IMG/VR virus record: IMGVR_UViG_3300007643_000017
Location: 1 to 60,821 of that record
Length of the DNA stretch: 60,821 nt
Strand: one strand, 5' to 3'
Source: a virus
Part shown: piece after piece, positions 1 through 60,821 of the stretch
Layout of the letters: each line of letters begins with the position of its first letter
Position numbering within the stretch: position 1 is the stretch's first letter
Program-made: the position numbers and the translations under genes
Notes under the pieces: model-generated
The model's input: the letters and a program-made list of their open reading frames with translations, nothing else
Told to the model about the DNA's origin: nothing
Databases searched by the model: none

Positions 1-99
1 GCCCGAGCTATTCGGCGGCGACAAGAAGGAAGGCGGTCCGCGTGGTGTCATGGAATACTACGCCGGGAACCTCAATCAGGTTATGTCGGAAGAGATCGC
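1..99. repeat. Terminal overlap, copy 1 (identical to 60723-60821). Either a circular-assembly overlap or a short terminal redundancy.
   Basis: Read directly: gcccgagctattcggcgg...gaagagatcgc is both the first and the last 99 nt. One ORF is continuous across the join. Confidence 0.95.
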
Positions 100-3000
100 C
101 GCCCGTGTCGGCCTGACCAGCGCCACCATGCCCGGATACCGAGGCATCGCTAACATCATGTTCAGGGGCTCCGGCGTTGGTGAAATCACCTACACCGATC
201 CGACTGCAACGCTTTCTGCCGGGATAGCGCTCGGCTCTTTCGCAGGCGCAGTTTTGGCGAGTCAAAACATCAACAGCAATTCCGGTGCGGCGGGAGGATT
301 CAAGTGGTCCACCAACAACCCGTTTCTTCCCGGGACGTGGGTCAACGTCACGCGCATGCCCAAGGGACTCAATGCGTCGTTCGCTGCGATATCTAACCCG
401 CAGTTGGACGAAGAGGGCGTTGCCAGCTTCGGTGACGACGCGAACCCGGCTCACATCATTTACGAGTGCATGACCAACACAGACTGGGGTATGGGCGATA
501 GCTCCGCCAGTATCGACATTCCGTCTTTCGAAGAGGCGGCTGAGGCACTTCACGGCGAAGGCTTCGGCCTGTCGTTGCAATGGGTGAAACCATCCACCAT
601 CGAATCATTCGTGCAAGAAATTCTCGATCACATTCAGGGCACCGTCTACCAAAACCCGTCCACGGGGAAGATGACCCTCAAGCTGTATCGTGATGACTAC
701 CAAGCCGTGCTGGCTTCGCTCCCGATCCTCGACGACACCAACTCTAAAGTGAACAGGTTCTCCCGAAAAAGTTGGGGTGAGACAGTCAACGAGATCGTTG
801 TGTCTTGGACCAACCCGGCGAACGAACAAGAAGAGACTGTGACATATCATGACCTATCCAATATCTCGATTCAAAACGGGGCCATCGTATCCGACACAAG
901 AAACTATTACGGCGTCCGAAATTCGGACCTTGCCATTCGACTTGCTGTCCGGGATGCGCGTACCGCGTCCGCCCCATTGGCCAGCGCCGAAATCACCGTG
1001 GACAGACGTTCGTTCAACCTCTTCCCGGGTGGCGTAGTCAAAGTCGTTTCTGAAAAAGACGACATCGCGGAGATCGTGATGCGGATCAACGACATCGACT
1101 ACGGTAAGCCGAAAGACTCCAAGATCAGACTGAACCTGACCGAGGACATCTTCTCGTTGGAGCAGGCTGAGTTTGTAACGCCGCCGTCATCTCTCTGGGA
1201 AGACACGGACGCTGACCCGGAGATTCTGGACTTCATTGAAATCATGACAGCCCCTCGCGGCATTCTTTCGCTGGCTGGTCTGGCACCGGCCCCGGAAGAC
1301 GACGACGCCCGGTATCCGCAAACCATCCCCATGTTGCTCGGCCAGACCGATCAGCCGGACACGGAGTCTTTCGACCTGTATGCACCATCAGTTTTGCCGA
1401 ACGGCGACACTGCGATCTTCTCACGAGGCGAGTTCCAACTGACCGGGCGGGCTGTTCTCGGGAACATCCTTGCGAAGGAAGCCATCTCGACAATCCCCAA
1501 TACGGATTTCCAACAGTTCCAAGGCGACTACGGGCCGGACCTCGGCTTCATGGCGCTTATCGGAACTGGCGAAGCCGATCACGAATTGATCTTGTTCAAC
1601 AGCTACGACTCTGGTGCTGGCGAATGGACTGTCGGTCGGGGCATCCTCGATACCGTGATGAAAGAGTGGCCTGCGTCTACGCCGGTCTGGTTCATCAACG
1701 CTGCGCTGAACACGTTCGACACAGCAGAAATTTCAGTCGGAGAGACTGTTCCATACCAGCTTCGTACAAAGACGACTCGCGGGCTCTTGCCGTTGGCATC
1801 GACGCCGATCACGAACTACCTCGGTACGGATCGTCCGTACCAGCCGTCTCGGCCTGCGAACGTGGAGACCAACGGAGTGTCGCTCGACGACGTAGTCCAA
1901 GTGTCCACTACCGACACCGTGGTGACGTGGGCGAACCGGAACCGGATCAACGAAGATACGATCATCAAAGCATGGGCTGACGGCAACGTGACTCCTGAAA
2001 CAGGTCAGACCGCCACGGTCCGGGTGCGTAAGCAATCTGACGATGCGCTTATCACTGAATACACCGGCTTGACTGCGTTGACACACAACATCCCGCACGT
2101 TGATTACGCCGGTACGACCGACGCGTATATCGAAGTGTTGGCTGAGAGAGACGGCTTTGAGTCGCTGCAATTCATTCGACAAAACATCATGGTTCCGCCG
2201 TTGGTGGTTGTCATCACACCGCACAGGTACTGGCGCGTCCTGATCGACGACAACGCTGCGACGAGTGGAGCGGACGAGTATTCGACGATCTCCGAAGTCT
2301 TCTTCCGTGATGTCGGGCTGAACGACGCCACTACAGTTCATGGCGGCACAGCAAGCGCTTCATCAGAGTTCAGCGGGACGTATGTTGCAGCCAATGCGTT
2401 CGACCGGGTTGATTCCACAGATTGGTCTTCGGTCGTCAACACAGTTCCCGGCTCTTGGATTCAATGGGACTTCGGCGCAGCAAACGATCAGGCGATCTAC
2501 TGCGTTGACATCCGGTCTTCGAACAGCGGTGCGTCTCAAGACGAGGCCCCGACAGACTTCCATCTTGAGTGGTCGGACGATGGCGTTGCTTGGACCAGCG
2601 TCCTCGATATTTCCGGGGCGACTTGGTCTACGGCACAGACCCAACACTGGTTTGCTTCGTCCCCGGTGTCAGTCTTCCGAGCCGCGTTCGACAATAGCTT
2701 CGCTGATCTGTCGCCGTCAGCCCATCCGCTTTCCGGTTCAACCGGCGTGACCTTCACCACAGACTCGAAGTTCGGGACACACGCGCTCGAGTCCACCAAC
2801 ACCATCTCTGCCGCTCGGTACGGGGATAGCGACGATTGGAATTTCGGTAGCGGTGATTTCACAATCGAGTTCTGGTTCAAGAGCAATAGCGCCGCGCAGA
2901 ATGCTGCTTGGATGGTCACTCATTGGGATACGTCAGCCGGTCAACGGTCATGGGGCGTATGGATCAACACTCCGGGAGACCTGTCGTTCTTCACATCGAC

Positions 3001-3313
3001 AACCGGCGCGAACTTCACACAGTACGACTCAACCTTCGCCTTGCCTGCGGACATCGTGAACTATCAGTTCGTTGTCGTGCAGCGTTCCGGCAACACTCTG
3101 AACTTCTGGGTGGACGGCAATTTGGTATTCACCGACGCCGCGTTCACCGACGTTCTGTTCGACTCCAATGCGGATCTGGCTATCGGAGCGAGAGACGGCG
3201 CGGTCATGGCTGGTGTAGACGGTAAACTTGACGATGTGCGGATCACGAAACGAGCCCGGTATGTCCCAAGCGCGGCCATTATTGACGTTCCGACCGGGCC
3301 GTTCACCTCTTGA
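2..3313 (+). CDS. Central tail fibre / host-specificity protein, lambda gpJ-like (C-terminal 1104 codons; N-terminus at 60544-60722 across the junction)
   Basis: The ORF is open to nt 2 and, via the 99-nt overlap, in frame with the ATG at 60544. The N-terminal region (ICHGPLDAI, LFGGDKKEGGPRG) resembles gpJ/Phage-tail_3 proteins. The C-terminus has discoidin-like (YWRVLIDD...WIQWDFG) and LamG-like (FTIEFWFK...LNFWVDGNL) segments. Confidence 0.85.
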   Translation, partial: PELFGGDKKEGGPRGVMEYYAGNLNQVMSEEIAARVGLTSATMPGYRGIANIMFRGSGVGEITYTDPTATLSAGIALGSFAGAVLASQNINSNSGAAGGFKWSTNNPFLPGTWVNVTRMPKGLNASFAAISNPQLDEEGVASFGDDANPAHIIYECMTNTDWGMGDSSASIDIPSFEEAAEALHGEGFGLSLQWVKPSTIESFVQEILDHIQGTVYQNPSTGKMTLKLYRDDYQAVLASLPILDDTNSKVNRFSRKSWGETVNEIVVSWTNPANEQEETVTYHDLSNISIQNGAIVSDTRNYYGVRNSDLAIRLAVRDARTASAPLASAEITVDRRSFNLFPGGVVKVVSEKDDIAEIVMRINDIDYGKPKDSKIRLNLTEDIFSLEQAEFVTPPSSLWEDTDADPEILDFIEIMTAPRGILSLAGLAPAPEDDDARYPQTIPMLLGQTDQPDTESFDLYAPSVLPNGDTAIFSRGEFQLTGRAVLGNILAKEAISTIPNTDFQQFQGDYGPDLGFMALIGTGEADHELILFNSYDSGAGEWTVGRGILDTVMKEWPASTPVWFINAALNTFDTAEISVGETVPYQLRTKTTRGLLPLASTPITNYLGTDRPYQPSRPANVETNGVSLDDVVQVSTTDTVVTWANRNRINEDTIIKAWADGNVTPETGQTATVRVRKQSDDALITEYTGLTALTHNIPHVDYAGTTDAYIEVLAERDGFESLQFIRQNIMVPPLVVVITPHRYWRVLIDDNAATSGADEYSTISEVFFRDVGLNDATTVHGGTASASSEFSGTYVAANAFDRVDSTDWSSVVNTVPGSWIQWDFGAANDQAIYCVDIRSSNSGASQDEAPTDFHLEWSDDGVAWTSVLDISGATWSTAQTQHWFASSPVSVFRAAFDNSFADLSPSAHPLSGSTGVTFTTDSKFGTHALESTNTISAARYGDSDDWNFGSGDFTIEFWFKSNSAAQNAAWMVTHWDTSAGQRSWGVWINTPGDLSFFTSTTGANFTQYDSTFALPADIVNYQFVVVQRSGNTLNFWVDGNLVFTDAAFTDVLFDSNADLAIGARDGAVMAGVDGKLDDVRITKRARYVPSAAIIDVPTGPFTS

Positions 3314-3373
3314 CGCTGGTGCCGTTAACCATGTAGACGTGGAACTCAACTCCCATTTTGCAAGGACGACGAC

Positions 3374-4333
3374 ATGGCGCAGGAATTTGAAGGTAACGCA
3401 ACTGGTACGGAATGGCTCGACACTGGGCTGCTGTTACAGGCACCAATCACCGTACAGAACCTTGACAACGATGATATTCTGCTCGTTCGCGCTGGCCCTG
3501 ATGGCGGCGTCATTCCGGCGACTTCTAAATCTGGCTGTCTTGTCGCCCCGTTGCAGAGCAAGACCGTAAAGTCTGCTGTTATCACAGACACCCTGCATGT
3601 CCGTAGCCTCACCCAAAATCGCGATGCCCGATTCTATGCTATAGTAGAGCCCATCGAAGCCCTCGGCGGCGGTGGCGCCGATCCACAGACCGCGATCAAC
3701 ACTGGTGGTATCTCGCAGAACGCAAGTGACATCGCTGATCTCGACGGCGAGCTTTATGACCCGGGCGGATTTGACGACCGCGTCACGGCTCTTGAGAATG
3801 CTACTCCCGGTGGCGGTGGCGTAGACTTCACGCCGTTCTCGATGCTGCTGGTATCTGACGGCCACGCCGGTACGGCCCTCGACCCGTTCGAGTGGATCGC
3901 AGAGTTCACCGTGCCAGATGAAAGCGGAGTCTATTTCCCGGATCAAGGCGATGACGGCGGTATCCTATTCCAAAACGGCATCTATGAATGCACCATCAAT
4001 TTCGTCGGACTGTCTGGTCCGGGCGCAAACGCGGGGTTCCTCGTGAACGTGCCGGATCAACGCCGGACGAAACAGTTGGTCGTTGAACGCACTTTCCCGG
4101 GCGGTGCCAGTGAAATCGTTGCGCATCAAGGACTCACGGTTCAGATCGACGCCCGCTATGCCAACAACTTCGTTCGTGAATTGGTCATCGGTCCGGCGAA
4201 CGGATCGCAGGCTGAACTCGCTCAGATCGAGCTTCACATCAAGCGCCTTCCGGGCACTGGTGATGCTGCGTACACGTATGCCACTCCGGCCAACCACAGC
4301 ACAGGCGGCACGTCACCGGGCGGAGTCGGTTAA
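3374..4333 (+). CDS. Putative tail fibre / receptor-binding accessory protein
   Basis: SD aaggacgacgacATG. It lies directly after the gpJ-like gene. Gly-rich hinges (GGGGADPQ, PGGGGVD) flank a heptad-like stretch ISQNASDIADLDGEL. I recognise no family. Confidence 0.45.
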   Translation: MAQEFEGNATGTEWLDTGLLLQAPITVQNLDNDDILLVRAGPDGGVIPATSKSGCLVAPLQSKTVKSAVITDTLHVRSLTQNRDARFYAIVEPIEALGGGGADPQTAINTGGISQNASDIADLDGELYDPGGFDDRVTALENATPGGGGVDFTPFSMLLVSDGHAGTALDPFEWIAEFTVPDESGVYFPDQGDDGGILFQNGIYECTINFVGLSGPGANAGFLVNVPDQRRTKQLVVERTFPGGASEIVAHQGLTVQIDARYANNFVRELVIGPANGSQAELAQIELHIKRLPGTGDAAYTYATPANHSTGGTSPGGVG

Positions 4334-4405
4334 GGGATAGACATAGATTAACTTTTGCACTAGAAAGTACATCTATATGTTGACAACCTGACAGGATGCA
4401 CCGTC

Positions 4406-5647
4406 ATGGATTACGGAATCGTAGCAGACCGCGTGAGAAAAACCGTCTTCGGCGGCAAGCTCACTTCGAAACAACTCAAAGGCATTATCCGTATCGGTAA
4501 GGCTTGGGAGAAGTACGGCACCGGCCTCGACAATGCTCTGGCTTACGTCTACGCGACAGACCACAAAGAAACCGGCGCTCGCATGCAGCCGGTCTACGAG
4601 ACCTTCGCTCGGAACCGTTCGCAGGCTGCTGCGCGTCTCGAAAATGCCTTCAAGAAAGGTCAGTTGCGTTGGGTGAAAACCCCGTACTGGCGCAAGCAGA
4701 ATGGATACAATTGGGTTGGCGCTGGCGATGTCCAGTTGACTCACGAGTACAACCACAAGGGTCGCTTGCGTGACGCTGTTCTTGCCGAGTTCGGCAAAGA
4801 CATCCACCAGAACCCGGACCACGTCATGGACCCCCAGATTTCTGCTTTCATAATGATCGAAGGCATGACGAAGGGCGACACGATGAAAGGTGATTTCACC
4901 GGCAAGGCTCTGGAAACTTACGTCAACGAAACCAAATCAGATTATCACAACGCACGTCGGACAGTGAACCCGGGCGACAAATCTTCGTTCGCTGAGATGG
5001 CTGCGACTGCGAAAGAATTTGAAGCTGCCATCCGGTACGCCCGGGCAATGGCTGGCGAGAAGTTCCGTGGGCCAGAAGCCGATTTCCACGATGGTTCATA
5101 CCACGCGGTCGTCGAGATGGTTCAGCGACAGCTTCGCGACAAAGGCTACCACGAGGTCGGCACGGCTGACGGACGTTGGGGCACTCGGTCCGCTGGCGCT
5201 GTGTTGGCTTTCAGGAACGACAACGAACTGCCGACGATCCCAGAGATCGACGACGAGTTCCTTGCGGCCTTGGCAAAATCCGAAGAGCGCTACGTCGCGC
5301 CAGAGCGCAAGAACGCTACTGCTCAGGACCTACGTGACTCAGGCTCCACAGACATGGAACGTGCCGACAGTCTCGGCAACGCCGGTAAGGCAATCGGTGC
5401 GGTTGGAGTCGGTGGATCTGTTCTCGATCAGATCACGAAGACCGGAGAAAAGGTCACGGCTGCGACTGAGAAATTCACTGGCCCAATCGACCAACTCACT
5501 ACGGCTCTGTACCCTGTCAAAGACTTCATCGGTCAGTGGTGGCCTTACGGACTTGCCGCAGTTGGTGGCTACGTCCTGTTCAAGGCATGGAAGGCCAGCA
5601 AGAACCGTATGGAGAAACACCGCTCCGGGGAGTACATGTCCCGATGA
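4406..5647 (+). CDS. Endolysin: GH19-like muramidase domain, PG_binding_1-like repeat and a C-terminal transmembrane segment
   Basis: DHKETGARMQPVYE and GAGDVQLTHEYNH resemble the GH19 HETG...E and GRG-QLT-NY motifs. GYHEVGTADGRWGTRSAGAVLAFRNDNELP looks like a peptidoglycan-binding repeat. The C-terminus WWPYGLAAVGGYVLFKAW is followed by basic residues. Confidence 0.7.
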   Translation: MDYGIVADRVRKTVFGGKLTSKQLKGIIRIGKAWEKYGTGLDNALAYVYATDHKETGARMQPVYETFARNRSQAAARLENAFKKGQLRWVKTPYWRKQNGYNWVGAGDVQLTHEYNHKGRLRDAVLAEFGKDIHQNPDHVMDPQISAFIMIEGMTKGDTMKGDFTGKALETYVNETKSDYHNARRTVNPGDKSSFAEMAATAKEFEAAIRYARAMAGEKFRGPEADFHDGSYHAVVEMVQRQLRDKGYHEVGTADGRWGTRSAGAVLAFRNDNELPTIPEIDDEFLAALAKSEERYVAPERKNATAQDLRDSGSTDMERADSLGNAGKAIGAVGVGGSVLDQITKTGEKVTAATEKFTGPIDQLTTALYPVKDFIGQWWPYGLAAVGGYVLFKAWKASKNRMEKHRSGEYMSR

Positions 5648-6039
5648 TTACGGCCATTTCCACATTCGCATTAAAGGGCGGGCTCACTCGCTTTTTGACT
5701 TCGACTCCGGGTCTGGTCCTGATGGCGGTTTTCGCCTTCGGTGGTTGGACTTGGTATCAGCGACATGACGCCGCACGGGAAGCATCTCTCAAGTGCCATG
5801 CTGAACACAAACAGGCTGCCGATGCAGAGAAAATCCGTCAGGCTGATGCCGCTCGGAAAGCTCTTCAACGTGCCGCTCAACTATCCACGACGACGCAGAA
5901 CGAGCTTGAGTCTCTTCGCGTCAAAGCGGCTGACCTGCAACGGCAGCTTCAAAACACCCCGGAGATTACAAATGAAAACGGTCAGTGCAATTTCAATATC
6001 CCTGCTGATGTTCGTAGGCGGTTGCTCGACATCCGGTAA
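5644..6039 (+). CDS. i-spanin (Rz-like)
   Basis: The ATG overlaps the endolysin stop (ATGA). There is an N-terminal TM (GLVLMAVFAFGGWTWY) and then a charged coiled-coil-like periplasmic domain. The o-spanin gene starts inside its 3' end. Confidence 0.75.
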   Translation: MITAISTFALKGGLTRFLTSTPGLVLMAVFAFGGWTWYQRHDAAREASLKCHAEHKQAADAEKIRQADAARKALQRAAQLSTTTQNELESLRVKAADLQRQLQNTPEITNENGQCNFNIPADVRRRLLDIR

Positions 6040-6277
6040 GGTTGCGGTGATCCCTGACTTGGCGGCTATGCCTGCCGAGATCGCGAAGAAGTGTCCTGAG
6101 TGGGACGGCAAGGGGAACTACCGGCAAGCCCTCACAACGCATCGTCTGCTGCTGGCAGAATGCTCGAAGCTGAATGACAACAAAGTGACTTGGTACGACG
6201 AGTACCGGGCGGAGTTGTCGAAGGTGGCTTTGACGGCTCGACCGAAGAGAAAACCGACTACAGTCAACGAAAAATAG
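5972..6277 (+). CDS. o-spanin (Rz1-like lipoprotein), overlapped architecture
   Basis: MKTVSAISISLLMFVGGC|S is a signal peptide plus lipobox. It starts within the i-spanin gene in another frame and extends beyond it. Confidence 0.75.
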   Translation: MKTVSAISISLLMFVGGCSTSGKVAVIPDLAAMPAEIAKKCPEWDGKGNYRQALTTHRLLLAECSKLNDNKVTWYDEYRAELSKVALTARPKRKPTTVNEK

Positions 6278-6338
6278 CTTGACGCCACAGGGAAGATTTT
6301 CCTATGTGTGGATACCTTCAACCGACGAGACTACCCCA

Positions 6339-6644
6339 ATGGCCAACACACCCAACGACAGCAAATGGCACCTCGACAGACGCGTACCGCTGGCGTTGAT
6401 TATCGTCCTTCTCGGCCAGATGGTCACAGGGGTTTGGTGGGCTTCGACTCTGGATTCACAAGTCGATCACATTCTCGAAAAGCACACCGATCTCAAAGGC
6501 ATCGTCAACCGGCTGGAACTCAGCGACCGCTCAGACGGTAGCAAGGTTATTCGGTTGGAAGAAAAGTTCGTCGCTCTCGACAAGACGTTGAGCAAGCAAG
6601 GCGAAACTCTCGAAGCGATTCTCCAAGAACTGCGCAAGCGCTAA
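6339..6644 (+). CDS. Single-pass membrane protein; holin candidate by position only
   Basis: MANTPNDSKWHLDRR, then TM VPLALIIVLLGQMVTGVWWA, then a coiled-coil-like tail. It is the last gene of the lysis cluster. No family recognised. Confidence 0.4.
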   Translation: MANTPNDSKWHLDRRVPLALIIVLLGQMVTGVWWASTLDSQVDHILEKHTDLKGIVNRLELSDRSDGSKVIRLEEKFVALDKTLSKQGETLEAILQELRKR

Positions 6645-6646
6645 TG

Positions 6647-6688
6647 CGGGCAAGCCCCCAAAAGACCACCCTAGTACGGGCAAGCCCC
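6647..6688. repeat. Two direct copies of CGGGCAAGCCCC (6647-6658, 6677-6688) in the convergent gene gap
   Basis: Read directly. A near-identical palindromic copy, cgggcttgcccg, lies at 15334-15345 in another intergenic region. Confidence 0.5.
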
Positions 6689-6710
6689 TGAAACTATCAC
6701 AAACCTGTTA

Positions 6711-7439
6711 TCAGATAATGTCGTCGTGTGACGCGATCACGTCGTCGAAGCCCATGCGAATCTGGGCAGCCCGATAATACTTCGGGTCCATCTCTATGCC
6801 TATGAATTTGCGCCCACAGGCCTGTGCAGCTACTCCGGTGGCCCCTGAACCCATGAAGAGGTCAAGAACCGTCTCACCGGGCTCTGTGCTGTTCTCTATG
6901 TACGTTTGCATCAAAGATACCGGCTTCTCAGTCGGGTGGCTCTTTGGGCTCTTCGGATTGTTGTGATCCATGGGGAAGTCAAACTCTTCCGCTGTCTTGA
7001 ATCCTGCGTCGTTCAGAGCGAACGCTTTCCCTTTCCGGGCGAGCAGCGTGTACTCGACGTTCTTCATACCCCAACGGTTCGGTGTGGCGTTGTTCTTCTT
7101 CCAGACGAGCAGATTGTGAAGCTCGAAGCCTGCGGCCATAACCTTCGCCATGAGGCCGTTCTTGAGGCCGAGGAAGTTCGTCATCATGTAGACGTGTGCC
7201 TGCTCTCTGAGGACGCGATGAAGCTCCGGCAGGTACGTTTCCGGCTGTATGGTGTTGTGGGTGATCCCCATGGACGTGTCGTTCGACTCAAGGACGCCTG
7301 TCGGCCTGCGAGCGTCGTCCGGTGTGCCACCGCCAATTGTCTTGTATGGCGGGTCGAAGACGGCTGTGTCGATGCAACCATCCTCGAACAGGGCCATAAC
7401 TTTCATACAGTCGCCGAGATAGAGATTCGTGCCGGTCAT
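6711..7439 (-). CDS. DNA methyltransferase, beta-class N6-adenine/N4-cytosine (N6_N4_Mtase family)
   Basis: Motif IV is FDPPYKT near the N-terminus. HPTEKP and motif I (LDLFMGSGATGVAA) follow, which is the beta-class order. The protein ends ...SHDDII. Confidence 0.9.
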   Translation of the reverse strand: MTGTNLYLGDCMKVMALFEDGCIDTAVFDPPYKTIGGGTPDDARRPTGVLESNDTSMGITHNTIQPETYLPELHRVLREQAHVYMMTNFLGLKNGLMAKVMAAGFELHNLLVWKKNNATPNRWGMKNVEYTLLARKGKAFALNDAGFKTAEEFDFPMDHNNPKSPKSHPTEKPVSLMQTYIENSTEPGETVLDLFMGSGATGVAAQACGRKFIGIEMDPKYYRAAQIRMGFDDVIASHDDII

Positions 7440-7726
7440 ATGAGGTCATCCTGAGTGTAATCTGTTGTTGGCGCGGGTTCCCGGTCAGCCACGATCTGAG
7501 CTTCACGCTCGGCTCTGGCTTCCTGATAGACGGCGCACACTTTGGTCTGGTCGCCTTCGAGCGCCAGTGCAAGAGCGACTTCCAATTTCGCAGCCATCCA
7601 ACACTGCCAGCCTGTCGATGCTCTGGTACGAGTGCTGACCTGAAAGCCGTCTTCGGTCACAGCAATGTTCAATGCCGCAATCGTGCCGTCGTCAAGCTGG
7701 TTCTGGATAACGTCGATCAGAGTCAT
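7436..7726 (-). CDS. Hypothetical protein (96 aa)
   Basis: ATGA overlaps at both ends suggest translational coupling. It ends ...TQDDLI. Confidence 0.6.
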
Positions 7727-8079
7727 ATCAGATCGTCCAATTCGTCGTCGTCGATGTCTTTCTCTGGATCGAACTTGCCGCCAGCAGCCTCGTAGATGTC
7801 GGCAGGGTCCATGCCCTGTTCCGGGATGAAGCCGGACGGCAGCATGCCGAGAGCCGACATGTAGAGGTCAAGCATGGCCTCTTGTTCGGTCCGCTCGCTG
7901 GCTTCCACCTTGCGGAGTGAGACAACCTTGCGCAGGGTTTTGGTGTCGAAACCATTGCCCTTCGCCTCGGCATACACTTCCTTGATGTCGTCGGCGATTG
8001 CCTTCTTCTCTTCTTCGAGTCGCTCGATGCGTTCGATTATGGATCGTAGTTGATCGCGGGCTACAGACGTATCGGCCAT
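7723..8079 (-). CDS. gapR: GapR-like (DUF2312) nucleoid-associated DNA-binding protein with a C-terminal acidic extension
   Basis: [44 protein letters not shown]...[10 protein letters not shown] closely parallels Caulobacter GapR. About 40 extra residues end in ...ELDDLI. Confidence 0.9.
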
Positions 8080-8444
8080 CAGATCAGATCGTCGTTGTTG
8101 GCAGCCACGGTCCGAAGAGCCTCAGCTTCGTCTTTCCGGGTAGCCTTCTCTTCATCACTGACGAGATACGTCGGGTCGTATGCCGGTGGGCGCTCGTCTT
8201 CTTCATCTCCGCCAATCAGATCGTCGGGATCACCGAATATCTCAGCACCAGTTCCGGGCTCAACGTCCATAGGGGAACTGCCCCCTGTGCTGGCCATGAG
8301 TTCGTTCAAGAATGGCACCAGTTCTTTGGCGTTCTTGATGTCGAATTTTTCTGTCGCGGTTGGCGGCAGGCTGAGTTCCTTACGACGCTTTTCAGCATCG
8401 CCTTTGAGGTCAAAAAATTCGTTGTTTACTCCGTAGAATATCAT
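8079..8444 (-). CDS. Hypothetical acidic protein (121 aa)
   Basis: Coupled to its neighbours (TGATG). It has an internal DPDDLIGG and a C-terminal ...NNDDLI. Confidence 0.6.
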
Positions 8445-8448
8445 GGTC

Positions 8449-10074
8449 CTATTTCTCCGTGGTAGATAGCTGAGCGTCGTGGCTCAGATACATTGTAGTG
8501 TGGCCGAGAGCTTCCGCCAGAGCCAATTCGGCTCGTGCGCCTTTGCTCTCTGCGAAACCGGGAAGCATTACGATAGCATCAGCCTCGTGGCAAATCCACT
8601 CGCAATCTTCCCCGAGCGCATCGCGCAGACTGAACTCATGATCCTCTGCGGCCTTCGACTCGTCACCGTTGACATTGCCTTTGGAGATGTCCACGCCGTC
8701 GTGGCGTTCGACATCCCGGCGAGCCGGGTTGAATGGATTCCAGCCGCCCAAAATCATCCGCATTTCGGCGGCGTGGAATGCCGGGAAGTTGAACTCTTCG
8801 TAACCGCGCATCGGACCGGCGATATAAACACCGTCGCCTTCGAACTCTCCGGTGTTAGGTGCCAACAGTTTCAGCCACTGGACGTGCAACGGGTCCGTGT
8901 CAGAGTCCCAACCAAGGTCCATGCCTATCGAACTGCTGTCGTAGTGCTGTTCGATCAGTGCTACGCGTTTGGCTTCCAACTGAACGTTGTTGGCCGTGAT
9001 CCCAACCATGCTGCCGGGGTCAACTGCTCGGTACGAGTTCATCAACTGACCGGCCATGTGGAACTGGCCCCGCTCGTCAACGAGGTTGGCGACAACGTGC
9101 ATCACAAGAGACTCGACGTTCCAGATGCCGTCGTCGTTTCCGCAATTGAATTGGCGGGCGAGGCGAAGGAATTTTTTCTTCTGGCTCAGCATCACCGAAT
9201 CGTCAACAAGGAGTTCCCTTACCGACTTCGGCTCTGACGGGCGTTGACCCTTGTTAAACGCGAGGTCACGGACAAAAGAATTGAAGGTCCGCTGTATTCC
9301 TTCCGGCCACTTCTTCAACGTCTCTTGGGCCTTGTCTATCTCCGTCATAGCGTAGAAAACAATCTCTTCGGGGCTTTCGTTGGTCCAGCCGGAGAGAGGA
9401 ACCATGACCTCGTTCGGATGCAGGATCGGTGGGATCGAATCCCCTCGCCCGACATACCCGCCGCTGGCAAATCCCATGTTTGGGAAGAGACCGGACAGCA
9501 GTCCGTCAGTCTTGCCCTCTTGACGAGGCTTGAAGATCATTTCGACAGCTTCGTTGGCCAAGCGTTTCATGATGCGATCTTCGAGCGACGAGAGATCACA
9601 CGCGAAATTCTCTACGTCTGTCTCGCAATACGCACGGAGTTGTTCGTTGACCGGCTCGCCGAGGGCTTCGGCCATAACGTCAGCCGGATTCGATTTGTAG
9701 TCGCGATCCGGTTCGGCACGTCGGTCGTCACCGATGTTCCAATGGACAGAGTGCGAGAGTGCGACGGCGTTCCAGAGAATGTGGTCAGTGTGCATCAAGC
9801 CGCTGCCTTTCTGAATCGTGCCGTCTGGGAGATGCTTGTCGAGATCGCGATCCTCGCCGCGCATATACGCACGGAGATGGCGAAAGAGTGAACCCATGAT
9901 CTGACGTTGGCCCAGACCCTTCGACCAGTTCCACGGAGCGTACTTCTCAGCGCCGTGTTCAGCGACTCGAGCATAGGCTTCCATCATTTCTTCCATCGGA
10001 AGCAGATCGTATGGCAGGTTCGCCATCTTTTCGCGTTGTGCGCCGGTCTCGGATGCGGGATGTTCTTTGGTCAT
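8449..10074 (-). CDS. Three-part fusion: MazG-like dNTP pyrophosphohydrolase N-domain (DUF5664-type), unknown middle region, and DUF4406 (nucleoside 2-deoxyribosyltransferase-like) C-domain
   Basis: N-terminus: LPYDLLPMEEMMEAYARVAEHGAEKYAPWNWSKG...FRHLRAYMRGEDRD...HTDHILWNAVAL. C-terminus: VYIAGPMRGYEEFNFPAFHAAE...CEWICHEADAIVMLPGFAESKGARAELALAEALG. Confidence 0.65.
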   Translation of the reverse strand: MTKEHPASETGAQREKMANLPYDLLPMEEMMEAYARVAEHGAEKYAPWNWSKGLGQRQIMGSLFRHLRAYMRGEDRDLDKHLPDGTIQKGSGLMHTDHILWNAVALSHSVHWNIGDDRRAEPDRDYKSNPADVMAEALGEPVNEQLRAYCETDVENFACDLSSLEDRIMKRLANEAVEMIFKPRQEGKTDGLLSGLFPNMGFASGGYVGRGDSIPPILHPNEVMVPLSGWTNESPEEIVFYAMTEIDKAQETLKKWPEGIQRTFNSFVRDLAFNKGQRPSEPKSVRELLVDDSVMLSQKKKFLRLARQFNCGNDDGIWNVESLVMHVVANLVDERGQFHMAGQLMNSYRAVDPGSMVGITANNVQLEAKRVALIEQHYDSSSIGMDLGWDSDTDPLHVQWLKLLAPNTGEFEGDGVYIAGPMRGYEEFNFPAFHAAEMRMILGGWNPFNPARRDVERHDGVDISKGNVNGDESKAAEDHEFSLRDALGEDCEWICHEADAIVMLPGFAESKGARAELALAEALGHTTMYLSHDAQLSTTEK

Positions 10075-10148
10075 ATCAGTTCTCTCAGTTTACAAATTTC
10101 AGGATAGGTCAACCCCGGGTAACGAAAATCGTCCCGGGGTATCAAAAT

Positions 10149-10628
10149 TCATGCAGCGGCAGCGCGAGCTTTGTACGCGTCGGCCAGCGGCTTCACATCG
10201 AACGATGGTTTGGGCCGCACACGCCCTTTGGCGTCAAAGCGACTGCCATCAACAGCGTAGTTCCAACCCTTGCTGACGTATGTCATCACGCGAAGGGGGA
10301 CCTTGTATCGGAGCGGATCATGTCGGCGATTGCCTGCGGCGTGAGTGTGGACCTGTTCGTCGGTTCCGACGTAGACAAGTTCCATTCCGGGACGCTTGGT
10401 CTGATGGGCAGGCATAAATACGTGAGGGACGCGCTGTGGGCCGGCACGTGAGGCTTTGATGGCAGCAGCCAGTTCTTCGGCAGACTGTTCAGCCTTGCGC
10501 ATCGGCGCAGTGATTTGGCCAAATCCTGCGGCGAGCATTGCGCCCATGCTGGCAGTAGCAGCAGCCATGTTCAGGAATTTGGAAGAAGTCTTTGTTGGGG
10601 CAGATTTACTTTTGGGGGCTTTCGCCAT
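10149..10628 (-). CDS. Hypothetical protein (159 aa)
   Basis: The ATG at 10628 has an SD (aaggatcaataccATG); the longer TTG start at 10646 has none. The N-terminus is basic and Ala-rich. No family recognised. Confidence 0.55.
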   Translation of the reverse strand: MAKAPKSKSAPTKTSSKFLNMAAATASMGAMLAAGFGQITAPMRKAEQSAEELAAAIKASRAGPQRVPHVFMPAHQTKRPGMELVYVGTDEQVHTHAAGNRRHDPLRYKVPLRVMTYVSKGWNYAVDGSRFDAKGRVRPKPSFDVKPLADAYKARAAAA

Positions 10629-10719
10629 GGTATTGATCCTTGTCAAGAGGTTGAGGCATTTCGATGGGGTACTTATGCCCTGTCAGCGCGAAACTGACAA
10701 GGCATAAAATGCAGGGTGG

Positions 10720-11598
10720 TTAATACGACTTGCCGCCATCCTTGATCCGGTTCTCCGGCTTGTGGTCTGCCCGAGTCGAATTGAACTTCAATTTGGCAGC
10801 CATGGCCAGACCGAAGTTGGCTTGCGCACGTGCTGCCATCGTGAAGATGTGCATCACAGCTTTCGCCAATGCGACTTCCACTTCGAGACGGTCGTACAGA
10901 ACAGAGTTGGTGATCTGCTTCCGGTCGCCTTCCATGGCTTCCGAAATCTTGTTCACGATAGCCATCACAGAGTCGTCAGCGTCAGCATCACGCTCGGCCA
11001 GAACCATCTCGTCAAGAAGCATCTGATAGTCGCGGCGAATCGCGACAATCGCACCGCCGATGTCCAGACCCATCCGACCGGCGAAGTCAAAGATGCGAAT
11101 CAATGTGTCCGCCATCTCAACGTCAAACCCGGAGAACTTCGGCAGCTTGTCGTCTTGGAGATTCAAACGAATCGCTTCATCTGCCTCAGATAGTTCCGAA
11201 ACTATCAGCATGAATTGCTCTCCGGTATTTCGACTGGGGAGAGGCTGCATAGTCGCGGGGTTGTGATACCAACCGCAAGCCCGAGACAGGCCGTGACAGG
11301 TCGTAGAGAGCAGCGCACACGCGTCTTCAATGTTGGACTCGGTTGTGGCGTCCATCGCAGGTGGATCAATCGTTAGATCGAGCGCCTGTCGAAGCTGCTG
11401 ACCAGCCAAGTTGATTAGTTCCATTGATAGCGGATACTCAGCGGGGACGAACAAATGGTTTTCACCGGCCTGCGGCAGAGCCTCAATCAGGTGTTCGTTG
11501 TTGGCGTAGTATTCCGGCAAGGGTGGCATGCCGAGAACAGTCTTGTCCGACATCTGGGCGTCGGTCCGGCCTTCGCCGATGGGGGTTACGTTAGTCAT
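10720..11598 (-). CDS. Tandem MazG-like nucleoside triphosphate pyrophosphohydrolase
   Basis: Two all-alpha NTP-PPase-like units: MLIVSELSEADEAIR...VEMADTLIRIFDFAGRMGLDIGGAI and VNKISEAMEGDR...ALAKAVMHIFTMAA...KLKFNSTRADHKPENRIKDGGKSY. Confidence 0.65.
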   Translation of the reverse strand: MTNVTPIGEGRTDAQMSDKTVLGMPPLPEYYANNEHLIEALPQAGENHLFVPAEYPLSMELINLAGQQLRQALDLTIDPPAMDATTESNIEDACALLSTTCHGLSRACGWYHNPATMQPLPSRNTGEQFMLIVSELSEADEAIRLNLQDDKLPKFSGFDVEMADTLIRIFDFAGRMGLDIGGAIVAIRRDYQMLLDEMVLAERDADADDSVMAIVNKISEAMEGDRKQITNSVLYDRLEVEVALAKAVMHIFTMAARAQANFGLAMAAKLKFNSTRADHKPENRIKDGGKSY

Positions 11599-11600
11599 TG

Positions 11601-11819
11601 TCAGGATTCCTTGTTTTCTGGGTTTTCGGCCCGGGAGATGATTTTGTCGATCTCATGGACTGTCTCGTTCACCCAGTACGGGTGATGTAGATACTCCACG
11701 TGAACGATAGAATGTGCCGACTGAGGGGCCGGGCAAGCCGACACGATATACTTCGTGTTGACCAGTACCGGCTCGTCAGTCCCGTTCTTCCACGAGCGAG
11801 TGAGAATGATCTTGGCCAT
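11601..11819 (-). CDS. Hypothetical protein (72 aa)
   Basis: ORF tightly packed between coupled neighbours (TAATG overlap at 11819). Confidence 0.5.
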   Translation of the reverse strand: MAKIILTRSWKNGTDEPVLVNTKYIVSACPAPQSAHSIVHVEYLHHPYWVNETVHEIDKIISRAENPENKES

Positions 11820-12736
11820 TATCCCTCGTCCTCAAATTCGATTTCGTTGCGAGCAAAGTCGAACACCTTGTTGGAGTTCATCTCAATCCATTGCAACATT
11901 TCTTTATCGGCCTGCCCTTCACTGGATTTCTTTTCCCAGTCCGGCATGTCGATCAGTTCGAGAATCTGTTTCTCGACAAGCTCGCGAATGATCGTTGGAG
12001 TCAGGGCGTCAAGCTCCCATGACTTCTCGCCGAAGTTGTCGATGTAGTTACCCACGCGACTGTCCGTCAGCTTGGCCGGGTTTGGCGGCGGGTTGTGTTT
12101 CCGAACCTGATCCATGTTCAGGGCGATCCGGTGAATTTCGATGTCCGCGCCGAACACTTCCATGCGGTCAAGGTTGTCGCGGGTCATGTCGATACCGCTC
12201 GGGTCGTGGTCTCCGAGATGAATCAGGTGACACGATTTCCCGGCTCGCATGGCTTGGCGGAACCGAAGACTGCCTTGCCACATTTCCGAAGACGACACGT
12301 AGCCCTTACAGGCCATGAACGGCACGTCCCACTTCTCACAAGGAGTCTGGATGGAGCGGACCAGAGAGGCTTTCTCGATCCAGCATTCGACGTAGTTGTC
12401 TTGCTCGGCCCAACGGTCTGGCGCGTAGTGCGCAGCGATATTGTCGAGAACAGCTTCCGGGTCGTCCTGCACATATGCCGTGTGGCATGTGCGCTCGCGA
12501 TCCTCAATAGCGGTCCATGAGATCAACCCGGCCAGACGGGCGTTAGAGATCACGTCTCCGAGCCGGTCGTAGTTGGCCTGCCGGTTGGCGAACAGGTCAC
12601 GCGAAACGAACTGATAGTATAGCTGGCGAAGCGATAGCGGCTCGTCAGTGTACTCCGTCAGGATTTCGGCAGCTTGGTCGATAATCTTCTGTGTTCGCTT
12701 CTGGAAGCGACGTGGTGTGTAGCAGATCAGGGTCAT
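11819..12736 (-). CDS. Spo11/Topoisomerase-VI-subunit-A-like protein (5Y-CAP-like plus Toprim), stand-alone
   Basis: LSLRQLYYQFVS is a candidate catalytic-Tyr motif. Toprim-like acidic residues are VECWIEKASLV and HLGDHDPSGIDM. No B-subunit/ATPase gene is nearby. Confidence 0.55.
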   Translation of the reverse strand: MTLICYTPRRFQKRTQKIIDQAAEILTEYTDEPLSLRQLYYQFVSRDLFANRQANYDRLGDVISNARLAGLISWTAIEDRERTCHTAYVQDDPEAVLDNIAAHYAPDRWAEQDNYVECWIEKASLVRSIQTPCEKWDVPFMACKGYVSSSEMWQGSLRFRQAMRAGKSCHLIHLGDHDPSGIDMTRDNLDRMEVFGADIEIHRIALNMDQVRKHNPPPNPAKLTDSRVGNYIDNFGEKSWELDALTPTIIRELVEKQILELIDMPDWEKKSSEGQADKEMLQWIEMNSNKVFDFARNEIEFEDEG

Positions 12737-12829
12737 TGTCAGGATGTCCTATCAGGATGTTTGGCTCAGGAATAAGAAACCACGCCATAAATGAAATGGC
12801 GCAGTCGATTCCAAATGAGATCAGTCGAT

Positions 12830-13216
12830 TCAATGTTGGGTCTCCGGCTTGCCCGAAACAGTTTCGCCGTCAACGACCGGCATCACGCTCAACGGAGCGC
12901 CTTCTGTCCATTCGTTGCCATTCAGGTCACGGCACTTGTTTGTCATCGGATCGTAGATCACTACGTCGCGAGGAAGATGCTTCTCAGTACAAAGGAACTC
13001 TGCCTGCTGAGACGCTGTGTAGATGGGGGACAGCATTGCCACCTTACCGTGCGGGTGGAGAGCCGTATGACCTTCGTTCGCGCAAGCGGCGCATCGGTAG
13101 CCTTTGTTCTGCGGAGCGACCGGCACTGCGTAGGCTTCGGGCCGTCCGTCTTCTCGACCGAGGGCTTTGAGTTGGGCGTCCATCGCTTTGTCGATTCTGG
13201 GGTCATTATGATTCAT
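12830..13216 (-). CDS. Hypothetical Cys/His-containing protein (128 aa)
   Basis: ORF with YRCAACANEGH...LHPH and scattered Cys residues. No family recognised. Confidence 0.5.
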   Translation of the reverse strand: MNHNDPRIDKAMDAQLKALGREDGRPEAYAVPVAPQNKGYRCAACANEGHTALHPHGKVAMLSPIYTASQQAEFLCTEKHLPRDVVIYDPMTNKCRDLNGNEWTEGAPLSVMPVVDGETVSGKPETQH

Positions 13217-13249
13217 AGTATTTTTCCGATCAGGGGAGCGAGGCTCCGA

Positions 13250-13576
13250 TTAAATTTTGTCGCCAGTGTCTTTCGGCGGTGCCTTTGTCTGCCAGTTTTT
13301 ACCGGCAGTCATCAAGCACATTGTTCCGTTAGGGTTAAGGCGAGCGAACGTCCACGTGCCCTTCGGAGAGACGTACAGTCGGAACGCGAACTTGCCGGAC
13401 TGATGTAGCCCGACGCCTGCCGGTTCTTCCTTGTACTTCTTCAACAGGTGCGCTTCCATTTTCACTTTTGTGTCACAGATCGGGCGCTGTTGGGCGTAGG
13501 CCGGACCGGAACACGAAGCGAGGATGGCTGCCACGCCGATAGCGCCGCACAGGTATCTGAGGGTTTTGTGAGTCAT
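13250..13576 (-). CDS. Putative lipoprotein (108 aa)
   Basis: MTHKTLRYLCGAIGVAAILASC|S is a signal peptide with an LASC lipobox. Confidence 0.6.
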   Translation of the reverse strand: MTHKTLRYLCGAIGVAAILASCSGPAYAQQRPICDTKVKMEAHLLKKYKEEPAGVGLHQSGKFAFRLYVSPKGTWTFARLNPNGTMCLMTAGKNWQTKAPPKDTGDKI

Positions 13577-13611
13577 AATCGTATCCTTGGTTTCGTTTCA
13601 ACGGCGACAGG

Positions 13612-14109
13612 CTACCCCTGCTTGAGGAAGTTGACAAGCTCTTCACCCTTGAGCGTGACGTGCAACGCCCTTGGTGACAGCAGGCGACGGTTGCGAAGGA
13701 CTTCCACGACTTGGCTGAACGCAGCCCCGCCACAGTCCCCGGTGAGGCCTTCGTGGATCGCGACGAGAGTGTCTTTCTCGTATCCGCTAAGGTTTGCCGC
13801 ATAGTGTTCTGGCTTGACGTTCTGCCAGTCTGGCGCATTCTCACCGACACCGGGGTCGTCATCAAGCAACCACACGTGCCGGACAGAGCCTTCGTCGTCT
13901 TTGACCTCGGTCCGATGCACCGGCAGTGAATCAAAATGCTCCGTTGGCATCTCGGTCGGCGGTCTGTCGTACATCACTGGCAGGATCATCGACCCCGGCG
14001 TACCGTGGGGCCGTGCGCCTCGGTAGTTGTAGACGTGTCGGATACCGGCAGATTGGAACTGAGGTCCCGGGAGATTGGAGGGCGCATAGATTTTCAGAGC
14101 GTTGCTCAT
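13612..14109 (-). CDS. Hypothetical protein (165 aa)
   Basis: ORF with an ATGA overlap to the downstream gene. No family recognised. Confidence 0.5.
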   Translation of the reverse strand: MSNALKIYAPSNLPGPQFQSAGIRHVYNYRGARPHGTPGSMILPVMYDRPPTEMPTEHFDSLPVHRTEVKDDEGSVRHVWLLDDDPGVGENAPDWQNVKPEHYAANLSGYEKDTLVAIHEGLTGDCGGAAFSQVVEVLRNRRLLSPRALHVTLKGEELVNFLKQG

Positions 14110-14771
14110 TTCTTGTTTCCTTGGTGGTGAGTGTAGATCAGTTTACGTTCCCAGTTGCGCTCGGTTTCGTCGGGCGTGAAGTACCCGAGATCGGCGCTGT
14201 ACCCGTGATCCAGTTGCTCAACCAAAGTCGCCACGTCACGCAGTTCGTTGCGCAGCAAAGTCATGTTGTTGGTCGAAGGATCTTTCGGATGGAATGAGAA
14301 CGGACCGTGCCGGAGAATCTTCTGACAGGCTTGCGCCACTTCGCTGGCCTCTTCGCTCAGCATTGTCCACAGTTCCTGTTCCCGTTTCGATAGACCCGTC
14401 ACAGGATCAATTTCATAACTGGTGATCGTCACCTCGGGTGTTTCCGGTACGTAGACCGAGAAGTGGTAGAGGAAATCTTCTGTGGGTACTTCTCTGCGCC
14501 TGTCTCGGTCCAAGGATGCGACGGTCAGGGCAGGGGACCGCATGTGTGGTTCGTCTCGCAGGCCCACGACTTGAACCATCTCGCCCTCGTCATAATTGGC
14601 ACTAGCTCTGTCGCAAATATACTTGATGCGCGGCGTGACACCTTGCGGCCAATCGGCGGCATTGCTCATGGAAGACATAGTGGTCAAACTTTCTGCGAGA
14701 GATTCTTCGCTGTCGTGAGTTGTAATCAGATGGGCGATAAAAGAAACGGGGAACATGTCGAGGCTTGCCAT
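14106..14771 (-). CDS. Protein with a C-terminal MazG-like (all-alpha NTP-PPase-like) domain
   Basis: The internal start MASLDMF at 14771 shares one nt with the upstream stop (TGATG). The C-terminus is ELWTMLSEEASEVAQACQKILRHG...LLRNELRDVATLVEQL. The Arg-rich 5' extension in the ORF track is rejected. Confidence 0.5.
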   Translation of the reverse strand: MASLDMFPVSFIAHLITTHDSEESLAESLTTMSSMSNAADWPQGVTPRIKYICDRASANYDEGEMVQVVGLRDEPHMRSPALTVASLDRDRRREVPTEDFLYHFSVYVPETPEVTITSYEIDPVTGLSKREQELWTMLSEEASEVAQACQKILRHGPFSFHPKDPSTNNMTLLRNELRDVATLVEQLDHGYSADLGYFTPDETERNWERKLIYTHHQGNKK

Positions 14772-15061
14772 CACTTGTACCTCACCCAAAAGTTTCCGGC
14801 GATGTGTTGCAGTTGCCCGTTGCCCACCACCTCGTCTTGAGTCCCCATAGGTCGATCCCTGCAATCGCCGGACGTGCCATCTTTCAGGATCGCCATTATT
14901 GCGATCTTGTCTTGGCTGAGCCAGCTTCCGTGAATTTTCCGGTACTCGAAAGACTCTACCATTGCGACGTGGACGAACTGGTGATCCTCGGCCATGCACC
15001 CTCGACAGTCTACGGTCATGACGATGTCGCCCACACGCATCTTTCGTTTGAAGAGTTTCAT
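14771..15061 (-). CDS. Hypothetical protein (96 aa)
   Basis: Start MKLFKRK at 15061 overlaps the upstream stop (ATGA). Confidence 0.5.
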   Translation of the reverse strand: MKLFKRKMRVGDIVMTVDCRGCMAEDHQFVHVAMVESFEYRKIHGSWLSQDKIAIMAILKDGTSGDCRDRPMGTQDEVVGNGQLQHIAGNFWVRYK

Positions 15062-15267
15062 AGCGGTTTCTTTCCATAAAGAGCTTCGCGATGGCTGGTG
15101 AGAGACACGTCGTAGGGTCCAACGCATGTGTTGCATTTGTACGGCTGATAGCCGGACGTTGATTTACAACCGGTGAGAATCAGCAGAGCGACAATTGCCA
15201 GAGCAAATGATACTCCGTAGATCGGGAACCACGGGCGGCGTTTCTTCGGGGGGTCGAAATGGGTCAT
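15058..15267 (-). CDS. Small lipoprotein (69 aa)
   Basis: FALAIVALLILTGC|K is a signal anchor plus LTGC lipobox. It is the first gene after the 15.3-kb control region. Confidence 0.6.
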   Translation of the reverse strand: MTHFDPPKKRRPWFPIYGVSFALAIVALLILTGCKSTSGYQPYKCNTCVGPYDVSLTSHREALYGKKPL

Positions 15268-15351
15268 GCGTTCGACACTATATTCTGTGTAATATAAGTC
15301 AACAGCACTTTCGCACGATGGTTAATCCGTTTACGGGCTTGCCCGCACTAT

Positions 15352-15393
15352 CGCTCAGCTTATCATATGATACGCAATTGTAGATCATATGAT
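15352..15393. promoter_or_regulatory. Operator-like cluster: CGCTCAGCTT box followed by two perfect palindromes ATCATATGAT (15362-15371, 15384-15393)
   Basis: Read directly. The palindrome centres are 22 bp apart. On the minus strand, TTGACT (15297-15302) N14 TATAGT (15277-15282) lies just downstream, ahead of the 15267 start. Confidence 0.5.
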
Positions 15394-15415
15394 AAATTTG
15401 ATGCACAAAAGTAGA

Positions 15416-16651
15416 TCAGAGAGTGATACGCGCCCGACCGATTTCCCCGTTCTCACGATGATACGTGATGCTCGACAGCGACCGACCGGCGAGATAGCCG
15501 TGCTGGTGGTGATACGCATCCTGCGCCGTAGGAGCCTGATGGCTCTCCGTGACGATCCCACCGGCCTCAAAGACACGTTGCGTCTTGTGGTGGACGTGGA
15601 AGCCGTGCGCGTAACGGTGCTTGGTGCGACCCCATGCTTCGGACATCCGGGCTGCCATAATCATCGGCATGTCGATCAGCTTGGCAGCGTGACCGTGCGT
15701 CGCGCCGAGAAGAGTCTTGCCGAACTCGAACCACCAGAACAGCGACGGGTCCGTGTCGATGACGACGCGATCCACATCCCGATACCACGCATGGAGGAAC
15801 CATGTCATGGCGATGGCAGAGTGTTCGTCGTGGTTGCCGGGGAGAATGCGAACGTGGGCTGTCTTGTGTTTGGTCAGCGCCAGTTCGATTTGATAGACCA
15901 GCAATTCACCGGCCTTGCCGAGAACCTTGGAGTAGCGAGTGTCCACGTCGAGCGTGTTGCCAGACTTCATGGTCCGGTTCTCGCTGTTGTCGGCATGCAG
16001 CAGATCGCCGCCGCCCAGAATGATGGCGCTTTCCGAAGCCGGACTCGCTGCGTTGATTCTACCCATGCCGTTTTGATAGGCGTCAATGGCAATCGGGACA
16101 TCCCAATCTTCGCCAGTCTCACTGCCCCAAGCGAAAAGGCCGAGGTGCAGATCGGGAAGCGGATAGAGGCAGGTCGTGTCGGCGGAGAAATCGACTGGCT
16201 CAGCTATTTTGAAATTCGGACGTTTCCAATCCTTGAACGCATCTTGAATTGACTCGACGGCGCTCTCGGCGTTGTCCCGGTCGATGACTGTTTTGTACCA
16301 CGTTTGGATCGTGTTGCCGTTGCCGTCGATCAGAGTGGAGATGCCCTTGACGGTGTGACCCTCGGGAATGTCGGCGAGATCGTCTCTCGCTCGGTCTGTT
16401 TTGACCGACGAACTCTTGATGTTGCCATCGGAATCGAGTTGGTGGCTTTCGGATTTGATTTCCTGTCCGGGGACTACGATGCCATCTGGATAGCGGTGGT
16501 CGAGATTGCGGGAGAAATACTTGTTGTACCGATTTTGGAAAGTGGCCCGAGGAATGCCCATGGCGATGGCCGCGTTGGTTTGGGTCCCGAAAGTCTGCAC
16601 GGCTTGGAAGGCTTCGATACATTCGGCGTCAGTAAGAGGCTTCTGTCCCAT
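15416..16651 (-). CDS. HTH domain fused to a calcineurin-like metallophosphoesterase
   Basis: N-terminus QTNAAIAMGIPRATFQNRYNK is HTH-like. Phosphoesterase motifs: PDLHLG, GGGDLLHADN, PGNHDEH, ATHGH, GFHVHH. Confidence 0.7.
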   Translation of the reverse strand: MGQKPLTDAECIEAFQAVQTFGTQTNAAIAMGIPRATFQNRYNKYFSRNLDHRYPDGIVVPGQEIKSESHQLDSDGNIKSSSVKTDRARDDLADIPEGHTVKGISTLIDGNGNTIQTWYKTVIDRDNAESAVESIQDAFKDWKRPNFKIAEPVDFSADTTCLYPLPDLHLGLFAWGSETGEDWDVPIAIDAYQNGMGRINAASPASESAIILGGGDLLHADNSENRTMKSGNTLDVDTRYSKVLGKAGELLVYQIELALTKHKTAHVRILPGNHDEHSAIAMTWFLHAWYRDVDRVVIDTDPSLFWWFEFGKTLLGATHGHAAKLIDMPMIMAARMSEAWGRTKHRYAHGFHVHHKTQRVFEAGGIVTESHQAPTAQDAYHHQHGYLAGRSLSSITYHRENGEIGRARITL

Positions 16652-16697
16652 GGGGCAATCCTTTATTCATCGTTGGTGGAAATCTGTAGACTGAAAC

Positions 16698-16770
16698 CGC
16701 TCAGCTTGTCTACCCCTGTCAAGTCGCTCAGCTTGTTTCGAATTTCGATATGGTGAATCGCTCAGCTTGT
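16698..16770. repeat. Three direct copies of CGCTCAGCTTGT (16698, 16725, 16759) upstream of the HTH-phosphoesterase gene
   Basis: Read directly; spacing is 27 and 34 bp. A fourth copy (CGCTCAGCTT) lies at 15352, just downstream of the same gene. Confidence 0.8.
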
Positions 16771-16925
16771 TTTGAAAAGCCAAAAGCCGAATCGCATATC
16801 GAAAATCGATTCACGATCCGGCTTTCCGTGGGGGACCACGCTCTCCTGACGGCGGAGAAGCTACATTAACCAATTAACGATTGCAATAGGCAAATGGTGA
16901 TATTTCTAATGAGCATTTGGTGGTG

Positions 16926-17016
16926 GCTCCGAGGCGGCGGCACTTGCAAACCGCAGGCCTCGGAGCGGGTAGACGATGGAATGCCCCGGCAGCGCCCCGC
17001 TGCCTACATCGTCTAC
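16926..17016 (-). terminator. Two tandem GC-rich hairpins at the 3' end of gene 17013-17507
   Basis: gctccgaggc (16926-35) pairs with gcctcggagc (16957-66). gtagacgatg (16969-78) pairs with catcgtctac (17007-16) and encloses ggcagcg-ccc-cgctgcc. No U-run follows. Confidence 0.4.
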
Positions 17017-17507
17017 AGGTCGAACTCTGGTGACAGGCGGTCCAGTGGGAGGTCCTTCACGTCGTCTCTGAGTTCCGACACCAAGGATCGTGTGGCCTTT
17101 TGTTGCTCCACGATCTGTTCTTGAAGTTCGTCGAATTTCCGCAAACTGTCAACCAGCCTCTTGGAATATGGTAAAAGCATTCCGGCCATCGTCCGCATGT
17201 ACTCCGGCGAGTTCTCGTAGAATTTGCTGCGGTTCTTCGACAATCGGATGTAGAACATCCTGTGCATGGCATTCAGAGATGGGGCTTGTGCGATGACCCG
17301 GCAGTGGTTCCAGTCGCCGCCAGCGCCGTTTCCGTCGAACAGGATAGCCCGCTCGCCAAGCATCGGAGTGACCTCTTTGAGGAAGCGTTCGATCTTGGCC
17401 TGCATTGCACCCTCTGACTTGGTCTTATCCAGCATCGGGGAGTACCAACCACCGGTCAGCTTGTCCATCTTGTAGGGAAGGCCCTTGTGGTATCGCCAGT
17501 CTGACAT
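17013..17507 (-). CDS. Hypothetical protein (164 aa)
   Basis: SD ggagatcgacgATG. No family recognised. Confidence 0.55.
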   Translation of the reverse strand: MSDWRYHKGLPYKMDKLTGGWYSPMLDKTKSEGAMQAKIERFLKEVTPMLGERAILFDGNGAGGDWNHCRVIAQAPSLNAMHRMFYIRLSKNRSKFYENSPEYMRTMAGMLLPYSKRLVDSLRKFDELQEQIVEQQKATRSLVSELRDDVKDLPLDRLSPEFDL

Positions 17508-17555
17508 CGTCGATCTCCGTTCTTGTCTTTCGTCGGCCTGTCAGGCGTCTGCACT

Positions 17556-17616
17556 TGAGTCCCAACTAGGTCCGCAAAGTAGCCTGCGCATGAGTCCCAA
17601 CTAGGGGCGCAAAGTA
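17556..17616. repeat. Direct repeat A: TGAGTCCCAACTAGGnnCGCAAAGTA x2 (17556-17581, 17591-17616)
   Basis: Read directly: 24/26 identical, 35-bp period, upstream of the 17507 gene start. Confidence 0.8.
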
Positions 17617-17627
17617 AGGTTGGGGCA

Positions 17628-17680
17628 TCGACGTATGTATAGAACCAGACATCGACACGGTTCGACGTATGTATAGAACC
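17628..17680. repeat. Direct repeat B: TCGACGTATGTATAGAACC x2 (17628-17646, 17662-17680)
   Basis: Read directly: exact 19-mers with a 34-bp period. Confidence 0.8.
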
Positions 17681-17720
17681 TGACGGCCACGCGGGGCAAG
17701 CTGATTGACTCAGTAACCCT

Positions 17721-17742
17721 AACATACCGTTAATGGTATGTT
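17721..17742. promoter_or_regulatory. Inverted repeat AACATACC-N6-GGTATGTT, with a third half-site GGTATGTT at 17766-17773
   Basis: Read directly. Confidence 0.5.
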
Positions 17743-17807
17743 GCGCCCTGTAATATCCCTTAAAAGGTATGTTGTGGAGTCCGCACTTGGCGCGGCAATC
17801 CAGACAT

Positions 17808-17830
17808 GAAAAAGCCCGCACGGGGCGGGC
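17808..17830 (-). terminator. Rho-independent terminator for gene 17938-18210
   Basis: On the minus strand, gcccgc-loop-gcgggc (17814-17830) is followed by UUUUU (plus-strand A-run 17809-17813). Confidence 0.65.
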
Positions 17831-17888
17831 CAGTTCTAACAAGTTTATGCGGTAAACCGTATAACTCGATTTTATGCGCTATATCAGA

Positions 17889-17966
17889 TATTCGACCGGC
17901 AAGCTCCCGTTCGGGTGCATTTCGACCGGCGTGGGGCCTATTCGACCGGCAAGCTCCCGTTCGGGT
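17889..17966. repeat. Direct repeat C: 28-nt TATTCGACCGGCAAGCTCCCGTTCGGGT x2 (17889-17916, 17939-17966), plus a partial copy at 17919-17931
   Basis: Read directly. Copy 2 is the 3' end and stop codon of gene 17938-18210 (..DPNGSLPVE*). Copy 1 duplicates it downstream. Confidence 0.85.
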
Positions 17967-18210
17967 CGATCCACCACAAGTCAGGAATTGCCGGGGCACC
18001 GCCGATGACGTTGCAGCGGCCTTTGGCCATCAGGAAAACGCCAAAGCCGCGCTGGTCAATGATGTAGGATTGCGCGGACGGTTTGCGATCATTGACCATT
18101 TGCTTGCAGACGGGCAACGGCACGGCACCGACGCCGGGGGAGTGGTCAACGCAATCGGACGGGGCGAGGGCATGGCACAAGGCCACAACGGGAATTGCTA
18201 GGGTTGTCAT
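17938..18210 (-). CDS. Small secreted protein (90 aa)
   Basis: Strong SD (aaaggagtcccaaATG). The N-terminus MTTLAIPVVALCHALAPSDC is signal-peptide-like. It has its own terminator. Confidence 0.65.
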   Translation of the reverse strand: MTTLAIPVVALCHALAPSDCVDHSPGVGAVPLPVCKQMVNDRKPSAQSYIIDQRGFGVFLMAKGRCNVIGGAPAIPDLWWIDPNGSLPVE

Positions 18211-18345
18211 TTGGGACTCCTTTGACTGTTGGGGCGGTCATTCCGCACCCATGTGACTGCCACGGCAGGCAACGTGGAGTCCAGTTGTGTTGCACGAAAC
18301 GGTTAATTTGTAACGCAAGCCCGTTTGTGCTGCACACGTGCAACG

Positions 18346-18371
18346 CAAAAACCCCGGCACGATGGCCGGGG
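18346..18371 (-). terminator. Rho-independent terminator ending the small-gene cluster
   Basis: ccccggc (18352-58) pairs with gccgggg (18365-71). On the minus strand it is followed by UUUUU (plus-strand A-run 18347-51). Confidence 0.7.
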
Positions 18372-18400
18372 CTTTCAATTGGTCGGGGTCTGGCTTTCAA

Positions 18401-18595
18401 TCAGACGCGGGCAGGGCGGGCAAGTGCTACGATGATAGCAGCAACGGCCAACATGGCCAGCGAACTAACACCCCGGTAGTAGATCAAGACGCCAGCGGCA
18501 ACGGGTATCAGACAAAGCAGGATTCGGACAAGGTAGACTTGCACAATGTAGCTTGCTTGTTCCGCGTCGGTTAGATCGTCGGACGGAAGACTCAC
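18401..18595 (-). CDS. Small two-TM membrane protein (64 aa), GTG start
   Basis: The GTG overlaps the upstream stop (GTGA). Hydrophobic segments: IVQVYLVRILLCLIPVAAGVLIY and LAMLAVAAIIVAL. Confidence 0.5.
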   Translation of the reverse strand: MSLPSDDLTDAEQASYIVQVYLVRILLCLIPVAAGVLIYYRGVSSLAMLAVAAIIVALARPARV

Positions 18596-19215
18596 GTGCT
18601 GGCCCGCCTTCCATCCATATGAAATTCGTATTCGTTGGCCTCGATAGACTCCGCAATCGCGTCATCAGAATTGAGGTGGTCCCACTCTTTCTCAAGCTGG
18701 TCATAATACCACTTCGCGAGTCGGCGCAAAACCTCTTGCAGCATTTCCATTGCGAGCCCGGAGTCATCGTCTGACATGGATTCGTCACGGTTGCCGCGCC
18801 ACACGTCGTTAACGTACATCGTGCATTCATGCACATAGTTCCCGCCATATGGCCGGGTGATTTCCGCGCCACACGGGCCGTCGAGTGCCAGTGTCAGCGC
18901 TTCAAATGATTCAAAGATTTCATGCAAGCGCTTGTCTTGTGGTGCGTGGGCCTTAATCTCTTTGAGTGCATCGCCGCGCCCGTAATATGTGCCGGTAAAA
19001 CTTGCGCCGTCGCCTTGGCAACAGAAACCACTAAACGAAATGTCAGTGATTTCGTGCATGCCTGCCATGGCTAGAATCGTGGTGAAATCTGCTTTGACAA
19101 AGTCCCACCAATCGTAATGGAAGCCGCCTTCCCGATACCAATCACGGGCGCGGGCTTTGGCTTTGTCTGATAGTTCGCGGTATTCGAAAACGGTTGTTTC
19201 GTAGGTGCGGGGCAT
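18592..19215 (-). CDS. Conserved-looking hypothetical protein (207 aa)
   Basis: ELSDKAKARARDWY...ISFSGFCCQGDGASFTG. I recall this motif style from phage/plasmid accessory proteins but cannot name the family. Confidence 0.55.
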   Translation of the reverse strand: MPRTYETTVFEYRELSDKAKARARDWYREGGFHYDWWDFVKADFTTILAMAGMHEITDISFSGFCCQGDGASFTGTYYGRGDALKEIKAHAPQDKRLHEIFESFEALTLALDGPCGAEITRPYGGNYVHECTMYVNDVWRGNRDESMSDDDSGLAMEMLQEVLRRLAKWYYDQLEKEWDHLNSDDAIAESIEANEYEFHMDGRRAST

Positions 19216-19281
19216 TGGTCTAATTCCTGTTGTGTGGGTTGTGCGAATAGGCGGGCGCGTATGGCCCGCGTTGAGATGGAG

Positions 19282-19722
19282 TCAGCCATGGGCAACCATG
19301 ATTGTTGCCTTGCGAATTTTCGCTTTGCGGGCGATGGCCTCAAGGGCAACGCGCATCGCGGAGTCCCCACATCCGCCGAAATGTGCGGCGAACGTAAAGC
19401 CCGCATCGTTCAACGCGGCTTCCATTGCTGCGGACTCCTTGTGGTAGCCATAGCCGCCCGCTTTGGCGCTGCCGGATAGGTACGGCATGCCCTTGTCTTC
19501 CCGGCCATCGTGAACCCAAACACAGCAATAGACCACGCTGCCCGAGCCATAAAACCGAATATCAATGAACTTGTGAATCTCCCGTTTGTCATTCAATCCG
19601 ACAAGCGCCCACTCTTTGTAAAAGTGGTCTTCTTTGCGGTGATTGGTGTTGATTCCTTTCGGCGTGGACTCCGCGATCTTGGTAACGCGATTCCAGTCAT
19701 AGCCGTTTGCTTTTTTGGTCAT
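19282..19722 (-). CDS. Hypothetical protein (146 aa)
   Basis: ORF containing GGYGYHKESAAMEAALNDAG. No family recognised. Confidence 0.55.
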   Translation of the reverse strand: MTKKANGYDWNRVTKIAESTPKGINTNHRKEDHFYKEWALVGLNDKREIHKFIDIRFYGSGSVVYCCVWVHDGREDKGMPYLSGSAKAGGYGYHKESAAMEAALNDAGFTFAAHFGGCGDSAMRVALEAIARKAKIRKATIMVAHG

Positions 19723-19809
19723 CTGTTAGGCTTTCGTGTTGTGCAGGCTTTAGCTTGTCCTGCTTTTGTTGGTACAGTGCCACCATAGCGGCAAGGTGTT
19801 AAAATTGTG

Positions 19810-20274
19810 TTAGCCGATTCCGATTTCGTTGGTTGCCGTGATGTAGAAATTCACGTCGGAACGTCCGGCCTTGTCGGTGAACATTTCGCCATAGGGGTCT
19901 GGCCAGTCGCCATCCCAAAAGCCCGCGCCGTGGCCTTGGCTAGTCAACCACAAATCGTGACCGGCCATGCCCCAGATTGTCGAGCCTTCCAGCTTACCCT
20001 TATATTCGTATTCCGGTTTGTCCGGGTCTGCTATGGCCGCAAGGTAGCACCACACGTCACAGAAAAAGACGTGGGCAATAGACTCCAGCATTTCCAGCGC
20101 TTCCGGTTCTAGGGCGTCCGGGGCGTATTCGTCATCAAGGTTTATCGTCTCCCAATCGTCGGGGTTTTCGGAGTCGGTTTCGCCCTTCTCAACAGTCGAT
20201 GACCAGAACGCGCAATGCAAATACGCTTGCAGGAAATCTTGAAATTCGGGGCTCTCTTTTGGTTTCGGCAACAT
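19810..20274 (-). CDS. Hypothetical acidic protein (154 aa)
   Basis: Start MLPKPKESPEF at 20274 overlaps the upstream stop (TAATG). The longer ORF-track N-terminus is rejected. Confidence 0.55.
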   Translation of the reverse strand: MLPKPKESPEFQDFLQAYLHCAFWSSTVEKGETDSENPDDWETINLDDEYAPDALEPEALEMLESIAHVFFCDVWCYLAAIADPDKPEYEYKGKLEGSTIWGMAGHDLWLTSQGHGAGFWDGDWPDPYGEMFTDKAGRSDVNFYITATNEIGIG

Positions 20275-20621
20275 TATTCGTAGTCTCCCATTATCAGGTT
20301 GCGCAAAATGTCCGGCGCGGTGTCGGCATGTTCTGCAATGAAATCGCGATAGCCTTCGCGGACGCGGCCAATCACATGATTTTTGAGTGTATCCGGCAAA
20401 GATGACCAATCCGTTAACGTGTCTTCAAATTCGTCATTGTAGCTGCCGTCGCCCCATTGGGAGAAGCCCCGGCCAGTTGAACACGTGCCCAAATATGAGC
20501 CATCGTGAAACCAAAACGTCATGCAATCGAAAGTTTCGGAATCCGTGTCGGTGTTGTCGGTGACATTCCAGAGCATGGACTCGACCATGTCCGGGGTGAT
20601 GATTGTTGCAAGATCGTGCAT
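20274..20621 (-). CDS. Hypothetical acidic protein (115 aa)
   Basis: Start MHDLATI at 20621 overlaps the upstream stop (TAATG). Confidence 0.55.
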   Translation of the reverse strand: MHDLATIITPDMVESMLWNVTDNTDTDSETFDCMTFWFHDGSYLGTCSTGRGFSQWGDGSYNDEFEDTLTDWSSLPDTLKNHVIGRVREGYRDFIAEHADTAPDILRNLIMGDYE

Positions 20622-20890
20622 TAGAAGTCGCCTTTGTTTGGAACGCATGCCGCATCGACAACGTTAACGGTTTCTTTTGTGTCATAGGTTTTCACCACCA
20701 TGCGGGCACGTGCCCAAATCGCTTGCATGGCGCGAACGCATGAGGCCGAGTCGTTGAACTCAATTGCGATCATGACGGTTTGCCAGCGCGGGCCGTTTTC
20801 GTAAATTTCCAGCCGGTAGGGGGCGTTGCCAGCGGTTGCGGTGGTTGTGGTTGCGATCAATATCGCAAGGGCTGCAAGTGCGGTTCTCAT
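20621..20890 (-). CDS. Small secreted protein (89 aa)
   Basis: MRTALAALAILIATTTTATAG is signal-peptide-like. Confidence 0.55.
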   Translation of the reverse strand: MRTALAALAILIATTTTATAGNAPYRLEIYENGPRWQTVMIAIEFNDSASCVRAMQAIWARARMVVKTYDTKETVNVVDAACVPNKGDF

Positions 20891-20894
20891 GGTC

Positions 20895-20999
20895 TTAAAG
20901 TCCTGTTTTGGTAAGGTCGCGTGACATTTCAATCAGCGCCATTTCTTCATTGCCGTTGTTCAGTGCGAGGTAAATTGAGAGGGTTTCTTGAAAGGTCAT
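20895..20999 (-). CDS. Micro-ORF (34 aa: MTFQETLSIYLALNNGNEEMALIEMSRDLTKTGL)
   Basis: Hand translation. SD ggagacgcaaaacaATG lies inside a duplicated 18-nt leader. It fills an otherwise empty gap. Confidence 0.35.
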   Translation of the reverse strand: MTFQETLSIYLALNNGNEEMALIEMSRDLTKTGL

Positions 21000-21076
21000 T
21001 GTTTTGCGTCTCCGTTGTTTCGATGACTGCAATATAGCAATGGCGGATTAACAAAGAGTTACCAGAATCCACTTTT

Positions 21077-21331
21077 TTAGAGTCCGCTCCCAATCATTTC
21101 CGGGGGCTTGATTTCCATCAGGTGCGAATAGTCATCGGCGAGTCGGTCGATCATGTGGGCATGCTCAATCCAGTTGCCGGGGCGCTTTCTGATAGCTTCT
21201 AATTGTTCACCAAAGGCTAGGGCGTCATCGCCTTGCATGTAGACTGACGCGGGGCCTTGCGTCACGATGTAGTGCCCCATTGAGTCTTGCCAGATTTTTG
21301 AGCGTATGCCGCCCGCAATTTCGGTTGCCAT
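21077..21331 (-). CDS. Hypothetical protein (84 aa)
   Basis: Start MATEIAGG at 21331 is preceded by aaggagtccaacta and overlaps the micro-ORF stop (TAATG). Confidence 0.55.
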   Translation of the reverse strand: MATEIAGGIRSKIWQDSMGHYIVTQGPASVYMQGDDALAFGEQLEAIRKRPGNWIEHAHMIDRLADDYSHLMEIKPPEMIGSGL

Positions 21332-21474
21332 TAGTTGGACTCCTTGCGCCATGACGGCAGACCGCCCGGAAGGTTGCGACCGGATTTGAGGTTAGCAAGC
21401 ATTGTGCGGCGCATGGTGGCTTCGCGCTGGCGTTTGATTTCGTCATTCCAGTTTTTCAGGTCTTCGCGGGTCAT
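21331..21474 (-). CDS. Micro-ORF (47 aa: MTREDLKNWNDEIKRQREATMRR...)
   Basis: Hand translation. It is preceded by the second copy of the 18-nt leader with SD ggagacg, and coupled to the next gene. Confidence 0.4.
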   Translation of the reverse strand: MTREDLKNWNDEIKRQREATMRRTMLANLKSGRNLPGGLPSWRKESN

Positions 21475-21522
21475 GTCTTTTCGTCTCCGTTGTTTCGATA
21501 GAGACACTATGACAGCCAGATA

Positions 21523-21882
21523 TTACCAAAGCCTTAACGGCTCGCACATTTCCAAAATTTCCTGATCCGGGCAAGCGAACTCGGGCAACTGGTTAACAAG
21601 GTCTGAATCGTCCAGCGCTTCGGCTAGGCAATCAACCGGAACCGTGCCGGGGCGGTTTTGCTCAATGGCTCGGAGTCCTGCCGTGCGTTCAACGTCCGGC
21701 GCTGCGGTCAACGGTGTGCCCTTGTAAAAGCGATTGCGGGTGCGAACTTGCCGGGGCTTCAATTGCCCCCGTGGCGGCTCTTGTATAGTCGGCAGGGCCA
21801 TCATAGCGGCGGGCGGCTTTGGGGGTGTCATCCCCAAATGCCGACGCCATGATTCAATTGCTGCGGTACGTTTGTCTGTCAT
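21523..21882 (-). CDS. Hypothetical protein (119 aa)
   Basis: ORF with an ATGA overlap to the upstream gene. Confidence 0.5.
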   Translation of the reverse strand: MTDKRTAAIESWRRHLGMTPPKPPAAMMALPTIQEPPRGQLKPRQVRTRNRFYKGTPLTAAPDVERTAGLRAIEQNRPGTVPVDCLAEALDDSDLVNQLPEFACPDQEILEMCEPLRLW

Positions 21883-22190
21883 TCCTCGTTTTCGCGCATC
21901 CGCTCTATTCGTTCAAGCATTGACTCGGCATTATCGAGATTTTCTTTTTCTGTGAATTGGGTTGCAGCGGCGGCAAGGGCAACCCATAGCGTGTTAACCT
22001 CACTAGCCGTCATTTCCAGCGATTGAGTCGGTTTGTTTCGCTCATGTTCCAGCATCTCAACTGCAAGGCGTATCGTCTCGCCTATGTCCAATTTCGGCAA
22101 GCTGGAATTGAGTCGGTTGTCGCCGGGTGTCTCATGTTGCGCAAGGCATGCGGCGAGCATTCCACTAGCCGGGTGTTTGAATTTATTCAT
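21879..22190 (-). CDS. Hypothetical protein (103 aa)
   Basis: ORF in the packed same-strand cluster. Confidence 0.5.
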   Translation of the reverse strand: MNKFKHPASGMLAACLAQHETPGDNRLNSSLPKLDIGETIRLAVEMLEHERNKPTQSLEMTASEVNTLWVALAAAATQFTEKENLDNAESMLERIERMRENEE

Positions 22191-22247
22191 GGTGTTCCTC
22201 TTTCAAGTAGGTGTCGATTGCGTCGGCAACGCATTGCCAGAATGCTT

Positions 22248-22562
22248 TCATTTCTTGCCCTTCCGTTCCACTTTCCAGCCAACAAATTTGGGGTGTCGGG
22301 CGATCCGGTCTGGCCAACCCTTACCCATGAATGCGCCGGTTGCCGTGTTCACCCACTTGATTTTAGTCTTGCTCTTGTTCTCATGGTAGTTTGAGCATTT
22401 GAGGTAGTACACGACTCGCGTGTCTTTCATTCCGGTTGCCCGTTCCCGGTACGTTAGACGGTGGCGCGGATTCTTGTTGCGGAACGTCACGGCGATGATT
22501 GAACCGACCGGCAAATGGTGCGGCGAGTCGAAAGACTCGGTCTTGGTGTATTCGATTTTCAT
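22248..22562 (-). CDS. Hypothetical basic protein (104 aa; alternative starts at 22577 and 22616)
   Basis: SD ggaaagagcaatcATG at 22562. Lys-rich: KSKTKIKW...KVERKGKK. Confidence 0.5.
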   Translation of the reverse strand: MKIEYTKTESFDSPHHLPVGSIIAVTFRNKNPRHRLTYRERATGMKDTRVVYYLKCSNYHENKSKTKIKWVNTATGAFMGKGWPDRIARHPKFVGWKVERKGKK

Positions 22563-22619
22563 GATTGCTCTTTCCATGAGACGCGGCCAAACGCATCGGC
22601 CTTTCGGGGTTTCCATTGT

Positions 22620-22889
22620 TCAAAGCCTGTATGTTGGCGAGCGATAGACCATTGAAACGTCGTGACGCTCAACGCCTAGCAGTTTGAAATTGTCATAGCG
22701 GCGCTCAAGGGATTCAATCTCGTTCGCTTCCGCATAGTCGGCAATGCTGCTACCGGCGACAACGTAATGAGTTTGGCCTTTGACGTGCGATGATCCTACG
22801 GTCTCGACTTCGCCAGTTCCAGCAACAGATTGGCGAATGTCCAAATCGGAGTCGTAGGTGATTGCGATAATGACGTTATTGTCAGCCAT
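22620..22889 (-). CDS. Hypothetical protein (89 aa)
   Basis: ORF in the packed cluster. Confidence 0.5.
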   Translation of the reverse strand: MADNNVIIAITYDSDLDIRQSVAGTGEVETVGSSHVKGQTHYVVAGSSIADYAEANEIESLERRYDNFKLLGVERHDVSMVYRSPTYRL

Positions 22890-22892
22890 GTG

Positions 22893-23159
22893 TTAGCCCT
22901 TTCCGGGGATTGCGATTGGATGAACTACCAAGGACTCGGGCAATTGGGCTTTCAGTTGTCCGGGCTTTCCCTGATTCGGGTATTCGCGATATGAGGTGCG
23001 AACGGTACGCGGGGCGGCTTCGTATTCCGCCCGGGTCGAATCATCGATTCCATGGATTGCGACAACGCTATACCAGCGCCCGCAATGGAAGAATTTCCAA
23101 TCGTTTTCAAAGAAGAGTCCAACAGGTGATTCGAGCAAGTCTTTTAGGGTGTGGGCCAT
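22893..23159 (-). CDS. Hypothetical protein (88 aa)
   Basis: ORF in the packed cluster. Confidence 0.5.
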   Translation of the reverse strand: MAHTLKDLLESPVGLFFENDWKFFHCGRWYSVVAIHGIDDSTRAEYEAAPRTVRTSYREYPNQGKPGQLKAQLPESLVVHPIAIPGKG

Positions 23160-23172
23160 TTGGGGCGATCCT

Positions 23173-23271
23173 TTATGCGATGACGTTCAAGCAAGCGAGA
23201 TAAGACGAAACGAGGGTTGCCGTGGTGACGGTTGCCCCGAATGTCCATGCTGTGATTGCTGTGAGAGTCAT
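23173..23271 (-). CDS. Micro-ORF encoding a hydrophobic peptide (32 aa: MTLTAITAWTFGATVTTATLVSSYLACLNVIA)
   Basis: Hand translation. SD aaggaaaaacgcaaATG. Confidence 0.35.
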   Translation of the reverse strand: MTLTAITAWTFGATVTTATLVSSYLACLNVIA

Positions 23272-23325
23272 TTGCGTTTTTCCTTTTCTATGAGGCCAAT
23301 ATAGCGAGGCCGTCTTAACAAAAGG

Positions 23326-23526
23326 TTAATCCGCAGGCAGTTGTCCGTCGTTGGTTAGCAAGTGGTTAAAGAGCGCCACGGCGGCGGCGTCATCTGGGCA
23401 GGCGTCAATAGCGGCCTCTATGGGCAGGGCACATGAGCCAAGCCATATGAAGCCTAGTGTGCCGTCTGGTCTGGTCAGTTCAAGGGAGTCAGCAGTGCGT
23501 GTGACGCTATAGCCGGGGGCTGTCAT
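23326..23526 (-). CDS. Hypothetical protein (66 aa)
   Basis: First ORF-track gene after the 1.2-kb non-coding block. Confidence 0.5.
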   Translation of the reverse strand: MTAPGYSVTRTADSLELTRPDGTLGFIWLGSCALPIEAAIDACPDDAAAVALFNHLLTNDGQLPAD

Positions 23527-23538
23527 GAGGGGGTCTTT

Positions 23539-23658
23539 CTATAGAGGAAAAGCTAGAATCAACAGGCCACCTATGGCCACCAATGCGAGGGCAAGGGCGG
23601 TATAGTGGCGAGCGTAGCTGATACGGTGGGGTGCATGTAGGGGGGGCGTCTTATCCAT
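23539..23658 (-). CDS. Possible micro-ORF, 39 aa with a C-terminal TM (MDKTPPLHAPHRISYARHYTALALALVAIGGLLILAFPL)
   Basis: Hand translation. No convincing SD. Confidence 0.25.
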   Translation of the reverse strand: MDKTPPLHAPHRISYARHYTALALALVAIGGLLILAFPL

Positions 23659-23715
23659 GGGTAGGCCATACCGTACCGGGGCGTGTGTGGCAACACATCG
23701 AATCATAGAATCGGA

Positions 23716-24027
23716 TTGGTGGTTAATGGGTGCTTATGGGTGCTGATATGGGTGAGGCATAGCCGGTCAGCCTATAGCGCATGGCTTGGCACGGTGTAGG
23801 GCAGGGGGGATTCCATAGCAATGGATTGAATCGAATCCATCTAATGCAACCGGCTGCCGTGTGGTGTGGTGGTGCGTGGGTGCGGTGGTGCGTGTGTTGT
23901 GCAGTGTGCATGCAGGCTGCTAGCAGAGTGCGTGTGTAGGACATTATTCCTACTAGGATTATCTTCCTATTGATGCGTTGTCCTGTTGTGGGTGCGTGGG
24001 TGTGTGGTGTGGTAGTGTGCGTGGGTG
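23716..24027. repeat. G+T-rich repeat block: ATGGGTG x3 (23716, 23726, 23738) and GTGCGTGGGTG x3 (23872, 23992, 24017)
   Basis: Read directly. There is strong G/T versus C/A strand asymmetry, and only a low-complexity His/Thr/Pro shadow ORF. Confidence 0.8.
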
Positions 24028-24356
24028 CTGTAGAGAGGGCGCATGGGCGGGGCCTCAGCATGTGGGCTCAACACATGGTCGCTTTGGGTCCTTCCCCCAT
24101 TTTTCGCGTGTCGGGGGGTGCGCGGAGCCCCGGACTCTCGCACTTTTGGGATTTATTTCCTATTTTTACAAAATTTTGTCGCTCTACAGGCGTCATGTAG
24201 GAACATATTCCTCATGCGGTACACAGGAATGCCCGACTGCCGGGGCAAATCCACCAGAATCGTCATATCGCGCAAATCGACCTTGAGGGTAGACCGAAAT
24301 TGGGTCAAGTCCTTGAAATTGCAGGATTTTGTGCCGTTTTCAATCCGGTCGAGAGA

Positions 24357-24613
24357 CTGGAATACAGACTGGAAGATTGCTTAACTTCCTGAAAACACAC
24401 ACTAAAATTCCTGTTTTATTCCACCTTCCACTAAATTCTATAAACAATATAGAGAGTAGTAGTGTAAAAATATGGTGTTTGAGTCATGGTGGATTCTGAG
24501 TCTGGGGTTCCAGAGTTGAAAATGGTCCGAGAGTGGAAGATTTGCTGACTCGCCTTGTGGAATAAGGCCTCACAGCGTCTTCCAGTCGTATTCCAGACTG
24601 GAAGACTGGAATA
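24357..24613. repeat. Iteron-like array: 8 copies of [CG]TGGAA[GT]A in four dyads, flanking an AT-rich core (24381-24475)
   Basis: Plus-strand copies at 24357, 24369, 24533, 24557, 24598 and 24606. Minus-strand copies at 24578-85 and 24589-96. Partial copies near 24424 and 24505. Confidence 0.8.
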
Positions 24614-24714
24614 AAATCCCGGTGCGAATCAGCGATTTTTGGAGTGAAAGCCTGAGAGCAGGTGTTGTAGAAACGTGCTGTAGAAGAGACGCGTAGAGGA
24701 CGTGTTCTCAGGAC

Positions 24715-27507
24715 TTAGATCAGGTCGTCGTGTTTGGGCATGTCTGGGACATCGGCCTCAATGTCCGGCGCGTTCGGGCTGTCGATCTCGGCGAAGCCTT
24801 GCTTCAACTCCCGAGGCGACCAGTTTCCGAAGGTCGATACAAGCTCTTTCTGGGAGCCGACGCCATGGAAGTGCTTCTTCTCCTGCGTCCGGTTCCAGTG
24901 GTCGGCCTGATCGGCAGCAGCATTGATCTGGTTGAGTGTCATCATCTCCGGCGAGCCGATCCGACCCATGACCTGAGTGAAGACCTCTTTGCCGAATGAC
25001 CGAGTGCGATAGACCAGACGGTCGTCGTCATCGTCCGGGAAGCTCGTATCTTCCCCACGGTAGGCCCAACCGATCTGGTGCAATGGAACGGGCACTGAGG
25101 CCCACTCGTCAAGCTCACCAGCCAGAACCTGAGCCGGGGTCTCGACCTCGACCAGTTCTATCAGGCGCTCATGCTCTTCAATCGACTCTGGATCAGTCAG
25201 GTCAAGCGGAAGGTCTTCGTCAGGCCCCCACTCTTCGCGCAGGGCTCTATAAGCATGCACGGCCTCTCCGACGATCTGCGGATACTCTTTTTTGAACGCC
25301 GGGTTGTCGATACGGTCTCGCTTGGTTTTGGTCACAAGCATTGGCCAATAGCGACGTGCGCCGGACGGGTCTTTGAGATATTCGCCGTCGTTGATCGTAC
25401 CGATGCAGATCGACTGCCGTGGGTACTCCATGGTGTTCTTTGCATAGGCCACACGAACCTGCTCTTCACTGCGAGACAGGAACGCCTTCATGGCGCTCGA
25501 TTCGGACTTGTTGTAGGCCTTCATCTCGCCAAGCTCGGCAATGATTTTCCCCTGCAAGCCTTCGACCACTTTGGCGTTGTCGCCGAGGTCCACGTTGAGG
25601 TCGGTATGGAACTCTTTGAATCCCATTATCTCGGTGAAGGTCGATTTGCCCTCTCCGCCTTGGGGTGCTTGGAGAACCATCATATTGTGGAACTTGAGCC
25701 CCGGTTCGAATTGCCGACCGACGAGAGCGATCATTGCCTTCGTGAAGGCCTCTGCGCTGTACGCGGACTGCGGCAGGCCGAGGTATCTGTGAGCTACGGT
25801 ATGCAGCCGTTCGACTCCATCCCACTCGTCGGCGAACCGGGAGAACATGTCTCTGATCGGATGGAAGGGGCGCTCAAGGGCCGACAGCATGACGCCGGAC
25901 TTAATGTCCCGGTCGGTCACGTTGATGTTGTAGCCGCCCTTCTCGGAGAGCATGGCCCGGATCGTGTCGTCTAGTCGGTCGGTCAGGGTGTCGCCGCCAC
26001 GTTTCGGTTTCCGGCAGACGAAATCCGCCAGATCGGGAAGCTGCGTCCTGATCGTCGTCTTGAGAACCGGCACGGCCAGAAATTCGTTGTACCCAAACTT
26101 GCGTTTCAGGCGCTTGTCGTTGCGGATGATCTTGCGGACATTCGAGAGGGTGGACTTGAGTCCTTCCGTCTTATCGAAGTCGAGATTGCCGAACCAGTCG
26201 GGGTCATATTCGATGCCGTCATCTGCGGCCTTGGTCTTCTTCTTTTTCTTCTTGTCAACTTTTTTGCTACTCTCCTGAGTCGACGAATCTCCTGCGTCGA
26301 TTTCGTCGTCGTAGAGATCATTGATGTCGTCCGTCTGCACGTCTTCGCTGTCGTCCTCTTCCACGTCTATGCTGTCGCGGTCGTGTTCGAAGTCGCCCTC
26401 TTCCACATCGTCTTCTGTGAAGTCGAGAATGGCGGCGTACTTCTCGGCGTTCGCTTGCGCACGGTATCCCGGGTCTTTCTTCGCGAACTCCATCATCTTT
26501 GTCCACGACGGTCTCTTCGCCATGGGTGTGTCGTCGTCTTCGTCCTCGGTGTTGAATTTATAGAGGCGCACGAGGTCCCACGCATTCACGTTCTGCTCGG
26601 CTATCGGATCAGATGTGTGGTTGCTGTAGATGAATGTATCGTTATCATAAATGACCATGCCCGAAGAGCCGGTTGATCCGACAGGCGTATAGCGAGGTTC
26701 ACCCCCGGCTTCGCCATCGTCCGCTGGCACAATCTCGTCAGCCAGAAAAGTCTCGATTGCGAGGGAGATCGAATAAGCCCGACAGAAGATGCCGACAGGC
26801 CCTTCCTTCTCAAGCGGGTTCTCCGCTTTCTGCGATGTGTCACGAACGTTCTTCTCGCGCTCGGGGTTGAACGGCAGGTCGGAGAAGTCCGTCCAGTCGC
26901 CGACGAACTCGTCGAGGATTTTGTTCGGGTCGAGAGCCTTGCCTTTGTTCGCATGGAACTTGAACGCACCGTCCTTCGAAGCGGTCGGCTTGAACATCAT
27001 CTGCGCCATCCGGTGTGATACCGGGTCGATGGCTGTCATGTCTGGATTGATGTAGCTCGATACGATGCGCGAGAGCGGACCATGTGTGTGCCGGTCAACG
27101 CCCTCGGAAAGCAGGATGACGATTCTAAATTTCGGATGATCTGGATTGTGCGAGCGACTCGTCTGGATGAAATACTCATAGTCGTGAAGCCAGTTGCCGG
27201 ACTTCTGCTGCAACTCTTCGAATAGCTCTTCGGCGTTCTCGTCAACGTCGATAGTCAGGATGTCGCGGAAGCCAACGTCTTCCTTTTTCCGGCTGCCACC
27301 CTTACACGGCGCTGCGAAGAAGAAGCCATCGGCCTGCTTCAATTCCAGCTTCTGCGCCAGCGGCATTTTGGAATAGAACTTGTATGTCTCGGACGAACGC
27401 ACTGGACGCCGGAGCATTTCTTGGAAGTCGCGCCATGACTTCTGTTTGTTCGTCACTTTGCCGAGGTTCTTACGCCCTTCGGAGTAACGGATAATTTGAT
27501 CGTGCAT
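24715..27507 (-). CDS. DNA primase fused to a VirE-type P-loop helicase/NTPase
   Basis: The N-terminus is primase-like (DILTIDVDENAEE). An acidic linker and a KKKKKT stretch follow. The C-terminus has the VirE-like Walker A QAPQGGEGKSTFTEIMG. It ends ...KHDDLI. Confidence 0.8.
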   Translation of the reverse strand: MHDQIIRYSEGRKNLGKVTNKQKSWRDFQEMLRRPVRSSETYKFYSKMPLAQKLELKQADGFFFAAPCKGGSRKKEDVGFRDILTIDVDENAEELFEELQQKSGNWLHDYEYFIQTSRSHNPDHPKFRIVILLSEGVDRHTHGPLSRIVSSYINPDMTAIDPVSHRMAQMMFKPTASKDGAFKFHANKGKALDPNKILDEFVGDWTDFSDLPFNPEREKNVRDTSQKAENPLEKEGPVGIFCRAYSISLAIETFLADEIVPADDGEAGGEPRYTPVGSTGSSGMVIYDNDTFIYSNHTSDPIAEQNVNAWDLVRLYKFNTEDEDDDTPMAKRPSWTKMMEFAKKDPGYRAQANAEKYAAILDFTEDDVEEGDFEHDRDSIDVEEDDSEDVQTDDINDLYDDEIDAGDSSTQESSKKVDKKKKKKTKAADDGIEYDPDWFGNLDFDKTEGLKSTLSNVRKIIRNDKRLKRKFGYNEFLAVPVLKTTIRTQLPDLADFVCRKPKRGGDTLTDRLDDTIRAMLSEKGGYNINVTDRDIKSGVMLSALERPFHPIRDMFSRFADEWDGVERLHTVAHRYLGLPQSAYSAEAFTKAMIALVGRQFEPGLKFHNMMVLQAPQGGEGKSTFTEIMGFKEFHTDLNVDLGDNAKVVEGLQGKIIAELGEMKAYNKSESSAMKAFLSRSEEQVRVAYAKNTMEYPRQSICIGTINDGEYLKDPSGARRYWPMLVTKTKRDRIDNPAFKKEYPQIVGEAVHAYRALREEWGPDEDLPLDLTDPESIEEHERLIELVEVETPAQVLAGELDEWASVPVPLHQIGWAYRGEDTSFPDDDDDRLVYRTRSFGKEVFTQVMGRIGSPEMMTLNQINAAADQADHWNRTQEKKHFHGVGSQKELVSTFGNWSPRELKQGFAEIDSPNAPDIEADVPDMPKHDDLI

Positions 27508-27524
27508 GTCAGGCTCCGAGAGGG

Positions 27525-27806
27525 TCAGTAGAAATATTTGGAGAGTTCTTCGAGCGTAACGCGGCCCTCAGAAATCTCGACAACTTGCTTTGCCCTCTTC
27601 GGTGTGATGTGTTTGGTCTTCGCCCATTTGTGGACCGACCAGCGGCTTAGTCCGAGCAACCCGGCCAGCACTGTGTTCGAAACGATGCCTTTCTTGTTGC
27701 CTTTGACGGGCACCCATTTGTCTTTCACTTGAACGCTCGGCGGGCATGCTTTGAGAAGCAGTTGGTGCAACTCGCCAACGTCCTTTGTGGTTCGTGTTTC
27801 AGTCAT
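27525..27806 (-). CDS. Cro/YdaS-like HTH regulator (93 aa)
   Basis: Start MTETRTT at 27806 with SD ggagacaccccATG. HTH-like VLAGLLGLSRWSVHKWAK. It is divergent from the replication operon. Confidence 0.6.
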   Translation of the reverse strand: MTETRTTKDVGELHQLLLKACPPSVQVKDKWVPVKGNKKGIVSNTVLAGLLGLSRWSVHKWAKTKHITPKRAKQVVEISEGRVTLEELSKYFY

Positions 27807-27937
27807 GGGGTGTCTCCGATATTCAAATCTTGAGTGGTCTATACGCTGACAAAATGATGTTGACAAGCATTTTTTATTCCGGCATACGACCTGCGACCAT
27901 ACAGGTCACATCAACCTGACACAAGGAAGGAATCCAC
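27807..27937. promoter_or_regulatory. Divergent early control region
   Basis: TTGACA at 27860-65, with only a weak -10 (CATACG after 17 nt). ACCTG/CAGGT half-sites at 27889-93, 27902-06 and 27914-18. Genes diverge on both sides. Confidence 0.4.
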
Positions 27938-28393
27938 ATGTCACTTGAAGAAGCACTCGCAGCCAATACCGCTGCGCTGGAAGCCAACACTGCTGCGCTG
28001 TTGAAAGGCGGCTCCGCGAAACCGGCAACCAAAACCTCGTCGAAAGCTGAGACCTCGGAAGAGGCTGACGCAGAGAACGAAGCAGCCGCCAAAAAGGCAG
28101 CAGCCGACAAGAAGAAAAAGGCCGCAGCAGCCAAAAAGAAGAAGGGTCCGACAAAGGAAGAACTCGTCGCGCTGTTCTCAGGCTATCTTGCTGAGGTCGA
28201 TGGTGACGACGACGCCGTGGCAGAGCGCCGCGCCGAACTCAAGAAGATCAACGAATACTACGAAGTTGATCGCATCACCAACGCTGACCCGTCCGTCTGG
28301 GCAGAAGCAATGGGCTTCCTGAACCAGTTCATCGAAGGCGAAGACCCGTTCGCGGGTGAAACCGACGAAGACGACGACGGATCGCTCGTCTAA
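27938..28393 (+). CDS. Lys/Ala-rich (histone-H1-like) protein with an acidic C-terminal domain
   Basis: SD aaggaaggaatccacATG. AAKKAAADKKKKAAAAKKKKG tract. Ends ...DEDDDGSLV. Confidence 0.6.
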   Translation: MSLEEALAANTAALEANTAALLKGGSAKPATKTSSKAETSEEADAENEAAAKKAAADKKKKAAAAKKKKGPTKEELVALFSGYLAEVDGDDDAVAERRAELKKINEYYEVDRITNADPSVWAEAMGFLNQFIEGEDPFAGETDEDDDGSLV

Positions 28394-28394
28394 A

Positions 28395-29675
28395 ATGCCC
28401 GGTGCCCACAGCAGACTTAGTCCATCAAGCGCACATCGTTGGAGGAAGTGTCCTCCATCGGTGAACGCCTGCAAGGACATTCCTGATACGTCAGGATACG
28501 AGGCCGCTGAGGGCACCGTGTTCCACCACTTTGCTGCGTTCTGTGTCGAGTTCGGGTTCGACCCCGAGGTCTTCATAGGGCGCAAGCAGACCGTCCCCTA
28601 CACCGAGTACACCGAAGACGGAGATCGCATTGACGGCGACTACGTGATCGAGTTCAACGGCGAGATGGCCGACAGTATGCGGAAGGGGTTGGAGTTCATA
28701 AATGACTGGCAAGATGAAGACACTATCCTGTTCGTGGAAGAGCGAGTTGACCTTTCTCCATGGTTGGGTGCTGACCAATTTGGTACTTCTGACGTTGGGG
28801 TGGTTGATCCTGTTGCTCGTCGCATACTCGTGTTCGATTGGAAGTACGGACGAGGTGTGCCGGTTAGCCCAGATTGGAATGACCAACTGATTCTCTACTG
28901 TCTGGGAGTCTGGAACAGCTACGCCCGCAAACTGTTTGACGACGATCCGACAGACATCACGATAGAAATCGTCATCGACCAACCACGTGCGCCCGGTGGC
29001 GGAGGTGTCTGGAAGACGACGATGCGTCGTATCCTCAAAGAAGGGGAAGAGATCATAAAGGACGCTGAGGCGACCGACGATCCGAACGCAGAATTTCAAG
29101 CCGGTGAGAAGCAGTGCCGTTTCTGCCCGCTGGCAAAATCCGAAGACGGTTGCCGCGCACTCGACGAGTTCGTGGAAGAGATGTGCGGACTGGATTTCGA
29201 CTCGTTGCTCGAAGACGATTTCGATGCTATAGCCGCAGACCCGGAGAAGATGAACCCGACGAACCGGGCGCTGGTTCTTCTCAACAGGAAACTGATTGAA
29301 CGCTGGATGGATGGACTACATGACCAAGTAATGCGTGACCACAAGCGAGGCCTGCCGACGCCGCTACAGAAGGTCGTCGTCGGACGGAAACCAGCCCGCA
29401 AAGTTCGAGCGAACCAGATGGATCGCTACGAGAAGATTTTGAAAAAGACCCTCGGCGAGAAGGCGTATCAGTCTAAGATACTGACACCGACCGCCGCCGA
29501 GGAAGCATTGGGCAAGAGAGTCTTCGAACCGCTCTTGTCTCGATTCTTGGAGAAGCGTGAGGGGAAACCCTCGCTCGTCCCCGAGACTGATTCCCGAGAC
29601 GCTATACCGGACGTTACGGATGGCTTCGACGAAATCGACGAAGGGTTCGATGACAACGAAACTGCTTTGATATGA
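28395..29675 (+). CDS. DUF2800-type PD-(D/E)XK (Cas4-like) nuclease
   Basis: The N-terminus RLSPSSAHRWRKCPPS...AAEGTVFHH and the C-terminal Cys cluster CRFCPLAKSEDGC are typical of this family. It precedes the DUF2815 and PolA genes. Ends ...NETALI. Confidence 0.75.
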   Translation: MPGAHSRLSPSSAHRWRKCPPSVNACKDIPDTSGYEAAEGTVFHHFAAFCVEFGFDPEVFIGRKQTVPYTEYTEDGDRIDGDYVIEFNGEMADSMRKGLEFINDWQDEDTILFVEERVDLSPWLGADQFGTSDVGVVDPVARRILVFDWKYGRGVPVSPDWNDQLILYCLGVWNSYARKLFDDDPTDITIEIVIDQPRAPGGGGVWKTTMRRILKEGEEIIKDAEATDDPNAEFQAGEKQCRFCPLAKSEDGCRALDEFVEEMCGLDFDSLLEDDFDAIAADPEKMNPTNRALVLLNRKLIERWMDGLHDQVMRDHKRGLPTPLQKVVVGRKPARKVRANQMDRYEKILKKTLGEKAYQSKILTPTAAEEALGKRVFEPLLSRFLEKREGKPSLVPETDSRDAIPDVTDGFDEIDEGFDDNETALI

Positions 29676-29692
29676 AAAAAGGAAAATCGAAA

Positions 29693-30349
29693 ATGGCAGA
29701 TAAAAAAGAAGCACCACTAGGCCGCGTCGTATTGCGCGATGTACGCCTATCCTACGGCCACATCTTCAAGCCCGGTAAAGGCATGAAGGATGATGACGGC
29801 AACGTGCAGCCGGGTAAGTTCGGAGCGAACCTCCTGATGGACCCTGACACCGATGTCGGCAAGGCAAACCTCAAGCGTCTCAAAAAGGCGAAAGAGGATG
29901 TCATGAAGGCCAAGTGGGGCGATAAGCAGCCCAAACTCAAAGCCGAAAAACTCTGCACCCGAGACGGTAACGAGGAAGAAGGTGAAGAGTATCAGGACAT
30001 GTATTTCGTGTCCGCCCGTAACCCGGACCAACCGTCGATCATCGACAACCGGAAGGGCAAAAACGGCAAATGGATTCCGCTGAAATCTTCGGATGGACGC
30101 CCGTATTCAGGTTGCTACGTCAATGCGATTGTCACGCTCTGGGCGCAGGACAATGATTACGGCAAGCGTGTGAACGCAGTGCTGGAATCCGTTCAGTTTC
30201 TCAAGCATGGCGAAGCGTTTGGAGCGGCCCCTGTCGATCCGAACGACGAGTTCGACGACGACGATGTCGAAGGCGCTGACGTTGAGGAAATTGACGATCC
30301 GAATGACAGCATCGACACAGAAGACGATGACGACGACGGTCTCGTATAA
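29693..30349 (+). CDS. DUF2815-type ssDNA-binding protein
   Basis: VRLSYGHIFKP...YSGCYVNAIVTLWAQ...VLESVQFLKHGEAFG, then an acidic tail ...EDDDDDGLV. SD aaaaaggaaaatcgaaaATG; an alternative ATG is at 29672. Confidence 0.75.
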   Translation: MADKKEAPLGRVVLRDVRLSYGHIFKPGKGMKDDDGNVQPGKFGANLLMDPDTDVGKANLKRLKKAKEDVMKAKWGDKQPKLKAEKLCTRDGNEEEGEEYQDMYFVSARNPDQPSIIDNRKGKNGKWIPLKSSDGRPYSGCYVNAIVTLWAQDNDYGKRVNAVLESVQFLKHGEAFGAAPVDPNDEFDDDDVEGADVEEIDDPNDSIDTEDDDDDGLV

Positions 30350-30444
30350 GCCTCGTTGTCGGGGTTGATCTCCCCCGGCAACCCGCCGCCGCGTAGCTTC
30401 CTTCCTGCGTGGCGGCACCCTCTCTCCAATCCGACAGGTGACGC

Positions 30445-30609
30445 ATGCCCAAGAAATCAGACACTGCCGAAGATCGAATGACGAACGCAGCCAAATGGGT
30501 GATCGCAGCGATCCTCGTAGCAGGCGCAACGGCGCTCTATGTGGGCTATCAAGCCATAGCGGCCATCGTCCGGCTCGTGAGCCCCGCCATACAACATTTG
30601 GTGTCCTAA
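30445..30609 (+). CDS. Possible small TM protein (54 aa)
   Basis: Hand translation: MPKKSDTAEDRMTNAAKWVIAAILVAGATALYVGYQAIAAIVRLVSPAIQHLVS. The stop abuts the polymerase ATG. Confidence 0.35.
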   Translation: MPKKSDTAEDRMTNAAKWVIAAILVAGATALYVGYQAIAAIVRLVSPAIQHLVS

Positions 30610-30611
30610 AT

Positions 30612-32768
30612 ATGCCGCAAGTTTCGGACGTAGTCAGAAGAGCGCAAGAGGAACTGATCGAGAGCCAGACCAAGAGTACGTCCGGCCCGAAGGATCGCTT
30701 GCACCACGACTTTGAAACATTCTCGACCGTCGATCTGACAAAGACCGGAACGGATGTTTACGCACGTCATCCCGACACCGAAATTCTGATGTGCGCCCAT
30801 GCGATAAACGACGACACCCCCGACATATGGGTGCCGGTCGAAGGCGAAGAGATTCCGTCTGAACTGGAAGAAGCGATTGAGGACCCGAACGTCATCAAGT
30901 TCGCTTGGAACAAACCCTTCGAATGGCACATCTGGAAACACGTGTACGGCGTCGAGATTCCACACACGCTCTGGCGCGATCCTATGGTTATGGCCATGAC
31001 GTTGTCGCTCCCCGGCAAGTTGGAAAAGGCCGGTGACATCATCGGCATTGACGAAGACAAGAAAAAGATCAGACGCGGCAAGGCATTGATGCGAAAATTC
31101 TCTATGCCGAGGAAGCCGACAAAAACCCTCAAGCACACGCGAGTTCATTGGCACATGGAGCCCGAGGACTGGGAAGAGTACAAAGAATACTGTATCGGTG
31201 ACGTTGAGGCCGAGAGAGCCGTCTGGAAGAAGATCAGGCGCTACACCATGCCTATGCACGAGTGGTCCTTGTGGGTCCTCGACCAAGTCATCAATCAGAA
31301 CGGCATCCCAATTGATTCCGAGATGGTGGACAACGCCGTCGCGATCTACGAACACATCCGAACAGATCGTATGGCGAGAATGATCCGCCTGACCGGACTC
31401 GAAAATCCCAACTCGAACGTCCAACTTCTGCCGTGGCTCAAAGAGCATGGCTACCCATTTGACGATCTCAAAAAAGGTCACGTAGAGAGAGCCGTCGTCC
31501 GCTGTGACGAAGAGATGACTGAGAACTTCGACGACCCGGCGATCATCTACGAACTGGAAGACCTGAAAGAGGTTTTGGAACTCCGGCTCGAAGCCAATGC
31601 CTCGTCACCGAAGAAGTTCCACTCTCTTCAACGGTCGGTTGCGGAAGACGGCCTGCTCAGGAACTGCTTCCAGTTCGCTGGCGCTCAACGCACTTGGCGT
31701 TGGGCCGGTCGCATGCTGCAACCGCAAAACCTGCCCCGACCGGAGCGAGAGTTCGAAGACGCGATTGAGTTCTATGCGAACATCGTCAAACACCACAGCC
31801 CCGAGAACATCGACTTCATCTTCAATGACCCCATGGGGCTGCTCAAGTCTTGCATCCGACCCGTTGCCCGGGCACCAGAAGGGAAGCTGTTTATCGACGC
31901 CGACTTGAACGCGATTGAGAACCGAGTTCTCGGTTGGATCGCTGACGACCGGAAAATCCTTGAGGTCTTCGAGAAGGGTCAAGACCCGTACATCGCCTTC
32001 GCCCAGTACATGTTCCACCGGACGTATGAAGACCTTTGGCACGACTACAAAGAGAACGGCGACAAGGAAGCCCGAACGACAGCGAAACCCGGCGTGTTGG
32101 GTTGTGGCTACATGCTCGGAGCCGGAGAGGAACGGGTCAACCGGAAGACCGGCGAGATCGAAGCCACCGGCCTGCTCGGCTACGCGTGGAACATGGGGGT
32201 CAAACTGACTCACGATGAGTCGGCCCTGTCAGTGAAAGTTTTCCGAGAGACGTTCTCCGAGGTCAAGGACTTCTGGTACGCTATCGAGAAGGCGATGAAA
32301 AAATGTATCAGGACCGGCAAGAAAGTCGAGTTCCGCATGTTCGAGTTTGACATCAAGGGTCCGTTCTGCCGGATCAGGTTGCCCTCTGGCCGGTACCTGC
32401 ACTACTGCCGTCCGCGCCTCGAAGATAAGAAAACTCCATGGGGCGAGATGCGACCAACAATCACATACGAAGGGCTCAATGCGCAGGGCCAGTGGGTGCG
32501 GATTCAAACGCATCCCGGCAAGATCACTGAGAACGTGGACCAAGCGATCTCTCGCGATCTTCTGGCGCACGGCATGATGCTGGCGCACAAAGAAGGACTC
32601 GACATTCGGCTTCACGTTCACGACCAAATCGTCGGTCTGTCTGACGAGGACCGCGCTGACAAGGAACTGGCGATCTTGCAAGACTGCATGCGCTCAGTTC
32701 CGCTGTGGTGCCCCGGCATGCCTCTTGATTCTGCCGGTTTCACATCCAAAGTCTTTACAAAAGATTGA
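30612..32768 (+). CDS. Family-A DNA polymerase with a 3'-5' exonuclease domain
   Basis: Exo I HHDFETFS. Motif A DADLNAIENRVLG, motif B RTTAKPGVLGCGYMLG, motif C HVHDQIV. The ORF-track 5' extension from 30438 is rejected. Confidence 0.9.
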   Translation: MPQVSDVVRRAQEELIESQTKSTSGPKDRLHHDFETFSTVDLTKTGTDVYARHPDTEILMCAHAINDDTPDIWVPVEGEEIPSELEEAIEDPNVIKFAWNKPFEWHIWKHVYGVEIPHTLWRDPMVMAMTLSLPGKLEKAGDIIGIDEDKKKIRRGKALMRKFSMPRKPTKTLKHTRVHWHMEPEDWEEYKEYCIGDVEAERAVWKKIRRYTMPMHEWSLWVLDQVINQNGIPIDSEMVDNAVAIYEHIRTDRMARMIRLTGLENPNSNVQLLPWLKEHGYPFDDLKKGHVERAVVRCDEEMTENFDDPAIIYELEDLKEVLELRLEANASSPKKFHSLQRSVAEDGLLRNCFQFAGAQRTWRWAGRMLQPQNLPRPEREFEDAIEFYANIVKHHSPENIDFIFNDPMGLLKSCIRPVARAPEGKLFIDADLNAIENRVLGWIADDRKILEVFEKGQDPYIAFAQYMFHRTYEDLWHDYKENGDKEARTTAKPGVLGCGYMLGAGEERVNRKTGEIEATGLLGYAWNMGVKLTHDESALSVKVFRETFSEVKDFWYAIEKAMKKCIRTGKKVEFRMFEFDIKGPFCRIRLPSGRYLHYCRPRLEDKKTPWGEMRPTITYEGLNAQGQWVRIQTHPGKITENVDQAISRDLLAHGMMLAHKEGLDIRLHVHDQIVGLSDEDRADKELAILQDCMRSVPLWCPGMPLDSAGFTSKVFTKD

Positions 32769-32772
32769 ACCG

Positions 32773-33228
32773 ATGACCCACGCACAGAAATTTTTCGAAG
32801 AAGCAAAAGCGTCAACAACGGACGAGTGTATCTTGTGGCCGTATGCCAAAAACCCAAAGGGCTACGGACTGGTCCTGCGAAATGGACGATACAATGCGGC
32901 TTCTCGGCTGATGTTGATTGAAGTCACCGGCGAGGAACCGCAAGGCCACGACGCATGTCACGACCCCGTCGCGTGTAGTCACAGAGACTGTATCAACCCC
33001 CGGCACTTGCGATGGGGAACTCGAAAGGAAAACATGCGAGACAAGGAAATTTCCGGCACGGTTGCCCGAGGCTCCCGCAACGGGAAAACAAATTTCACGG
33101 AAGACGACATTCGAGCAATACGAAAAGACCCCCGAGGTTCAACTGCGGTAGCGAAAGACTACGGTTGCACGAAAGCGGCAATTGGAAATATTGTTGCGAG
33201 AAGAAATTGGGCATGGTTAGGAGATTAG
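32773..33228 (+). CDS. Free-standing HNH homing-type endonuclease
   Basis: ECILWPYAKNPKGYG...ACHDPVACSHRDCINPRHLRWGTRKENMRD is HNH_3-like, with a C-terminal HTH-like tail. Confidence 0.8.
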   Translation: MTHAQKFFEEAKASTTDECILWPYAKNPKGYGLVLRNGRYNAASRLMLIEVTGEEPQGHDACHDPVACSHRDCINPRHLRWGTRKENMRDKEISGTVARGSRNGKTNFTEDDIRAIRKDPRGSTAVAKDYGCTKAAIGNIVARRNWAWLGD

Positions 33229-33231
33229 GAC

Positions 33232-33507
33232 ATGGTCACAGAAGCGGAAATCGAGAAACCAACGGTTGCCCTTGCGACGATGCACGGCTGGTTCGTCAGG
33301 AAGGTCGAATGGCCGGGACGCCGTGGTGCCCCCGACAGAGTCTTCATCAAAGACGGACGCGTCGTCTGGATCGAGTTCAAGTCTCCGACCGGCAAGCCGA
33401 CAAAACAGCAGTTGCTTGAGATCAGGCGCATGCGCGAAGCCGGAGCCGAAGTCCATATCTGTAATTCACTCGAAGACGCGAGAGGCATCCTTGGCATTAA
33501 ATCGTAA
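33232..33507 (+). CDS. VRR-NUC domain nuclease
   Basis: GAPDRVFIKDGRVVWIEFKSPTGKPTKQQLLEIRRMREAGAEV. Confidence 0.85.
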   Translation: MVTEAEIEKPTVALATMHGWFVRKVEWPGRRGAPDRVFIKDGRVVWIEFKSPTGKPTKQQLLEIRRMREAGAEVHICNSLEDARGILGIKS

Positions 33508-35008
33508 AAAACTTCCGCTGTTCGATCTCGAAAGCCGTGAACTGATCTTCGGCCCGCCAGACGAGATACTGACATATGAGGATTTCGAACCATATCAAAG
33601 ATGGATGTCCAAGCTGTGCATCAATCTCAAGTACGTTTACCTCGGAGCCGACATGGGCCTCGGGAAGACGGCGACTGCGTTGAAGGCAGCCAGCGTCTGG
33701 TTGAAGAAGGGCAAGTGTCGAAAGATTCTGATTATCGCCCCGTTGAATGTTGCGAACCACACTTGGCCTGACGAAATCGCCAAGTGGGACTTTGCACGGC
33801 CAATGAAATACTCAGTCATCACAGGCACCGAAGAACAGCGGCTGTGGGCGCTCAATCGAGATGCCGAGGTCTACATAATCAATCGCGAGAACGTGGTCTG
33901 GCTATACAAGCATCTCAATCCGCACGAGACTCCAGAAGAGTTGGAAAACCCGAACTGGCCGTTCGACGGATTGATCTACGACGAAGCCTCTCGGCTCAAG
34001 GGCGGAGCGAAGAAGACAAAACAGACTGTCAGAAAAGATGGTACTTTATCTGCCAAAAATGTCTCGGAGTTCGGAGCCCTGCGGCGCATACGACCGAAGT
34101 TCAAACGCATCGTGCAGTTGTCGGGGACTCCAGCCCCGAACGGATTGATCGATTTGTGGGGACCGTTCTATTTGCTCGATAAAGGTTCCCGGCTCGGGTC
34201 CTCGAAAGACGCGTTCTTGAAGCGGTGGTTCAGCTACGACAAATGGACCTACAAGTGGGAACCCCACGAGCATGCGAAGAAGGATATTCTCGACCGGCTC
34301 AAAGACATTTTCTTCACGCTCCGGTCTGAGGATTATTTGACGTTGCCGGAATTGAAGATCGTTGATCGGTGGGTTCATCTGACGGAAAAACAAAAACGAC
34401 AATACGACGATTTCAAGGCAGAGATGGTTTTGGAAGAGCATGATATTGAGGCCGTCAACAACGGCGTTCTCTGCAACAAGCTGCTGCAATTCGCCAACGG
34501 ACACGTCTATAACGAAGAACAGGAAGCGATCAAAATCCACGACCAGAAACTGAAAGAGCTTGAGAGCATCGTGGAAGAATCCGCAGGGAAACCGATCCTG
34601 TTGGCGTACTCGTATGCCTTCGACCGAGACGCGATCAAGAAGAAATTTCCATGGGCTCGCATCTTCGGAGAGAAAGAATCTGACATGCGTGATTGGAATG
34701 AGGGCAAGATCAGAATGCTGATTACTCACCCGGCCTCAGCAGGGCACGGCTTGAATTTTCAGTTCGGCAGCAATATAGCTGTTTGGTATGGCCTCAACTG
34801 GAGTCTCGAATTGTACCAACAGTTCATCAAGAGACTCCACCGTCGTGGCCAAAAGGAAGGAACTGTTTTCATGTATCGTATTCTCGCCCGGGGAACATTT
34901 GACGAGCACCAAGTCGAAACGCTCAAACAAAAAGGTGTAACCCAAGACGACATCATTGACGCTGGCACTGCTGAGATCGGAGAGACCCCATGGCCGATAG
35001 CAGCATAG
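33491..35008 (+). CDS. SNF2-family helicase (probable TTG start overlapping the VRR-NUC 3' end)
   Basis: FEPYQ, GADMGLGKT (motif I), YDEASRLK (II), LSGTPAPNG (III), RLHRRGQ (VI). The first ATG lies after the Q motif. The TTG at 33491 has SD gagagg. Confidence 0.8.
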   Translation: MALNRKKLPLFDLESRELIFGPPDEILTYEDFEPYQRWMSKLCINLKYVYLGADMGLGKTATALKAASVWLKKGKCRKILIIAPLNVANHTWPDEIAKWDFARPMKYSVITGTEEQRLWALNRDAEVYIINRENVVWLYKHLNPHETPEELENPNWPFDGLIYDEASRLKGGAKKTKQTVRKDGTLSAKNVSEFGALRRIRPKFKRIVQLSGTPAPNGLIDLWGPFYLLDKGSRLGSSKDAFLKRWFSYDKWTYKWEPHEHAKKDILDRLKDIFFTLRSEDYLTLPELKIVDRWVHLTEKQKRQYDDFKAEMVLEEHDIEAVNNGVLCNKLLQFANGHVYNEEQEAIKIHDQKLKELESIVEESAGKPILLAYSYAFDRDAIKKKFPWARIFGEKESDMRDWNEGKIRMLITHPASAGHGLNFQFGSNIAVWYGLNWSLELYQQFIKRLHRRGQKEGTVFMYRILARGTFDEHQVETLKQKGVTQDDIIDAGTAEIGETPWPIAA

Positions 35009-35637
35009 ACGACGCACTCACTGCCGTAACTGCGGCCAACCGATTTGCCAAAGGTGGCAACGCGGACGCCGGTCGAGTCGTCGAAGGTGTTACCCTGACG
35101 TGGCTCTCCCAAGTGTTCGAAATGACACCTTACGAATTGAAGAAGAAGCTGCGCAATTGCCCGACTAAACCGGCCCGAGACGGTCGCACTGGCGCATACT
35201 ACGATTTGCCAACGGCTGCCGCGTATCTCGTGACACCCCGGATCGACGTTGACGAGTACATGAAAAACGTCAAGCCGACTGACATGCCCGCGCATCTCCA
35301 AGACCAGTATTGGTCAGCGATGAACAAAAAGCAGAAGTGGGAAGAGGCGGCTGGCCACTTGTGGCGCAGCGAAAAAGTTCTCGCCGTCTTTGGTGATGTC
35401 TTCCAGTTGGTCAAGGGATCGATTCAGTTGTGGCCTGACGCGGTCGAACGTGCAGTCGGGATGAACGCCGAACAGAAGCGCACTCTGCGAGCCCAGTGTG
35501 ACGGCCTGCAAAAAGACATCCACACTCGCCTGCTGCAAATGCCTGACGATCAGCACACCGGCCCGCAGCTTGATGAATTTGAAGCGCCGTCCTCAGAGAT
35601 CGGCCCGGAAGCGACAGTTCACGATGACCTTATTTAA
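34990..35637 (+). CDS. Putative small terminase subunit (Nu1/DUF1441-like)
   Basis: It sits immediately upstream of, and overlaps, the large terminase gene. The N-terminus is HTH-like (LTWLSQVFEMTPYELKKKL). Ends ...VHDDLI. Confidence 0.5.
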   Translation: MADSSIDDALTAVTAANRFAKGGNADAGRVVEGVTLTWLSQVFEMTPYELKKKLRNCPTKPARDGRTGAYYDLPTAAAYLVTPRIDVDEYMKNVKPTDMPAHLQDQYWSAMNKKQKWEEAAGHLWRSEKVLAVFGDVFQLVKGSIQLWPDAVERAVGMNAEQKRTLRAQCDGLQKDIHTRLLQMPDDQHTGPQLDEFEAPSSEIGPEATVHDDLI

Positions 35638-38600
35638 CTCTCTCGAACAAATGGTGGTTCAGACTGCCGAGGGGGTTCGTCCCCCCGAACGACTGACCGT
35701 CTCACAGGCCTCGGCCAAGTATCGGTATCTCAATTCTCCCGGAGCGTATGTCGGACCGTGGCTGAATGAGACCACGCCATATCTCGAAGAGCCCATGGAC
35801 TCTCTGAACGATGACGTGAAAACCGGCATGGCTTTCGTCGGACCGGCGCAGTGCGGCAAAGCTCTGGGTCTCGATACGCGTATCCCAACGCCTTCTGGAT
35901 GGACTACGATGGGGGAAATATCCGTTGGAGATTGGCTTATCGGTGGTGACGGCGCACCTTGTCGTGTCACTGGAGTCACCCCCACACAGTACGGCAGAGA
36001 TTGCTATCGAATGGTTTTTGGCAACGGACAAGTGGTTGTGGCCGCCGCGGATCACAACTGGGTAACTAGAGAATACCGATCTACACAAAACCAAAAATGG
36101 ACGGTACAAACGACGCTTGATATCCTCAACAACCGCAATAAACAGAATGTTCCCTGCGGCAAACAAGTCCGACTACCCGAAACCGACTTACCCGTAGACC
36201 CATACGTCTTTGGTGCTTGGTTGGGAGACGGTCACAACGCAGGCGCTCGCATATATACCCACCGGGACGATGCCTCTCAAATGCGAGAGAACTTGCGTAT
36301 GGAGACCCGGTACCACGAGGACAAGAAAGGTCTCGGCGTGATCGCTCTTTCCGACGAGAGACACAACCCCGGTCGTGCGGGCGGGGCACATGGGGTTTCA
36401 GCAGGACTTCGAAGCATGAATTTGTCGCAGGGACAAAACAAATACATACCGACAGTCTACCTCCGATCCAGTGTCGAACAAAGGATGGAGCTTCTGCGCG
36501 GGCTTTTGGATACGGACGGCTCGGCAGATAAAAGGGGCAGGATTGAGTTCACAAGTTCACAGCCGTCGTTGGCCGAGGGATTTGCAGAACTTTTATTATC
36601 TCTCGGATATAGTTTTTCTCGCGGCTCTCGCCAGAAATCCCATCGTTTCAGCTTCTCCCCTAAACGAGACGAAATTCTTTTCAGGCTCCCCAGAAAGCAA
36701 GAACGACTGCATGATTGCGTTCGGAGACCGATTCGGCAAGAACAAACCCCAATCAGCGCCATCGAACCACACGAAAGCGTCCCGGTACGCTGCATAACGG
36801 TAGATTCTCCACAGAGAACGTATTTGTTTGGTGAAAAGTGGGTGGTGACGCACAATACAGACATGTTCTTGAACTGGCTAACGTACACCGTGGTTTCAGA
36901 CCCGGTCGATATGGTTCTGTTCGAGAAGACACAAGCCACGTCTCGCGACTTCTCCATTCGTCGTGTGGACCGGCTGCACGACTTCACAGAAGAGGTCGGC
37001 AATCGGTTGGTGCAGGGTCCTAAGAACGACAATACCTTCGACAAAAAATATACCAACGGGATGCTGTTGACTCTCTCGTGGCCAACGAAAAACACGCTGT
37101 CCGGTAAGCCGGTCCCCCGCCTCTGGCTATCAGATTACGACCGTATGGATCAGGACGTTGAGGGTGACGGGTCGCCGTTCGATCTGGCCCGCAAACGTAT
37201 GACGACATTCCGCCAGTTCGGTATGACCGCCGCAGAGAGTTCTCCATCGTTCCCAATCGAGAACGCTCGGTGGGTCCGCAAGTCCCGGCACGAAGCTCCG
37301 CCAACGCAGGGCATCATTTCGATCTACAACCGAGGCGACCGCCGTCTCTGGTATTGGCGCTGTGTCCAATGTCACAACGCGTTCGAGCCGTCCTTCAAAT
37401 TGATGAAGTGGCCCAAGTCGGAAGACCGGATGGAGTCTGCTGAGGCCGCGTACATCGAATGTCCGTCGTGCAATGCGAAGTACCATCAGGAAGAGCAAGA
37501 CAATCCCGGCAAGCACGAGATGAACCGCGAGCATGCCCGGTGGGTCAAAGACGGGATGATCTGGACGCCGGACAACACGCTGGTCGGCGAGCCGTTCCGG
37601 TCGGACATTTCTTCGTTCTGGCTGAAAGGTCCCGCAGCGACATTCGCAGATTTCAAAACACTGGTGAACAACTATCTGGCAGCCGAAGAAGACTACGAAA
37701 AAACCGGCTCCGAAGACTCTCTCAAAACGACAGTCAACGTCGATCAGGGCGAGCCGTACATCCCGAAAGCGCAAGCCAATGCTCGTCTCCCAGAGATGAT
37801 TAAAGCGACTGCGCGAGACTACGGCCTGCGGATGGTCCCGATGGGTGTCCGGTTCTTGATCGCCACAATCGACTTGCAGAAGAACAGATTTGAAGTACAG
37901 GTCCACGGCGTCGGAACAGATGAACACGGCCTGCCGGATTTTTGGGTTATCGACAGGTTCAAAATCCAAAAGTCTCGCCGGTATGATGACGACGGAGATC
38001 GCGCATGGGTGAACCTCGGAGCGCACCCGGAAGACTGGAAGCAACTGACTGACGAAGTCTTGATGAAAACGTATCCTCTGCTCGACGGTTCCGGCAGGCA
38101 CATGTCGATCAAGCACACGGTATCTGACTCCGCTGGCTCTGAGAACTTTACGTCAAACGCTTATGACTTTGTCCGCTGGCTTCGGCAAGACCCGGAACAC
38201 TGGTCTGAGGATCAAGACGACACGTATGTCTGGAAAGAAGGTCTCGCCGGTCGGTTCAGTCTGCTTCGCGGAGCGTCTACAAAGAACGGTCCTCGAGTCC
38301 GGTTGACGTATCCTGACTCCGAACGCAAAGACCGGAACGCCGGAGCCCGGGGAGAAATCCCGGTCTATGAAATCAATACGCAGAATTTGAAGGACAACAT
38401 CGACAAGATGCTGGACCGTAAAGTTCCCGGGGGCAAGGTCAATTTCCCCGACTGGTTGGACGACAATTTCTTCACGGAATTGACAGTCGAGGTCAAAGAC
38501 CCGGTCAAGGGCTGGCACAACCCAAAGGGATTCCGCAACGAAAGTTGGGACCTTCTCGTCTACGCAAAAGCCGCAACGCTCATGGCCCAAGTCAATGTAG

Positions 38601-38746
38601 ACAACATAAACTGGACCAATCCCCCCGGATGGGCTAAGCCGTGGGACGAAAATGATCTTGTATTTCATCCCGAAATGGATGATAAACCGTTTGAAGCCAA
38701 AAAACCGCGAGCCAATCTGGCGGCACTGGCAGAAAAATTAGCCTGA
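35624..38746 (+). CDS. terL: Large terminase subunit, lambda GpA family, interrupted by an intein
   Basis: The Walker A motif GPAQCGK|T is split by 332 codons. Downstream are GpA-like Cys pairs (CVQCHNAF, CPSCNAKY). It is followed by gpW and lambda-type portal genes. Confidence 0.85.
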   Translation: MTLFNSLEQMVVQTAEGVRPPERLTVSQASAKYRYLNSPGAYVGPWLNETTPYLEEPMDSLNDDVKTGMAFVGPAQCGKALGLDTRIPTPSGWTTMGEISVGDWLIGGDGAPCRVTGVTPTQYGRDCYRMVFGNGQVVVAAADHNWVTREYRSTQNQKWTVQTTLDILNNRNKQNVPCGKQVRLPETDLPVDPYVFGAWLGDGHNAGARIYTHRDDASQMRENLRMETRYHEDKKGLGVIALSDERHNPGRAGGAHGVSAGLRSMNLSQGQNKYIPTVYLRSSVEQRMELLRGLLDTDGSADKRGRIEFTSSQPSLAEGFAELLLSLGYSFSRGSRQKSHRFSFSPKRDEILFRLPRKQERLHDCVRRPIRQEQTPISAIEPHESVPVRCITVDSPQRTYLFGEKWVVTHNTDMFLNWLTYTVVSDPVDMVLFEKTQATSRDFSIRRVDRLHDFTEEVGNRLVQGPKNDNTFDKKYTNGMLLTLSWPTKNTLSGKPVPRLWLSDYDRMDQDVEGDGSPFDLARKRMTTFRQFGMTAAESSPSFPIENARWVRKSRHEAPPTQGIISIYNRGDRRLWYWRCVQCHNAFEPSFKLMKWPKSEDRMESAEAAYIECPSCNAKYHQEEQDNPGKHEMNREHARWVKDGMIWTPDNTLVGEPFRSDISSFWLKGPAATFADFKTLVNNYLAAEEDYEKTGSEDSLKTTVNVDQGEPYIPKAQANARLPEMIKATARDYGLRMVPMGVRFLIATIDLQKNRFEVQVHGVGTDEHGLPDFWVIDRFKIQKSRRYDDDGDRAWVNLGAHPEDWKQLTDEVLMKTYPLLDGSGRHMSIKHTVSDSAGSENFTSNAYDFVRWLRQDPEHWSEDQDDTYVWKEGLAGRFSLLRGASTKNGPRVRLTYPDSERKDRNAGARGEIPVYEINTQNLKDNIDKMLDRKVPGGKVNFPDWLDDNFFTELTVEVKDPVKGWHNPKGFRNESWDLLVYAKAATLMAQVNVDNINWTNPPGWAKPWDENDLVFHPEMDDKPFEAKKPRANLAALAEKLA
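35861..36856 (+). mobile_element. Intein (332 aa) with a LAGLIDADG homing-endonuclease domain; class-3-type signature
   Basis: It starts ALGLDT and ends VVTHN|T. Block B is AADHNW. The two dodecapeptide motifs are FGAWLGDGH and LLRGLLDTDGS. Block F is VRCITVD. Excision restores GPAQCGKT. Confidence 0.85.
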
Positions 38747-38756
38747 CGAGGACAGC

Positions 38757-38984
38757 ATGTCATCAGTACCAGCCACCACCGCAGAACTTCTCGCTGACGC
38801 CAAGGCGCAACAGCATCTCTTGCTGACTGGACAGGCTGCGAAAGTCTTCGTCGATCAGAACGGAGAACGTGTCGAATACAACAACGCGAGCCTTCCAAAG
38901 CTGGCGGCGTACATCAACACGTTGACCGAATCACTGAACCCTGTCGCATGTCCTCCACGAGGCCCAATGAAGGTCTATTTCTAA
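38757..38984 (+). CDS. Head-tail joining protein, gpW-like
   Basis: 75 aa between the terminase and portal genes. LLADAKAQQHLLLTGQAAKVFVDQNGERVEY...LAAYINTL fits the gpW pattern. Confidence 0.7.
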   Translation: MSSVPATTAELLADAKAQQHLLLTGQAAKVFVDQNGERVEYNNASLPKLAAYINTLTESLNPVACPPRGPMKVYF

Positions 38985-40669
38985 TGCAAGTTCATCAGCC
39001 ACCACAGCTATCGATTGCCCAGAAGGCAATGAACGAATTGATCGAATCCGGTATCGGCGAAAAAATGATGGGTGCCTATGAGGGTGCCAGCCGGTTCGAC
39101 AACACGCTTGCGCTTTGGTCTCCGCCAATGGCGTCCGCTGACTCTGCTATCGACGCGGACAAAGACATCGGTGACGCTCGGACGTTGGACATTCAACGGA
39201 ACGACGGCTACGCGCAATCCGGGCAAGCCTTGCACAAAGACAATATCGTGGGACACATGTTCCTGTTCAATTCGAAGCCATCCACCTCGGTTCTTCGTCT
39301 CGACGAAACATGGGAACGTGAGTTCCAAGAAGAGGTCGAGAACAAGTTCATGCTGACGGCAGAAAGCCCCGGCCACTATCTCGACGCCTCACGCAACAAC
39401 ACACTGACGGCACAAGTTCGTCTGGCCATCGGCGTTTACGCCCAAGCCGGAGAGTTCTTGGCGACCGCAGAATGGATGCGCAATGACTCCACGCGCCCAT
39501 GCCAAACAGCAATACAGGCTATTGATGTCGCTCGGTTGAAGACACCGTATGAGTATCAGAACGACGAGAACGTGCGTCAGGGCCTGCGTCGAGATCGCTT
39601 CGGTGCGATCCTCGGCGGATATATCCGGGACAAACACCCGGGCGAGTTTTTCCCAATGTCGAATGGGAACTTTGACTCGTACAAATACATCCGTGCCAAG
39701 AAGCCTTGGGGCCGCAATCAATTGATCTACATCCGAGAGCAAATGCGTCCGGGCCAGACACGTGGCATTTCCGAGATCGTTGCCGGTCTGAAAGAACTGA
39801 AAATCACCAAGAAGTTTCGCGATGTGACATTGCAGAACGCGGTGACGAATGCGATGTACGCGGCAGCCGTTGAATCGGAATTGCCAAGCGAGACTGTTTT
39901 CCAGCAACTCGGCGGCGGCAACATGACCGACCCCGGCGAAGCTGTTTCCAACTACGCATCGCAGTATCTGTCGGCAGTCAGTGAATACACTGGCGGCGCT
40001 CGCAACATGCACATTGACGGCGTCAAAATCCCACACCTATTCCCCGGCACGAAGCTGAATCTCATGCCTGCCGGTAAGGTCGGTGGCATCGGTCAGGACT
40101 TTGAAAAATCCCTGCTCCGCTACATCTCGTCAATCCTCGGCGTGAGCTACGAGCAGTTGTCGAAAGACTACAGCGAAACGAACTACTCAAGCGCCCGGGC
40201 AGCGATGGTCGAAGCATGGAAATTCATGATGTCGCGCAAGCGGGTCATCGCCGATGCCTACGCCAACATTGTTCTGCGTCTATGGTTTGAGGAAATGGTC
40301 GGCAAGGGTGAACTCGACACCATGAAGTTCTCCAAAGCTCCGAACATTTACGAAGGCCTGAACATGGACGCGTATCTGCGCGGCGAATGGATCGGTGCAT
40401 CACGCGGCCAGATCGACGAGTTGAAAGAGACTCAGGCGGCTGTGCTTCGGATTAAATACCAACTTTCTACGCACGAAGACGAACTCGCGAAACAGGGCAA
40501 GGATTGGCGCAAGGTCAACCAGCAGTTGAAACGCGAGAAAGACGACCGCGAAGAGAAGGGCTTGATTTTGGAAGAGGACAACTCTATCAATGCCGCATCC
40601 GGCTCCCCTCGGGAAGCTACAGAATCCTCCAAGTCACGGAATGCGAGGGAAGATGTCAAAGAAGACTAA
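38984..40669 (+). CDS. Portal protein, lambda family
   Basis: Start MQVHQPP overlaps the gpW stop (TAATG). Size, position and overall sequence style match lambda-type portals. Confidence 0.8.
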   Translation: MQVHQPPQLSIAQKAMNELIESGIGEKMMGAYEGASRFDNTLALWSPPMASADSAIDADKDIGDARTLDIQRNDGYAQSGQALHKDNIVGHMFLFNSKPSTSVLRLDETWEREFQEEVENKFMLTAESPGHYLDASRNNTLTAQVRLAIGVYAQAGEFLATAEWMRNDSTRPCQTAIQAIDVARLKTPYEYQNDENVRQGLRRDRFGAILGGYIRDKHPGEFFPMSNGNFDSYKYIRAKKPWGRNQLIYIREQMRPGQTRGISEIVAGLKELKITKKFRDVTLQNAVTNAMYAAAVESELPSETVFQQLGGGNMTDPGEAVSNYASQYLSAVSEYTGGARNMHIDGVKIPHLFPGTKLNLMPAGKVGGIGQDFEKSLLRYISSILGVSYEQLSKDYSETNYSSARAAMVEAWKFMMSRKRVIADAYANIVLRLWFEEMVGKGELDTMKFSKAPNIYEGLNMDAYLRGEWIGASRGQIDELKETQAAVLRIKYQLSTHEDELAKQGKDWRKVNQQLKREKDDREEKGLILEEDNSINAASGSPREATESSKSRNAREDVKED

Positions 40670-42026
40670 GGCCAAAGCCGCACAGTTTCCTCTCGCGGAA
40701 AAGCTCTGCGAGAACCCGCTACTGGTCCGTGAAGAATCTCTGACGATGTTCCAGACGTGCCTTGCGCACTTGGAAGCCGACAAAGATACCCGGGAAGTGA
40801 TGTCCGAAATCACGTCCCCAAATCTTTCTGACGATGATTTCTGGGGTGCGGAACCCGGCTCTTGGAGAGCAGGTCTTCGCCCATACAACGTCCACAACGG
40901 CATCCTTCAAATTCCCGTAATGGGAATTTTGGTCAACCGCATGAGCTACCAGCTTGGCCGATGGGCGACAGGCTACACCTACATCGAAAAAGCCGTGAAG
41001 CGCGGCATGGATGACTCGTCCGTCAAAGGGATCGCGTTCATCTGTGATTCTCCCGGTGGCGAAGCCGCAGGCAATTTCGAGTTGGTCGATTACATTTTCA
41101 GCTTTCGCGGCCAGAAGCCGATGCGAGCTTACGCGGCAGATATGGCGGCATCCGCAGCCTACTCAATCGCATCATGTGCAGACACGATCTCAATGACCCG
41201 GTCAGCCTTCGTCGGCTCCATCGGCGTGGCATCCGGCCACATGTCATTTGAAGACAATCTCAAAATGGTTGGCATCAAGTTCACCCCGATTTTCGCGGGT
41301 AAACACAAGATGGACGGCCACCCCCTTTTGGACCTGTCACCGCAGGCCAAAGCGCGGTATGAAGCCAGAGTCGAAAAGCTCTACGAAGAGTTCACCTCGA
41401 CTGTGGCCCGTAACCGTGGAATGGATCAGGCAGCAGTCATTGCCACTGAGGCATTGACATATGACGCGGAAGACGCCATTGCTGTCGGATTAGCTGACCA
41501 AACAGGTATTCTCGAAGACGAGATCGCTCTGTTTGAGCAAGACCTAACAACCGAAAATGGAGACCACCAGATGGCCGACAAATCAACAAACGAAGACATG
41601 GTCAGCAAAGCCGACCACGAAACCGCTCTCGCCGCTGCTACTGCCGCTGGCGAAACCAAAGGTGCTGAACTGGCTACCGCTCGTCAGAACGAAATTTTGA
41701 ATGCCCCGGAAGCTGAGAAGCGTCCGAAAATGGCAGTCAGCCTACTCAAGACTTCCATGTCTTCTGAGGAAGCAATCGCGTTCATGAAAGACCAACCCGA
41801 AGAAGCTGCTCTTGCTGCTCCCGAGGCTGTTGGTGGCGACAAGGAAGAGAATAAGGACAAGCTGGACGACAAGTCCGGTACGACCGATCACTTCTCGGAC
41901 GCCATGAACAAAGACAAACAGCCAAACGTTTCTGCTGATGACACCGATGGTGGAACTGGCGACGATTTGGAAGCTGATCCAGTGAAGGACATTCTGTCCG
42001 CACATTCATCTGTGACCGGCCTGTAA
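40653..42026 (+). CDS. Prohead protease, S49 (SppA / lambda gpC-like), with a scaffold-like C-terminal half
   Basis: GIAFICDSPGGEAAG...AADMAASAAYSIASCADTISMTRSAFVGSIGV. The C-terminal roughly 150 aa are acidic and Ala-rich. Confidence 0.8.
   Translation: MSKKTKAKAAQFPLAEKLCENPLLVREESLTMFQTCLAHLEADKDTREVMSEITSPNLSDDDFWGAEPGSWRAGLRPYNVHNGILQIPVMGILVNRMSYQLGRWATGYTYIEKAVKRGMDDSSVKGIAFICDSPGGEAAGNFELVDYIFSFRGQKPMRAYAADMAASAAYSIASCADTISMTRSAFVGSIGVASGHMSFEDNLKMVGIKFTPIFAGKHKMDGHPLLDLSPQAKARYEARVEKLYEEFTSTVARNRGMDQAAVIATEALTYDAEDAIAVGLADQTGILEDEIALFEQDLTTENGDHQMADKSTNEDMVSKADHETALAAATAAGETKGAELATARQNEILNAPEAEKRPKMAVSLLKTSMSSEEAIAFMKDQPEEAALAAPEAVGGDKEENKDKLDDKSGTTDHFSDAMNKDKQPNVSADDTDGGTGDDLEADPVKDILSAHSSVTGL
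41571..42026 (+). CDS. Possible nested in-frame scaffold protein (Nu3-like arrangement)
   Basis: An internal ATG, in frame, is preceded by ggagaccaccag. Inferred by analogy with lambda C/Nu3. Confidence 0.35.
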   Translation: MADKSTNEDMVSKADHETALAAATAAGETKGAELATARQNEILNAPEAEKRPKMAVSLLKTSMSSEEAIAFMKDQPEEAALAAPEAVGGDKEENKDKLDDKSGTTDHFSDAMNKDKQPNVSADDTDGGTGDDLEADPVKDILSAHSSVTGL

Positions 42027-42103
42027 TCTATCGTTCCCCTACCGGGGTCCTCGTGGGACACGCTCAATCCTGACAGATTGTAACACTCACGTAGGAGGCC
42101 ATC

Positions 42104-42523
42104 ATGGCTGACAACACTATCCCACACGTTGCCCCCGGTATCGCGGGCTTCTCTTCCGAGTCGTATGCGGGTCCAGACGAAGTTCGCTTCGGCGAGGGCG
42201 TAGCTACGACCACCGAAATCACAGTTGCCGATCCCGGCGCTGCTGGTGCGGACCTTCCTGTCTATTCTGTTGTTGACATTGACGGCGCTCTTGCCGCTCA
42301 GGGCACACCGGCATACGGCATCACCACTGCTCCAATCGTACTGGCTGATGGCCAGACTACGACTATCGCTGTTTACCGCGCTGGTAACTTCGATCTGGAC
42401 CAGTTGAACTGGGACGCTTCGTTCGCGACCGACGCTCAGAAGGCTGCTGCTTTCGAAGGCGGCGCATCGCCGAACCTCTTCGCTCAGAAGAAGCACTTCA
42501 ACTCGGACAACATCGCCATCTAA
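42104..42523 (+). CDS. Head decoration protein (gpD-like)
   Basis: Strong SD (aggaggccatcATG). It is 139 aa and lies between the protease and capsid genes, as in lambda. Confidence 0.7.
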   Translation: MADNTIPHVAPGIAGFSSESYAGPDEVRFGEGVATTTEITVADPGAAGADLPVYSVVDIDGALAAQGTPAYGITTAPIVLADGQTTTIAVYRAGNFDLDQLNWDASFATDAQKAAAFEGGASPNLFAQKKHFNSDNIAI

Positions 42524-42562
42524 GGCGGCGTTTAACCCCCAACCTAACAAGGAAACGAAACC

Positions 42563-43630
42563 ATGGAACAGACTGTTTACGGTTCATCCACACTTCTGGG
42601 CGTTATGCGCGAAGACAAGAACATGCAGCCCCCTGCACGTTACTGGCTCGACATGTTCCCAACCGCCATCAATTTCGACACGGAAGAAATTGATTTCTCG
42701 AAACTCACTGGTACGCGCAAACTGGCCCCGCTGGTTGTACCGACTGCTCAGGGTGTGCCAATCTACACCAACGCTGAACGTCGGTCCGTTGTCCGTCCTG
42801 CTTACGTCAAGCCGAAAGACGCCGTCACTGCTACTCGCATGATGCGCCGTGTTGCTGGCATGGGTGAGCTTGGTTCGAACGACCGCGCACTGAGCCCTGC
42901 ACAGCGCTACGCAGCTATCGTTGCTGACATCCTGCGCGAGCATCGCTTCTCCATCGAACGTCGTTGGGAATGGCTTGCTTCCGAAGCAATCCAGAACGGT
43001 CGCGTCACTCTCGAAGACGACCGCTACCCTCTGACGGTTGTTGACTTCGAACGCGATGCTGCTCATACGGCTACGCTGACTGCTGGTAACTTCTGGGGTG
43101 ACGCTGGTGTGTCAATCCTTGAATCAGTTGAAGGCTTCCGCAAGATCGTTCGCGATGCTGCATTCGGTGGTGTTACCAACCGCATGACTATCGGTTCCGA
43201 CGTTTGGGACGTGATGCGCAAGGATCAGGAAATCCGCGAATTGCTCAACACGAACTACCGCCTGAACTCCGGCGCTGAACTCAACATGGGTCTTCGCGAT
43301 CCTCTTGAGCCCGGTCTGGAAGTCGAGCGCGTCGGCAAGCTGTCAGCCAACTTGGAAGTGTACGTCTACTCCGACTACTACCAAGACGAAGCTGGCGCGA
43401 CCGTGCCGTTCATGTCCACGAAAGACATTGTCCTCACGGGCAGCAACATTCAGGGCGTGAAATGTTTCGGAGCCATTCAGGACATCTCAGCGAATCTTCA
43501 ATCGCTGGCGATCTTCCCGAAAATGTGGCCTGAACAGGACCCAAGTGCGACATTCATCATGTCCCAGTCAGCACCGCTGATGGTCCCTGTTAACCCCAAC
43601 AACACCTTCAAAGCGACAGTTCTCGCTTAA
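42563..43630 (+). CDS. Major capsid protein, gpE family
   Basis: The N-terminus ...YWLDMFPTAINFDTEEIDFSKLTGTRKLAPLVVP is characteristic of Phage_cap_E proteins. A strong terminator follows. Confidence 0.85.
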   Translation: MEQTVYGSSTLLGVMREDKNMQPPARYWLDMFPTAINFDTEEIDFSKLTGTRKLAPLVVPTAQGVPIYTNAERRSVVRPAYVKPKDAVTATRMMRRVAGMGELGSNDRALSPAQRYAAIVADILREHRFSIERRWEWLASEAIQNGRVTLEDDRYPLTVVDFERDAAHTATLTAGNFWGDAGVSILESVEGFRKIVRDAAFGGVTNRMTIGSDVWDVMRKDQEIRELLNTNYRLNSGAELNMGLRDPLEPGLEVERVGKLSANLEVYVYSDYYQDEAGATVPFMSTKDIVLTGSNIQGVKCFGAIQDISANLQSLAIFPKMWPEQDPSATFIMSQSAPLMVPVNPNNTFKATVLA

Positions 43631-43647
43631 AGGTCTACGATCCGAAG

Positions 43648-43675
43648 AGCCGGGGCTTGGTCCCCGGCTTTTTTC
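43648..43675 (+). terminator. Rho-independent terminator after the capsid gene
   Basis: agccgggg-cttggt-ccccggct followed by tttttt. Confidence 0.85.
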
Positions 43676-43722
43676 GAACTCCCCCTGTCTACAAAAAGCC
43701 AACTATTGAAGAGGATTCTCAC

Positions 43723-44274
43723 ATGGCAAAACTCGATCTCATTGCGGTGAACAACATCACCCGCACAATCAAACCCGGCGTTGCAGGCAAAGGCCCGGGC
43801 GACTTCGGCACTCCACCGGAAACAAAAATCATCGCACCGAAGACTCGCTTCGTCGCCGTTGACGAAGACGAATACGATTTCTTGCTCGGTCAGGGTGCTG
43901 CGGTAGTGCCGGTCGATGCTGCTGAAAAAGCCAACATCAGCGAAGAAGACATCGCTGCTGCTGAAAAGGAAGCTGCTGAAAAGGAAGCTGCTGAAAAGCT
44001 GGCTGCCGAAGAAGCTGCCGCTGCCGAAGCCGAAGCTGCGCAAGAAGCTGCTGATGCCGAAGCTGCTGCTACCAAAGAAGCTGCTGAGAAGGAAGCTGCT
44101 GAAAAGGAAGCTGCTGAAAAGGAAGCTGCTGAAAAGGAAGCTGCTGAAAAGGAAGCTGCTGAGAAGGCTGCTGCCAAGGAAGCTGCCGAAGCCGAAGCTG
44201 CTGCCAAAAAAGGCGGCTCGACTCCAGCCAAAAAAGGCGGTAAGACCGAAGAGAAAGAATCTGATTTGGTCTAA
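43723..44274 (+). CDS. Protein with a small N-terminal domain plus a long (EAAEK)n helical repeat; gpFI position
   Basis: SD gaagagga. The (KEAAE) repeats are encoded by 15-bp tandem units. Ends ...EEKESDLV. Confidence 0.65.
   Translation: MAKLDLIAVNNITRTIKPGVAGKGPGDFGTPPETKIIAPKTRFVAVDEDEYDFLLGQGAAVVPVDAAEKANISEEDIAAAEKEAAEKEAAEKLAAEEAAAAEAEAAQEAADAEAAATKEAAEKEAAEKEAAEKEAAEKEAAEKEAAEKAAAKEAAEAEAAAKKGGSTPAKKGGKTEEKESDLV
43954..44215. repeat. Tandem 15-bp repeat GAAGCTGCTGA[AG]AAG: 2 units at 43969-43998, 6 units at 44077-44166, plus degenerate GCT/GAA-rich flanks
   Basis: Read directly. It generates shadow ORFs on both strands. Confidence 0.9.
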
Positions 44275-44279
44275 CGCTC

Positions 44280-45149
44280 ATGCAAAGTCTCCGTAAAATT
44301 AAACGGAAAGCTCGCCGGGACCTGCACTGTAACATGCAAGTTCCGGCGATCTACATTCTGCCCGACAATTCGGGAACCGTGCCTTGCCTTGTGCGAGTGC
44401 ATACGAAGTTCGACGCCCTCGGCGATGTCAAAGGTACATCCTTTGCGTATGCAGAGCGCCATGAGGACATCCCACAGATCATCTTCATGCGAGACCAAGT
44501 TCTCCCGGATCGCGGCGGGATCGTCTCTGTAGAGCCCGGAGAGGCCTACTGCATCGACAACACATTGCCGCCCGACGACATCACGCAAACAGGACAGGTC
44601 ACACGCCTGCCGGACGCGGAAGCTCTCGGCCTGCCGGTCCCAGACTGCTACGACGATTCCTATACAGCGACGTTTGACCCAATCATGTTCACCGCCAAAT
44701 CCAGCCTTGCCCAGTTTATCGAAGTGGACATCCCGTCGTTGGCCGGATCGCCTGTCGAGCTACAGGGCAACGACATCTATAACATTCCGCTCACGAGCAA
44801 TGGAGTTCTGGACGACAACCGTACCGGCCTGATCGCTGCGCACGATTTCTTTGTCGGCGACCAGTTCATTCCGTATGCTCTGGACGACCAGTATTTCATT
44901 CGACTCGATCTGGCCGCGCAATCGCTGTTCGCATCGAACACCGCCACATTCGAAATTAACGACGGCGTGAACAACGTCTACGAAGAATCAATTGTGGTGC
45001 CACGCCCGTCTTCCGGCACGACTGCACCAATCGCATTCTTCACTCGGATCAAGGCTACACAAGACATGGTGGACAACGGAGCTACATTCAGGGTACGTTT
45101 CGAAAACGACGCTGACTTGAGCGACGTAAAACTCTACATCTCGCTCTAA
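44280..45149 (+). CDS. Virion-module protein (289 aa); possible head-tail adaptor N-domain
   Basis: Position is after the capsid and FI-like genes. No family recognised with confidence. Confidence 0.45.
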   Translation: MQSLRKIKRKARRDLHCNMQVPAIYILPDNSGTVPCLVRVHTKFDALGDVKGTSFAYAERHEDIPQIIFMRDQVLPDRGGIVSVEPGEAYCIDNTLPPDDITQTGQVTRLPDAEALGLPVPDCYDDSYTATFDPIMFTAKSSLAQFIEVDIPSLAGSPVELQGNDIYNIPLTSNGVLDDNRTGLIAAHDFFVGDQFIPYALDDQYFIRLDLAAQSLFASNTATFEINDGVNNVYEESIVVPRPSSGTTAPIAFFTRIKATQDMVDNGATFRVRFENDADLSDVKLYISL

Positions 45150-45159
45150 AGGACTCGTC

Positions 45160-45453
45160 ATGGCCGACTACCGTATTTTCCACGACGAAGCGTCCAGAAC
45201 GATTGTCATTGAAGGTGTTCGAGAAGTATTTCCCGAGGCGTCTCTGACTCCCGTCTACTTGGGCGGAGATGATATTGCGGTCCGACATGACGGCCAAGGC
45301 TGGAATGTCATTGGGCCAATTTCGTTCACACGCCTTCGCCGAGGCGACAACACGGCATTCGCGAGCGCTTCCGATTGTTTTTCTTATCTGGACACAGAAC
45401 TGAAAAAGAAGTACGAAGCGACTGAAATCAATTGGACCGAAGATAACTGGTAA
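45160..45453 (+). CDS. Hypothetical virion-module protein (97 aa)
   Basis: ORF in the packed structural operon. Confidence 0.5.
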   Translation: MADYRIFHDEASRTIVIEGVREVFPEASLTPVYLGGDDIAVRHDGQGWNVIGPISFTRLRRGDNTAFASASDCFSYLDTELKKKYEATEINWTEDNW

Positions 45454-45465
45454 GGATTCCCCCCG

Positions 45466-46038
45466 ATGGCCAAACTCAGCATGTACCAACTCACGGCGCT
45501 GCCAACTCCACCGTACACCGCTAATTCAGTGTATTTCATCGAACATGCGAACGGCAACGACGCTGAACTCTACATCACAGACTCTGCCGGTGCATTGCAC
45601 AACGTCGGCAACACTGTGATGATTACGGCGATTGCCAACGCGGCGGTTACTGCGGCTCTCGCAACACAGAACTCTGTCGAAGTATTCCCCGACATCCCAA
45701 CTCGCGATGCAGCTACCCTGACATCGAACAGCTTGGTTGTCGTCATCGACGCGTCTGGCGATCCTACGGTCACTGCCGGTTCAGCACTGTACGTCTATCA
45801 ATCCGTCCCGGATACGTTCGACAAGCTCTCCGAGTTCGAAAGCCTCGACATCGTTCTCGACTGGGCCAACATCCAGAACAAGCCCGCTTCCCCGGTCGCA
45901 CAGATCGACGATGCGGTATCACTCCGCCATTCCCACGCCAACAAAGCCGACCTTGACCGCATGTCGTTCGACGGGGACGATTGCCTGTTGGTTGACGGTG
46001 TTCCGGTCAAGCAGCCGTGGACTGGCCAAGATTGGTAA
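45466..46038 (+). CDS. Fibre-like protein (190 aa)
   Basis: LDWANIQNKPASP resembles a motif I recall from phage tail-fibre proteins. Ala/Thr-rich. Confidence 0.4.
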   Translation: MAKLSMYQLTALPTPPYTANSVYFIEHANGNDAELYITDSAGALHNVGNTVMITAIANAAVTAALATQNSVEVFPDIPTRDAATLTSNSLVVVIDASGDPTVTAGSALYVYQSVPDTFDKLSEFESLDIVLDWANIQNKPASPVAQIDDAVSLRHSHANKADLDRMSFDGDDCLLVDGVPVKQPWTGQDW

Positions 46039-46044
46039 GAACCG

Positions 46045-46740
46045 ATGGCTGAAAAGCTAAACGTATCGCGTAAAGCTGGTATCCCCTCAGCACCGAATCC
46101 CGCAGGCTCGATTGACTTCGTCAAGACAGTTGCAGGGGACGGTGCTTTGGCATACGTTACCGGCACCAACGGTTCGCCTCACCCATTGTTCGGCGCGAAC
46201 CTGAAATTTCTTGCCGGGGCTAATCTCCCGGCGAACCCACAACGGGAAACAATGTACGTCAGTACCTCGGCGAAGGTGATTTACTTCGTAGACAAAGATG
46301 GCAACAGATGTGTATTCCCAATGACGGAGGGCAGTCTATTGGCCAACGTAATCTATGACGAAGCAGAAGCGCCAGTTGCGACGACCTCGACTACGCGCCA
46401 GAGCATGCTTCAATTGAGCGAGATCGTCGATCCGGGAATCTACATCATTGATTTCGCGTATGGCTGGACGAACAACTCGACCACCGCAGACATCGAAATC
46501 GAGTTCGAGGTTGACGGAGCAACCGTCTTGCAGCCACATCGCGAAGAAGTGCAAGACGCGGGCGGATCATCCGCTTGGACCGGCACGGATCAGACGCACG
46601 TCGGCTTCAAGCGCACAATCGTTGACTGGACTTCCGGTGGCGCACATACGGCAGAAGTTTTCTTCCGCTCAACAGGCGGTGCCGAGGTATCAATGTTCGA
46701 CGTATCTATCGTCGGATGGAACATGACGGGGCTCGGATAA
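46045..46740 (+). CDS. Hypothetical virion-module protein (231 aa)
   Basis: ORF in the packed structural operon. Confidence 0.5.
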   Translation: MAEKLNVSRKAGIPSAPNPAGSIDFVKTVAGDGALAYVTGTNGSPHPLFGANLKFLAGANLPANPQRETMYVSTSAKVIYFVDKDGNRCVFPMTEGSLLANVIYDEAEAPVATTSTTRQSMLQLSEIVDPGIYIIDFAYGWTNNSTTADIEIEFEVDGATVLQPHREEVQDAGGSSAWTGTDQTHVGFKRTIVDWTSGGAHTAEVFFRSTGGAEVSMFDVSIVGWNMTGLG

Positions 46741-46741
46741 G

Positions 46742-47317
46742 ATGACACATCAAGTTGAAATCGAAATTGCAACACCAGTTCGCCCGCAAGGCGTTGTCGA
46801 TGTCATGTCGCAACTGCCGGACATGCCTGCAATCCTTGGCGCGACGTGCAAGCCCGGAGCGGTCGTCGTCGAGTATGAAGACGAGCTATCTGCCACACAG
46901 AAATCAACCATCGAAGCCTACGGCCCGACACTGCCGTTTGCATGCCGCCAGATGCAATACATCAAAGCAGCATCAGAAGAGATCGAGGAAGCCATCACGT
47001 CCGGCGTGACTTCGGATGTCACGGGCACGGTCTACACATATGATTCAGATCGCGACTCACAGTTGAACTTGATCGGCGCGATTGTCGGCCAAGCTGACAT
47101 GTACTGGCATGCTAAATTGCCCGGAACGAAAATGAAGATTCCAGTCTTGCACACGCATGCTCAAATCGTCGGTCTCGGGAATGCGGTCAAGGCATGGAAA
47201 GAAACTCGCATCTTCCTGTATCAGACCTTCGTCGGTCAGGTGATGGCCGCTTCCAACATGGCTGAGATCGACGCACTCCACGCTTCGTTCGACCCATATG
47301 CCGAAGTTACGGGCTAG
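46742..47317 (+). CDS. Hypothetical virion-module protein (191 aa)
   Basis: ORF in the packed structural operon. Confidence 0.5.
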   Translation: MTHQVEIEIATPVRPQGVVDVMSQLPDMPAILGATCKPGAVVVEYEDELSATQKSTIEAYGPTLPFACRQMQYIKAASEEIEEAITSGVTSDVTGTVYTYDSDRDSQLNLIGAIVGQADMYWHAKLPGTKMKIPVLHTHAQIVGLGNAVKAWKETRIFLYQTFVGQVMAASNMAEIDALHASFDPYAEVTG

Positions 47318-47325
47318 CCCCCAAA

Positions 47326-47754
47326 ATGGCCAAGCTCGCATTCTATAAAGCCAAAGGCGGTTGGATCGACAAAGTGATCCGTTGGGGCACACGGGCTCCA
47401 CACTCGCACGTGGAACTGGTGGACGACCTCGGTGTCTGGTGGACATCAAGCCATCGTGACGGCGGTGTACGGGCTAAAATGATGACGCCTCGACCGGGTC
47501 ACTGGGACTACATCGACATCCCGGACTCCATCGACATCGACTGGCGTCCTTTCATCAAAGCCAACTCCGAGAACGCGAAGTATGATTACGCTGGCATTAT
47601 GCTTTCGCAGATGATCTCCATGGCCCGCCACAACCCCAACAAGTGGTTCTGTTCAGAAATCTGTGCAGCTTCGCTCGGGTTTGAGTCGCCGCACACTATT
47701 TCACCGGGCAGGCTTTACGAATTGATGCAGTGGCAGCAACGACACGGGGGCTGA
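47326..47754 (+). CDS. Putative permuted papain-fold (NlpC/P60-superfamily, YiiX-like) hydrolase
   Basis: The His comes before the Cys: RAPHSHVELV ... KWFCSEICAASLG. Confidence 0.4.
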   Translation: MAKLAFYKAKGGWIDKVIRWGTRAPHSHVELVDDLGVWWTSSHRDGGVRAKMMTPRPGHWDYIDIPDSIDIDWRPFIKANSENAKYDYAGIMLSQMISMARHNPNKWFCSEICAASLGFESPHTISPGRLYELMQWQQRHGG

Positions 47755-47755
47755 T

Positions 47756-48370
47756 ATGCCTGACAATTTCGCCATCTTCGTAGACGGGATTTCCAACCTC
47801 AACCTGTTCAAAGACCTTGACAAGGAAGTCGAGCGCAATCTTGTTCGAGCAGTCAACAAAGCCACGCGAGACGGTCGCGCAAAGTCCGCCCGTTTCATTC
47901 GAGAGCAAGTCAATTTCCCGGCACGGTATTTGAGCCCGGGCGGAAAAAGGCTGGTCGTCGGCAAGCCCGCGACATTGGCTAAAGCCGAATCTAAGATCAT
48001 CGCGAGGACCAGAGCAACGTCGCTTGCCCGGTTCGTATCCGGCACACCACGACGAGGCGATCCTGTCCGGGTAGAAGTTTCTCCCGGCAAGGCCCGGTAT
48101 CTCAGAAACGCATTCCTCGTCAAACTGCCAGCAGGCTCGCAGCCGGTTGACACCAAGTTCAACCTCGGGCTGGCTATTCGTCTCGGCCCGAACGAAACGC
48201 TCCGCAATAAAGTCTCGGCCAGAAAATTGACTAAAGGCCTCTATCTGTTGTATGGCCCTTCCGTAGACCAAGTGTTCTTGGATAATTCCGGCGACGGTGT
48301 GGCTCGTGACGTAGAGCCCTCAATCATGGATAACCTTGAAGACGAATTTTTGAGATTGATGGATTTGTAG
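47756..48370 (+). CDS. Putative tail completion protein (gpZ-like)
   Basis: Position, plus NLVRAVNKATRDGRAKSARFIREQV...SKIIARTRATSLARF. Confidence 0.4.
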   Translation: MPDNFAIFVDGISNLNLFKDLDKEVERNLVRAVNKATRDGRAKSARFIREQVNFPARYLSPGGKRLVVGKPATLAKAESKIIARTRATSLARFVSGTPRRGDPVRVEVSPGKARYLRNAFLVKLPAGSQPVDTKFNLGLAIRLGPNETLRNKVSARKLTKGLYLLYGPSVDQVFLDNSGDGVARDVEPSIMDNLEDEFLRLMDL

Positions 48371-48371
48371 T

Positions 48372-48896
48372 ATGGCTGACGATACCGACATTGACACAGA
48401 CCTCGTGATCCGACTGCGGATTCTCGATAAGCTGACGAAGGTTCTCTCGGCCATCACTGTCACCTACGGTACTGATTCCTACGACATGACAGACAAGGTC
48501 TTTCGCGGCAGAGTAATCTTCGGTGACAACGACCCGATCCCAATGTTCTCCATCCTTGAAGTCCCCATCCCATTGGACCAGCTTGAAACACGTGGAATCA
48601 ATACGTGTAGCGCCGGTCCGTGGGAACTGATGATCCAAGGATTTCTCCCTGACGACAAAGAAAACCCAACTGACCCCGGACACGTATTTCTCGCAGCAGT
48701 CAAGCAGGCCTTGGCAGCACAGAAAACACGTGGTAGAGGACAGAAGATTCTCGGTTTCGAAAGACACGTTACCGACATGAAAATCGGGGCCGGGGTTGTC
48801 CGCCCGCCTGATGAAATTTCAGCCAAGGCCTACTTTTGGTTGAATATCACGCTGGACATTGTCGAAAACTGGGAAGACCCGCTTGACGCTGGCTGA
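48372..48896 (+). CDS. Putative tail terminator (gpU position)
   Basis: It lies immediately upstream of the tail tube gene. Position only. Confidence 0.35.
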   Translation: MADDTDIDTDLVIRLRILDKLTKVLSAITVTYGTDSYDMTDKVFRGRVIFGDNDPIPMFSILEVPIPLDQLETRGINTCSAGPWELMIQGFLPDDKENPTDPGHVFLAAVKQALAAQKTRGRGQKILGFERHVTDMKIGAGVVRPPDEISAKAYFWLNITLDIVENWEDPLDAG

Positions 48897-48919
48897 CCCG
48901 CAAACAAAGGACCAATACC

Positions 48920-49699
48920 ATGGCCAACGATTATACCCTTGGGCGCGGAGAACTCCACTTTTCCCGCTTCGTAACTGGAACTACACCCGGCGACTATCGC
49001 TACCTCGGTAACTCCCCCGAGTTCAATCTGTCGATTGAGACAGAAGACCTCGACCACTTCTCTTCCGATTTCGGTATCCGTGAAAAAGATGCTTCAATCG
49101 TTCTGGAAGTGAACCGTTCAGGTTCGATGATCCTCGATTCGATTGACGTTGAAAACCTCGCGCTGTTCTTCTTCGGTGACATCTCTACGGAGACCATCGT
49201 TGCCGCAGCCGGTACGACTGAATCAATCCTCGCTCTTGAGCAGGGCCGCAGCTACAACATCGGCTACACGCCTGCTACGCCTGTCGGCGCTATCGGCATC
49301 GACCCGGTCACGTTTGACGTGCAGCCTGCTGGCGGTGGTACTGCTTTCGTCGTTGATACCGATTACACGGTTGATGCTGACGACGGCTACATCACCATCG
49401 TTGAAGGCGGCGGCATTGCCAACGGAACTGGCATCGACATTACCTACGATCTGCTCGGCTCGACTCGTGAGCGCGTGATCTCCGGTAACACTGCTGTTGA
49501 GGGCGCACTTCGCTACAAAGCGAACAACCCTGCCGGTACGAACAAAAACGTGTTCATGCCATACGTCAAAGTCACCCCGAACGGCGACATCGCCTTCAAG
49601 GGCGACGAGTGGCAGCAGATTCCTCTCAACCTTGAAATCCTCAAGGTCAACGAGGCAACTTCCGCAATCTACGTGGACGGTGTTCCAACCTACGCGTAA
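48920..49699 (+). CDS. Major tail tube protein
   Basis: It lies directly before the chaperone pair and tape measure. N-terminus is LGRGELHFSRF...YRYLGNSPEFNLS. Confidence 0.6.
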   Translation: MANDYTLGRGELHFSRFVTGTTPGDYRYLGNSPEFNLSIETEDLDHFSSDFGIREKDASIVLEVNRSGSMILDSIDVENLALFFFGDISTETIVAAAGTTESILALEQGRSYNIGYTPATPVGAIGIDPVTFDVQPAGGGTAFVVDTDYTVDADDGYITIVEGGGIANGTGIDITYDLLGSTRERVISGNTAVEGALRYKANNPAGTNKNVFMPYVKVTPNGDIAFKGDEWQQIPLNLEILKVNEATSAIYVDGVPTYA

Positions 49700-49720
49700 C
49701 AACCAAAGGGGGCCACTCTT

Positions 49721-50206
49721 ATGGCACTTAAAGGCTATTCTCTCCCGACGAAGAGAATCGATCTCCCGGGCGATGAAGAAAGTTTCTTCAACGTTCGGGG
49801 TCTCTCTCTTTCAGACCTTTCACAACTATCCGCAGTCCATTTCCCACAGCTTGCGCTTCTGTTCTCAGAAGGCAAAAGGAAGCTCGCTGAGAGCGACCGA
49901 GGGCTTGAGGACATCGACATTGCGGAGATGGCAAAACTCGCACTGATGACTGCCCCGGCAGCCGTAGCACACGGCATAGCCTTGGCGGCAGACGAGCCAG
50001 AAGAAGTTGAAACCATCGAACGTCTTCCCGGTCCGACTCAACTAAGCGCTTTGATGTCCATTGCGGAACTCACCTTCCACAGCGATGCCGAAGTAAAAAA
50101 GCTAGTAGAGGCGGTCATTCAAGCGATGGCGGGCGGCTCGACCCTTTTGCAAGACCTCCAATCTCAGGATTTCGAGGGTTTGTCTGGGGAGTCCGTCGAG
50201 ACGTAA
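49721..50206 (+). CDS. Tail assembly chaperone (gpG-like)
   Basis: Position before the tape measure gene. It contains an in-phase slippery heptamer. Confidence 0.7.
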   Translation: MALKGYSLPTKRIDLPGDEESFFNVRGLSLSDLSQLSAVHFPQLALLFSEGKRKLAESDRGLEDIDIAEMAKLALMTAPAAVAHGIALAADEPEEVETIERLPGPTQLSALMSIAELTFHSDAEVKKLVEAVIQAMAGGSTLLQDLQSQDFEGLSGESVET

Positions 50207-50457
50207 GTCTCTTAGTCGATCACGGTCATCCCGAAGCGCGGTACTATCCGCTCGGGATGGTCCTCGACGAGGTCACGCTTGTTACCGAACGCGTTAATGG
50301 AATACTGGCATCGGAAACGTCACTACTCCAATTGGCCGTCTCTTCCATCCTCGTGAAAAAAGCGGGCACAAATTTGGATAGACAACTTAAAGACTTGTCG
50401 TTAGACATTAGGGTTAACGATCCTGAAATTCCCGATCAGGACCAGAACGGAGAGTAG
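49721..50457 (+). CDS. Tail assembly chaperone -1 frameshift product (gpGT-like)
   Basis: The -1 frame is open from 50095 to the stop at 50455-57; I checked every codon by hand. Confidence 0.65.
50095..50101 (+). other. Programmed -1 ribosomal frameshift slippery site A AAA AAG
   Basis: In the zero frame it reads GTA AAA AAG (V K K), which is the X XXY YYZ phase. Confidence 0.7.
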
Positions 50458-50463
50458 ACCCTT

Positions 50464-53400
50464 ATGGCTCGCAGAGATGTCGAACTCGTTGTCCGCGCCA
50501 AGGACGAGGCCGAAAAGGTCATCAAGTCCCTCACTGGCGCGGTCAACCAATTCACCAAAGCACAAGATGGCCTCAAGGCGCAGGGCGGCGAAACAGACTC
50601 AACTCTGTCTCGCCTCGGTGCGACCTTCAAGGAACTCGATTCACAGCTTAAAGGTTTCACGGTCGGCCAGAACATCACTCGCCAACTGGATCGAGCCACG
50701 TCGGCTTCTGATCGGCTCGACAAGAGCCTCACGGAACTGACGAAAGAATCCGCTCGCCTCTCGAAAGAGACTGCCAAGGTCGAGCAAGAAAACGCGAAGC
50801 TGGCAGCGTCCACGACGCGGGCGGCATCCGCTGTTTCGAAACAGGCTACTGCCGTCAAACGGGCGCAGGCCAATCAGAAAGAACTCACAGCTTCACTCCG
50901 TCAGGCTAATGCTGAACGGGGCAAACTCGCTACGGCTGAAACCAGAACGCAGGCCAACTTGACGAAGCAGAATGCTGCGGTCGATGCGGCGGCTGCCAAG
51001 TATCAGAAGCTGAGCAACCAAGTCACAAACACGGTCAACCCCACGAAACGGTTGGCCCAACAGCTTGCGACATCGAACACCGCTCTGGATCGGCAGAAGG
51101 CGAAACTCGAAACGCTGAACGGATCGTACTCCGCCAATCAAGCGGCAGTGCAGAAAGCCGAAACTTCGATCAGCCGGTTCGCGAAGAACCTCGCTGAGTC
51201 CAACGCCAATCTGACGAAGCAGAAGACCCGCCTCGACGAACTCCAACGCGAGTACAAAGAGACCGAAGGGTCGTCGAAGGCTGCGGCCAGACAACTGAAA
51301 AATCTCCGGGGTGATTCCGAGAAGGTAGAGCAGTCGCTGCTCGGCCAACGAGAAGCCCTGAACAAAACTCAGGTCGAGATGGACCAACTGGCAACTGCCG
51401 CTGGTAAGGCCGACCGAGTTCTCCAATCTTTGGCCACGCGCTCCGGTGCGGCATTGCAGGCTGCGTTCGACAAGCAACGTCGGACTCTTCTGGAAACCAA
51501 GCGTGAGTGGAAAGCATATCAGGCGCAGGTCGCTACTGCGGCGGCATCGACCGTCAAGATCGGCCCACCCACCCGGCAGGTCGCCGAAGCGATGGCCCGT
51601 GCGCAGATCAGCGCCGGTCGAGCCAAGAAAGAATACCAAGCGCAGCGTGTCGCACTACAGCAACTTTCTGGTGTACTTCGTCAGTCTGCAACCGACACTG
51701 ATTCTCTTCGCGCCCGCCAAGAACGGTTTGTCCAAATCCAAGCTCGGACTGGACAGGCCATTGCTCGCATCCGGTCGCAGTCTGAACAGGCTGCTCGGAG
51801 CAATCAAGTTCTGGCGAATGCCGCAGAGAGAGCAGGACGCGGGCTTGCCCGTGTTTCGCAAGGGGCTGATCGGGTAGCGGCATCTACGGGCCGTGCAGCA
51901 GGCAACACAGGTCGTTTGGCCGGGACGTTCAACAGACTCAACGGCGAAACTCGTCGCTCTCTCGGGACGCTACAGCGGGTAAGAGGACAAGTCCTGTCTA
52001 TGGTTGCGGCCTACGGCGGGCTCTTCGGAGTTGTTAGCCTGATCGGTAAGACCAGAAACGCTGTCCGTGAACTCGAAGCTGCGCAGTCTCGATTGAACGT
52101 TGTGTTCGATGGCGACCAGCGTCTCGTCGGAGAGGAACTTGGTTTCATCCGTCGTGAGTCCAAAAGGCTCGCGCTGGACTTCGGTGCGCTGGCGCAAGAA
52201 TACACCAAGTTTGCGGTTGCCACGAAGGGCACCAATCTCGAAGGCGAGAAGACAAGACAGATTTTCCTCGGACTGGCTACGTCCGCACGTGTTAACAAAC
52301 TGACGACCGCACAGACAGGTCGAGCATTCAACGCCTTGACGCAGATCGCGTCGAAGGGCGTCGTTCAGATGGAAGAGCTACGGCAGCAGTTGGGTGACTC
52401 GATCCCCGGCGCTATCCAGAAGTTCGCCAAGGCGTCAGGCTTTGGTGCCGACGAGGTGGACAAGTTCTTCAAGGCGGTTACGGACGGCGAAATCGGTGCC
52501 GAGAAACTGGTGGACTTCGCCAGAGTTCTGGCCGAAGAAGCTGGCCCGCAGTTGGACAAAGCGCTGGCTCAAAACACCGCCAGAATTGACAAGTTTTTCA
52601 ACAGCGTAACCTTCGCCCTGCAACGGTTTGGTGCTGGTGGTCTCGACGACGGACTAGCTGATCTGGCCGATAGCGTGGCCAATGTTTTGGACTCCGATAA
52701 GTTCCGTGCGTTCTCAGACACCGCCAGTGCTGCGCTCGGTAAATTGCTGGACATCATCTCCGTCCTCGCAGAGAACTTCGACGTTCTGATTATTGCAATG
52801 TCTGCATTCGCTGGCGTCAAGCTGGCCGGGGCAGTCATTCGCTTGGCTACCGCATTCTCAGGTCGCCTCGGTCCGGCCCTAGCTGGCTTCGGCGCAAACC
52901 TTCGCGGCACAACTGCCGCCATGCGGGCAAGCACAGGCGCTGCCGGAGCCGCTGCTGTTGGCGTTCGTGGCCTCGGACTGGCGTTCCGTGCCGTCTTCTC
53001 GGCGACAGGCATCGGTCTGGCGATCACAGCGATCACGACGGTCCTCGGATACCTCGCCACGCAGAGCAGTGAAGTCACCAAGTCTTTCGACGAGATGGCG
53101 ACACAGACGGATAAAGTGAAAGCTGCATTCCGCAATGCCGAAGGTGATCTCAACAAGTTTAGGAAAGCGCTCGACGGTCTGACTGTTTCGCAAGCGCAAG
53201 GCTCGCTGCTCAAAGCAGAAGAAGCCCTCGCTGCGATCCGAAAAGAAGCGAACACGTTTGTCGATTTCTCTCGGGGTGCTGCCTACCGGCAGGCCTACGG
53301 CGGGTCAATCCTTGACGCCTTCACGGAACGTGCGGGTAAAGACGCATTTGAGGCCATCCGTACTCTGCGGACTCAATTCGTCAATGGAGCCATTGACGCG

Positions 53401-55584
53401 GGAACCTTCAAGAAAGGTCTGGACGAAATCGCGCAGGCCACTGATGCAGACAAGGTCAAACAATACGCTATCGACCTACAGGCTGTCGCTGATCGCGCAT
53501 TGAAAGCTGAGGGCAACATCGGCCTCGCCAAAGATACCGTCGTGGCTCTGTCAGCAGATACCGACAAGGCGTCGGCTGCTATGAACCGGCTCGGAGATTC
53601 TACCGATCAAGCGGGACAGAACCTCAGCGAGGGCCTCGGGAACACAGCAGTCAAAGTCGGTGATAATATCATCAAATTGACGAACGACATCACCACTCTT
53701 ATCTCGCAGTTGCAGAAGCTGGATTCAGTTCAGTTGAACAACTTCGAACAGCAGTTGACCTTTGGTCCCGACGATGCCCGATCCGGTTTGATCGGCAATG
53801 TCACGAGAGCAATCGCGGATCGCAGGGCACAGTTGTCCGGTGGAAACTTCGGCGGCTTGAACGCGGTAGCCGGAGCGGCACCCAACCCATCGTCGCCCGA
53901 GTATCTGGCCAACGCAGCATCTTTGCTCGGCTTGAACGAGACTAGCGGTAGAGCCGCAATTCAGAAGTATTTGGTTGATGGCGGTGCAGGTCTCGACCCT
54001 TCGGTCACTGCATGGTGCGCAGCGTTCGTCAACGCCACGCTCGGCAAGTCCGGCATCAAGGGCACCGGCTCTAACCTCGCTCGGTCCTTCCTGAACTTCG
54101 GATCGGACTCCTCTGCGAACCCTGCGGTCGGAGACATCGCGGTATTCAGCCGAGGCAATGATCCGTCCAAAGGCCACGTGGGATTCTTCCAAGGGTTCGA
54201 CGAGCAAGGCAACGTCCGTATCCTCGGCGGGAACCAAGGCGGCAAGCGCAACGGTGGCGGTGGCGTCACAGAGTCTACACGGAGCCGGTCAAGTCTGCTC
54301 GGCATCCGTAGAGCGCCAGACGCCGACGCGGCTACAATCAAAAAGAATGTTGCGGCACGGTTCAAGATCGAGCAGGACGCCCGGGAGAAACTTGAGAAAG
54401 CGGCTGCCGACAAGAAGAAAAAACAGGACGCTGTCACGGCAGGCATCGACGCTGAGAACGCGCAACGCAAATTCGAATTGTCCATCGCTGACAAAGGCGA
54501 GGTTGACCAGCAGGTCGCCACCGCACTTCGGGAAGCCGAACTGAAATTGCAGAAAGAGGGCTTGACCCTGACGACTCAGCAGAAGACTGAGATCGAAGCG
54601 ACGACACGTGCGCTGGCGGAAAAAGAGATCGCCCAGAAGAAGGCCAAAGATGCGGCCAAGGGCGAGACCGAAGAAGTCAAAGCTGCGAAGAAAGCTAATG
54701 AGGAAGTAAACGCGCTGGTCAAGCAACGGAAAGAGTTGCAGGAACAGTTGAAAATCTTCCAGCAAGGCGGCAATACAGAAGGTGTTGAACGCACCAAAGA
54801 ACAGATCAGTGCGCTGAACGAAAAGATCACTGAGGCTGCCAACAAAGCTCGCGACATGTGGACTGCTATCGGCGGGTCTGCTGCGGATGCCGCTGCGGCC
54901 AAGCTCGAAACGACGGCACTGAAAACTGCACAACTCGCGAAACAGGGAACGCAGGTTGCAGAACGCTGGAAAGGTGTCGATCAGTTGTTCGCCACTGGAC
55001 TCACGAACGCCTTCGATAGCTTTGCGCAATCTGTTGCCAAGGGTGAGAACGTTTTCGATGCTGCCCGGAACGCATTCCTGCAATTCGCTTCGGACTTCCT
55101 GCGCCAGATCGCACAGATGATTATCCAACAGGCTATCCTCAGCGCTCTTGGTGGCGGTGGCGCTGGCGGCGGCGGTGGAGCTATTGGCGGGTTCTTCACG
55201 AGCCTCTTCGGTGCCGGACATACAGGCGGACTCGTTGGCTCCGAACGCATCGGTTCCGGCAACCCGAGTCGCCGTGTATCTCCACTGGTTTTCGCTAACG
55301 CGCAACGCTTCCACGAAGGCGGACTCCCGGGCCTCCGTCCGAACGAAGTTGCGACCATCCTCAAGAAGAACGAAGAGGTTCTGACAGAGAACGATCCGCG
55401 CAACGTACTCAACGGCGGCGGCAAGGGTGGCACGGCTACGAAGCCGCAAGACGTGAAAGTCGTTAACGCTATCGATAGCGGGAGCTTTATTTCTGCGGGA
55501 CTTGATACTAAGTCTGGCGAGAAAGCTATCCTGAACTTCATGCGCGTCAATTCGAGCGCAATTCAATCGGCCCTGAGCGGCTAG
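50464..55584 (+). CDS. Tape measure protein with an embedded CHAP/NlpC-P60-like (TIGR02594-type) peptidoglycan hydrolase domain
   Basis: 1706 aa, mostly coiled-coil. The domain is VTAWCAAFVNATLGKSG...GDIAVFSRGNDPSKGHVGFFQG...ILGGNQG (about 53890-54260). A Gly-rich GGGGAGGGGGAIGG segment lies near the C-terminus. Confidence 0.85.
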   Translation: MARRDVELVVRAKDEAEKVIKSLTGAVNQFTKAQDGLKAQGGETDSTLSRLGATFKELDSQLKGFTVGQNITRQLDRATSASDRLDKSLTELTKESARLSKETAKVEQENAKLAASTTRAASAVSKQATAVKRAQANQKELTASLRQANAERGKLATAETRTQANLTKQNAAVDAAAAKYQKLSNQVTNTVNPTKRLAQQLATSNTALDRQKAKLETLNGSYSANQAAVQKAETSISRFAKNLAESNANLTKQKTRLDELQREYKETEGSSKAAARQLKNLRGDSEKVEQSLLGQREALNKTQVEMDQLATAAGKADRVLQSLATRSGAALQAAFDKQRRTLLETKREWKAYQAQVATAAASTVKIGPPTRQVAEAMARAQISAGRAKKEYQAQRVALQQLSGVLRQSATDTDSLRARQERFVQIQARTGQAIARIRSQSEQAARSNQVLANAAERAGRGLARVSQGADRVAASTGRAAGNTGRLAGTFNRLNGETRRSLGTLQRVRGQVLSMVAAYGGLFGVVSLIGKTRNAVRELEAAQSRLNVVFDGDQRLVGEELGFIRRESKRLALDFGALAQEYTKFAVATKGTNLEGEKTRQIFLGLATSARVNKLTTAQTGRAFNALTQIASKGVVQMEELRQQLGDSIPGAIQKFAKASGFGADEVDKFFKAVTDGEIGAEKLVDFARVLAEEAGPQLDKALAQNTARIDKFFNSVTFALQRFGAGGLDDGLADLADSVANVLDSDKFRAFSDTASAALGKLLDIISVLAENFDVLIIAMSAFAGVKLAGAVIRLATAFSGRLGPALAGFGANLRGTTAAMRASTGAAGAAAVGVRGLGLAFRAVFSATGIGLAITAITTVLGYLATQSSEVTKSFDEMATQTDKVKAAFRNAEGDLNKFRKALDGLTVSQAQGSLLKAEEALAAIRKEANTFVDFSRGAAYRQAYGGSILDAFTERAGKDAFEAIRTLRTQFVNGAIDAGTFKKGLDEIAQATDADKVKQYAIDLQAVADRALKAEGNIGLAKDTVVALSADTDKASAAMNRLGDSTDQAGQNLSEGLGNTAVKVGDNIIKLTNDITTLISQLQKLDSVQLNNFEQQLTFGPDDARSGLIGNVTRAIADRRAQLSGGNFGGLNAVAGAAPNPSSPEYLANAASLLGLNETSGRAAIQKYLVDGGAGLDPSVTAWCAAFVNATLGKSGIKGTGSNLARSFLNFGSDSSANPAVGDIAVFSRGNDPSKGHVGFFQGFDEQGNVRILGGNQGGKRNGGGGVTESTRSRSSLLGIRRAPDADAATIKKNVAARFKIEQDAREKLEKAAADKKKKQDAVTAGIDAENAQRKFELSIADKGEVDQQVATALREAELKLQKEGLTLTTQQKTEIEATTRALAEKEIAQKKAKDAAKGETEEVKAAKKANEEVNALVKQRKELQEQLKIFQQGGNTEGVERTKEQISALNEKITEAANKARDMWTAIGGSAADAAAAKLETTALKTAQLAKQGTQVAERWKGVDQLFATGLTNAFDSFAQSVAKGENVFDAARNAFLQFASDFLRQIAQMIIQQAILSALGGGGAGGGGGAIGGFFTSLFGAGHTGGLVGSERIGSGNPSRRVSPLVFANAQRFHEGGLPGLRPNEVATILKKNEEVLTENDPRNVLNGGGKGGTATKPQDVKVVNAIDSGSFISAGLDTKSGEKAILNFMRVNSSAIQSALSG

Positions 55585-55594
55585 GAGAAAGACA

Positions 55595-56590
55595 ATGGCA
55601 TTTGAAATCGGAACCGCGACCAGTGCAGCAGACCTGTACGCGAAGTTGCAGACATTCTTGAAGACGAACGTCGATCTCGTCGCCGCTACTGAGGAATGGA
55701 CCGAAGTTTGGAACGGCACGACCATCGGAACGAATCCGACTGACGTACTATTGCAGGGTCCGGGAACTTCGGGCACGGCGGAAGTTTTGATCGGCATGCG
55801 TTTGTTCGAAGATGTGCCGGGGGACAGGTATCACATCCGCATTTCCGGCGCGACGGGCATTCTTGTCGGCTCCGATTCATACGACGCGCATGTCAATTCA
55901 ACGCCACAGCATGTCTACATCCCCTTGGACGCCGGAGCGATGTCCTACTGGTTCGTCGCAAACGGCTCCCGGTTCGTCATTGTCGTCAAGATCAGCACGG
56001 TCTTTGAGGCGGCGTATGCCGGACTCTTCCTGCCTTACTCCGATCCAATCGCATATCCGTACCCGCTTTTCATCGGTGGCTCAGCAGGCAACTTCGATCT
56101 GGAAAACTCCCCCGAAGATTGGCGCGATGCCACAGACGGTCACACGCACTTCACGAACCCTCAACTCAAACTGAACGTGTCCAGATTTGGCAGCCCTGCG
56201 AAGATGTTGGACCCGGCAGGTCTTTGGACTGACGGGGAAAACTATGCCTACACGGACGCGAGTTCCAACATGCTTATCGGACCGCTGAACCACAACGGTT
56301 TCTGGGAGTACGAAGGTGAAAACGACGCCGTGAACGAATATTGGTATCAGCCACGGTATCTGTACGGACGTATGCGTGAGGCCTTCGGCGGCGACTTCCC
56401 GCTGTGGAGAATGGAACTCACGGGTCAAGACGGTCCGACGAACTTCGGCGTCCTTGACGGCGTAACCTTCTGCCAACAATTCCAGAACTCGGCGGAAAAC
56501 CTTATCACTATCGGTGGCGTGGACCACCTCGTTGTCCAGAACGTATTTCGCACAGGCGAGTTCGATTACTGGGCATTGGCATTGGAGTAG
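55595..56590 (+). CDS. Distal tail / baseplate-region protein (331 aa)
   Basis: SD aggagaaagacaATG. Position after the tape measure gene. Confidence 0.5.
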   Translation: MAFEIGTATSAADLYAKLQTFLKTNVDLVAATEEWTEVWNGTTIGTNPTDVLLQGPGTSGTAEVLIGMRLFEDVPGDRYHIRISGATGILVGSDSYDAHVNSTPQHVYIPLDAGAMSYWFVANGSRFVIVVKISTVFEAAYAGLFLPYSDPIAYPYPLFIGGSAGNFDLENSPEDWRDATDGHTHFTNPQLKLNVSRFGSPAKMLDPAGLWTDGENYAYTDASSNMLIGPLNHNGFWEYEGENDAVNEYWYQPRYLYGRMREAFGGDFPLWRMELTGQDGPTNFGVLDGVTFCQQFQNSAENLITIGGVDHLVVQNVFRTGEFDYWALALE

Positions 56591-56594
56591 ACGA

Positions 56595-57566
56595 ATGGCG
56601 TATTCAACACACACGATCAACACCATGGGTGAAATCGCTGCGCTCGTAGTCGCTGCGGTCAACACAGCCGGTTGGACCAACAACGGAACTGACACGATCA
56701 CGCTCCCGGGCGGGATGACAGTCATCCTATCGTCGATAGACACGACTTCCGAAAAGTCTTTTAGACTCGAAGACACGACCGACAACACGAGGTACACGGA
56801 ATTTCGCGGCCCGTATTTGAACGGCACCGCAACCGGCGTCCCTGCCGATACCCCGCCAACCAAGCTGCACCTATTCACAGGCGCTACGCCAGATGATTTT
56901 GTTGCGGGCGTGGTGGAGTTTGGGTTCAACGCCTATCGACACTTCTATCTCGGCCACATGGAGAAAATCGGAAACTACACATCCGAAGGAATCTTGTCGT
57001 CGAACCAGTTTGACTACACGTATGGAAGCACGACTTACCCGGATTGGAAGTATCCAAGCAACCGATACCTGTTCGGGGCGCGGTGCATCGACAGCACCAT
57101 TCGCCCCGGTGGCGGCGGTGTGGACATCCAACACATCGACCGAATCGATCCAGACTGGGCTCGTCTCGGCGACCAGAGTACCAGCATCGTCAATGCGCAA
57201 CAGGGGCTCACTACCAACAATGTGTTGGGTGGGAACATGGATGGCATCAACACTGTTCACGTACACCAAGCCAAGTCTGCTTTTGCCGGACAAAACGTCC
57301 TCGTGCCACCAAATCTGTACCTCACCGAGGGTGCAGGAACCACGGTACGATTGCGTCCGATTGGTAAACCCCATGGCGTTCGTCTCGTAAATATGCAAGA
57401 CCTTGATACTGACACATCAATTGTTGTCGGTGCCGACACGTGGCGCGTCTTCGCGGAGTTCAGGAGAACGAACTTTTTCAACGGGACTCGAGATGCAGTG
57501 GCACCAAACAGATACTTGAACGAAGAGTTGAGCTACTACTTGGGTCTCGCATACTTGGAAGGTTGA
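56595..57566 (+). CDS. Distal tail / baseplate-region protein (323 aa)
   Basis: Start MAYSTHT at 56595, right after the upstream stop. Confidence 0.5.
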   Translation: MAYSTHTINTMGEIAALVVAAVNTAGWTNNGTDTITLPGGMTVILSSIDTTSEKSFRLEDTTDNTRYTEFRGPYLNGTATGVPADTPPTKLHLFTGATPDDFVAGVVEFGFNAYRHFYLGHMEKIGNYTSEGILSSNQFDYTYGSTTYPDWKYPSNRYLFGARCIDSTIRPGGGGVDIQHIDRIDPDWARLGDQSTSIVNAQQGLTTNNVLGGNMDGINTVHVHQAKSAFAGQNVLVPPNLYLTEGAGTTVRLRPIGKPHGVRLVNMQDLDTDTSIVVGADTWRVFAEFRRTNFFNGTRDAVAPNRYLNEELSYYLGLAYLEG

Positions 57567-57570
57567 TTGA

Positions 57571-59259
57571 ATGCCCGCAGGCGCTTTTGTTGATGGTCAG
57601 ATCGCGGCCAACCGACCGACAGATCAATTCGTTGGAAATACGAACGGGTACAGTGCCGGTGCGCGAGCCCTTTGGGATTCCGACATAGTGATTTCGGGCA
57701 ACTTCACGAACGAATTTCCGGTGACGCTGCTGACACAAAACTTTTCCGGGGCCTACGTCTGCTCGTTCTTCGACGACTACTACAACGTCATCTACGTTCT
57801 CCCGACCGTGATCGATTTCGGTGCCGTGGGTAACGAGACGACGAACCAGTTCTATATCTTCAACGCGTACTTGACGCCACAGACCATGGCTTCGATCACT
57901 GAGGTGAACACGGACGGATTGGTTCTGGTCGGCGCGGTTCCGCCTGTCGTATTCAGGCCGACTGCCGTGCGGCTCTACAACCTGACTGCGGAATTGGCCG
58001 GTCCTGCCCTCATAGACGCGCTCTACACGTTCAACTTCCCTACAGACAACCCAACCCTGCGTGTCTCCGGTTCGAGAGCAACGTTGTCTCGGTTCGACCC
58101 CAATTGGGATAATCCGTACACGATGATCTTCGAGTACAAGACCGACATCCTGACTGTAGACAACGGGCGCGAGCAACGTCGTGCGACCCGAGAGCATCCG
58201 CGTATCGGTGTTGAGTTCAGCATGCTTGAGACAGATCAACAGATGCGCGATTTCTCGCATTTGGTTTTGGGCTCGCAGAACAACAAAATCCTCGTGCAAG
58301 ATTACTCCCGGAAATTGACGACAACGCTCGATCTCCCGGCCAGCACTTTGACGGTCACGGTGGACGAAACGCCATACTGGCTTGTCCCCGATCTGACAGT
58401 CGTAATCAGCACCAAAGAAAACCGTGAGACAAGAGTCGTCGAAAGCGTTTTGGGCAACACCATCACCTTCGCCGGTCAGGGCGAGAACGATTTCCTTGCT
58501 GGAACGTTTATCCGGCCAGCGCTCTCGTGCCGGTTCCGCAAAGATGTGACGATCAATATGCTGACGAACACTGTCGGAAGAATCCCGGTTCGGTTCGATG
58601 CTATTCCCGGCGACATCATTCGTCCACCAGTCCCAGTCGCCGACACGTTCTTGAATGGCACTGAGGTATTCACGCGTAAGCCCAATTACGAGGCCGGTGT
58701 GGAGATCACAATTGAGGCCGGTCGAGATGTGGTTGACTTCGATAGAGGCGTTGACAGGCTCTTTGAGAACTACGCATACCCCACTCGCAAGACGAAGTTG
58801 AAGTATAGCGGGCTTGCCCCCGAAACGACCGAAGAACTGATCGGCTTCTTCATGCGGCAGCGCGGAAGACAGGGTCAGTTCTACATGCCGTCGTGGACAT
58901 CCGACATGGTTCTCCGGCAAGGCATCGTTCTCAACGGCAACAGCATTCAAGTCGAAGGCGACGAACTGTTTGGTAGAGTCGCCGACAGCCCCATCCATCG
59001 GGGCATCGTTATTAACCTTGCGGACGGCACAAAACTTTACCGCGAAGTCGATTTGATCTATCTTCAAGACGATGGGGGAGTCGACCACACCACTATTCAG
59101 GTCACTGATCCGTTCCCGGCCACTGTGCCGTTGGACGAAATCACTGACGTGTCGTGGCTCTACTTCACGCGTTTTGGTGCTGACTCCCTCACTGTCGAAT
59201 TTCTGACCAACACCGTGTCGGACATGAAACTCAATTTTTACACCGTGGCAAAGGACTAG
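57571..59259 (+). CDS. Distal tail protein with a DUF2460 (GTA g12 / gpM-like) region
   Basis: ...GREQRRATREHPR...EELIGFFMRQRGRQGQFYMPSWTSD fits my recollection of the family pattern. Confidence 0.5.
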   Translation: MPAGAFVDGQIAANRPTDQFVGNTNGYSAGARALWDSDIVISGNFTNEFPVTLLTQNFSGAYVCSFFDDYYNVIYVLPTVIDFGAVGNETTNQFYIFNAYLTPQTMASITEVNTDGLVLVGAVPPVVFRPTAVRLYNLTAELAGPALIDALYTFNFPTDNPTLRVSGSRATLSRFDPNWDNPYTMIFEYKTDILTVDNGREQRRATREHPRIGVEFSMLETDQQMRDFSHLVLGSQNNKILVQDYSRKLTTTLDLPASTLTVTVDETPYWLVPDLTVVISTKENRETRVVESVLGNTITFAGQGENDFLAGTFIRPALSCRFRKDVTINMLTNTVGRIPVRFDAIPGDIIRPPVPVADTFLNGTEVFTRKPNYEAGVEITIEAGRDVVDFDRGVDRLFENYAYPTRKTKLKYSGLAPETTEELIGFFMRQRGRQGQFYMPSWTSDMVLRQGIVLNGNSIQVEGDELFGRVADSPIHRGIVINLADGTKLYREVDLIYLQDDGGVDHTTIQVTDPFPATVPLDEITDVSWLYFTRFGADSLTVEFLTNTVSDMKLNFYTVAKD

Positions 59260-59265
59260 CCGACG

Positions 59266-60096
59266 ATGACGTTTGCAGCCAAAGAGACCAGCCAAGCAGA
59301 AGGCGTCCCGGTCGAACTTTTCTATTTCGAGTATGGCACCGCCACAGATGCGTTCTACGCTTTCACGGACGCTGAGTATGACGTGACGCATCAAGGCATC
59401 ACGTATCGGGCTGTTCCTATCGAGCGGGACAACTACAAGACCAATGGCAACCTCGACAAAACGACGATGCGTATTCGCACAGATCGTGAGTCAGAACTGT
59501 TCAAGCTCTTCAACCTGTACCCGCCGAGCCAGCCGGTTATCGCAACGATCCGGCACGGACACTTGAATGACCCGGACGAAGAGTTTCTGGTCATCTGGAC
59601 GGGACGTATCCTTGGTGCCGACCGGGAAGAGGACATCGCCGTCTACACGTGCGAGCCGACAGCCAGATCAATGAAGCGCAACGGCCTGCGCCGGAACTAC
59701 CAGTTGGTGTGCCCTCACGCGCTCTATGGTACGGCCTGTGGAGCCGACAAGGGCGCTGCAACGATCTCAGTACCCATCCAGTCCTTGACTTCCACGCGAC
59801 TTAATTTCGCCACTGGTTGGACCAGCGAGACGGTATCTGATTACGTCGGCGGAGTCGTCGAATGGGGTGGCATCTACGGTCGAGAGTACCGGACAATTTT
59901 GCGGACCGACAACTTGGAGCAGATCGTATTGAACGGGCCAACGACTGGGCTCGCCATCGGAGCGTTCGTGGAAGTCTCTCTGGGCTGCAAGCACAACTTG
60001 ACGGACTGCGGAACGATTCACAATAATTCACAGAACTTCGGCGGGCAGCCATGGATTCCACTGAGAAGCCCCATCCGAAAAAACCCATTCTCATAA
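59266..60096 (+). CDS. DUF2163 + BR0599-type tail protein (GTA g13 / gpL-like)
   Basis: VELFYFEYG...YAFTDAEYDV...YRAVPIER, and the C-terminal GCKHNLTDCGTIHNNSQNFGGQPWIP. Confidence 0.75.
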   Translation: MTFAAKETSQAEGVPVELFYFEYGTATDAFYAFTDAEYDVTHQGITYRAVPIERDNYKTNGNLDKTTMRIRTDRESELFKLFNLYPPSQPVIATIRHGHLNDPDEEFLVIWTGRILGADREEDIAVYTCEPTARSMKRNGLRRNYQLVCPHALYGTACGADKGAATISVPIQSLTSTRLNFATGWTSETVSDYVGGVVEWGGIYGREYRTILRTDNLEQIVLNGPTTGLAIGAFVEVSLGCKHNLTDCGTIHNNSQNFGGQPWIPLRSPIRKNPFS

Positions 60097-60105
60097 GGTC
60101 GCACT

Positions 60106-60348
60106 ATGCCATTCTTCGTCCAACTGCTGATCGGTATCGCTTTGAACGTCATTGCGTATCTGCTCGCTCCGAAACCGAAAAAAGAGAAGCCCCCCGAGGT
60201 GGAAGACATCGACGATCCGGTAGCAGAAGCCGGGAAGCCGATCCCCGTCCCGTTCGGTACGATCACTATCAAGGGCTTGAACATTCTCTGGTTCGGCAAT
60301 AAGGGTCATGCAGAGAGACGCATCAACCCCGGGAAGTCGAAGAAATGA
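60106..60348 (+). CDS. Short gpI-like tail assembly protein (TM plus GKPIPVPFG motif)
   Basis: MPFFVQLLIGIALNVIAYLL...AGKPIPVPFGTITIKGLNILW resembles the C-terminal part of lambda gpI and the N-terminus of GTA g15-type proteins. Confidence 0.5.
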   Translation: MPFFVQLLIGIALNVIAYLLAPKPKKEKPPEVEDIDDPVAEAGKPIPVPFGTITIKGLNILWFGNKGHAERRINPGKSKK

Positions 60349-60551
60349 GGATGACGATACAAGACCCTCGGACGCTCGGAATTTGTTTGTCCGGCGTCAA
60401 GAGCATTTGCGAAGTTGAAGGTATCGACTTCCGTAAATTTGTGCGCGAGGGCATCGACATCGCAGACGTTGAACATATCGACGACGACAACATGAGAGCG
60501 GCAATCGCTCAAGCCAAGAAACGCATCGCTGAGGAAGCTGAAAATGAGTAG
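60345..60551 (+). CDS. Hypothetical acidic protein (68 aa) between the gpI-like and gpJ-like genes
   Basis: ATGA overlap upstream, and an 8-nt overlap with the gpJ-like start. Confidence 0.5.
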   Translation: MRMTIQDPRTLGICLSGVKSICEVEGIDFRKFVREGIDIADVEHIDDDNMRAAIAQAKKRIAEEAENE

Positions 60552-60821
60552 CAAAAAAGGACCACCAGAGGCCCCCGTAGTCGATTATCACATGTCGATC
60601 CACTACGGAATTTGCCACGGCCCTCTCGATGCCATCAACGGAATCACAGTCAAAGAGAAACTGTTGCAGACGGTCAAAAACGCTGGTCCGCTTACCGTGG
60701 ACACGGTGCTGTCGATCAACGCGCCCGAGCTATTCGGCGGCGACAAGAAGGAAGGCGGTCCGCGTGGTGTCATGGAATACTACGCCGGGAACCTCAATCA
60801 GGTTATGTCGGAAGAGATCGC
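60544..60821 (+). CDS. gpJ-like host-specificity protein, N-terminal part (continues at nt 2-3313 through the overlap)
   Basis: MSSKKGPPEAPVVDYHMSIHYGICHGPLDAINGI parallels the lambda gpJ N-terminus (MGKGSSKG...ISEGPIEG). Same frame as 2..3313. Confidence 0.85.
   Translation, partial: MSSKKGPPEAPVVDYHMSIHYGICHGPLDAINGITVKEKLLQTVKNAGPLTVDTVLSINAPELFGGDKKEGGPRGVMEYYAGNLNQVMSEEI
60723..60821. repeat. Terminal overlap, copy 2 (identical to 1-99)
   Basis: Read directly. Confidence 0.95.

Follow-up and report, generated by a model that had tools for sequence, protein, structure and literature searches.

Why would ten unrelated proteins of one phage end in nearly the same few residues? This question was raised by a preliminary description of the window, i.e. 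the whole stretch of 60,821 nucleotides analyzed here, which is the genome of an uncultured Casjensviridae (Chi-like) siphovirus whose host is probably an alphaproteobacterium. The window encodes 67 predicted proteins (18,672 residues). Translation of the ten genes matched the ten C-termini described earlier: six proteins end in DD[LI]I and 4 further proteins in an acidic run followed by x-L-[IV]. Domains were assigned by Pfam and PHROG matches, which bore out the earlier labels of methyltransferase (MTase), GapR-like protein, primase-helicase, small terminase subunit (terS), Cas4-like (DUF2800) protein and ssDNA-binding protein (SSB). The tailed proteins are:

6711–7439, minus strand: N6/N4 DNA methyltransferase (N6_N4 MTase; PF01555, residues 23–226), ending ..SHDDII, encoded at 6714–6725
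7436–7726, minus strand: 96-aa protein, function unassigned, ending ..TQDDLI, encoded at 7439–7450
7723–8079, minus strand: GapR-like DNA-binding protein (GapR_DNA-bd; PF10073, residues 7–78), ending ..DDDELDDLI, tail encoded at 7726–7737
8079–8444, minus strand: 121-aa protein with two motif copies, the terminal ..NNDDLI (8082–8093) and an internal DPDDLIGG, its DDLI encoded at 8214–8225
24715–27507, minus strand: VapE-type primase-helicase (PF05272, phrog_256), ending ..KHDDLI, encoded at 24718–24729
27938–28393, plus strand: 151-aa protein, encoded by the gene that opens the rightward replication operon, with a Lys/Ala-rich segment before the acidic tail ..DEDDDGSLV, encoded at 28379–28390
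28395–29675, plus strand: DUF2800/PD-(D/E)XK (Cas4-like) exonuclease (PF10926, phrog_69), ending ..DDNETALI, encoded at 29661–29672
29693–30349, plus strand: Enc34/gp2.5-type SSB (PF10991, phrog_112), ending ..DDDDDGLV, encoded at 30335–30346
34990–35637, plus strand: terS (phrog_141, DUF1441), ending ..VHDDLI, encoded at 35623–35634
43723–44274, plus strand: (EKEAA)n repeat protein, ending ..EKESDLV, encoded at 44260–44271; its gene lies directly 3' of the major capsid gene, the lambda gpFI position

As had been proposed, the carriers span replication, methylation, nucleoid and packaging functions, and the tail is essentially absent among structural proteins. Pfam and PHROG searches gave no match for the 96-aa protein.

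The enrichment of the tail greatly exceeds chance. DD[LI]I was found at the C-terminus of 6 of the 67 proteins versus 0.002 expected from composition, with only two internal matches in the whole proteome, and random-window resamples never contained more than 2 identical tetrapeptides versus 5 observed. In an unsupervised reduced-alphabet test, the top C-terminal class was 'acidic-acidic-aliphatic-aliphatic' (6 observed versus 0.08 expected), a count reached by 1 of 2,000 resamples under a maximum-count null. The six DD[LI]I tails are encoded by six codon strings, all different, with a nucleotide identity of 0.76 across the four codons of the tail versus 0.32 over the 33 nt upstream. Because the tail codons differ between genes, selection acts on the peptide, and the motif is not a DNA repeat, as the preliminary description had stated. 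In three genes of the 6711–8444 cluster the last Ile codon and the stop (ATA TGA or ATC TGA TG) overlap the next ATG, which may bias tail codon choice there, but this overlap cannot account for the VapE, terS or plus-strand tails.

The selected peptide lies outside folded domains. In agreement with what had been noted for these two proteins, the MTase tail sits on an extension of approximately 12 aa beyond the last domain helix, and the GapR-like tail on a 40-aa extension beyond PF10073. In AlphaFold2 (AF2) models, pLDDT of the MTase is 95 up to residue 230, then 63, and 49 at the tail, and that of the SSB is above 95 in the core and drops from 69 to 56 over the last 25 residues. Both tails are thus predicted to be disordered, and the low confidence at their ends means that no docking in cis is predicted. 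This bears on a reading without any common receptor, in which each acidic tail folds as a DNA mimic onto the DNA-binding surface of its own or a neighbouring copy and tunes DNA binding, with precedents in T7 gp2.5, T4 gp32 and Enc34 ORF6. DNA is bound or processed by most of the carriers whose function could be assigned (three more lack an assignment), and acidic residues make up 34% of the last 30 residues in tailed proteins versus 14% in the others. Moreover, removal of the Enc34 SSB tail alters DNA selectivity, and in Enc34 SSB crystals the acidic tails bind adjacent SSB molecules in trans (PMC5686142). However, the tails of VapE (..PDMPKHDDLI), terS (..PEATVHDDLI) and the 96-aa protein (..TDYTQDDLI) hold only two acidic residues each, too few for a mimic, and the conserved element is the terminal aliphatic pair, common to unrelated folds within a genome. 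Together with the low-confidence ends and the discrete tandem copies described below, which argue for a modular binding unit, this makes DNA mimicry improbable.

Orthologues of the primase-helicase, SSB, MTase, GapR-like protein, terS, exonuclease and two small proteins retain the tail at 30–70% identity while the linker diverges, and homologues at greater distance lack it. The MTase tail is present in 40 of the 44 closest homologues versus 3 of 76 distant ones. The 24 VapE orthologues at 30–50% identity end in I (19) or V (5), preceded by L (21) or V (3) and, before that, by D in 17, with high entropy at the positions upstream. Of the 73 closest SSB homologues among the matches listed (P0241–P0313), I or V is the last residue in 63 and L, following an acidic run, the penultimate one in 55. 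The GapR-like orthologue in relative L019 keeps the extension (..DDDDEDPLI), and homologues in DSS3-P1 (..ALGMS) and S-ESS1 (..ALGMI) stop at the domain end; similarly, more distant members of the 121-aa family consist of the N-terminal domain only. No clear orthologue of the 96-aa protein was found in L019. Positional orthologues of the 151-aa protein end in DDSLV (L001), DDALV (L003), DDGVV (L004), EESPI (L012), DNPMV (L013), GGDLM (S-ESS1), DDILG (DSS3-P1 gp79) and DDDDM (pPM_01), and exonuclease orthologues in EDDLV (L003), NDGLI (L004), VDDLLG (DSS3-P1), ENLI (S-ESS1) and YDDLVDD (L001), the tail having been lost in L012 and L013. For terS the endings are GHDLI, FGGLV, IEALI, AMDLV and VAALV, with a degenerate tail in DSS3-P1 (SDLDV) and none in pPM_01. 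In relatives, the same orthologues alternate between the DD[LI]I and acidic x-L-[IV] forms, and the six and four tails of the window are best read as one motif. In this Casjensviridae lineage, the motif has been acquired, retained and at times lost again on ten or more unrelated DNA-handling proteins.

Analogues at the gpFI position carry the local version of the tail in DSS3-P1 (gp55, ..GEDLLG) and pPM_01 (gp54, ..DADDDL); the end of Sano gp60 has no tail. With terS and the gpFI-position protein, two carriers are packaging- or head-associated, and unrelated proteins with a flexible linker and a short common C-terminal peptide are the architecture of encapsulin cargo, which would fit a tag that loads DNA-protecting proteins into the HK97-fold head. 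We regard such loading as most improbable, since a 930-aa helicase, an SSB and an exonuclease are implausible inside a capsid filled with 60 kb of DNA and the wording is unlike that of encapsulin loading peptides.

Each lineage has its own version of the tail across all its tailed proteins: -DDLI or -xLV in the clade of the window, -DDLLG/S/A in Ruegeria phage DSS3-P1, -DDIGL in Xylella phage Sano, and -DD[ILM] or -DVF in Proteus phage pPM_01. The wording thus changes in step within each genome. In DSS3-P1 and L017 (-LL[GSA]), 8 C-termini belong to the class 'ahhs' versus 0.15 expected, and none of 2,000 resamples reached 8. Within-genome tail identity was 1.57 versus 1.06 under the null, a value reached by none of 20,000 permutations, although this P value is optimistic because related genomes are not independent, and the covariation comes down to some three or four independent switches. 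Agreement of the last residue within the -LI/-LV clade is weakly above the null (0.556 versus 0.445; 791 of 20,000 permutations). Tail expansion is weaker in the gamma-proteobacterial relatives; C-terminal enrichment in pPM_01 was not significant under the maximum-count null, and Sano has only three tailed cases (own gene calls). The non-orthologous primase of pPM_01 likewise ends in an acidic run followed by VF, so the tail follows the role and not the protein family.

Several proteins carry the motif in tandem. MTases P0143, P0159, P0160 and P0164 have two or three copies, and the closest orthologue of the 121-aa protein (P0362, L019) has three (..EADDLIGGDDDLIGG....AVDDLI). Such internal copies, followed by Gly, would be superfluous for a C-terminal degron, the alternative put forward earlier, in which a protease or adaptor of host or phage origin would recognise early and middle proteins and set the time of their removal. 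ClpX or tail-specific proteases typically recognise hydrophobic C-termini that have a free carboxylate, and most of the carriers are products of early or middle genes. Nevertheless, SSB, primase-helicase and terS are needed in quantity throughout replication and packaging, acidic residues come before the motif, which sets it apart from ssrA-type LAA tags, and it resembles the T7 tails, which serve docking. The genome-specific versions and the tandem copies argue against a degron, which we consider very unlikely, and against a purely in-cis acidic tail.

The same two features, versions common to non-homologous proteins of a genome and tandem copies, fit one common receptor. We therefore think it rather probable that a single co-evolving receptor reads all tails as one short linear docking motif, with the phage polymerase favoured. 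The preliminary description had proposed a phage-wide motif that tethers proteins to one hub; the peptide motif on disordered extensions and its retention in orthologues hold, and the hub is consistent with the versions and copies. The motif would be built of a flexible, usually acidic linker and [DE]-[DE/x]-aliphatic-aliphatic, at the free carboxy-terminus or internally with Gly next. A single receptor, evolving with the phage, would read all tails and gather the primase-helicase, SSB, exonuclease, methyltransferase, GapR-like protein, small terminase and accessory proteins at the phage replication and packaging site, and the tandem copies of the MTases and the 121-aa protein may provide higher avidity or competition for it.

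The closest known system is that of T7, in which the acidic, Phe-terminated tails of gp2.5 (SSB) and gp4 (primase-helicase) dock on basic patches of the gp5 polymerase; gp2.5 tails bind polymerase and helicase (PMC5686142). In both systems a gp2.5-fold SSB and a primase-helicase carry a disordered acidic tail with an essential hydrophobic residue at its end, and the phage has its own family-A polymerase. In contrast, T7 has only these two known tails (..EDGDF and ..NDTDF) among 52 proteins, and the lineage of the window has approximately 10 carriers including MTases, GapR-like protein, terS and a head-associated protein, ends in two aliphatics (or LLG, IGL or a single aliphatic) instead of Phe, and shows tandem copies and lineage versions, its polymerase being a candidate receptor. 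The window SSB is also a direct homologue of Enc34 ORF6, a DUF2815 SSB (PF10991, E = 1.4e-32), whose acidic unstructured tail ends in ..WDEDEV, as deduced from a published primer (PMC5686142). The authors discuss the tail as an SSB feature and make no mention of it recurring on further proteins of the phage (PMC5686142). Hence, the earlier view that the motif was undescribed does not hold for the SSB and primase-helicase, where the T7-type acidic tail with a terminal hydrophobic residue is already known; the spread to approximately 10 proteins, the lineage versions and the multi-copy arrays appear to be new, and a literature search found no published description of a multi-protein tail. If the docking reading is true, it widens the T7 acidic-tail principle from two proteins to about ten.

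Two untailed proteins of the window come into question as receptors:

30438–32768, plus strand: family-A DNA polymerase (PolA; PF00476), leading candidate
33266–35008, plus strand: SNF2-family helicase (Pfam), secondary candidate

Because the T7 gp2.5 and gp4 tails dock on gp5, we tentatively name PolA as the most likely receptor by analogy. PolA has a conserved end (..SKVFTKD), and all related phages examined encode it, always without the tail. The window PolA has diverged from T7 gp5 too far for the tail-binding basic patches to be placed. A groove of the Enc34-type SSB is the second candidate, which we consider unlikely, and the same holds for VapE or another phage protein. A host protein (or, for islands, a helper-phage protein) is a slightly better but still doubtful receptor; the tails would then connect phage and satellite proteins to the replisome of the cell through host SSB, the proteins that read its C-terminus, or the beta clamp. 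The chromosomal integrase/AlpA islands L018 and L023 encode a tailed VapE and then a tailed small protein, and L011 a tailed VapE alone; no PolA or SSB was found within the flanks read, which is awkward for a receptor polymerase encoded by the same element. However, these flanks are short, and the receptor could come from a helper phage.

The tails also resemble in outline the bacterial SSB tip (DDDIPF), e.g. in the Sano SSB (DDDDDDIGL), the SSB homologue P0355 (DDDDEIPF) and SIO1 gp16 (EMEIPFG), in that a disordered linker with a short acidic-hydrophobic, free-carboxylate peptide organises many genome-maintenance proteins. Nevertheless, Pro-Phe is absent from window-type tails with rare exceptions such as P0355, and bacterial SSB is one tailed protein that recruits many, whereas here many tailed proteins presumably converge on one. 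Bacterial pockets for the SSB tip, like the beta-clamp pocket, show very strong conservation, so that tails with a host receptor should converge on a single wording, yet at least four versions exist, and both -LI (Thioclava L023) and -LLG (Ruegeria DSS3-P1) occur in elements of Rhodobacterales hosts. One hub that reads a short, often C-terminal motif on many unrelated proteins is also the logic of clamp motifs (PIP box; the gp45-binding tails of T4 gp43, gp33 and gp55; bacterial QL[SD]LF), and MTase tails have PIP-like hydrophobic-x-x-hydrophobic-hydrophobic spacing (IEDLI, LDDLI, IDALL); the PIP-box core of FEN1 is LDDFF. Window-type tails differ in lacking the conserved Gln, including the Gln-Leu start of QL[SD]LF, and the aromatic pair. 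DDI and DDM, the enteric versions, are ruled out as clamp motifs, and none of the window proteins scanned matched a sliding clamp.

The SNF2 helicase contains an internal TQDDIIDA (residue 561), which was rejected as a tail because it is family-conserved, with ..TQDAITDA.. and ..TQDDITEA.. in relatives. For PolA, tblastn alignments begin at residue 86–88, and its true start may lie approximately 85 codons downstream of the called one.

Ten DNA-handling proteins of the window had been described as sharing a short C-terminal tail, which reads DD[LI]I in 6 of them and is an acidic run followed by x-L-[IV] in the other 4. Translation of the genes returned all 10 C-termini as described, and the domain assignments of the tailed proteins hold. 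The carriers are the following:

6711-7439, MTase
7436-7726, 96-aa protein
7723-8079, GapR-like protein
8079-8444, 121-aa protein
24715-27507, VapE primase-helicase
27938-28393 (+ strand), 151-aa protein
28395-29675, exonuclease
29693-30349, SSB
34990-35637, terS
43723-44274 (+ strand), post-capsid repeat protein

DD[LI]I ends 6 of the 67 predicted window proteins, with 0.002 expected from composition. Only 2 internal occurrences were found in 18,672 residues, one as DPDDLIGG in the 121-aa protein and the other as TQDDIIDAGTA at residue 561 of the SNF2 helicase (33266-35008, + strand). The latter was rejected as a copy of the tail because it lies in a conserved C-terminal segment that reads TQDAITDA, TQDRISDA, or TQDDITEA in relatives. 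The permutation test of C-terminal tetrapeptide enrichment, which had been put forward as a check, gave a result far above chance: 5 proteins share one C-terminal tetrapeptide, and when internal windows were drawn at random 20,000 times, an identical tetrapeptide never occurred on more than 2 proteins. An unsupervised reduced-alphabet test returned 'acidic-acidic-aliphatic-aliphatic' as the top C-terminal class (6 versus 0.08 expected), and the maximum-count null reached 6 in 1 of 2000 draws. Each of the six DD[LI]I tails has its own codon string, and the 33 nt upstream of them are 32% identical, which is approximately random. Therefore, it is the peptide that is conserved and not the DNA, as had been proposed, and a DNA repeat or gene conversion was rejected as the origin of the tails. 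In the 6711-8444 cluster, the last codon and the stop codon of 3 genes overlap the start codon of the next gene. This may bias codon choice there, and it was rejected as the cause of the tails because it cannot account for the other 7.

Acidic residues make up 34% of the last 30 positions in the tailed proteins versus 14% in the others, and some tails contain only 2 of them (VapE, terS, and the 96-aa protein). The AF2 pLDDT drops at the tail (56 for SSB and 49 for the MTase), and in these models the tail is thus predicted to be a disordered, mostly acidic segment outside the folded domain. The same low confidence at the terminal residues of SSB and MTase argues, as weak evidence from pLDDT only, against docking of the tail in cis, and so against the hub-free reading, also considered by us, of DNA mimicry in cis. 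Loading into the HK97-fold shell, as occurs with encapsulin cargo peptides, is unlikely considering the sizes and roles of the carriers.

Two of the carriers have unusual compositions. The post-capsid protein is mostly (EKEAA)n repeats, after which come a stretch rich in Lys and Gly and then the tail; its positional analogues, gp55 of Ruegeria phage DSS3-P1 and gp54 of Proteus phage pPM_01, are Ala/Lys/Glu-rich and carry their own tail version, and do not align to the window protein. In the 151-aa protein, encoded by the first gene of the replication operon, a Lys/Ala run resembling histone H1 (AAKKAAADKKKKAAAAKKKKG) precedes the acidic tail; this protein keeps its position in all relatives and is without family assignment.

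Megablast of the window against GenBank phages returned no near DNA relative, a single-sequence IMG/VR scan for relatives gave no match, and relatives were reached by protein searches. The closest cultured relatives by protein identity of PolA, the family-A polymerase (30438-32768), are all Casjensviridae and also include the Salmonella Chi group:

Synechococcus virus S-ESS1, 55% PolA identity to the window
Ruegeria phages DSS3-P1 and V16, 50%
Xylella phages Sano and Salvo, 41%
Proteus phage pPM_01, 37%

The layout of the 60.8-kb window is lambda/Chi-like, with 3 strand blocks: tail-fibre and lysis genes, a leftward early block, and a rightward block encoding the 151-aa protein, the DUF2800 exonuclease, the Enc34-type SSB, the family-A polymerase, the SNF2 helicase, terS, and the GpA-type TerL, followed by portal, protease, decoration protein, major capsid, and tail genes. 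Because the window encodes a GapR-family protein and has roseobacter relatives, its sequence points to an alphaproteobacterial host. The S-ESS1 record (NC_052968.1) contains many apparent frameshifts, with VapE, exonuclease, PolA, SNF2, tape-measure protein, and RNR genes split, and the cyanobacterial host stated for S-ESS1 looks doubtful because its closest relatives are roseophages.

Conservation of the tail was analyzed by searches with 3 tailed proteins, the primase-helicase, the MTase, and SSB. Most primase-helicase orthologues (30-50% identity) have an acidic residue and then [LV][IV] at the C-terminus (e.g., NDDLI, PDDLI, ENDVI, WSDLV, IDHLI, and TDDLI), and 4 end in DDLL[SG]. In the VapE orthologues of the [LV][IV] type, I or V is terminal in 24 of 24 and is preceded by L or V; the entropy is as high as 2-3.5 bits at positions -4 to -9 but only 0.74 and 0.54 bits at these last 2 positions. 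VapE homologues of 783 aa, which form the bulk of the more distant matches, lack the tail. The MTase carries a C-terminal extension with the motif in 40 of its 44 closest homologues (45-72% identity), and 3 of 76 more distant homologues end with the motif, most of the 76 stopping right after the catalytic domain. Among the closest 73 SSB homologues in the matches listed, I or V is terminal in 63 and L precedes it in 55, after an acidic run. Thus, the tail is kept while the upstream linker diverges in orthologues of all 3 queries, a behavior that had been suggested as a check. The same gene set is tailed in contigs of relatives:

L001/L019 (contigs of one relative genome), terS GHDLI, SSB DDDLV, 151-aa protein DDSLV, exonuclease YDDLVDD, VapE NDDLI, MTase LDDLI, GapR-like protein ..DDEDPLI, 133-aa orthologue of the 121-aa protein ..AVDDLI, and a 103-aa protein IADLI
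L003, all 5 core proteins end in -LV
L004, VapE tail lost, tail kept on terS, SSB, exonuclease, and the 153-aa and 105-aa proteins
L012, L013, and L020, a similar pattern of tailed genes

Only the window and the relative closest to it have the extension on the GapR-like protein and the DDLI copies in the 121-aa family, and more distant members of these families end at the domain. This suggests that the motif has been gained on new carriers, as is typical of short linear motifs.

The wording of the tail differs between lineages and switches together on all carriers of a genome. In DSS3-P1, tails read from the annotated CDS are DDLLS on gp30, AALLA and EALLA on two MTases, EDLLG on gp55 (after the capsid gene), DDLLG on SSB and exonuclease, DDILG on gp79, SDLLA on gp80, and EDLLG on VapE; the reduced-alphabet test found the class 'ahhs' at 8 of its C-termini versus 0.15 expected, a count reached in 0 of 2000 draws. 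Tails of the relative L017 end in -LL[SG] or -LMS. In Xylella phage Sano, SSB and a 169-aa protein end in -DDIGL, which terS carries close to its C-terminus. The pPM_01 version is an acidic run with a single hydrophobic residue (SSB EEDDI, 160-aa protein DDDDM, post-capsid gp54 DDDL, PAPS-reductase-like protein FDDL, recombination exonuclease EDDM, and a non-orthologous primase ETDVF). When tails were shuffled among genomes inside each orthologous family, none of 20,000 shuffles reached the observed within-genome similarity of 1.57 identical positions of 3 (1.06 in the null), a result that rests on just three or four independent switches. Inside the -LI/-LV clade the agreement is weak (0.556 versus 0.445, 791 of 20,000 shuffles).

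Two or three copies in tandem are found in many MTases of the LL[GSA] type, e.g., EPDIDALLGLDTEPDIDALLA and FDIDDLLCPNLDIDDLLGPAPSAESLLS, and the 133-aa orthologue of the 121-aa protein reads DDLIGG-DDLIGG-...-DDLI. These Gly-capped internal copies suggest that the motif unit may also work internally when Gly comes next, and would fit a short amphipathic turn capped by Gly or by the chain end. They also bear on a shared degron of the ssrA or ClpX C-motif 1 type, which we considered: such a degron needs only the terminal position, whereas functional-looking internal copies exist here, and the residues before the end are acidic and not non-polar as in LAA-like ends.

The nearest established mechanism is that of T7, in which gp2.5 and gp4 bind the gp5 polymerase through acidic tails that end in Phe. 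As a control, T7 itself was found to have tails on only 2 of its 52 proteins, the known gp2.5 (..EDGDF) and gp4 (..NDTDF), and roseophage SIO1 has one tail only, of the SSB-tip type (gp16, ..EIPFG). The window resembles T7 in the acidic C-terminus of SSB and MTase, predicted to be disordered and to lie beyond the folded domain, in the conserved hydrophobic extreme C-terminus of VapE and SSB orthologues, which is aliphatic here but Phe in T7, and in placing the tail on a gp2.5-fold SSB and a primase-helicase in a phage with its own family-A polymerase. This last combination also occurs in L001, L003, L012, L013, L017, DSS3-P1, S-ESS1, and pPM_01. The basic patches of T7 gp5 were not locatable in the window PolA by alignment, the sequences being too diverged. 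The window SSB has the gp2.5/Enc34 fold, and the acidic tail of the Enc34 ORF6 SSB docks in trans on neighbouring SSB molecules (PMC5686142). In contrast to the bacterial SSB tip DDDIPF (consensus D-D-D-[IL]-P-F-COOH), none of the window tails has Pro-Phe, which is found only in rare SSB relatives (e.g., P0355, ending EIPF). Moreover, the bacterial hub is one tailed SSB with many untailed partners, whereas here 10 different proteins are tailed. Clamp-binding motifs (QL[SD]LF, PIP box, and T4 gp45 tails) start with Gln and contain Leu-Phe or an aromatic pair, and the position profiles of the tails show neither Gln nor an aromatic pair. Scans of 30 window proteins against Pfam and/or PHROGs found no clamp family, approximately 35 mostly small or structural proteins being outside the scan. 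In the search for a hidden sliding clamp or PDZ/TPR-type reader, the Pfam and PHROGs matches of the unknown early proteins were limited to pyrophosphatases, a protein similar to topoisomerases, an exonuclease of repair type, and a MazZ-like fusion.

Because the tails are disordered, are retained while linkers diverge, appear to have been gained repeatedly and independently on new carriers and form multi-copy arrays, and change wording in a coordinated manner, they most likely serve as a modular motif for docking on one receptor. The motif, its conservation, lineage versions, arrays, and disorder are what we observed; from them we infer a single receptor and its identity. By analogy, the phage PolA ranks first as candidate because every phage examined has it, in each case without a tail, because of the T7 precedent, and because the non-orthologous primase of pPM_01 is tailed. 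The SSB groove ranks second, followed by VapE or another phage protein. Loss of the VapE tail in L004, with 5 other tails kept, gives no decision on the receptor.

VapE homologues are also found in integrase-AlpA-VapE chromosomal islands of Alphaproteobacteria, some of which carry defence-like cargo (type III RM; ORC-CDC6-like with PRTase-CE):

L011, island at 7770-13236, VapE tailed, no second tailed small protein noted
L018, island at 7111-11672, VapE tailed, next small protein YAcAr ..YGDLI
L023, island at 7671-13068, VapE tailed, next small protein of 106 aa ..ADDLI
L022 (Pseudahrensia), island at 7428-12682, VapE without tail

The occurrence of islands both with and without tails likewise gives no decision. 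It is possible that the receptor is a host or helper-phage protein, because L011, L018, and L023 carry a tailed VapE, yet no polymerase or SSB was found in the flanks read. The diversity of wording, including two versions in elements of Rhodobacterales hosts, speaks against a conserved pocket of the host, for example in the SSB-tip readers or in the beta clamp. The islands could be satellites that use the receptor of a helper phage.

A tentative and rather doubtful extension of the single-receptor reading is that Casjensviridae-like phages run a clampless hub-and-tail recruitment on one phage receptor, a functional analogue of PCNA and the PIP box. A fast-evolving, lineage-specific C-terminal wording would be read by one phage-encoded receptor, and any protein could acquire it from scratch; the MTase, the GapR-like protein, the terminase, and the small regulators bearing two or three copies seem to be such cases. 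One factory would then couple replication, methylation, the remodelling of the nucleoid, and packaging, and the islands, by carrying the same tails, would plug their replication proteins into the hub of the helper phage.

The preliminary description had regarded the motif as undescribed. This does not stand for the SSB and primase-helicase tail, which is of a known kind: the literature on acidic tails, phage short linear motifs, SSB-tail mimicry, Casjensviridae, and Chi-like roseophages gave the SSB and T7 precedents only. It does stand for the rest in the literature searched, which contained neither the tail on MTases, GapR-like proteins, terS, exonuclease, head-associated, and small unknown proteins nor its lineage versions and tandem arrays. 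If there is one receptor, a four-residue ending would predict members of the phage replication and packaging machine, including members whose function is unknown, such as the 96-aa, 121-aa, and 151-aa proteins, and would allow cheap sequence-only mapping of phage interaction networks in metagenomes. It would also extend the two-tail replisome contact of T7 to a general organising principle, provide a bacterial-virus case of short linear motifs arising from scratch with receptor and ligands co-changing, and hint at how methylation and packaging couple to replication. The lineage versions would then be a compatibility code, relevant to phage recombination and to helper-exploiting satellites. Cultured relatives allow a direct test, e.g., DSS3-P1 on Ruegeria pomeroyi DSS-3, and roseophages offer good experimental access.

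Several minor features were recorded. TerL (35498-38746, + strand) and its relatives have conserved non-acidic C-termini (..LAEKLA, ..LAEKLG, ..LGELLG, and ..LASALA) that superficially resemble the LLG tail version; by analogy with lambda gpA, this is probably the portal-binding end. In L004, a 176-aa ORF (4215-4745) directly 3' of PolA is a partial duplication of the polymerase's last 21 residues (20 of 21 identical). The early block of the window contains the following genes:

8449-10074 (- strand), 541-aa fusion of a dATP/dGTP diphosphohydrolase N-domain (PF18909, MazZ-like) with DUF4406
10720-11598 (- strand), pyrophosphatase/NTP-pyrophosphohydrolase
14106-15122 (- strand), pyrophosphatase/NTP-pyrophosphohydrolase

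The fusion together with the two nearby pyrophosphatase genes suggests nucleotide-pool remodelling or a modified base.

Follow-up and report, generated by a model that had tools for sequence, protein, structure and literature searches.

The DNA analysed here, referred to as the window, is a stretch of 60,821 nucleotides, and the locus under study is a non-coding gap of about 1 kb (23707-24714) that follows the gene of a primase-helicase of the Pri-Rep type. The gap holds a cos-type sequence, a block of short repeats (iterons) in both orientations and an AT-rich core. These features and the neighbouring genes needed below are as follows.

24117-24128, plus strand: cos-type cohesive-end sequence GGTGCGCGGAGC, 11/12 identical to the overhang of phage Chi; given as context, outside the predicted origin.
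24354-24377, plus strand: cos-proximal iteron pair AGACTGGAATAC and AGACTGGAAGAT, found as exact octamer and 11-mer matches, with scores of 18.6 and 17.7 bits.
24381-24480, no strand: AT-rich core, the presumed DNA unwinding region, from GC content, nearest-neighbour dG and composition profile.
24417-24424 (part of 24416-24431), minus strand: exact inverted copy GTGGAATA in the AT-rich stretch, found by pattern match.
24425-24431, minus strand: 7/8 copy GTGGAAG beside GTGGAATA, also in the AT-rich stretch, read from the sequence.
24530-24541, plus strand: G-variant copy AGAGTGGAAGAT on the primase-proximal flank, 16.2 bits.
24554-24565, plus strand: G-variant copy CTTGTGGAATAA on the primase-proximal flank, 11.2 bits.
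24577-24614, both strands: dense cluster of four overlapping copies, 16.4-18.5 bits.
24715-27507, minus strand: primase-helicase of the Pri-Rep type, 930 aa (Pfam, PHROG, PDB, AF2, Foldseek).
24835-25017, minus strand: predicted winged helix of the primase-helicase, residues 831-891 (DSSP of the AF2 model).
27525-27866: Cro/YdaS-like HTH protein, upstream of the primase.
34990-35637: small terminase (TerS), DUF1441/PHROG 141.

As judged from its gene content, the window is a siphovirus that resembles Chi distantly (Casjensviridae type) and packages its DNA by a cos mechanism. Besides the small terminase of the DUF1441/PHROG 141 kind, its genes specify a large terminase of the gpA type with an interrupting LAGLIDADG domain, a portal of the lambda family and a capsid protein of the E type. 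They also specify an SSB of the Enc34 type, a DUF2800 nuclease, an SNF2 helicase and a polymerase of family A. The VapE primase adjoins the small HTH gene, and an HTH gene was found upstream of the primase in all relatives. Neither a megablast search of the region in 50,697 phage records nor a peptide-pattern scan with the primase in IMG/VR gave a match. By TerL, its closest cultured relatives were Synechococcus virus S-ESS1, Ruegeria phage DSS3-P1 and similar marine Chi-like phages; the record of S-ESS1, the closest cultured relative by this measure, does not start at a Chi-type cos block. Since the closest primases outside phages were found in integrative islands of alphaproteobacteria, this group probably includes the host of the window phage.

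The 12-nt 5' cohesive end of phage Chi, GGTGCGCAGAGC, was determined experimentally (PMC4342425), and the cohesive end of phage Siskin confirms this overhang (PMC6498227). The cos block is kept in 11 related loci, and two independent metagenomic contigs, L007 (59,996 nt) and L096, both end one base past it. Positions 24117-24128 are predicted to mark the left end of the virion DNA. The first iteron lies 225 bp inside this predicted left cohesive end, with the same orientation as at the left end of Chi.

The octamer [CG]TGGAA[GT]A, on which the earlier note had built its proposal of a replication origin, matched 23 times on both strands of the window (6.7 ± 2.5 times, and never more than 14 times, in dinucleotide-preserving shuffles). 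Of these matches, nine are packed into 257 bp (24357-24613), and these nine exact octamers together with degenerate copies make up an iteron block that spans 24354-24614. The real repeat unit is longer: AGACTGGAAKA with at most one mismatch was found 11 times against 1.4 expected, and seven of these matches fall into 24354-24613. A 12-nt weight matrix made from the iteron copies reached 16 bits or more solely within 24354-24614. Elsewhere in the 60.8-kb window the matrix gave isolated hits of 14.8 bits at most, and the scan revealed no second, crr-like cluster of the same repeats.

The copies of the cos-proximal pair stand 12 bp apart and are both oriented towards the core. Over the whole block, plus-strand copies occupy 24354-24377, 24530-24565 and 24595-24614, and minus-strand copies 24416-24431 and 24577-24599. 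The dense cluster consists of two minus copies (24577-24588 and 24588-24599) and two plus copies (24595-24606 and 24603-24614), and it contains a perfect 11-bp inverted repeat (24577-24587/24596-24606). The nine exact octamers and at least one 7/8 copy thus sit 101-361 bp past the primase stop. All eight octamers listed in the earlier note were found in their places. The total, however, is nine: the string 'ttattccac', which had been counted as a partial copy, is the exact minus-strand copy GTGGAATA at 24417-24424. The FQSVFQS-type reading mentioned there corresponds to the minus-strand frame across 24374-24354.

The AT-rich core described earlier is both real and extreme. The segment 24381-24480 contains 29% GC, compared with 54.9% in the whole window and 38% in the next lowest 100-bp window. 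No other 100 bp of the 60.8 kb is as unstable by nearest-neighbour energy (-116 kcal/mol, where the mean is -148 and the sd 5.7), so that this segment is the genome minimum in GC content as well as in stability. The block ends at 24614 and leaves 101 bp to the primase stop at 24715, as the proposed distance of about 100 bp implied. The view that no coding potential is evident also held: only ORFs of at most 56 aa with alternative starts were present, none with a PHROG or Pfam match. The entire gap 23707-24714 is non-coding. An Rfam scan of 22500-25500 gave no match up to E 1, a search for tRNA and tmRNA found none, and the promoter/terminator scan, with counts at or below chance, placed no terminator-like sites in the iteron block. 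The single sigma-70-like promoter match in the core, at 24381-24408, compares with 1.6 expected. DnaA boxes, searched as TTATCCACA with at most one mismatch, were absent from the 9 kb on either side of the block; the closest matches lie at 14363 and 36805, and the count over the window equals chance.

The cumulative GC skew, which had been suggested as a check, was computed around the site. It shows no inflection or polarity switch there and is uninformative in this case. A GT-rich tract at 23860-24030 gives rise to a local jump in the cumulative curve.

The product of the adjacent gene matched the Pfam family VapE-like_dom (E 2.6e-56) and PHROG 256 (E 1e-168). A phmmer comparison aligned its residues 435-810 with SaPI1 Rep (PDB 7pds_A, E 6.5e-38), and the similarity continued weakly but colinearly to the C-terminus. 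About 500 C-terminal residues match SaPI1 Rep, and the identity to Rep1 is about 25%. The matched structure, 7pds, is the SaPI1 Rep hexamer on DNA (PriRep1 with dsDNA) and is annotated as 'Similar to D. nodosus vapE'. The AF2 model of the primase, based on 38 homologues, had a mean pLDDT of 84.3. When this model was used as a query in Foldseek, 7pds was again the top match (E 1.7e-28, TM-score normalised to the target 0.75-0.79) and all of Rep1 was covered; the AEP primase-helicases ASFV PrimPol, NrS-1 and poxvirus E5/D5 came next.

According to the model and the Foldseek matches, the N-terminus forms an alpha/beta domain like that of AEP primases. A disordered linker with acidic and basic stretches (about residues 370-428), a VapE/SF3 helicase (about 435-760) and a C-terminal helical bundle (773-816) follow it in the modelled chain. 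The winged helix at residues 831-891 was assigned by DSSP as E831-838, H839-846, H855-867, E871-880 and E884-891, with pLDDT values mostly of 86-91. This region is the most divergent structured part of the protein relative to the closest phage homologue and, on the basis of the model, is presumed to be the iteron-reading module. It should be noted that the earlier note had missed the cos site, the extent of the non-coding gap and the fact that a characterised origin-binding initiator is homologous to the primase.

To see how far this layout extends, 157 loci with primase homologues and at least 400 bp past the stop codon were collected from genome and metagenome scans and from earlier loci. 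The commonest 7-mer that was not of low complexity was counted, with the strands pooled, in the 600 bp after the stop, before the start and inside the gene. Such a 7-mer was present in at least five copies downstream of the gene in 110 of the 157 loci, with a mean of 6.2 copies. The same number was reached upstream in 1/148 and inside the gene in 2/157 of the controls (Mann-Whitney p about 1e-34), where the 157 loci are phylogenetically non-independent and the upstream and intragenic controls largely coding. The repeats were found in both orientations in 107 of the 110 loci. The largest gap between the repeats had a median length of 112 bp and a GC content of 32.5%, compared with 52.1% for the gene, and was lower in GC than the gene in 109/110 loci. 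The Chi-type cos block was found in only 11 of the loci. Since about 100 loci have the repeat layout without it, the repeats travel with the primase gene. The earlier note had named orthologous primase genes as the place where the repeats should recur; the layout is indeed kept in most of the 157 loci, while the sequence of the repeats is lineage-specific.

The best phage relative, L002, illustrates both aspects. Its primase is 49% identical to that of the window and syntenic with it, and the non-coding gap that follows it at the same place measures about 860 bp up to the first called gene and about 1.1 kb up to the first gene on the same strand. The repeats of L002, AGCGGACAA (GCGGACAA), are unrelated to those of the window. 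They are arranged in two 49-nt perfectly inverted blocks with additional copies and an AT-rich core, and these iterons are followed by the conserved cos block and then by a CA-rich tract. Other compared loci have the same layout with lineage-specific repeats of 7-9 bp each, namely GTGACAGG in L006, GTTACCAA in L007, CTGGCCAG in L008, GGTTAAGG in L009, GGTTGGAAC in L010 and GGTTACA in L011. In L008, about 1.7 kb of small ORFs separate the repeats from the primase, and the repeats still adjoin cos. In phage Chi itself, GGTTACAA repeats occupy 225-505 with an AT-rich core at about 270-400. The Staphylococcus aureus phage phiSauS-IPLA35 carries about 10 copies of TGATGCAACA in a 340-bp gap after its primase-helicase; this iteron site lies mid-genome, among the replication genes. 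As far as sequence comparison can tell, a constant layout combined with lineage-specific sequence is the look of sites for a co-evolving DNA-binding protein.

Chi and the window share the order of cos, about 220 bp of sequence, iterons with an AT-rich core, and the primase on the opposite strand. In both, the terminase genes are more than 10 kb away, and the cos overhangs agree at 11 of 12 positions. They differ in the iteron (GGTTACAA in Chi, CTGGAAKA in the window), in the gp1 HTH gene that Chi has between the repeats and the primase, and in the N-terminal part of the primase, where similarity is mostly absent (167 of the first 350 window residues align). In GenBank, the iteron region of Chi, Siskin, SP-030 and SP-124 is without annotation, and no paper on iterons or an origin in Chi-like phages was found in the literature searched.

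For the identification of the protein with which the iterons vary, the Chi group offers a useful comparison. The TerS of Chi-group Salmonella phages is 95-100% identical in about 100 records, and their iteron region falls into distinct classes. Four genomes were compared, those of Chi, Siskin, FSL SP-124 and FSL SP-030, in which TerS is at least 96.5% identical to that of Chi. The iteron GGTTACAA is common to Chi, Siskin and SP-124, and SP-030 carries GGTAACAG at the corresponding positions. Between the primases of SP-030 and SP-124, identity is 98% in the primase domain and 92% in the helicase domain, but 66-70% in the C-terminal domain. In the winged-helix region, Chi is 81% identical to SP-124, which has the same iteron, and 64% identical to SP-030. 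Meanwhile, the gp1 HTH gene is swapped for unrelated versions in Chi, Siskin and SP-124 and the iteron stays unchanged. This pattern from four genomes, coherent but without a statistic, argues that the iteron tracks the C-terminal domain of the primase and neither TerS nor gp1.

In a broader sample of 109 homologues, a shared iteron 6-mer was weakly linked to extra C-terminal similarity in close pairs (nominal p about 0.02, with pairs that are not independent), and it had no effect in distant pairs. The weakness of this broad signal may reflect the fact that many iterons are G-N3-ACA-like, with specificity perhaps residing in few residues. The excess divergence of close pairs peaked in two stretches of the C-terminal domain, residues 764-797 and 867-889. 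Between the window and L002, TerS is 61%, the HTH protein 43% and the primase 49% identical, and the identity of the primase is lowest at about residues 830-900. This comparison is consistent with the Chi-group result and, taken alone, undecisive.

The nearest characterised counterpart of this arrangement is the origin of the S. aureus pathogenicity islands (SaPI). Their Rep proteins read the iterons by a C-terminal winged helix, and the SaPI origin consists of 6-12 iterons directly downstream of rep with an AT-rich centre (PMC9371898). The iterons are placed on both sides of this centre, at least two on each side and in opposite directions, and the Reps need neither ATP nor a loader to bind and melt the DNA (PMC9371898). 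At the level of sequence, the window agrees with this description in every element. As in SaPI1, SaPIbov1 and SaPI5 (PDB 7PDS, 7OLA), a homologous VapE/SF3 self-loading helicase with a C-terminal winged helix, predicted in our case, is encoded next to the iterons; the primase is fused to the initiator, as in SaPI5, and DnaA boxes are lacking. The differences are that SaPIs are Gram-positive satellites and the window a lytic-type 60-kb Chi-like siphovirus; that SaPI iterons measure 5-6 bp and those of the window 8-11 bp; and that the predicted window origin is situated 101 bp after the stop and 225 bp from the cos end. Moreover, the identity to Rep1 is only about 25%.

Since the adjacent gene product is homologous to SaPI Rep and the SaPI origin, which was defined by experiment, has the same layout and position, we conclude from this computational analysis that 24354-24614 is very probably a phage replication origin of the SaPI type. 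The origin reading put forward in the earlier note is thus supported by the Rep homology, by the conservation of the layout, by the co-variation with the C-terminal domain in Chi-group phages and by the core being the most meltable stretch. An element of this kind is already known, as the Rep-iteron origin of SaPI/PICI elements, with ori/alpha of P4 as an analogue.

By analogy, we infer binding, melting and bidirectional loading at this site. After injection of the DNA and joining of the cos ends, the C-terminal winged helix of Pri-Rep would read the AGACTGGAA(G/T)A iterons on both flanks, and this binding would assemble outward-facing hexamers of the SF3 type on both sides of the core. The hexamers would melt the 100-bp core without a host initiator or loader. 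The helicases would then travel outwards while the N-terminal AEP-type domain lays primers, and these primers would be extended by the phage family-A polymerase with the Enc34-type SSB, both encoded a few kb away.

Since the Chi-type cos at 24117-24128 is 225 bp from the iterons, a packaging function of the repeats required testing. The repeats would then be a cosB-like site that binds TerS just inside the left cohesive end, with the core serving as a bend site. In lambda, cosB pairs inverted protein sites with a bend (gpNu1 R sites and an IHF site, near cosN), and the window resembles it in having repeated sites in both orientations beside cos with an AT-rich segment between them. The repeats are on the side that is packaged first, all Chi-like loci with the cos block have them between cos and the primase, and in L008 they keep to cos in spite of the ORFs before the primase. 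Since the repeats are always beside cos in Chi-like loci, position alone leaves room for a packaging role. The wider comparison speaks against it: about 100 primase loci share the repeat-core-repeat layout in the absence of a Chi-type cos block, and the site of the S. aureus phage is located mid-genome amid replication genes. TerS does not account for the repeats either. In the Chi group it is at least 96.5% identical while the iteron differs, following the C-terminal domain of the primase, and between the window and L002 it is 61% identical with a similar putative recognition stretch while the repeats are unrelated. The lambda site also has three binding sites over about 120 bp, compared with about 10 over 260 bp in the window, starting 225 bp off cos, and window-type repeats follow the primase and its C-terminal domain, not TerS. 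Better candidates for cosB are the motifs conserved between the window and L002 in the 225-bp segment between cos and the iterons. We therefore regard a packaging site as quite improbable.

Somewhat less probable still is an operator array, placed where the primase gene meets the early small-gene arm, through which a regulator (the HTH protein of 27525-27866 or a gp1-like protein) would control early or middle transcription. The HTH gene upstream of the primase in all relatives, the additional HTH gene, gp1, that adjoins the repeats in Chi and its kin, and the sigma-70-like match in the core (24381-24408) are in keeping with such a role. The promoter count, however, is not above chance, nothing equivalent to gp1 separates the repeats from the primase in the window, and gp1 is replaced in Chi, Siskin and SP-124 under a constant iteron. 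Furthermore, about 10 sites in two orientations around an unstable core of 100 bp do not make an operator layout, and this layout follows primase homologues across phyla whatever the neighbouring regulators. The least probable readings, which we would hardly entertain, are that the block is some other cis element, such as a parS-like centromere, an attP with arm-type sites or a structured RNA, or simply neutral repeat debris. Repeat clusters do occur in this 1-kb non-coding region and the inverted repeats could fold as RNA, but the genes scanned include no integrase, ParA or ParB, and the block has neither an Rfam match (E up to 1) nor a tRNA nor a terminator-like site. On the present analysis, an architecture that is kept while its sequence is turned over across more than 100 loci rules out chance.

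The SaPI-type origin can also be set beside two other kinds of replicon. The alpha protein of P4 combines a primase, an SF3 helicase and a C-terminal origin-binding domain that acts on short repeated octamers. The P4 ori/crr system thus shares with the window a single polypeptide that is primase, helicase and origin binder. P4 differs in needing a second cluster, crr, several kb away, and the window is without such a cluster; the primase domain of alpha is also of another type than the AEP-like domain predicted in the window. Iteron plasmids (RK2, pPS10, F, P1) likewise have multiple initiator sites that adjoin an AT-rich unwinding element. Their iterons, however, are direct repeats of 17-22 bp, which are used with RepA-family initiators, DnaA boxes and host DnaB/DnaC loading, whereas the window has repeats of 8-11 bp in two orientations, no DnaA box and an initiator that is predicted to be the helicase itself.

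Related loci were also found in integrative elements. An island of Pseudahrensia aquimaris (L004) is linked to tRNA-Leu and contains an integrase, AlpA and a primase 45% identical to that of the window, together with a cos block of the Chi type and its own repeats, of the GGAACG type, which surround an AT-rich stretch. The primase of a second island (L001) is 87% identical to that of the window but truncated at residue 659, and no iterons follow it. The distance between origin and cos is conserved at 75-340 bp. It is conceivable, if rather unlikely, that the primase, the origin and cos make up a compact and portable 'replicate-and-package' cassette, exchanged between integrative satellites and Chi-like phages. 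If so, alphaproteobacteria would harbour P4/PICI-like satellites that parasitise Chi-like phages, and the closeness of origin and cos might couple initiation to genome entry or packaging.

The general understanding of replication origins is unchanged by this finding. For annotation, it suggests the rule that lineage-specific iterons and an AT-rich core are to be sought directly after VapE/Pri-Rep genes; this holds in 110 of the 157 loci (Proteobacteria, Firmicutes and Bacteroidetes). Since, in the Chi group, the iteron and the C-terminal domain change together, their pairs form a natural set for studying how initiators read DNA, and they may be of use for orthogonal replicons and phage engineering. 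For the large and little-studied group of Chi-like Casjensviridae, the type phage Chi included, the predicted site would provide a concrete and testable origin of replication.

A site of the Chi type, 11/12 identical to the cohesive end of Salmonella phage Chi, was found within the contig. The features around it are as follows.

24117-24128, + strand: Chi-type cos site, GGTGCGCGGAGC
24078-24095: conserved flank of the cos site
23935-23972, 24149-24165 and 24196-24212: palindromes of the TAGGA(A)nATnTTCCTA type, on both sides of cos
23860-24030: GT-rich tract with a strong strand bias; its primase-sense strand is CA-rich

Since the cos site lies inside the contig, the contig is, as judged from its sequence, a circularly permuted cos genome with predicted ends at 24117-24128. 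A second conserved block, GTCGCTTTGGGTCCTTCC (GGAAGGACCC..AGCGAC on the opposite strand), is present in all relatives approximately 25 bp from cos on the right-end side; it is a possible cosQ-like element. The palindrome sequence is common to the window and the best phage relative, L002 (8822-8842 and 9416-9436), whereas the iterons of the two differ; the palindromes are candidate terminase (cosB) or regulator sites.

The GT-rich tract, in which GTGCGTGGGTG units recur, lies immediately within the predicted right genome end and accounts for the sole sharp GC-skew jump of the window. The relatives keep it at the equivalent position (L002, 9590-9900; the further relatives L006, 8300-8630, and L011, 5160-5300), except for Chi, which has GATATACGCGGCGTGCGT repeats there. 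Our guesses for its role are early promoters or an end protection of the recombination-hotspot-like kind.

Outside the cos region, the following genes are of note.

35498-38746, + strand: large terminase, 1082 aa
8449-10074, 10720-11598 and 14106-15122, all - strand: cluster of nucleotide-pool genes
6711-7439: N6/N4 methylase, near this cluster

The relatives cover ~65% of the large terminase and align with it as two pieces. Because of this alignment and of a LAGLIDADG_3 domain (aa 328-372) preceding the gpA ATPase domain, an interruption by an intein or a homing-endonuclease insertion is suggested. The nucleotide-pool cluster encodes a protein in which a dATP/dGTP diphosphohydrolase N-domain is fused to a nucleoside 2-deoxyribosyltransferase-like domain, as well as two more pyrophosphatase-like proteins. 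Together with the methylase, it gives a hint that DNA bases are modified or the dNTP pool is edited. No PurZ-like gene turned up in the scanned ORFs of the window.

The predicted origin of L002 contains a 49-nt perfect inverted repeat (8974-9022 / 9236-9284), and a second assembly of this phage, the Logan contig L003, ends exactly at this repeat. Thus, origin repeats of the primase-linked type can split or mis-join assemblies. Among Firmicutes and Bacteroidetes homologues, many lineage-specific iterons have a G-N3-ACA-like form (e.g., GGTAACA, GTAAACA, GTTGACA, GTAGACA, and GTTTACA; loci include L022, L025, L044, L048, L053, L074, and L130). This form points to a shared docking geometry in which the central triplet is variable.

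Primase homologues are also carried by two alphaproteobacterial islands adjoining tRNA-Leu(CAA).

L001, 3983-8094: primase 87% identical to that of the window, truncated at aa 659
L004, 3179-9100 (Pseudahrensia aquimaris JBHTJV010000002.1): integrase, 351-aa unknown ORF, AlpA, and primase 45% identical to that of the window

L004 also contains a Chi-type cos block, GGGGCTCAGCGCACCCCCCG, and an AT-rich stretch flanked by GGAACG-type repeats. Its make-up resembles that of a P4/PICI-like satellite that exploits Chi-like phages, here with an alphaproteobacterial host.

Follow-up and report, generated by a model that had tools for sequence, protein, structure and literature searches.

A predicted class 3 LAGLIDADG intein between the Walker A lysine and threonine of a GpA-type phage large terminase

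The large terminase gene of the virus analysed here very probably carries a class 3 intein with a LAGLIDADG endonuclease domain, placed between the Walker A lysine and threonine of a GpA-type protein in a complete, siphophage-like genome of ~60.8 kb (the window, that is, the whole stretch of 60,821 nucleotides under study). It is well established that class 3 inteins of the LAGLIDADG type occur in the ATPase motifs of terminases (Tori et al. 2010, PMC2807308; Kelley et al. 2016, PMC5050341): the window's intein adds another example to a family already described in phage terminases, and current understanding is not overturned by it.

The terminase gene and the insertion site

The terminase precursor is encoded by an open reading frame at 35624..38746 (1040 amino acids plus stop; this and all features below are on the plus strand), the likely start being the ATG at 35624, and contains the Pfam domains GpA_ATPase and GpA_nuclease. 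Immediately upstream lies the gene for the small terminase subunit (34990..35637; PHROG 141, E 8e-36; Pfam DUF1441), and the genes adjoining the large terminase encode the small terminase, portal_2, an S49 protease and capsid E. A gpW-like gene was seen in the syntenic intein-less contig L025. The window's contig is a metagenome assembly, and it is an assumption that precisely this genome is viable.

Three parts can be distinguished in the precursor. The N-extein (residues 1-79, 35624..35860) closes with the initial seven P-loop residues, GPAQCGK. It is followed by an intein of 332 amino acids (ALGLDT...VVTHN, 35861..36856), a HINT domain split by a LAGLIDADG endonuclease domain, and by the C-extein (36857..38746), which holds the rest of the ATPase domain, the nuclease domain and the stop codon. 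The insert corresponds to codons 80-411, is open over all 332 of them and translates as ALGLDTRIPT...EKWVVTHN, then Thr. [quoted passage not shown] Joining the flanks in silico gives ...FVGPAQCGK-TDMFLNWL... and a protein of 708 amino acids, as compared with 706-720 in intein-less homologues.

The Pfam profiles reflect this arrangement. The GpA_ATPase match of the precursor falls into two stretches (177 bits in total) with a break at profile position ~40, while the spliced protein gives a single continuous match of 197 bits over profile positions 3-240, the E values for GpA_ATPase and GpA_nuclease being 4e-58 and 3e-56, respectively. Moreover, in a family survey covering the best 120 terminase clusters, inteins were found at the identical P-loop site in 41, the remaining 79 having an uninterrupted GK[T/S]; in these 79 homologues GK[T/S][D/E] runs ungapped through the exact insertion point. 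At the DNA level, L025, the nearest relative (extein identity 81.5%), lacks exactly the 996 nt of the insert: the blastn alignment with the window breaks at window positions 35859/36853, with 67 of 72 nt identical around the site and 66-71% identity in the aligned flanking regions. The first-pass annotation had placed the insert at 35861-36856 (codons 80-411), with its removal restoring GPAQCGKT, and this is confirmed by the translation, the GpA_ATPase match, the 79 homologues and L025; the survey of intein-less alleles that it had proposed for locating the homing site leads to the same point. Its inference that packaging depends on protein splicing is also sound: the insert physically divides the P-loop of the ATPase, so that the ATPase of the precursor should be unable to work.

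The search for matches spanning the junctions also returned Xylella phage Sano and relatives, which were rejected: the TerL of Sano, the only one of these records opened, is an intein-less protein of 707 amino acids, and the match was an over-extension of the alignment. When the terminase gene was compared with GenBank phages by megablast, no match was obtained, which indicates that it has no close cultured relative there. A scan of a genome collection for the host yielded only MAG or prophage-like relatives, in Rhodobacterales, Gammaproteobacteria and one Flavobacteriales bin.

Splicing class and comparison with known inteins

The intein blocks and both LAGLIDADG motifs that the first-pass annotation had described are all present. 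Block A (ALGLDTRIPTPSG, 35861..35899) starts with Ala, a non-nucleophile, and Cys48 (36002..36004) is, by alignment, the counterpart of Cys48 of the Mycobacterium smegmatis DnaBi1 intein. Block B (GQVVVAAADHNWVT, 36026..36067) contains His65 (B:10), Trp67 (B:12) and an atypical Ala62 (B:7). The endonuclease motifs FGAWLGDGH (36209..36235) and LLRGLLDTDGS (36491..36523) carry the putative catalytic residues Asp123 and Asp219. Block F (PVRCITVDSPQRTYLF, PVRCITVD..., 36782..36829) contains Cys311 (F:4, 36791-36793), the predicted initiating nucleophile, whose aligned counterparts, Cys320 in the Bethlehem intein and Cys118 in DnaBi1, are both essential, and block G (KWVVTHN/T, 36836..36859) comprises Thr330 (G:5), His331 and Asn332, followed by Thr+1.

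Alanine at residue 1 does not result from a misplaced boundary: a shift putting Cys or Ser there was excluded, the junctions being fixed by the 79 intein-less alleles and the L025 DNA. Residue 1 of the 41 same-site inteins is A in 30, P in eight, S in two and L in one, and in none is it Cys. In all 41, T6, H65, W67, C311, T330, H331 and N332 are kept, the Trp/Cys/Thr triplet thus being invariant, and residue +1 is T or S (Thr here). Cys48 is conserved in 38 of the 41.

Homology to characterised inteins points in the same direction. A phmmer search of the PDB retrieved the class 3 DnaBi1 intein of M. smegmatis (6bs8, E 2e-27) and 6rix/6riy (~1e-25), and tblastn aligned the Bethlehem prototype with 32% identity over 331 residues (E 1e-47), matching H65, W67, C(F:4), T(G:5), the following H and N, and T+1; in this alignment Trp67, Cys311 and Thr330 correspond to Trp67, Cys320 and Thr339 of the prototype. 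The AlphaFold2 model of the intein is confident (pLDDT 92.7, pTM 0.91). Its best whole-model match in Foldseek is PI-SceI (TM 0.74-0.76), the class 3 DnaB inteins reaching 0.80-0.85 when normalised to target length (6bs8, 0.85), and the endonuclease domain has a fold like those of PI-SceI, PI-PfuI and I-DmoI. Among Pfam models only the endonuclease model LAGLIDADG_3 matched within the intein (E 6e-9), with no match of the splicing-domain models to the precursor, and NCBIfam gave no significant family for either the precursor or the intein; since these models are silent, the case for a homologous splicing domain is built on the comparisons with PDB entries and with phages. The assignment of the Trp(B:12)/Cys(F:4)/Thr(G:5) triplet to class 3, proposed from the start, is thus upheld by characterised homologues, the model and the invariance of the triplet.

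The Bethlehem intein (MP-Be; Tori et al. 2010, PMC2807308), which is TerL1-c of Kelley et al. 2016 (PMC5050341), is likewise a class 3 intein with a LAGLIDADG endonuclease in the ATPase domain of a phage large terminase, with a non-nucleophilic residue 1 and identically numbered His65 and Trp67. It differs in having a Terminase_1-type TerL host and a site (c, ...SQDQ/P) in a helix instead of the P-loop, Pro1 instead of Ala1, Ser instead of Ala at B:7, and no equivalent of Cys48. Its splicing and endonuclease activity have been demonstrated. The closest solved structures are those of the class 3 mini-inteins DnaBi1 of M. smegmatis and DnaB-1 of M. chimaera (PDB 6bs8, 6rix, 6riy), which align at the ALALDT... 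start, Cys48, His65, Trp67, the SVPVRC block F and the PTHN end, and are also sited in an ATPase P-loop directly before Ser/Thr. Unlike the window's intein, they are bacterial, reside in a replicative helicase, lack an endonuclease domain (139-145 amino acids) and have Ser at +1. The 'classic' TerL1-a inteins of mycobacteriophages (PMC5050341) occupy the same Walker A Lys/Thr position of a phage large terminase, but in the unrelated Terminase_1 family, not GpA, and in actinobacteriophage hosts, the likeness described here being one of site. PI-SceI (the VMA1 intein of Saccharomyces cerevisiae; PDB 1vde, 1ef0, 1lws) shares the architecture of HINT and LAGLIDADG domains, but is a eukaryotic class 1 intein (Cys1, Asp at F:4) with an extra DNA-recognition region and ~16% identity.

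Two statements of the first-pass annotation need correction. Class 3 inteins can hardly be called rare, as 287 of 784 actinophage inteins belong to this class (bioRxiv 10.1101/2025.01.02.630785) and 838 GenBank phage records match the window's intein. In addition, the prototype which had been cited as a mycobacteriophage DnaB intein, that of Bethlehem, is really located in the terminase large subunit (PMC5050341).

By homology with these systems, splicing of the intein is inferred to use Cys311 as nucleophile. The terminase would be translated as the 1040-amino-acid precursor, with a non-functional ATPase. With His65 and Thr330 activating it and Trp67 packing against it, Cys311 would attack the Lys79-Ala1 bond to form a branched thioester; the N-extein would then be transferred to the side chain of Thr+1, cyclisation of Asn332 would release the intein, and an O-to-N shift would give the 708-amino-acid terminase with an intact GPAQCGKT loop. 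Residues of this set have been tested by mutagenesis in the Bethlehem intein (PMC2807308), and C118A abolishes splicing of DnaBi1 (PMC6195587).

Ala1 is also a hallmark of class 2 (KlbA-type) inteins, which might suggest a route without a Cys311 thioester, through direct attack by Thr+1 or by a different nucleophile. Class 2 inteins, however, lack the Trp/Cys/Thr triplet, which is present here and in all the same-site inteins, and use Cys+1, where the window's intein has Thr; the block F Cys is absolutely required in the closest characterised homologues (PMC2807308, PMC6195587). Such a route is accordingly extremely improbable.

One residue of block B does count against class 3 splicing through Cys311. 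Position B:7 (62) is Asp in 40 of the 41 same-site inteins and Ala solely in the window's own copy (codon GCC, 36044-36046), a substitution absent from the first-pass annotation; N-terminal activation may be slower or less efficient as a result. The copy also deviates from the consensus of the family at four other positions (R7, T69, V103, T320), and these changes, together with the metagenomic origin of the sequence, would also fit a decaying or inactive intein, splicing inefficiently through, for example, Asp62Ala, in a defective genome. Nevertheless, the residues essential to class 3 splicing are intact (His65, Trp67, Cys311, Asn332, Thr+1), as is Thr330, the frame is open throughout, and B:7 is dispensable in the Bethlehem prototype, as shown with S62A (PMC2807308). 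The genome, moreover, is assembled as a complete unit: it has a terminal repeat of 99 bp, and its set of structural and replication genes is full and intact. A dead terminase would be lethal and rapidly lost. Decay is therefore very unlikely, and an intein splicing by the class 3 route is preferred.

Distribution and mobility

The distribution of the intein is patchy. The 11 nearest extein relatives of the window's terminase are all intein-less, and the same holds for the nearest extein neighbour of 14 of the 41 intein-bearing terminases. The composition of the intein is also atypical: its GC3 (0.518) is below that of each of the 153 in-frame stretches of 996 nt sampled from the window's other genes (mean 0.66, minimum 0.521). 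Both LAGLIDADG aspartates are intact; the Asp123 position is occupied by an acidic residue (Asp or Glu) in all 39 same-site inteins having that region, and Asp219 is conserved in 40 of 40. No second copy of the intein was detected in the window by tblastn, and a mini-intein of 143 amino acids (P0089) was found at the same terminase site.

Judged indirectly, by its patchy distribution, its atypical GC3, the intact aspartates, the site shared by all 41 and the conserved target sequence, the terminase intein looks like a mobile homing element, with an endonuclease that motif conservation predicts to be active. Both splicing and cleavage of alleles without an intein have been demonstrated for the related terminase inteins of Bethlehem and BAKA (PMC5050341). 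During co-infection, terminase alleles free of the intein would be cut by the endonuclease domain where they encode the conserved P-loop, and repair of the cut allele would copy the intein in. The putative homing target is the intein-less site made up of GGACCNGCGCAGTGCGGCAAR directly followed by ACAGAYATGTTCTTGAACTGG, and in an allele of the L025 type the double-strand cut would be expected near the junction of ...CAGTGCGGCAAR with ACAGAY...

Among isolated phages, Acidovorax phage ACF1 (MZ547449, QXV72285.1) offers a parallel: its GpA-type terminase is interrupted at the same point by a homologous intein (GPARTGK/...PTHN/T), which has the Trp/Cys/Thr triplet and a LAGLIDADG domain. It differs in having Cys1, that is, the triplet plus an N-terminal nucleophile. 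ACF1 is the only GenBank phage record found which combines a GpA-type extein with this intein; one GenBank phage record covers at least 80% of the precursor. In the intein-bearing records of ACF1, Vibrio 489E54-1, RcDurkin and Nebkiss, the label is simply terminase or terminase large subunit, and the PHROG terminase profiles have taken up intein sequence. The window's gene should be annotated as a terminase precursor plus intein.

Conditional splicing and significance for GpA terminases

The default reading of the terminase intein is that of a selfish mobile element. It has also been suggested, in the first-pass annotation, that splicing could act as a conditional checkpoint, an idea which is speculation, although the redox-partner Cys48 of DnaBi1 is conserved here. 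As an adaptive switch, splicing gated by redox, zinc or temperature would control terminase maturation and hence packaging. The window's intein has both Cys311 and Cys48, the latter kept in most of the same-site family, and in DnaBi1 a reversible Cys48-Cys118 disulfide, joining Cys48 to the catalytic Cys, blocks splicing under H2O2, and zinc is inhibitory as well (PMC6195587, PMC7360933). Furthermore, several mutants of the Bethlehem intein splice in a temperature-dependent manner, among them a substitution of Thr(G:5) (PMC2807308). Redox and zinc sensitivity were shown in the DnaB mini-inteins.

Other evidence speaks against such a switch. Most close relatives are intein-less, the closest (81.5% extein identity) included, which fits a selfish element better than a required regulator; homing endonucleases favour the most conserved motif for their own persistence; and the foreign composition of the intein suggests recent acquisition. 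Cys48 may also be merely structural, as DnaBi1 needs it for splicing and every substitution of it abolishes the reaction (PMC6195587). An adaptive switch is thus unlikely. Its more specific form, in which oxidants or zinc would act reversibly on terminase maturation through the Cys48-Cys311 pair and the intein would be a domesticated packaging checkpoint, is decidedly improbable; if true, DNA packaging would be delayed post-translationally in a stressed infected cell, and Asp62Ala could further tune the splicing rate of the window's copy.

Class 3 P-loop inteins, known from the Terminase_1 proteins of actinophages and from mycobacterial DnaB, are extended to lambda-like GpA terminases, in environmental phages related to Synechococcus S-ESS1 and Ruegeria DSS3-P1, where they appear to be common, judging from their presence in about a third of the best clusters (41/120). 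This is one more case in line with the view that homing inteins can move from one ATPase to an unrelated one by way of conserved nucleotide-binding loops, and the family-wide conservation of the redox-partner Cys of DnaBi1 makes conditional splicing in a phage packaging enzyme cheaply testable.

The insertion in the terminase P-loop

The terminase open reading frame (plus strand) starts at GTG 35498 in the mechanical ORF list, or at ATG 35624, which gives 1040 aa; the ATG is most plausibly the true start, since the spliced length of 708 aa then fits that of intein-less homologues (706-720 aa). The precursor matches Pfam GpA_ATPase and GpA_nuclease, the ATPase match being in two stretches with a LAGLIDADG_3 match between them. 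Translation gives 332 stop-free codons at 35861-36856 (ALGLDTRIPT...EKWVVTHN, then Thr), which are exactly codons 80-411 as delimited in the first-pass annotation. Their excision fuses ...MAFVGPAQCGK to TDMFLNWL... and restores the P-loop, as had been claimed: spliced in silico, the terminase shows one unbroken GpA_ATPase match (residues 42-295, profile positions 3-240, 197 bits), the unspliced precursor scoring 177 bits in two pieces.

Of the 120 top-scoring protein clusters in a search of 5.8 billion proteins, 79 are 692-731 aa long and read GK[T/S][D/E] with nothing inserted at the junction, and 41, the window's own included, carry an insert of 143-389 aa, all at the same position between Lys and Thr/Ser. 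The closest relative of the terminase (P0003, 81.5% extein identity) is without intein, and the window is syntenic with its contig L025 (ENA ERZ6863533, 59,784 bp). In blastn the two align with a break at 35859/36853 in the window and 10236/10234 in L025, so L025 is without precisely 996 nt; they share 67 of 72 nt around the insertion site, and the aligned flanking regions show 66-71% identity. Four independent tests agree that the insert is a real insertion in the terminase gene.

A 99-bp exact direct terminal repeat (1-99 and 60723-60821) suggests that the window is a complete phage genome, assembled in circular form. The window encodes a lambda-like packaging and head module (small terminase, GpA terminase, portal_2, S49 protease, capsid E) and a replication module (VapE-like primase/helicase, DUF2800 nuclease, DNA polymerase A, SNF2 helicase); tRNA genes were not found in the window. 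Among isolates, the closest terminases are those of Synechococcus virus S-ESS1 (60%) and the Ruegeria DSS3-P1 group (52%), none of which has an intein. A 1087-aa protein (50-3313, plus strand) with Phage-tail_3, F5/8 type C and Laminin_G_3 (concanavalin-like) domains is probably a host-recognition tail protein, and a 205-aa ORF (43657-44274, plus strand) just 3' of the major capsid gene, with a very low GC3 (0.437) and no PHROG match, may be of foreign origin or stem from a mis-called frame.

Class 3 identity and predicted splicing

Against all PDB sequences, phmmer matched the intein to the class 3 DnaB mini-inteins of M. smegmatis (6bs8, E 2e-27) and M. chimaera (6rix/6riy, E about 1e-25), and the splicing domain aligns to these PDB class 3 mini-inteins in both halves (ALALDT...ADAQHQW and SVPVRC...PTHN). 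A tblastn search of 50,697 phage records yielded 838 matching records, the best being large terminases, DnaB helicases and Cas4/RecB nucleases, with identity up to 39%. T6, H65, W67, C311, T330, H331 and N332 are invariant in all 41 same-site inteins; residue 1 is Ala in 30, Pro in 8, Ser in 2, Leu in 1 and never Cys, and residue +1, the first of the C-extein, is always Thr or Ser (41/41). A non-Cys residue 1, the Trp/Cys/Thr triplet and Thr/Ser at +1 are the features that define class 3 (PMC2807308).

The prototype class 3 intein was located in the genome of Mycobacterium phage Bethlehem (AY500153) at 7680-8702, inside gp11 (7260-9971). It is 341 aa long, with Gln-1/Pro1, His65, Trp67, Cys320, Thr339, His340, Asn341 and Thr+1, in exact agreement with the numbering of Tori et al. 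2010 (PMC2807308). Over 331 aligned residues it shares 32% identity with the window's intein (E 1e-47), and its experimentally important residues fall on His65, Trp67, Cys311, Thr330, His331, Asn332 and Thr+1. The class 3 assignment made at first pass from Ala1 and the triplet is upheld by the 41/41 conservation, the 6bs8 match and this alignment; all the motifs quoted were found in the intein at their mapped coordinates. The observation is confirmed and its interpretation supported. What has to be corrected is the statement that class 3 was first defined in a mycobacteriophage DnaB intein: gp11 matches Pfam TerL_nuclease, its gene has the lysin genes on one side and the portal gene on the other, and the host protein was named TerL1-c by Kelley et al. 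2016 (PMC5050341), so the 'MP-Be DnaB intein' is a terminase intein. The founding class 3 intein sits in a terminase, not in a DnaB helicase.

The AlphaFold2 model of the intein, built from a 25-sequence alignment, is confident (pLDDT 92.7, pTM 0.91). Foldseek matched it to PI-SceI across the whole model (TM 0.74-0.76), to PI-PfuI, and to class 3 DnaB inteins (TM 0.80-0.85 by target length), I-DmoI matching the endonuclease domain. Both LAGLIDADG motifs retain their terminal acidic residue: position 123 in the first is Asp or Glu in 39/39 same-site inteins, and position 219 in the second is Asp in 40/40. The two-motif endonuclease domain described at first pass is supported by the Pfam LAGLIDADG_3 match, the intact Asp123 and Asp219 and the fold match to I-DmoI.

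By homology with characterized class 3 inteins, the precursor terminase would be inactive because its P-loop is split. Cys311 would attack the Lys79-Ala1 bond to form a block F thioester branch, the N-extein would be transferred to Thr+1, Asn332 cyclisation would release the intein, and an acyl shift would yield the finished GPAQCGKT. The Bethlehem intein (PMC2807308) and DnaBi1, the M. smegmatis mini-intein, both depend absolutely on the block F Cys; in DnaBi1 the C118A mutant is inactive (PMC6195587). At block B position 7 the window's intein has Ala62 (GCC), the other 40 same-site inteins having Asp; further consensus departures are R7, T69, V103 and T320. Ala62 is probably tolerated, since this position is dispensable in the Bethlehem intein (S62A has little effect, PMC2807308), and it is possibly rate-modulating.

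Conditional splicing of the terminase, proposed at first pass as a possible checkpoint, is a speculation with a lead from homology to DnaBi1, in which Cys48 is needed for splicing and, under H2O2, is reversibly disulfide-bonded to the catalytic Cys118 (PMC6195587). That paper calls Cys48 non-conserved; it is present here (36002-36004) and kept in 38 of the 41 same-site inteins. It also occurs in the terminase inteins of Vibrio, Nebkiss and ACF1 phages and is missing from the Bethlehem prototype. The intein is missing from most close relatives, which speaks against an adaptive role as a conditional splicing switch.

Probable mobility

The intein is distributed patchily: the terminase's 11 nearest relatives by extein all lack it, and it is also missing from the nearest neighbour of 14 of the 41 intein-bearing proteins. 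A related metagenomic GpA terminase (P0089, 860 aa) carries at the same Lys-Thr site a 143-aa mini-intein without endonuclease, as expected late in the intein life cycle. GC3 is 0.518 in the intein and 0.661 in the exteins, and the former is below all 153 in-frame 996-nt windows of the other genes (mean 0.66, SD 0.05, minimum 0.521). The predicted target is the conserved P-loop coding sequence GGNCCNGCNCAGTGCGGCAAR|ACNGAY; for the related terminase inteins of Bethlehem and BAKA, splicing and cutting of intein-less alleles have been shown (PMC5050341). A free-standing HNH endonuclease gene (32725-33228, plus strand; PHROG 1872/826, E about 1e-18; low GC3, 0.512) is found about 2.6 kb upstream of the intein, flanked by the genes for DNA polymerase A and SNF2 helicase. 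At this position L025 has a DNA methylase instead, and the HNH gene looks like a further mobile homing element.

Terminase inteins and the GpA-type host

Class 3 inteins in phage large terminases were already noted by Tori et al. 2010, according to whom most class 3 inteins sit in ATPase P-loops (PMC2807308). Mycobacteriophages carry P-loop inteins between Lys and Thr (TerL1-a) as well as class 3 TerL inteins (Kelley et al. 2016, PMC5050341), and in a 2025 actinophage survey class 3 accounted for 287 of 784 inteins, mostly in terminases and Cas4 nucleases (bioRxiv 10.1101/2025.01.02.630785).

A single GenBank phage record covers 80% or more of the terminase precursor. The isolated Acidovorax phage ACF1 (MZ547449, 208-3432) has a GpA terminase with a homologous intein at exactly this P-loop position, in a gene annotated only 'terminase large subunit'; unlike the window's intein, with Ala1, it has Cys1, yet keeps the Trp/Cys/Thr triplet. 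Related P-loop inteins occur in Vibrio phage 489E54-1, whose host protein is a Terminase_1-type TerL, and in Rhodobacter phage RcDurkin, whose extein matched no terminase Pfam family. The intein alone matches the PHROG 'terminase large subunit' profiles 15, 36964 and 19299 (E down to 3e-34), which means that intein sequence is included in these profiles and that they can mislabel inteins in other proteins. The window's intein is a bona fide member of an already well-characterised kind, and its GpA-type host is a less documented aspect of class 3 terminase inteins.
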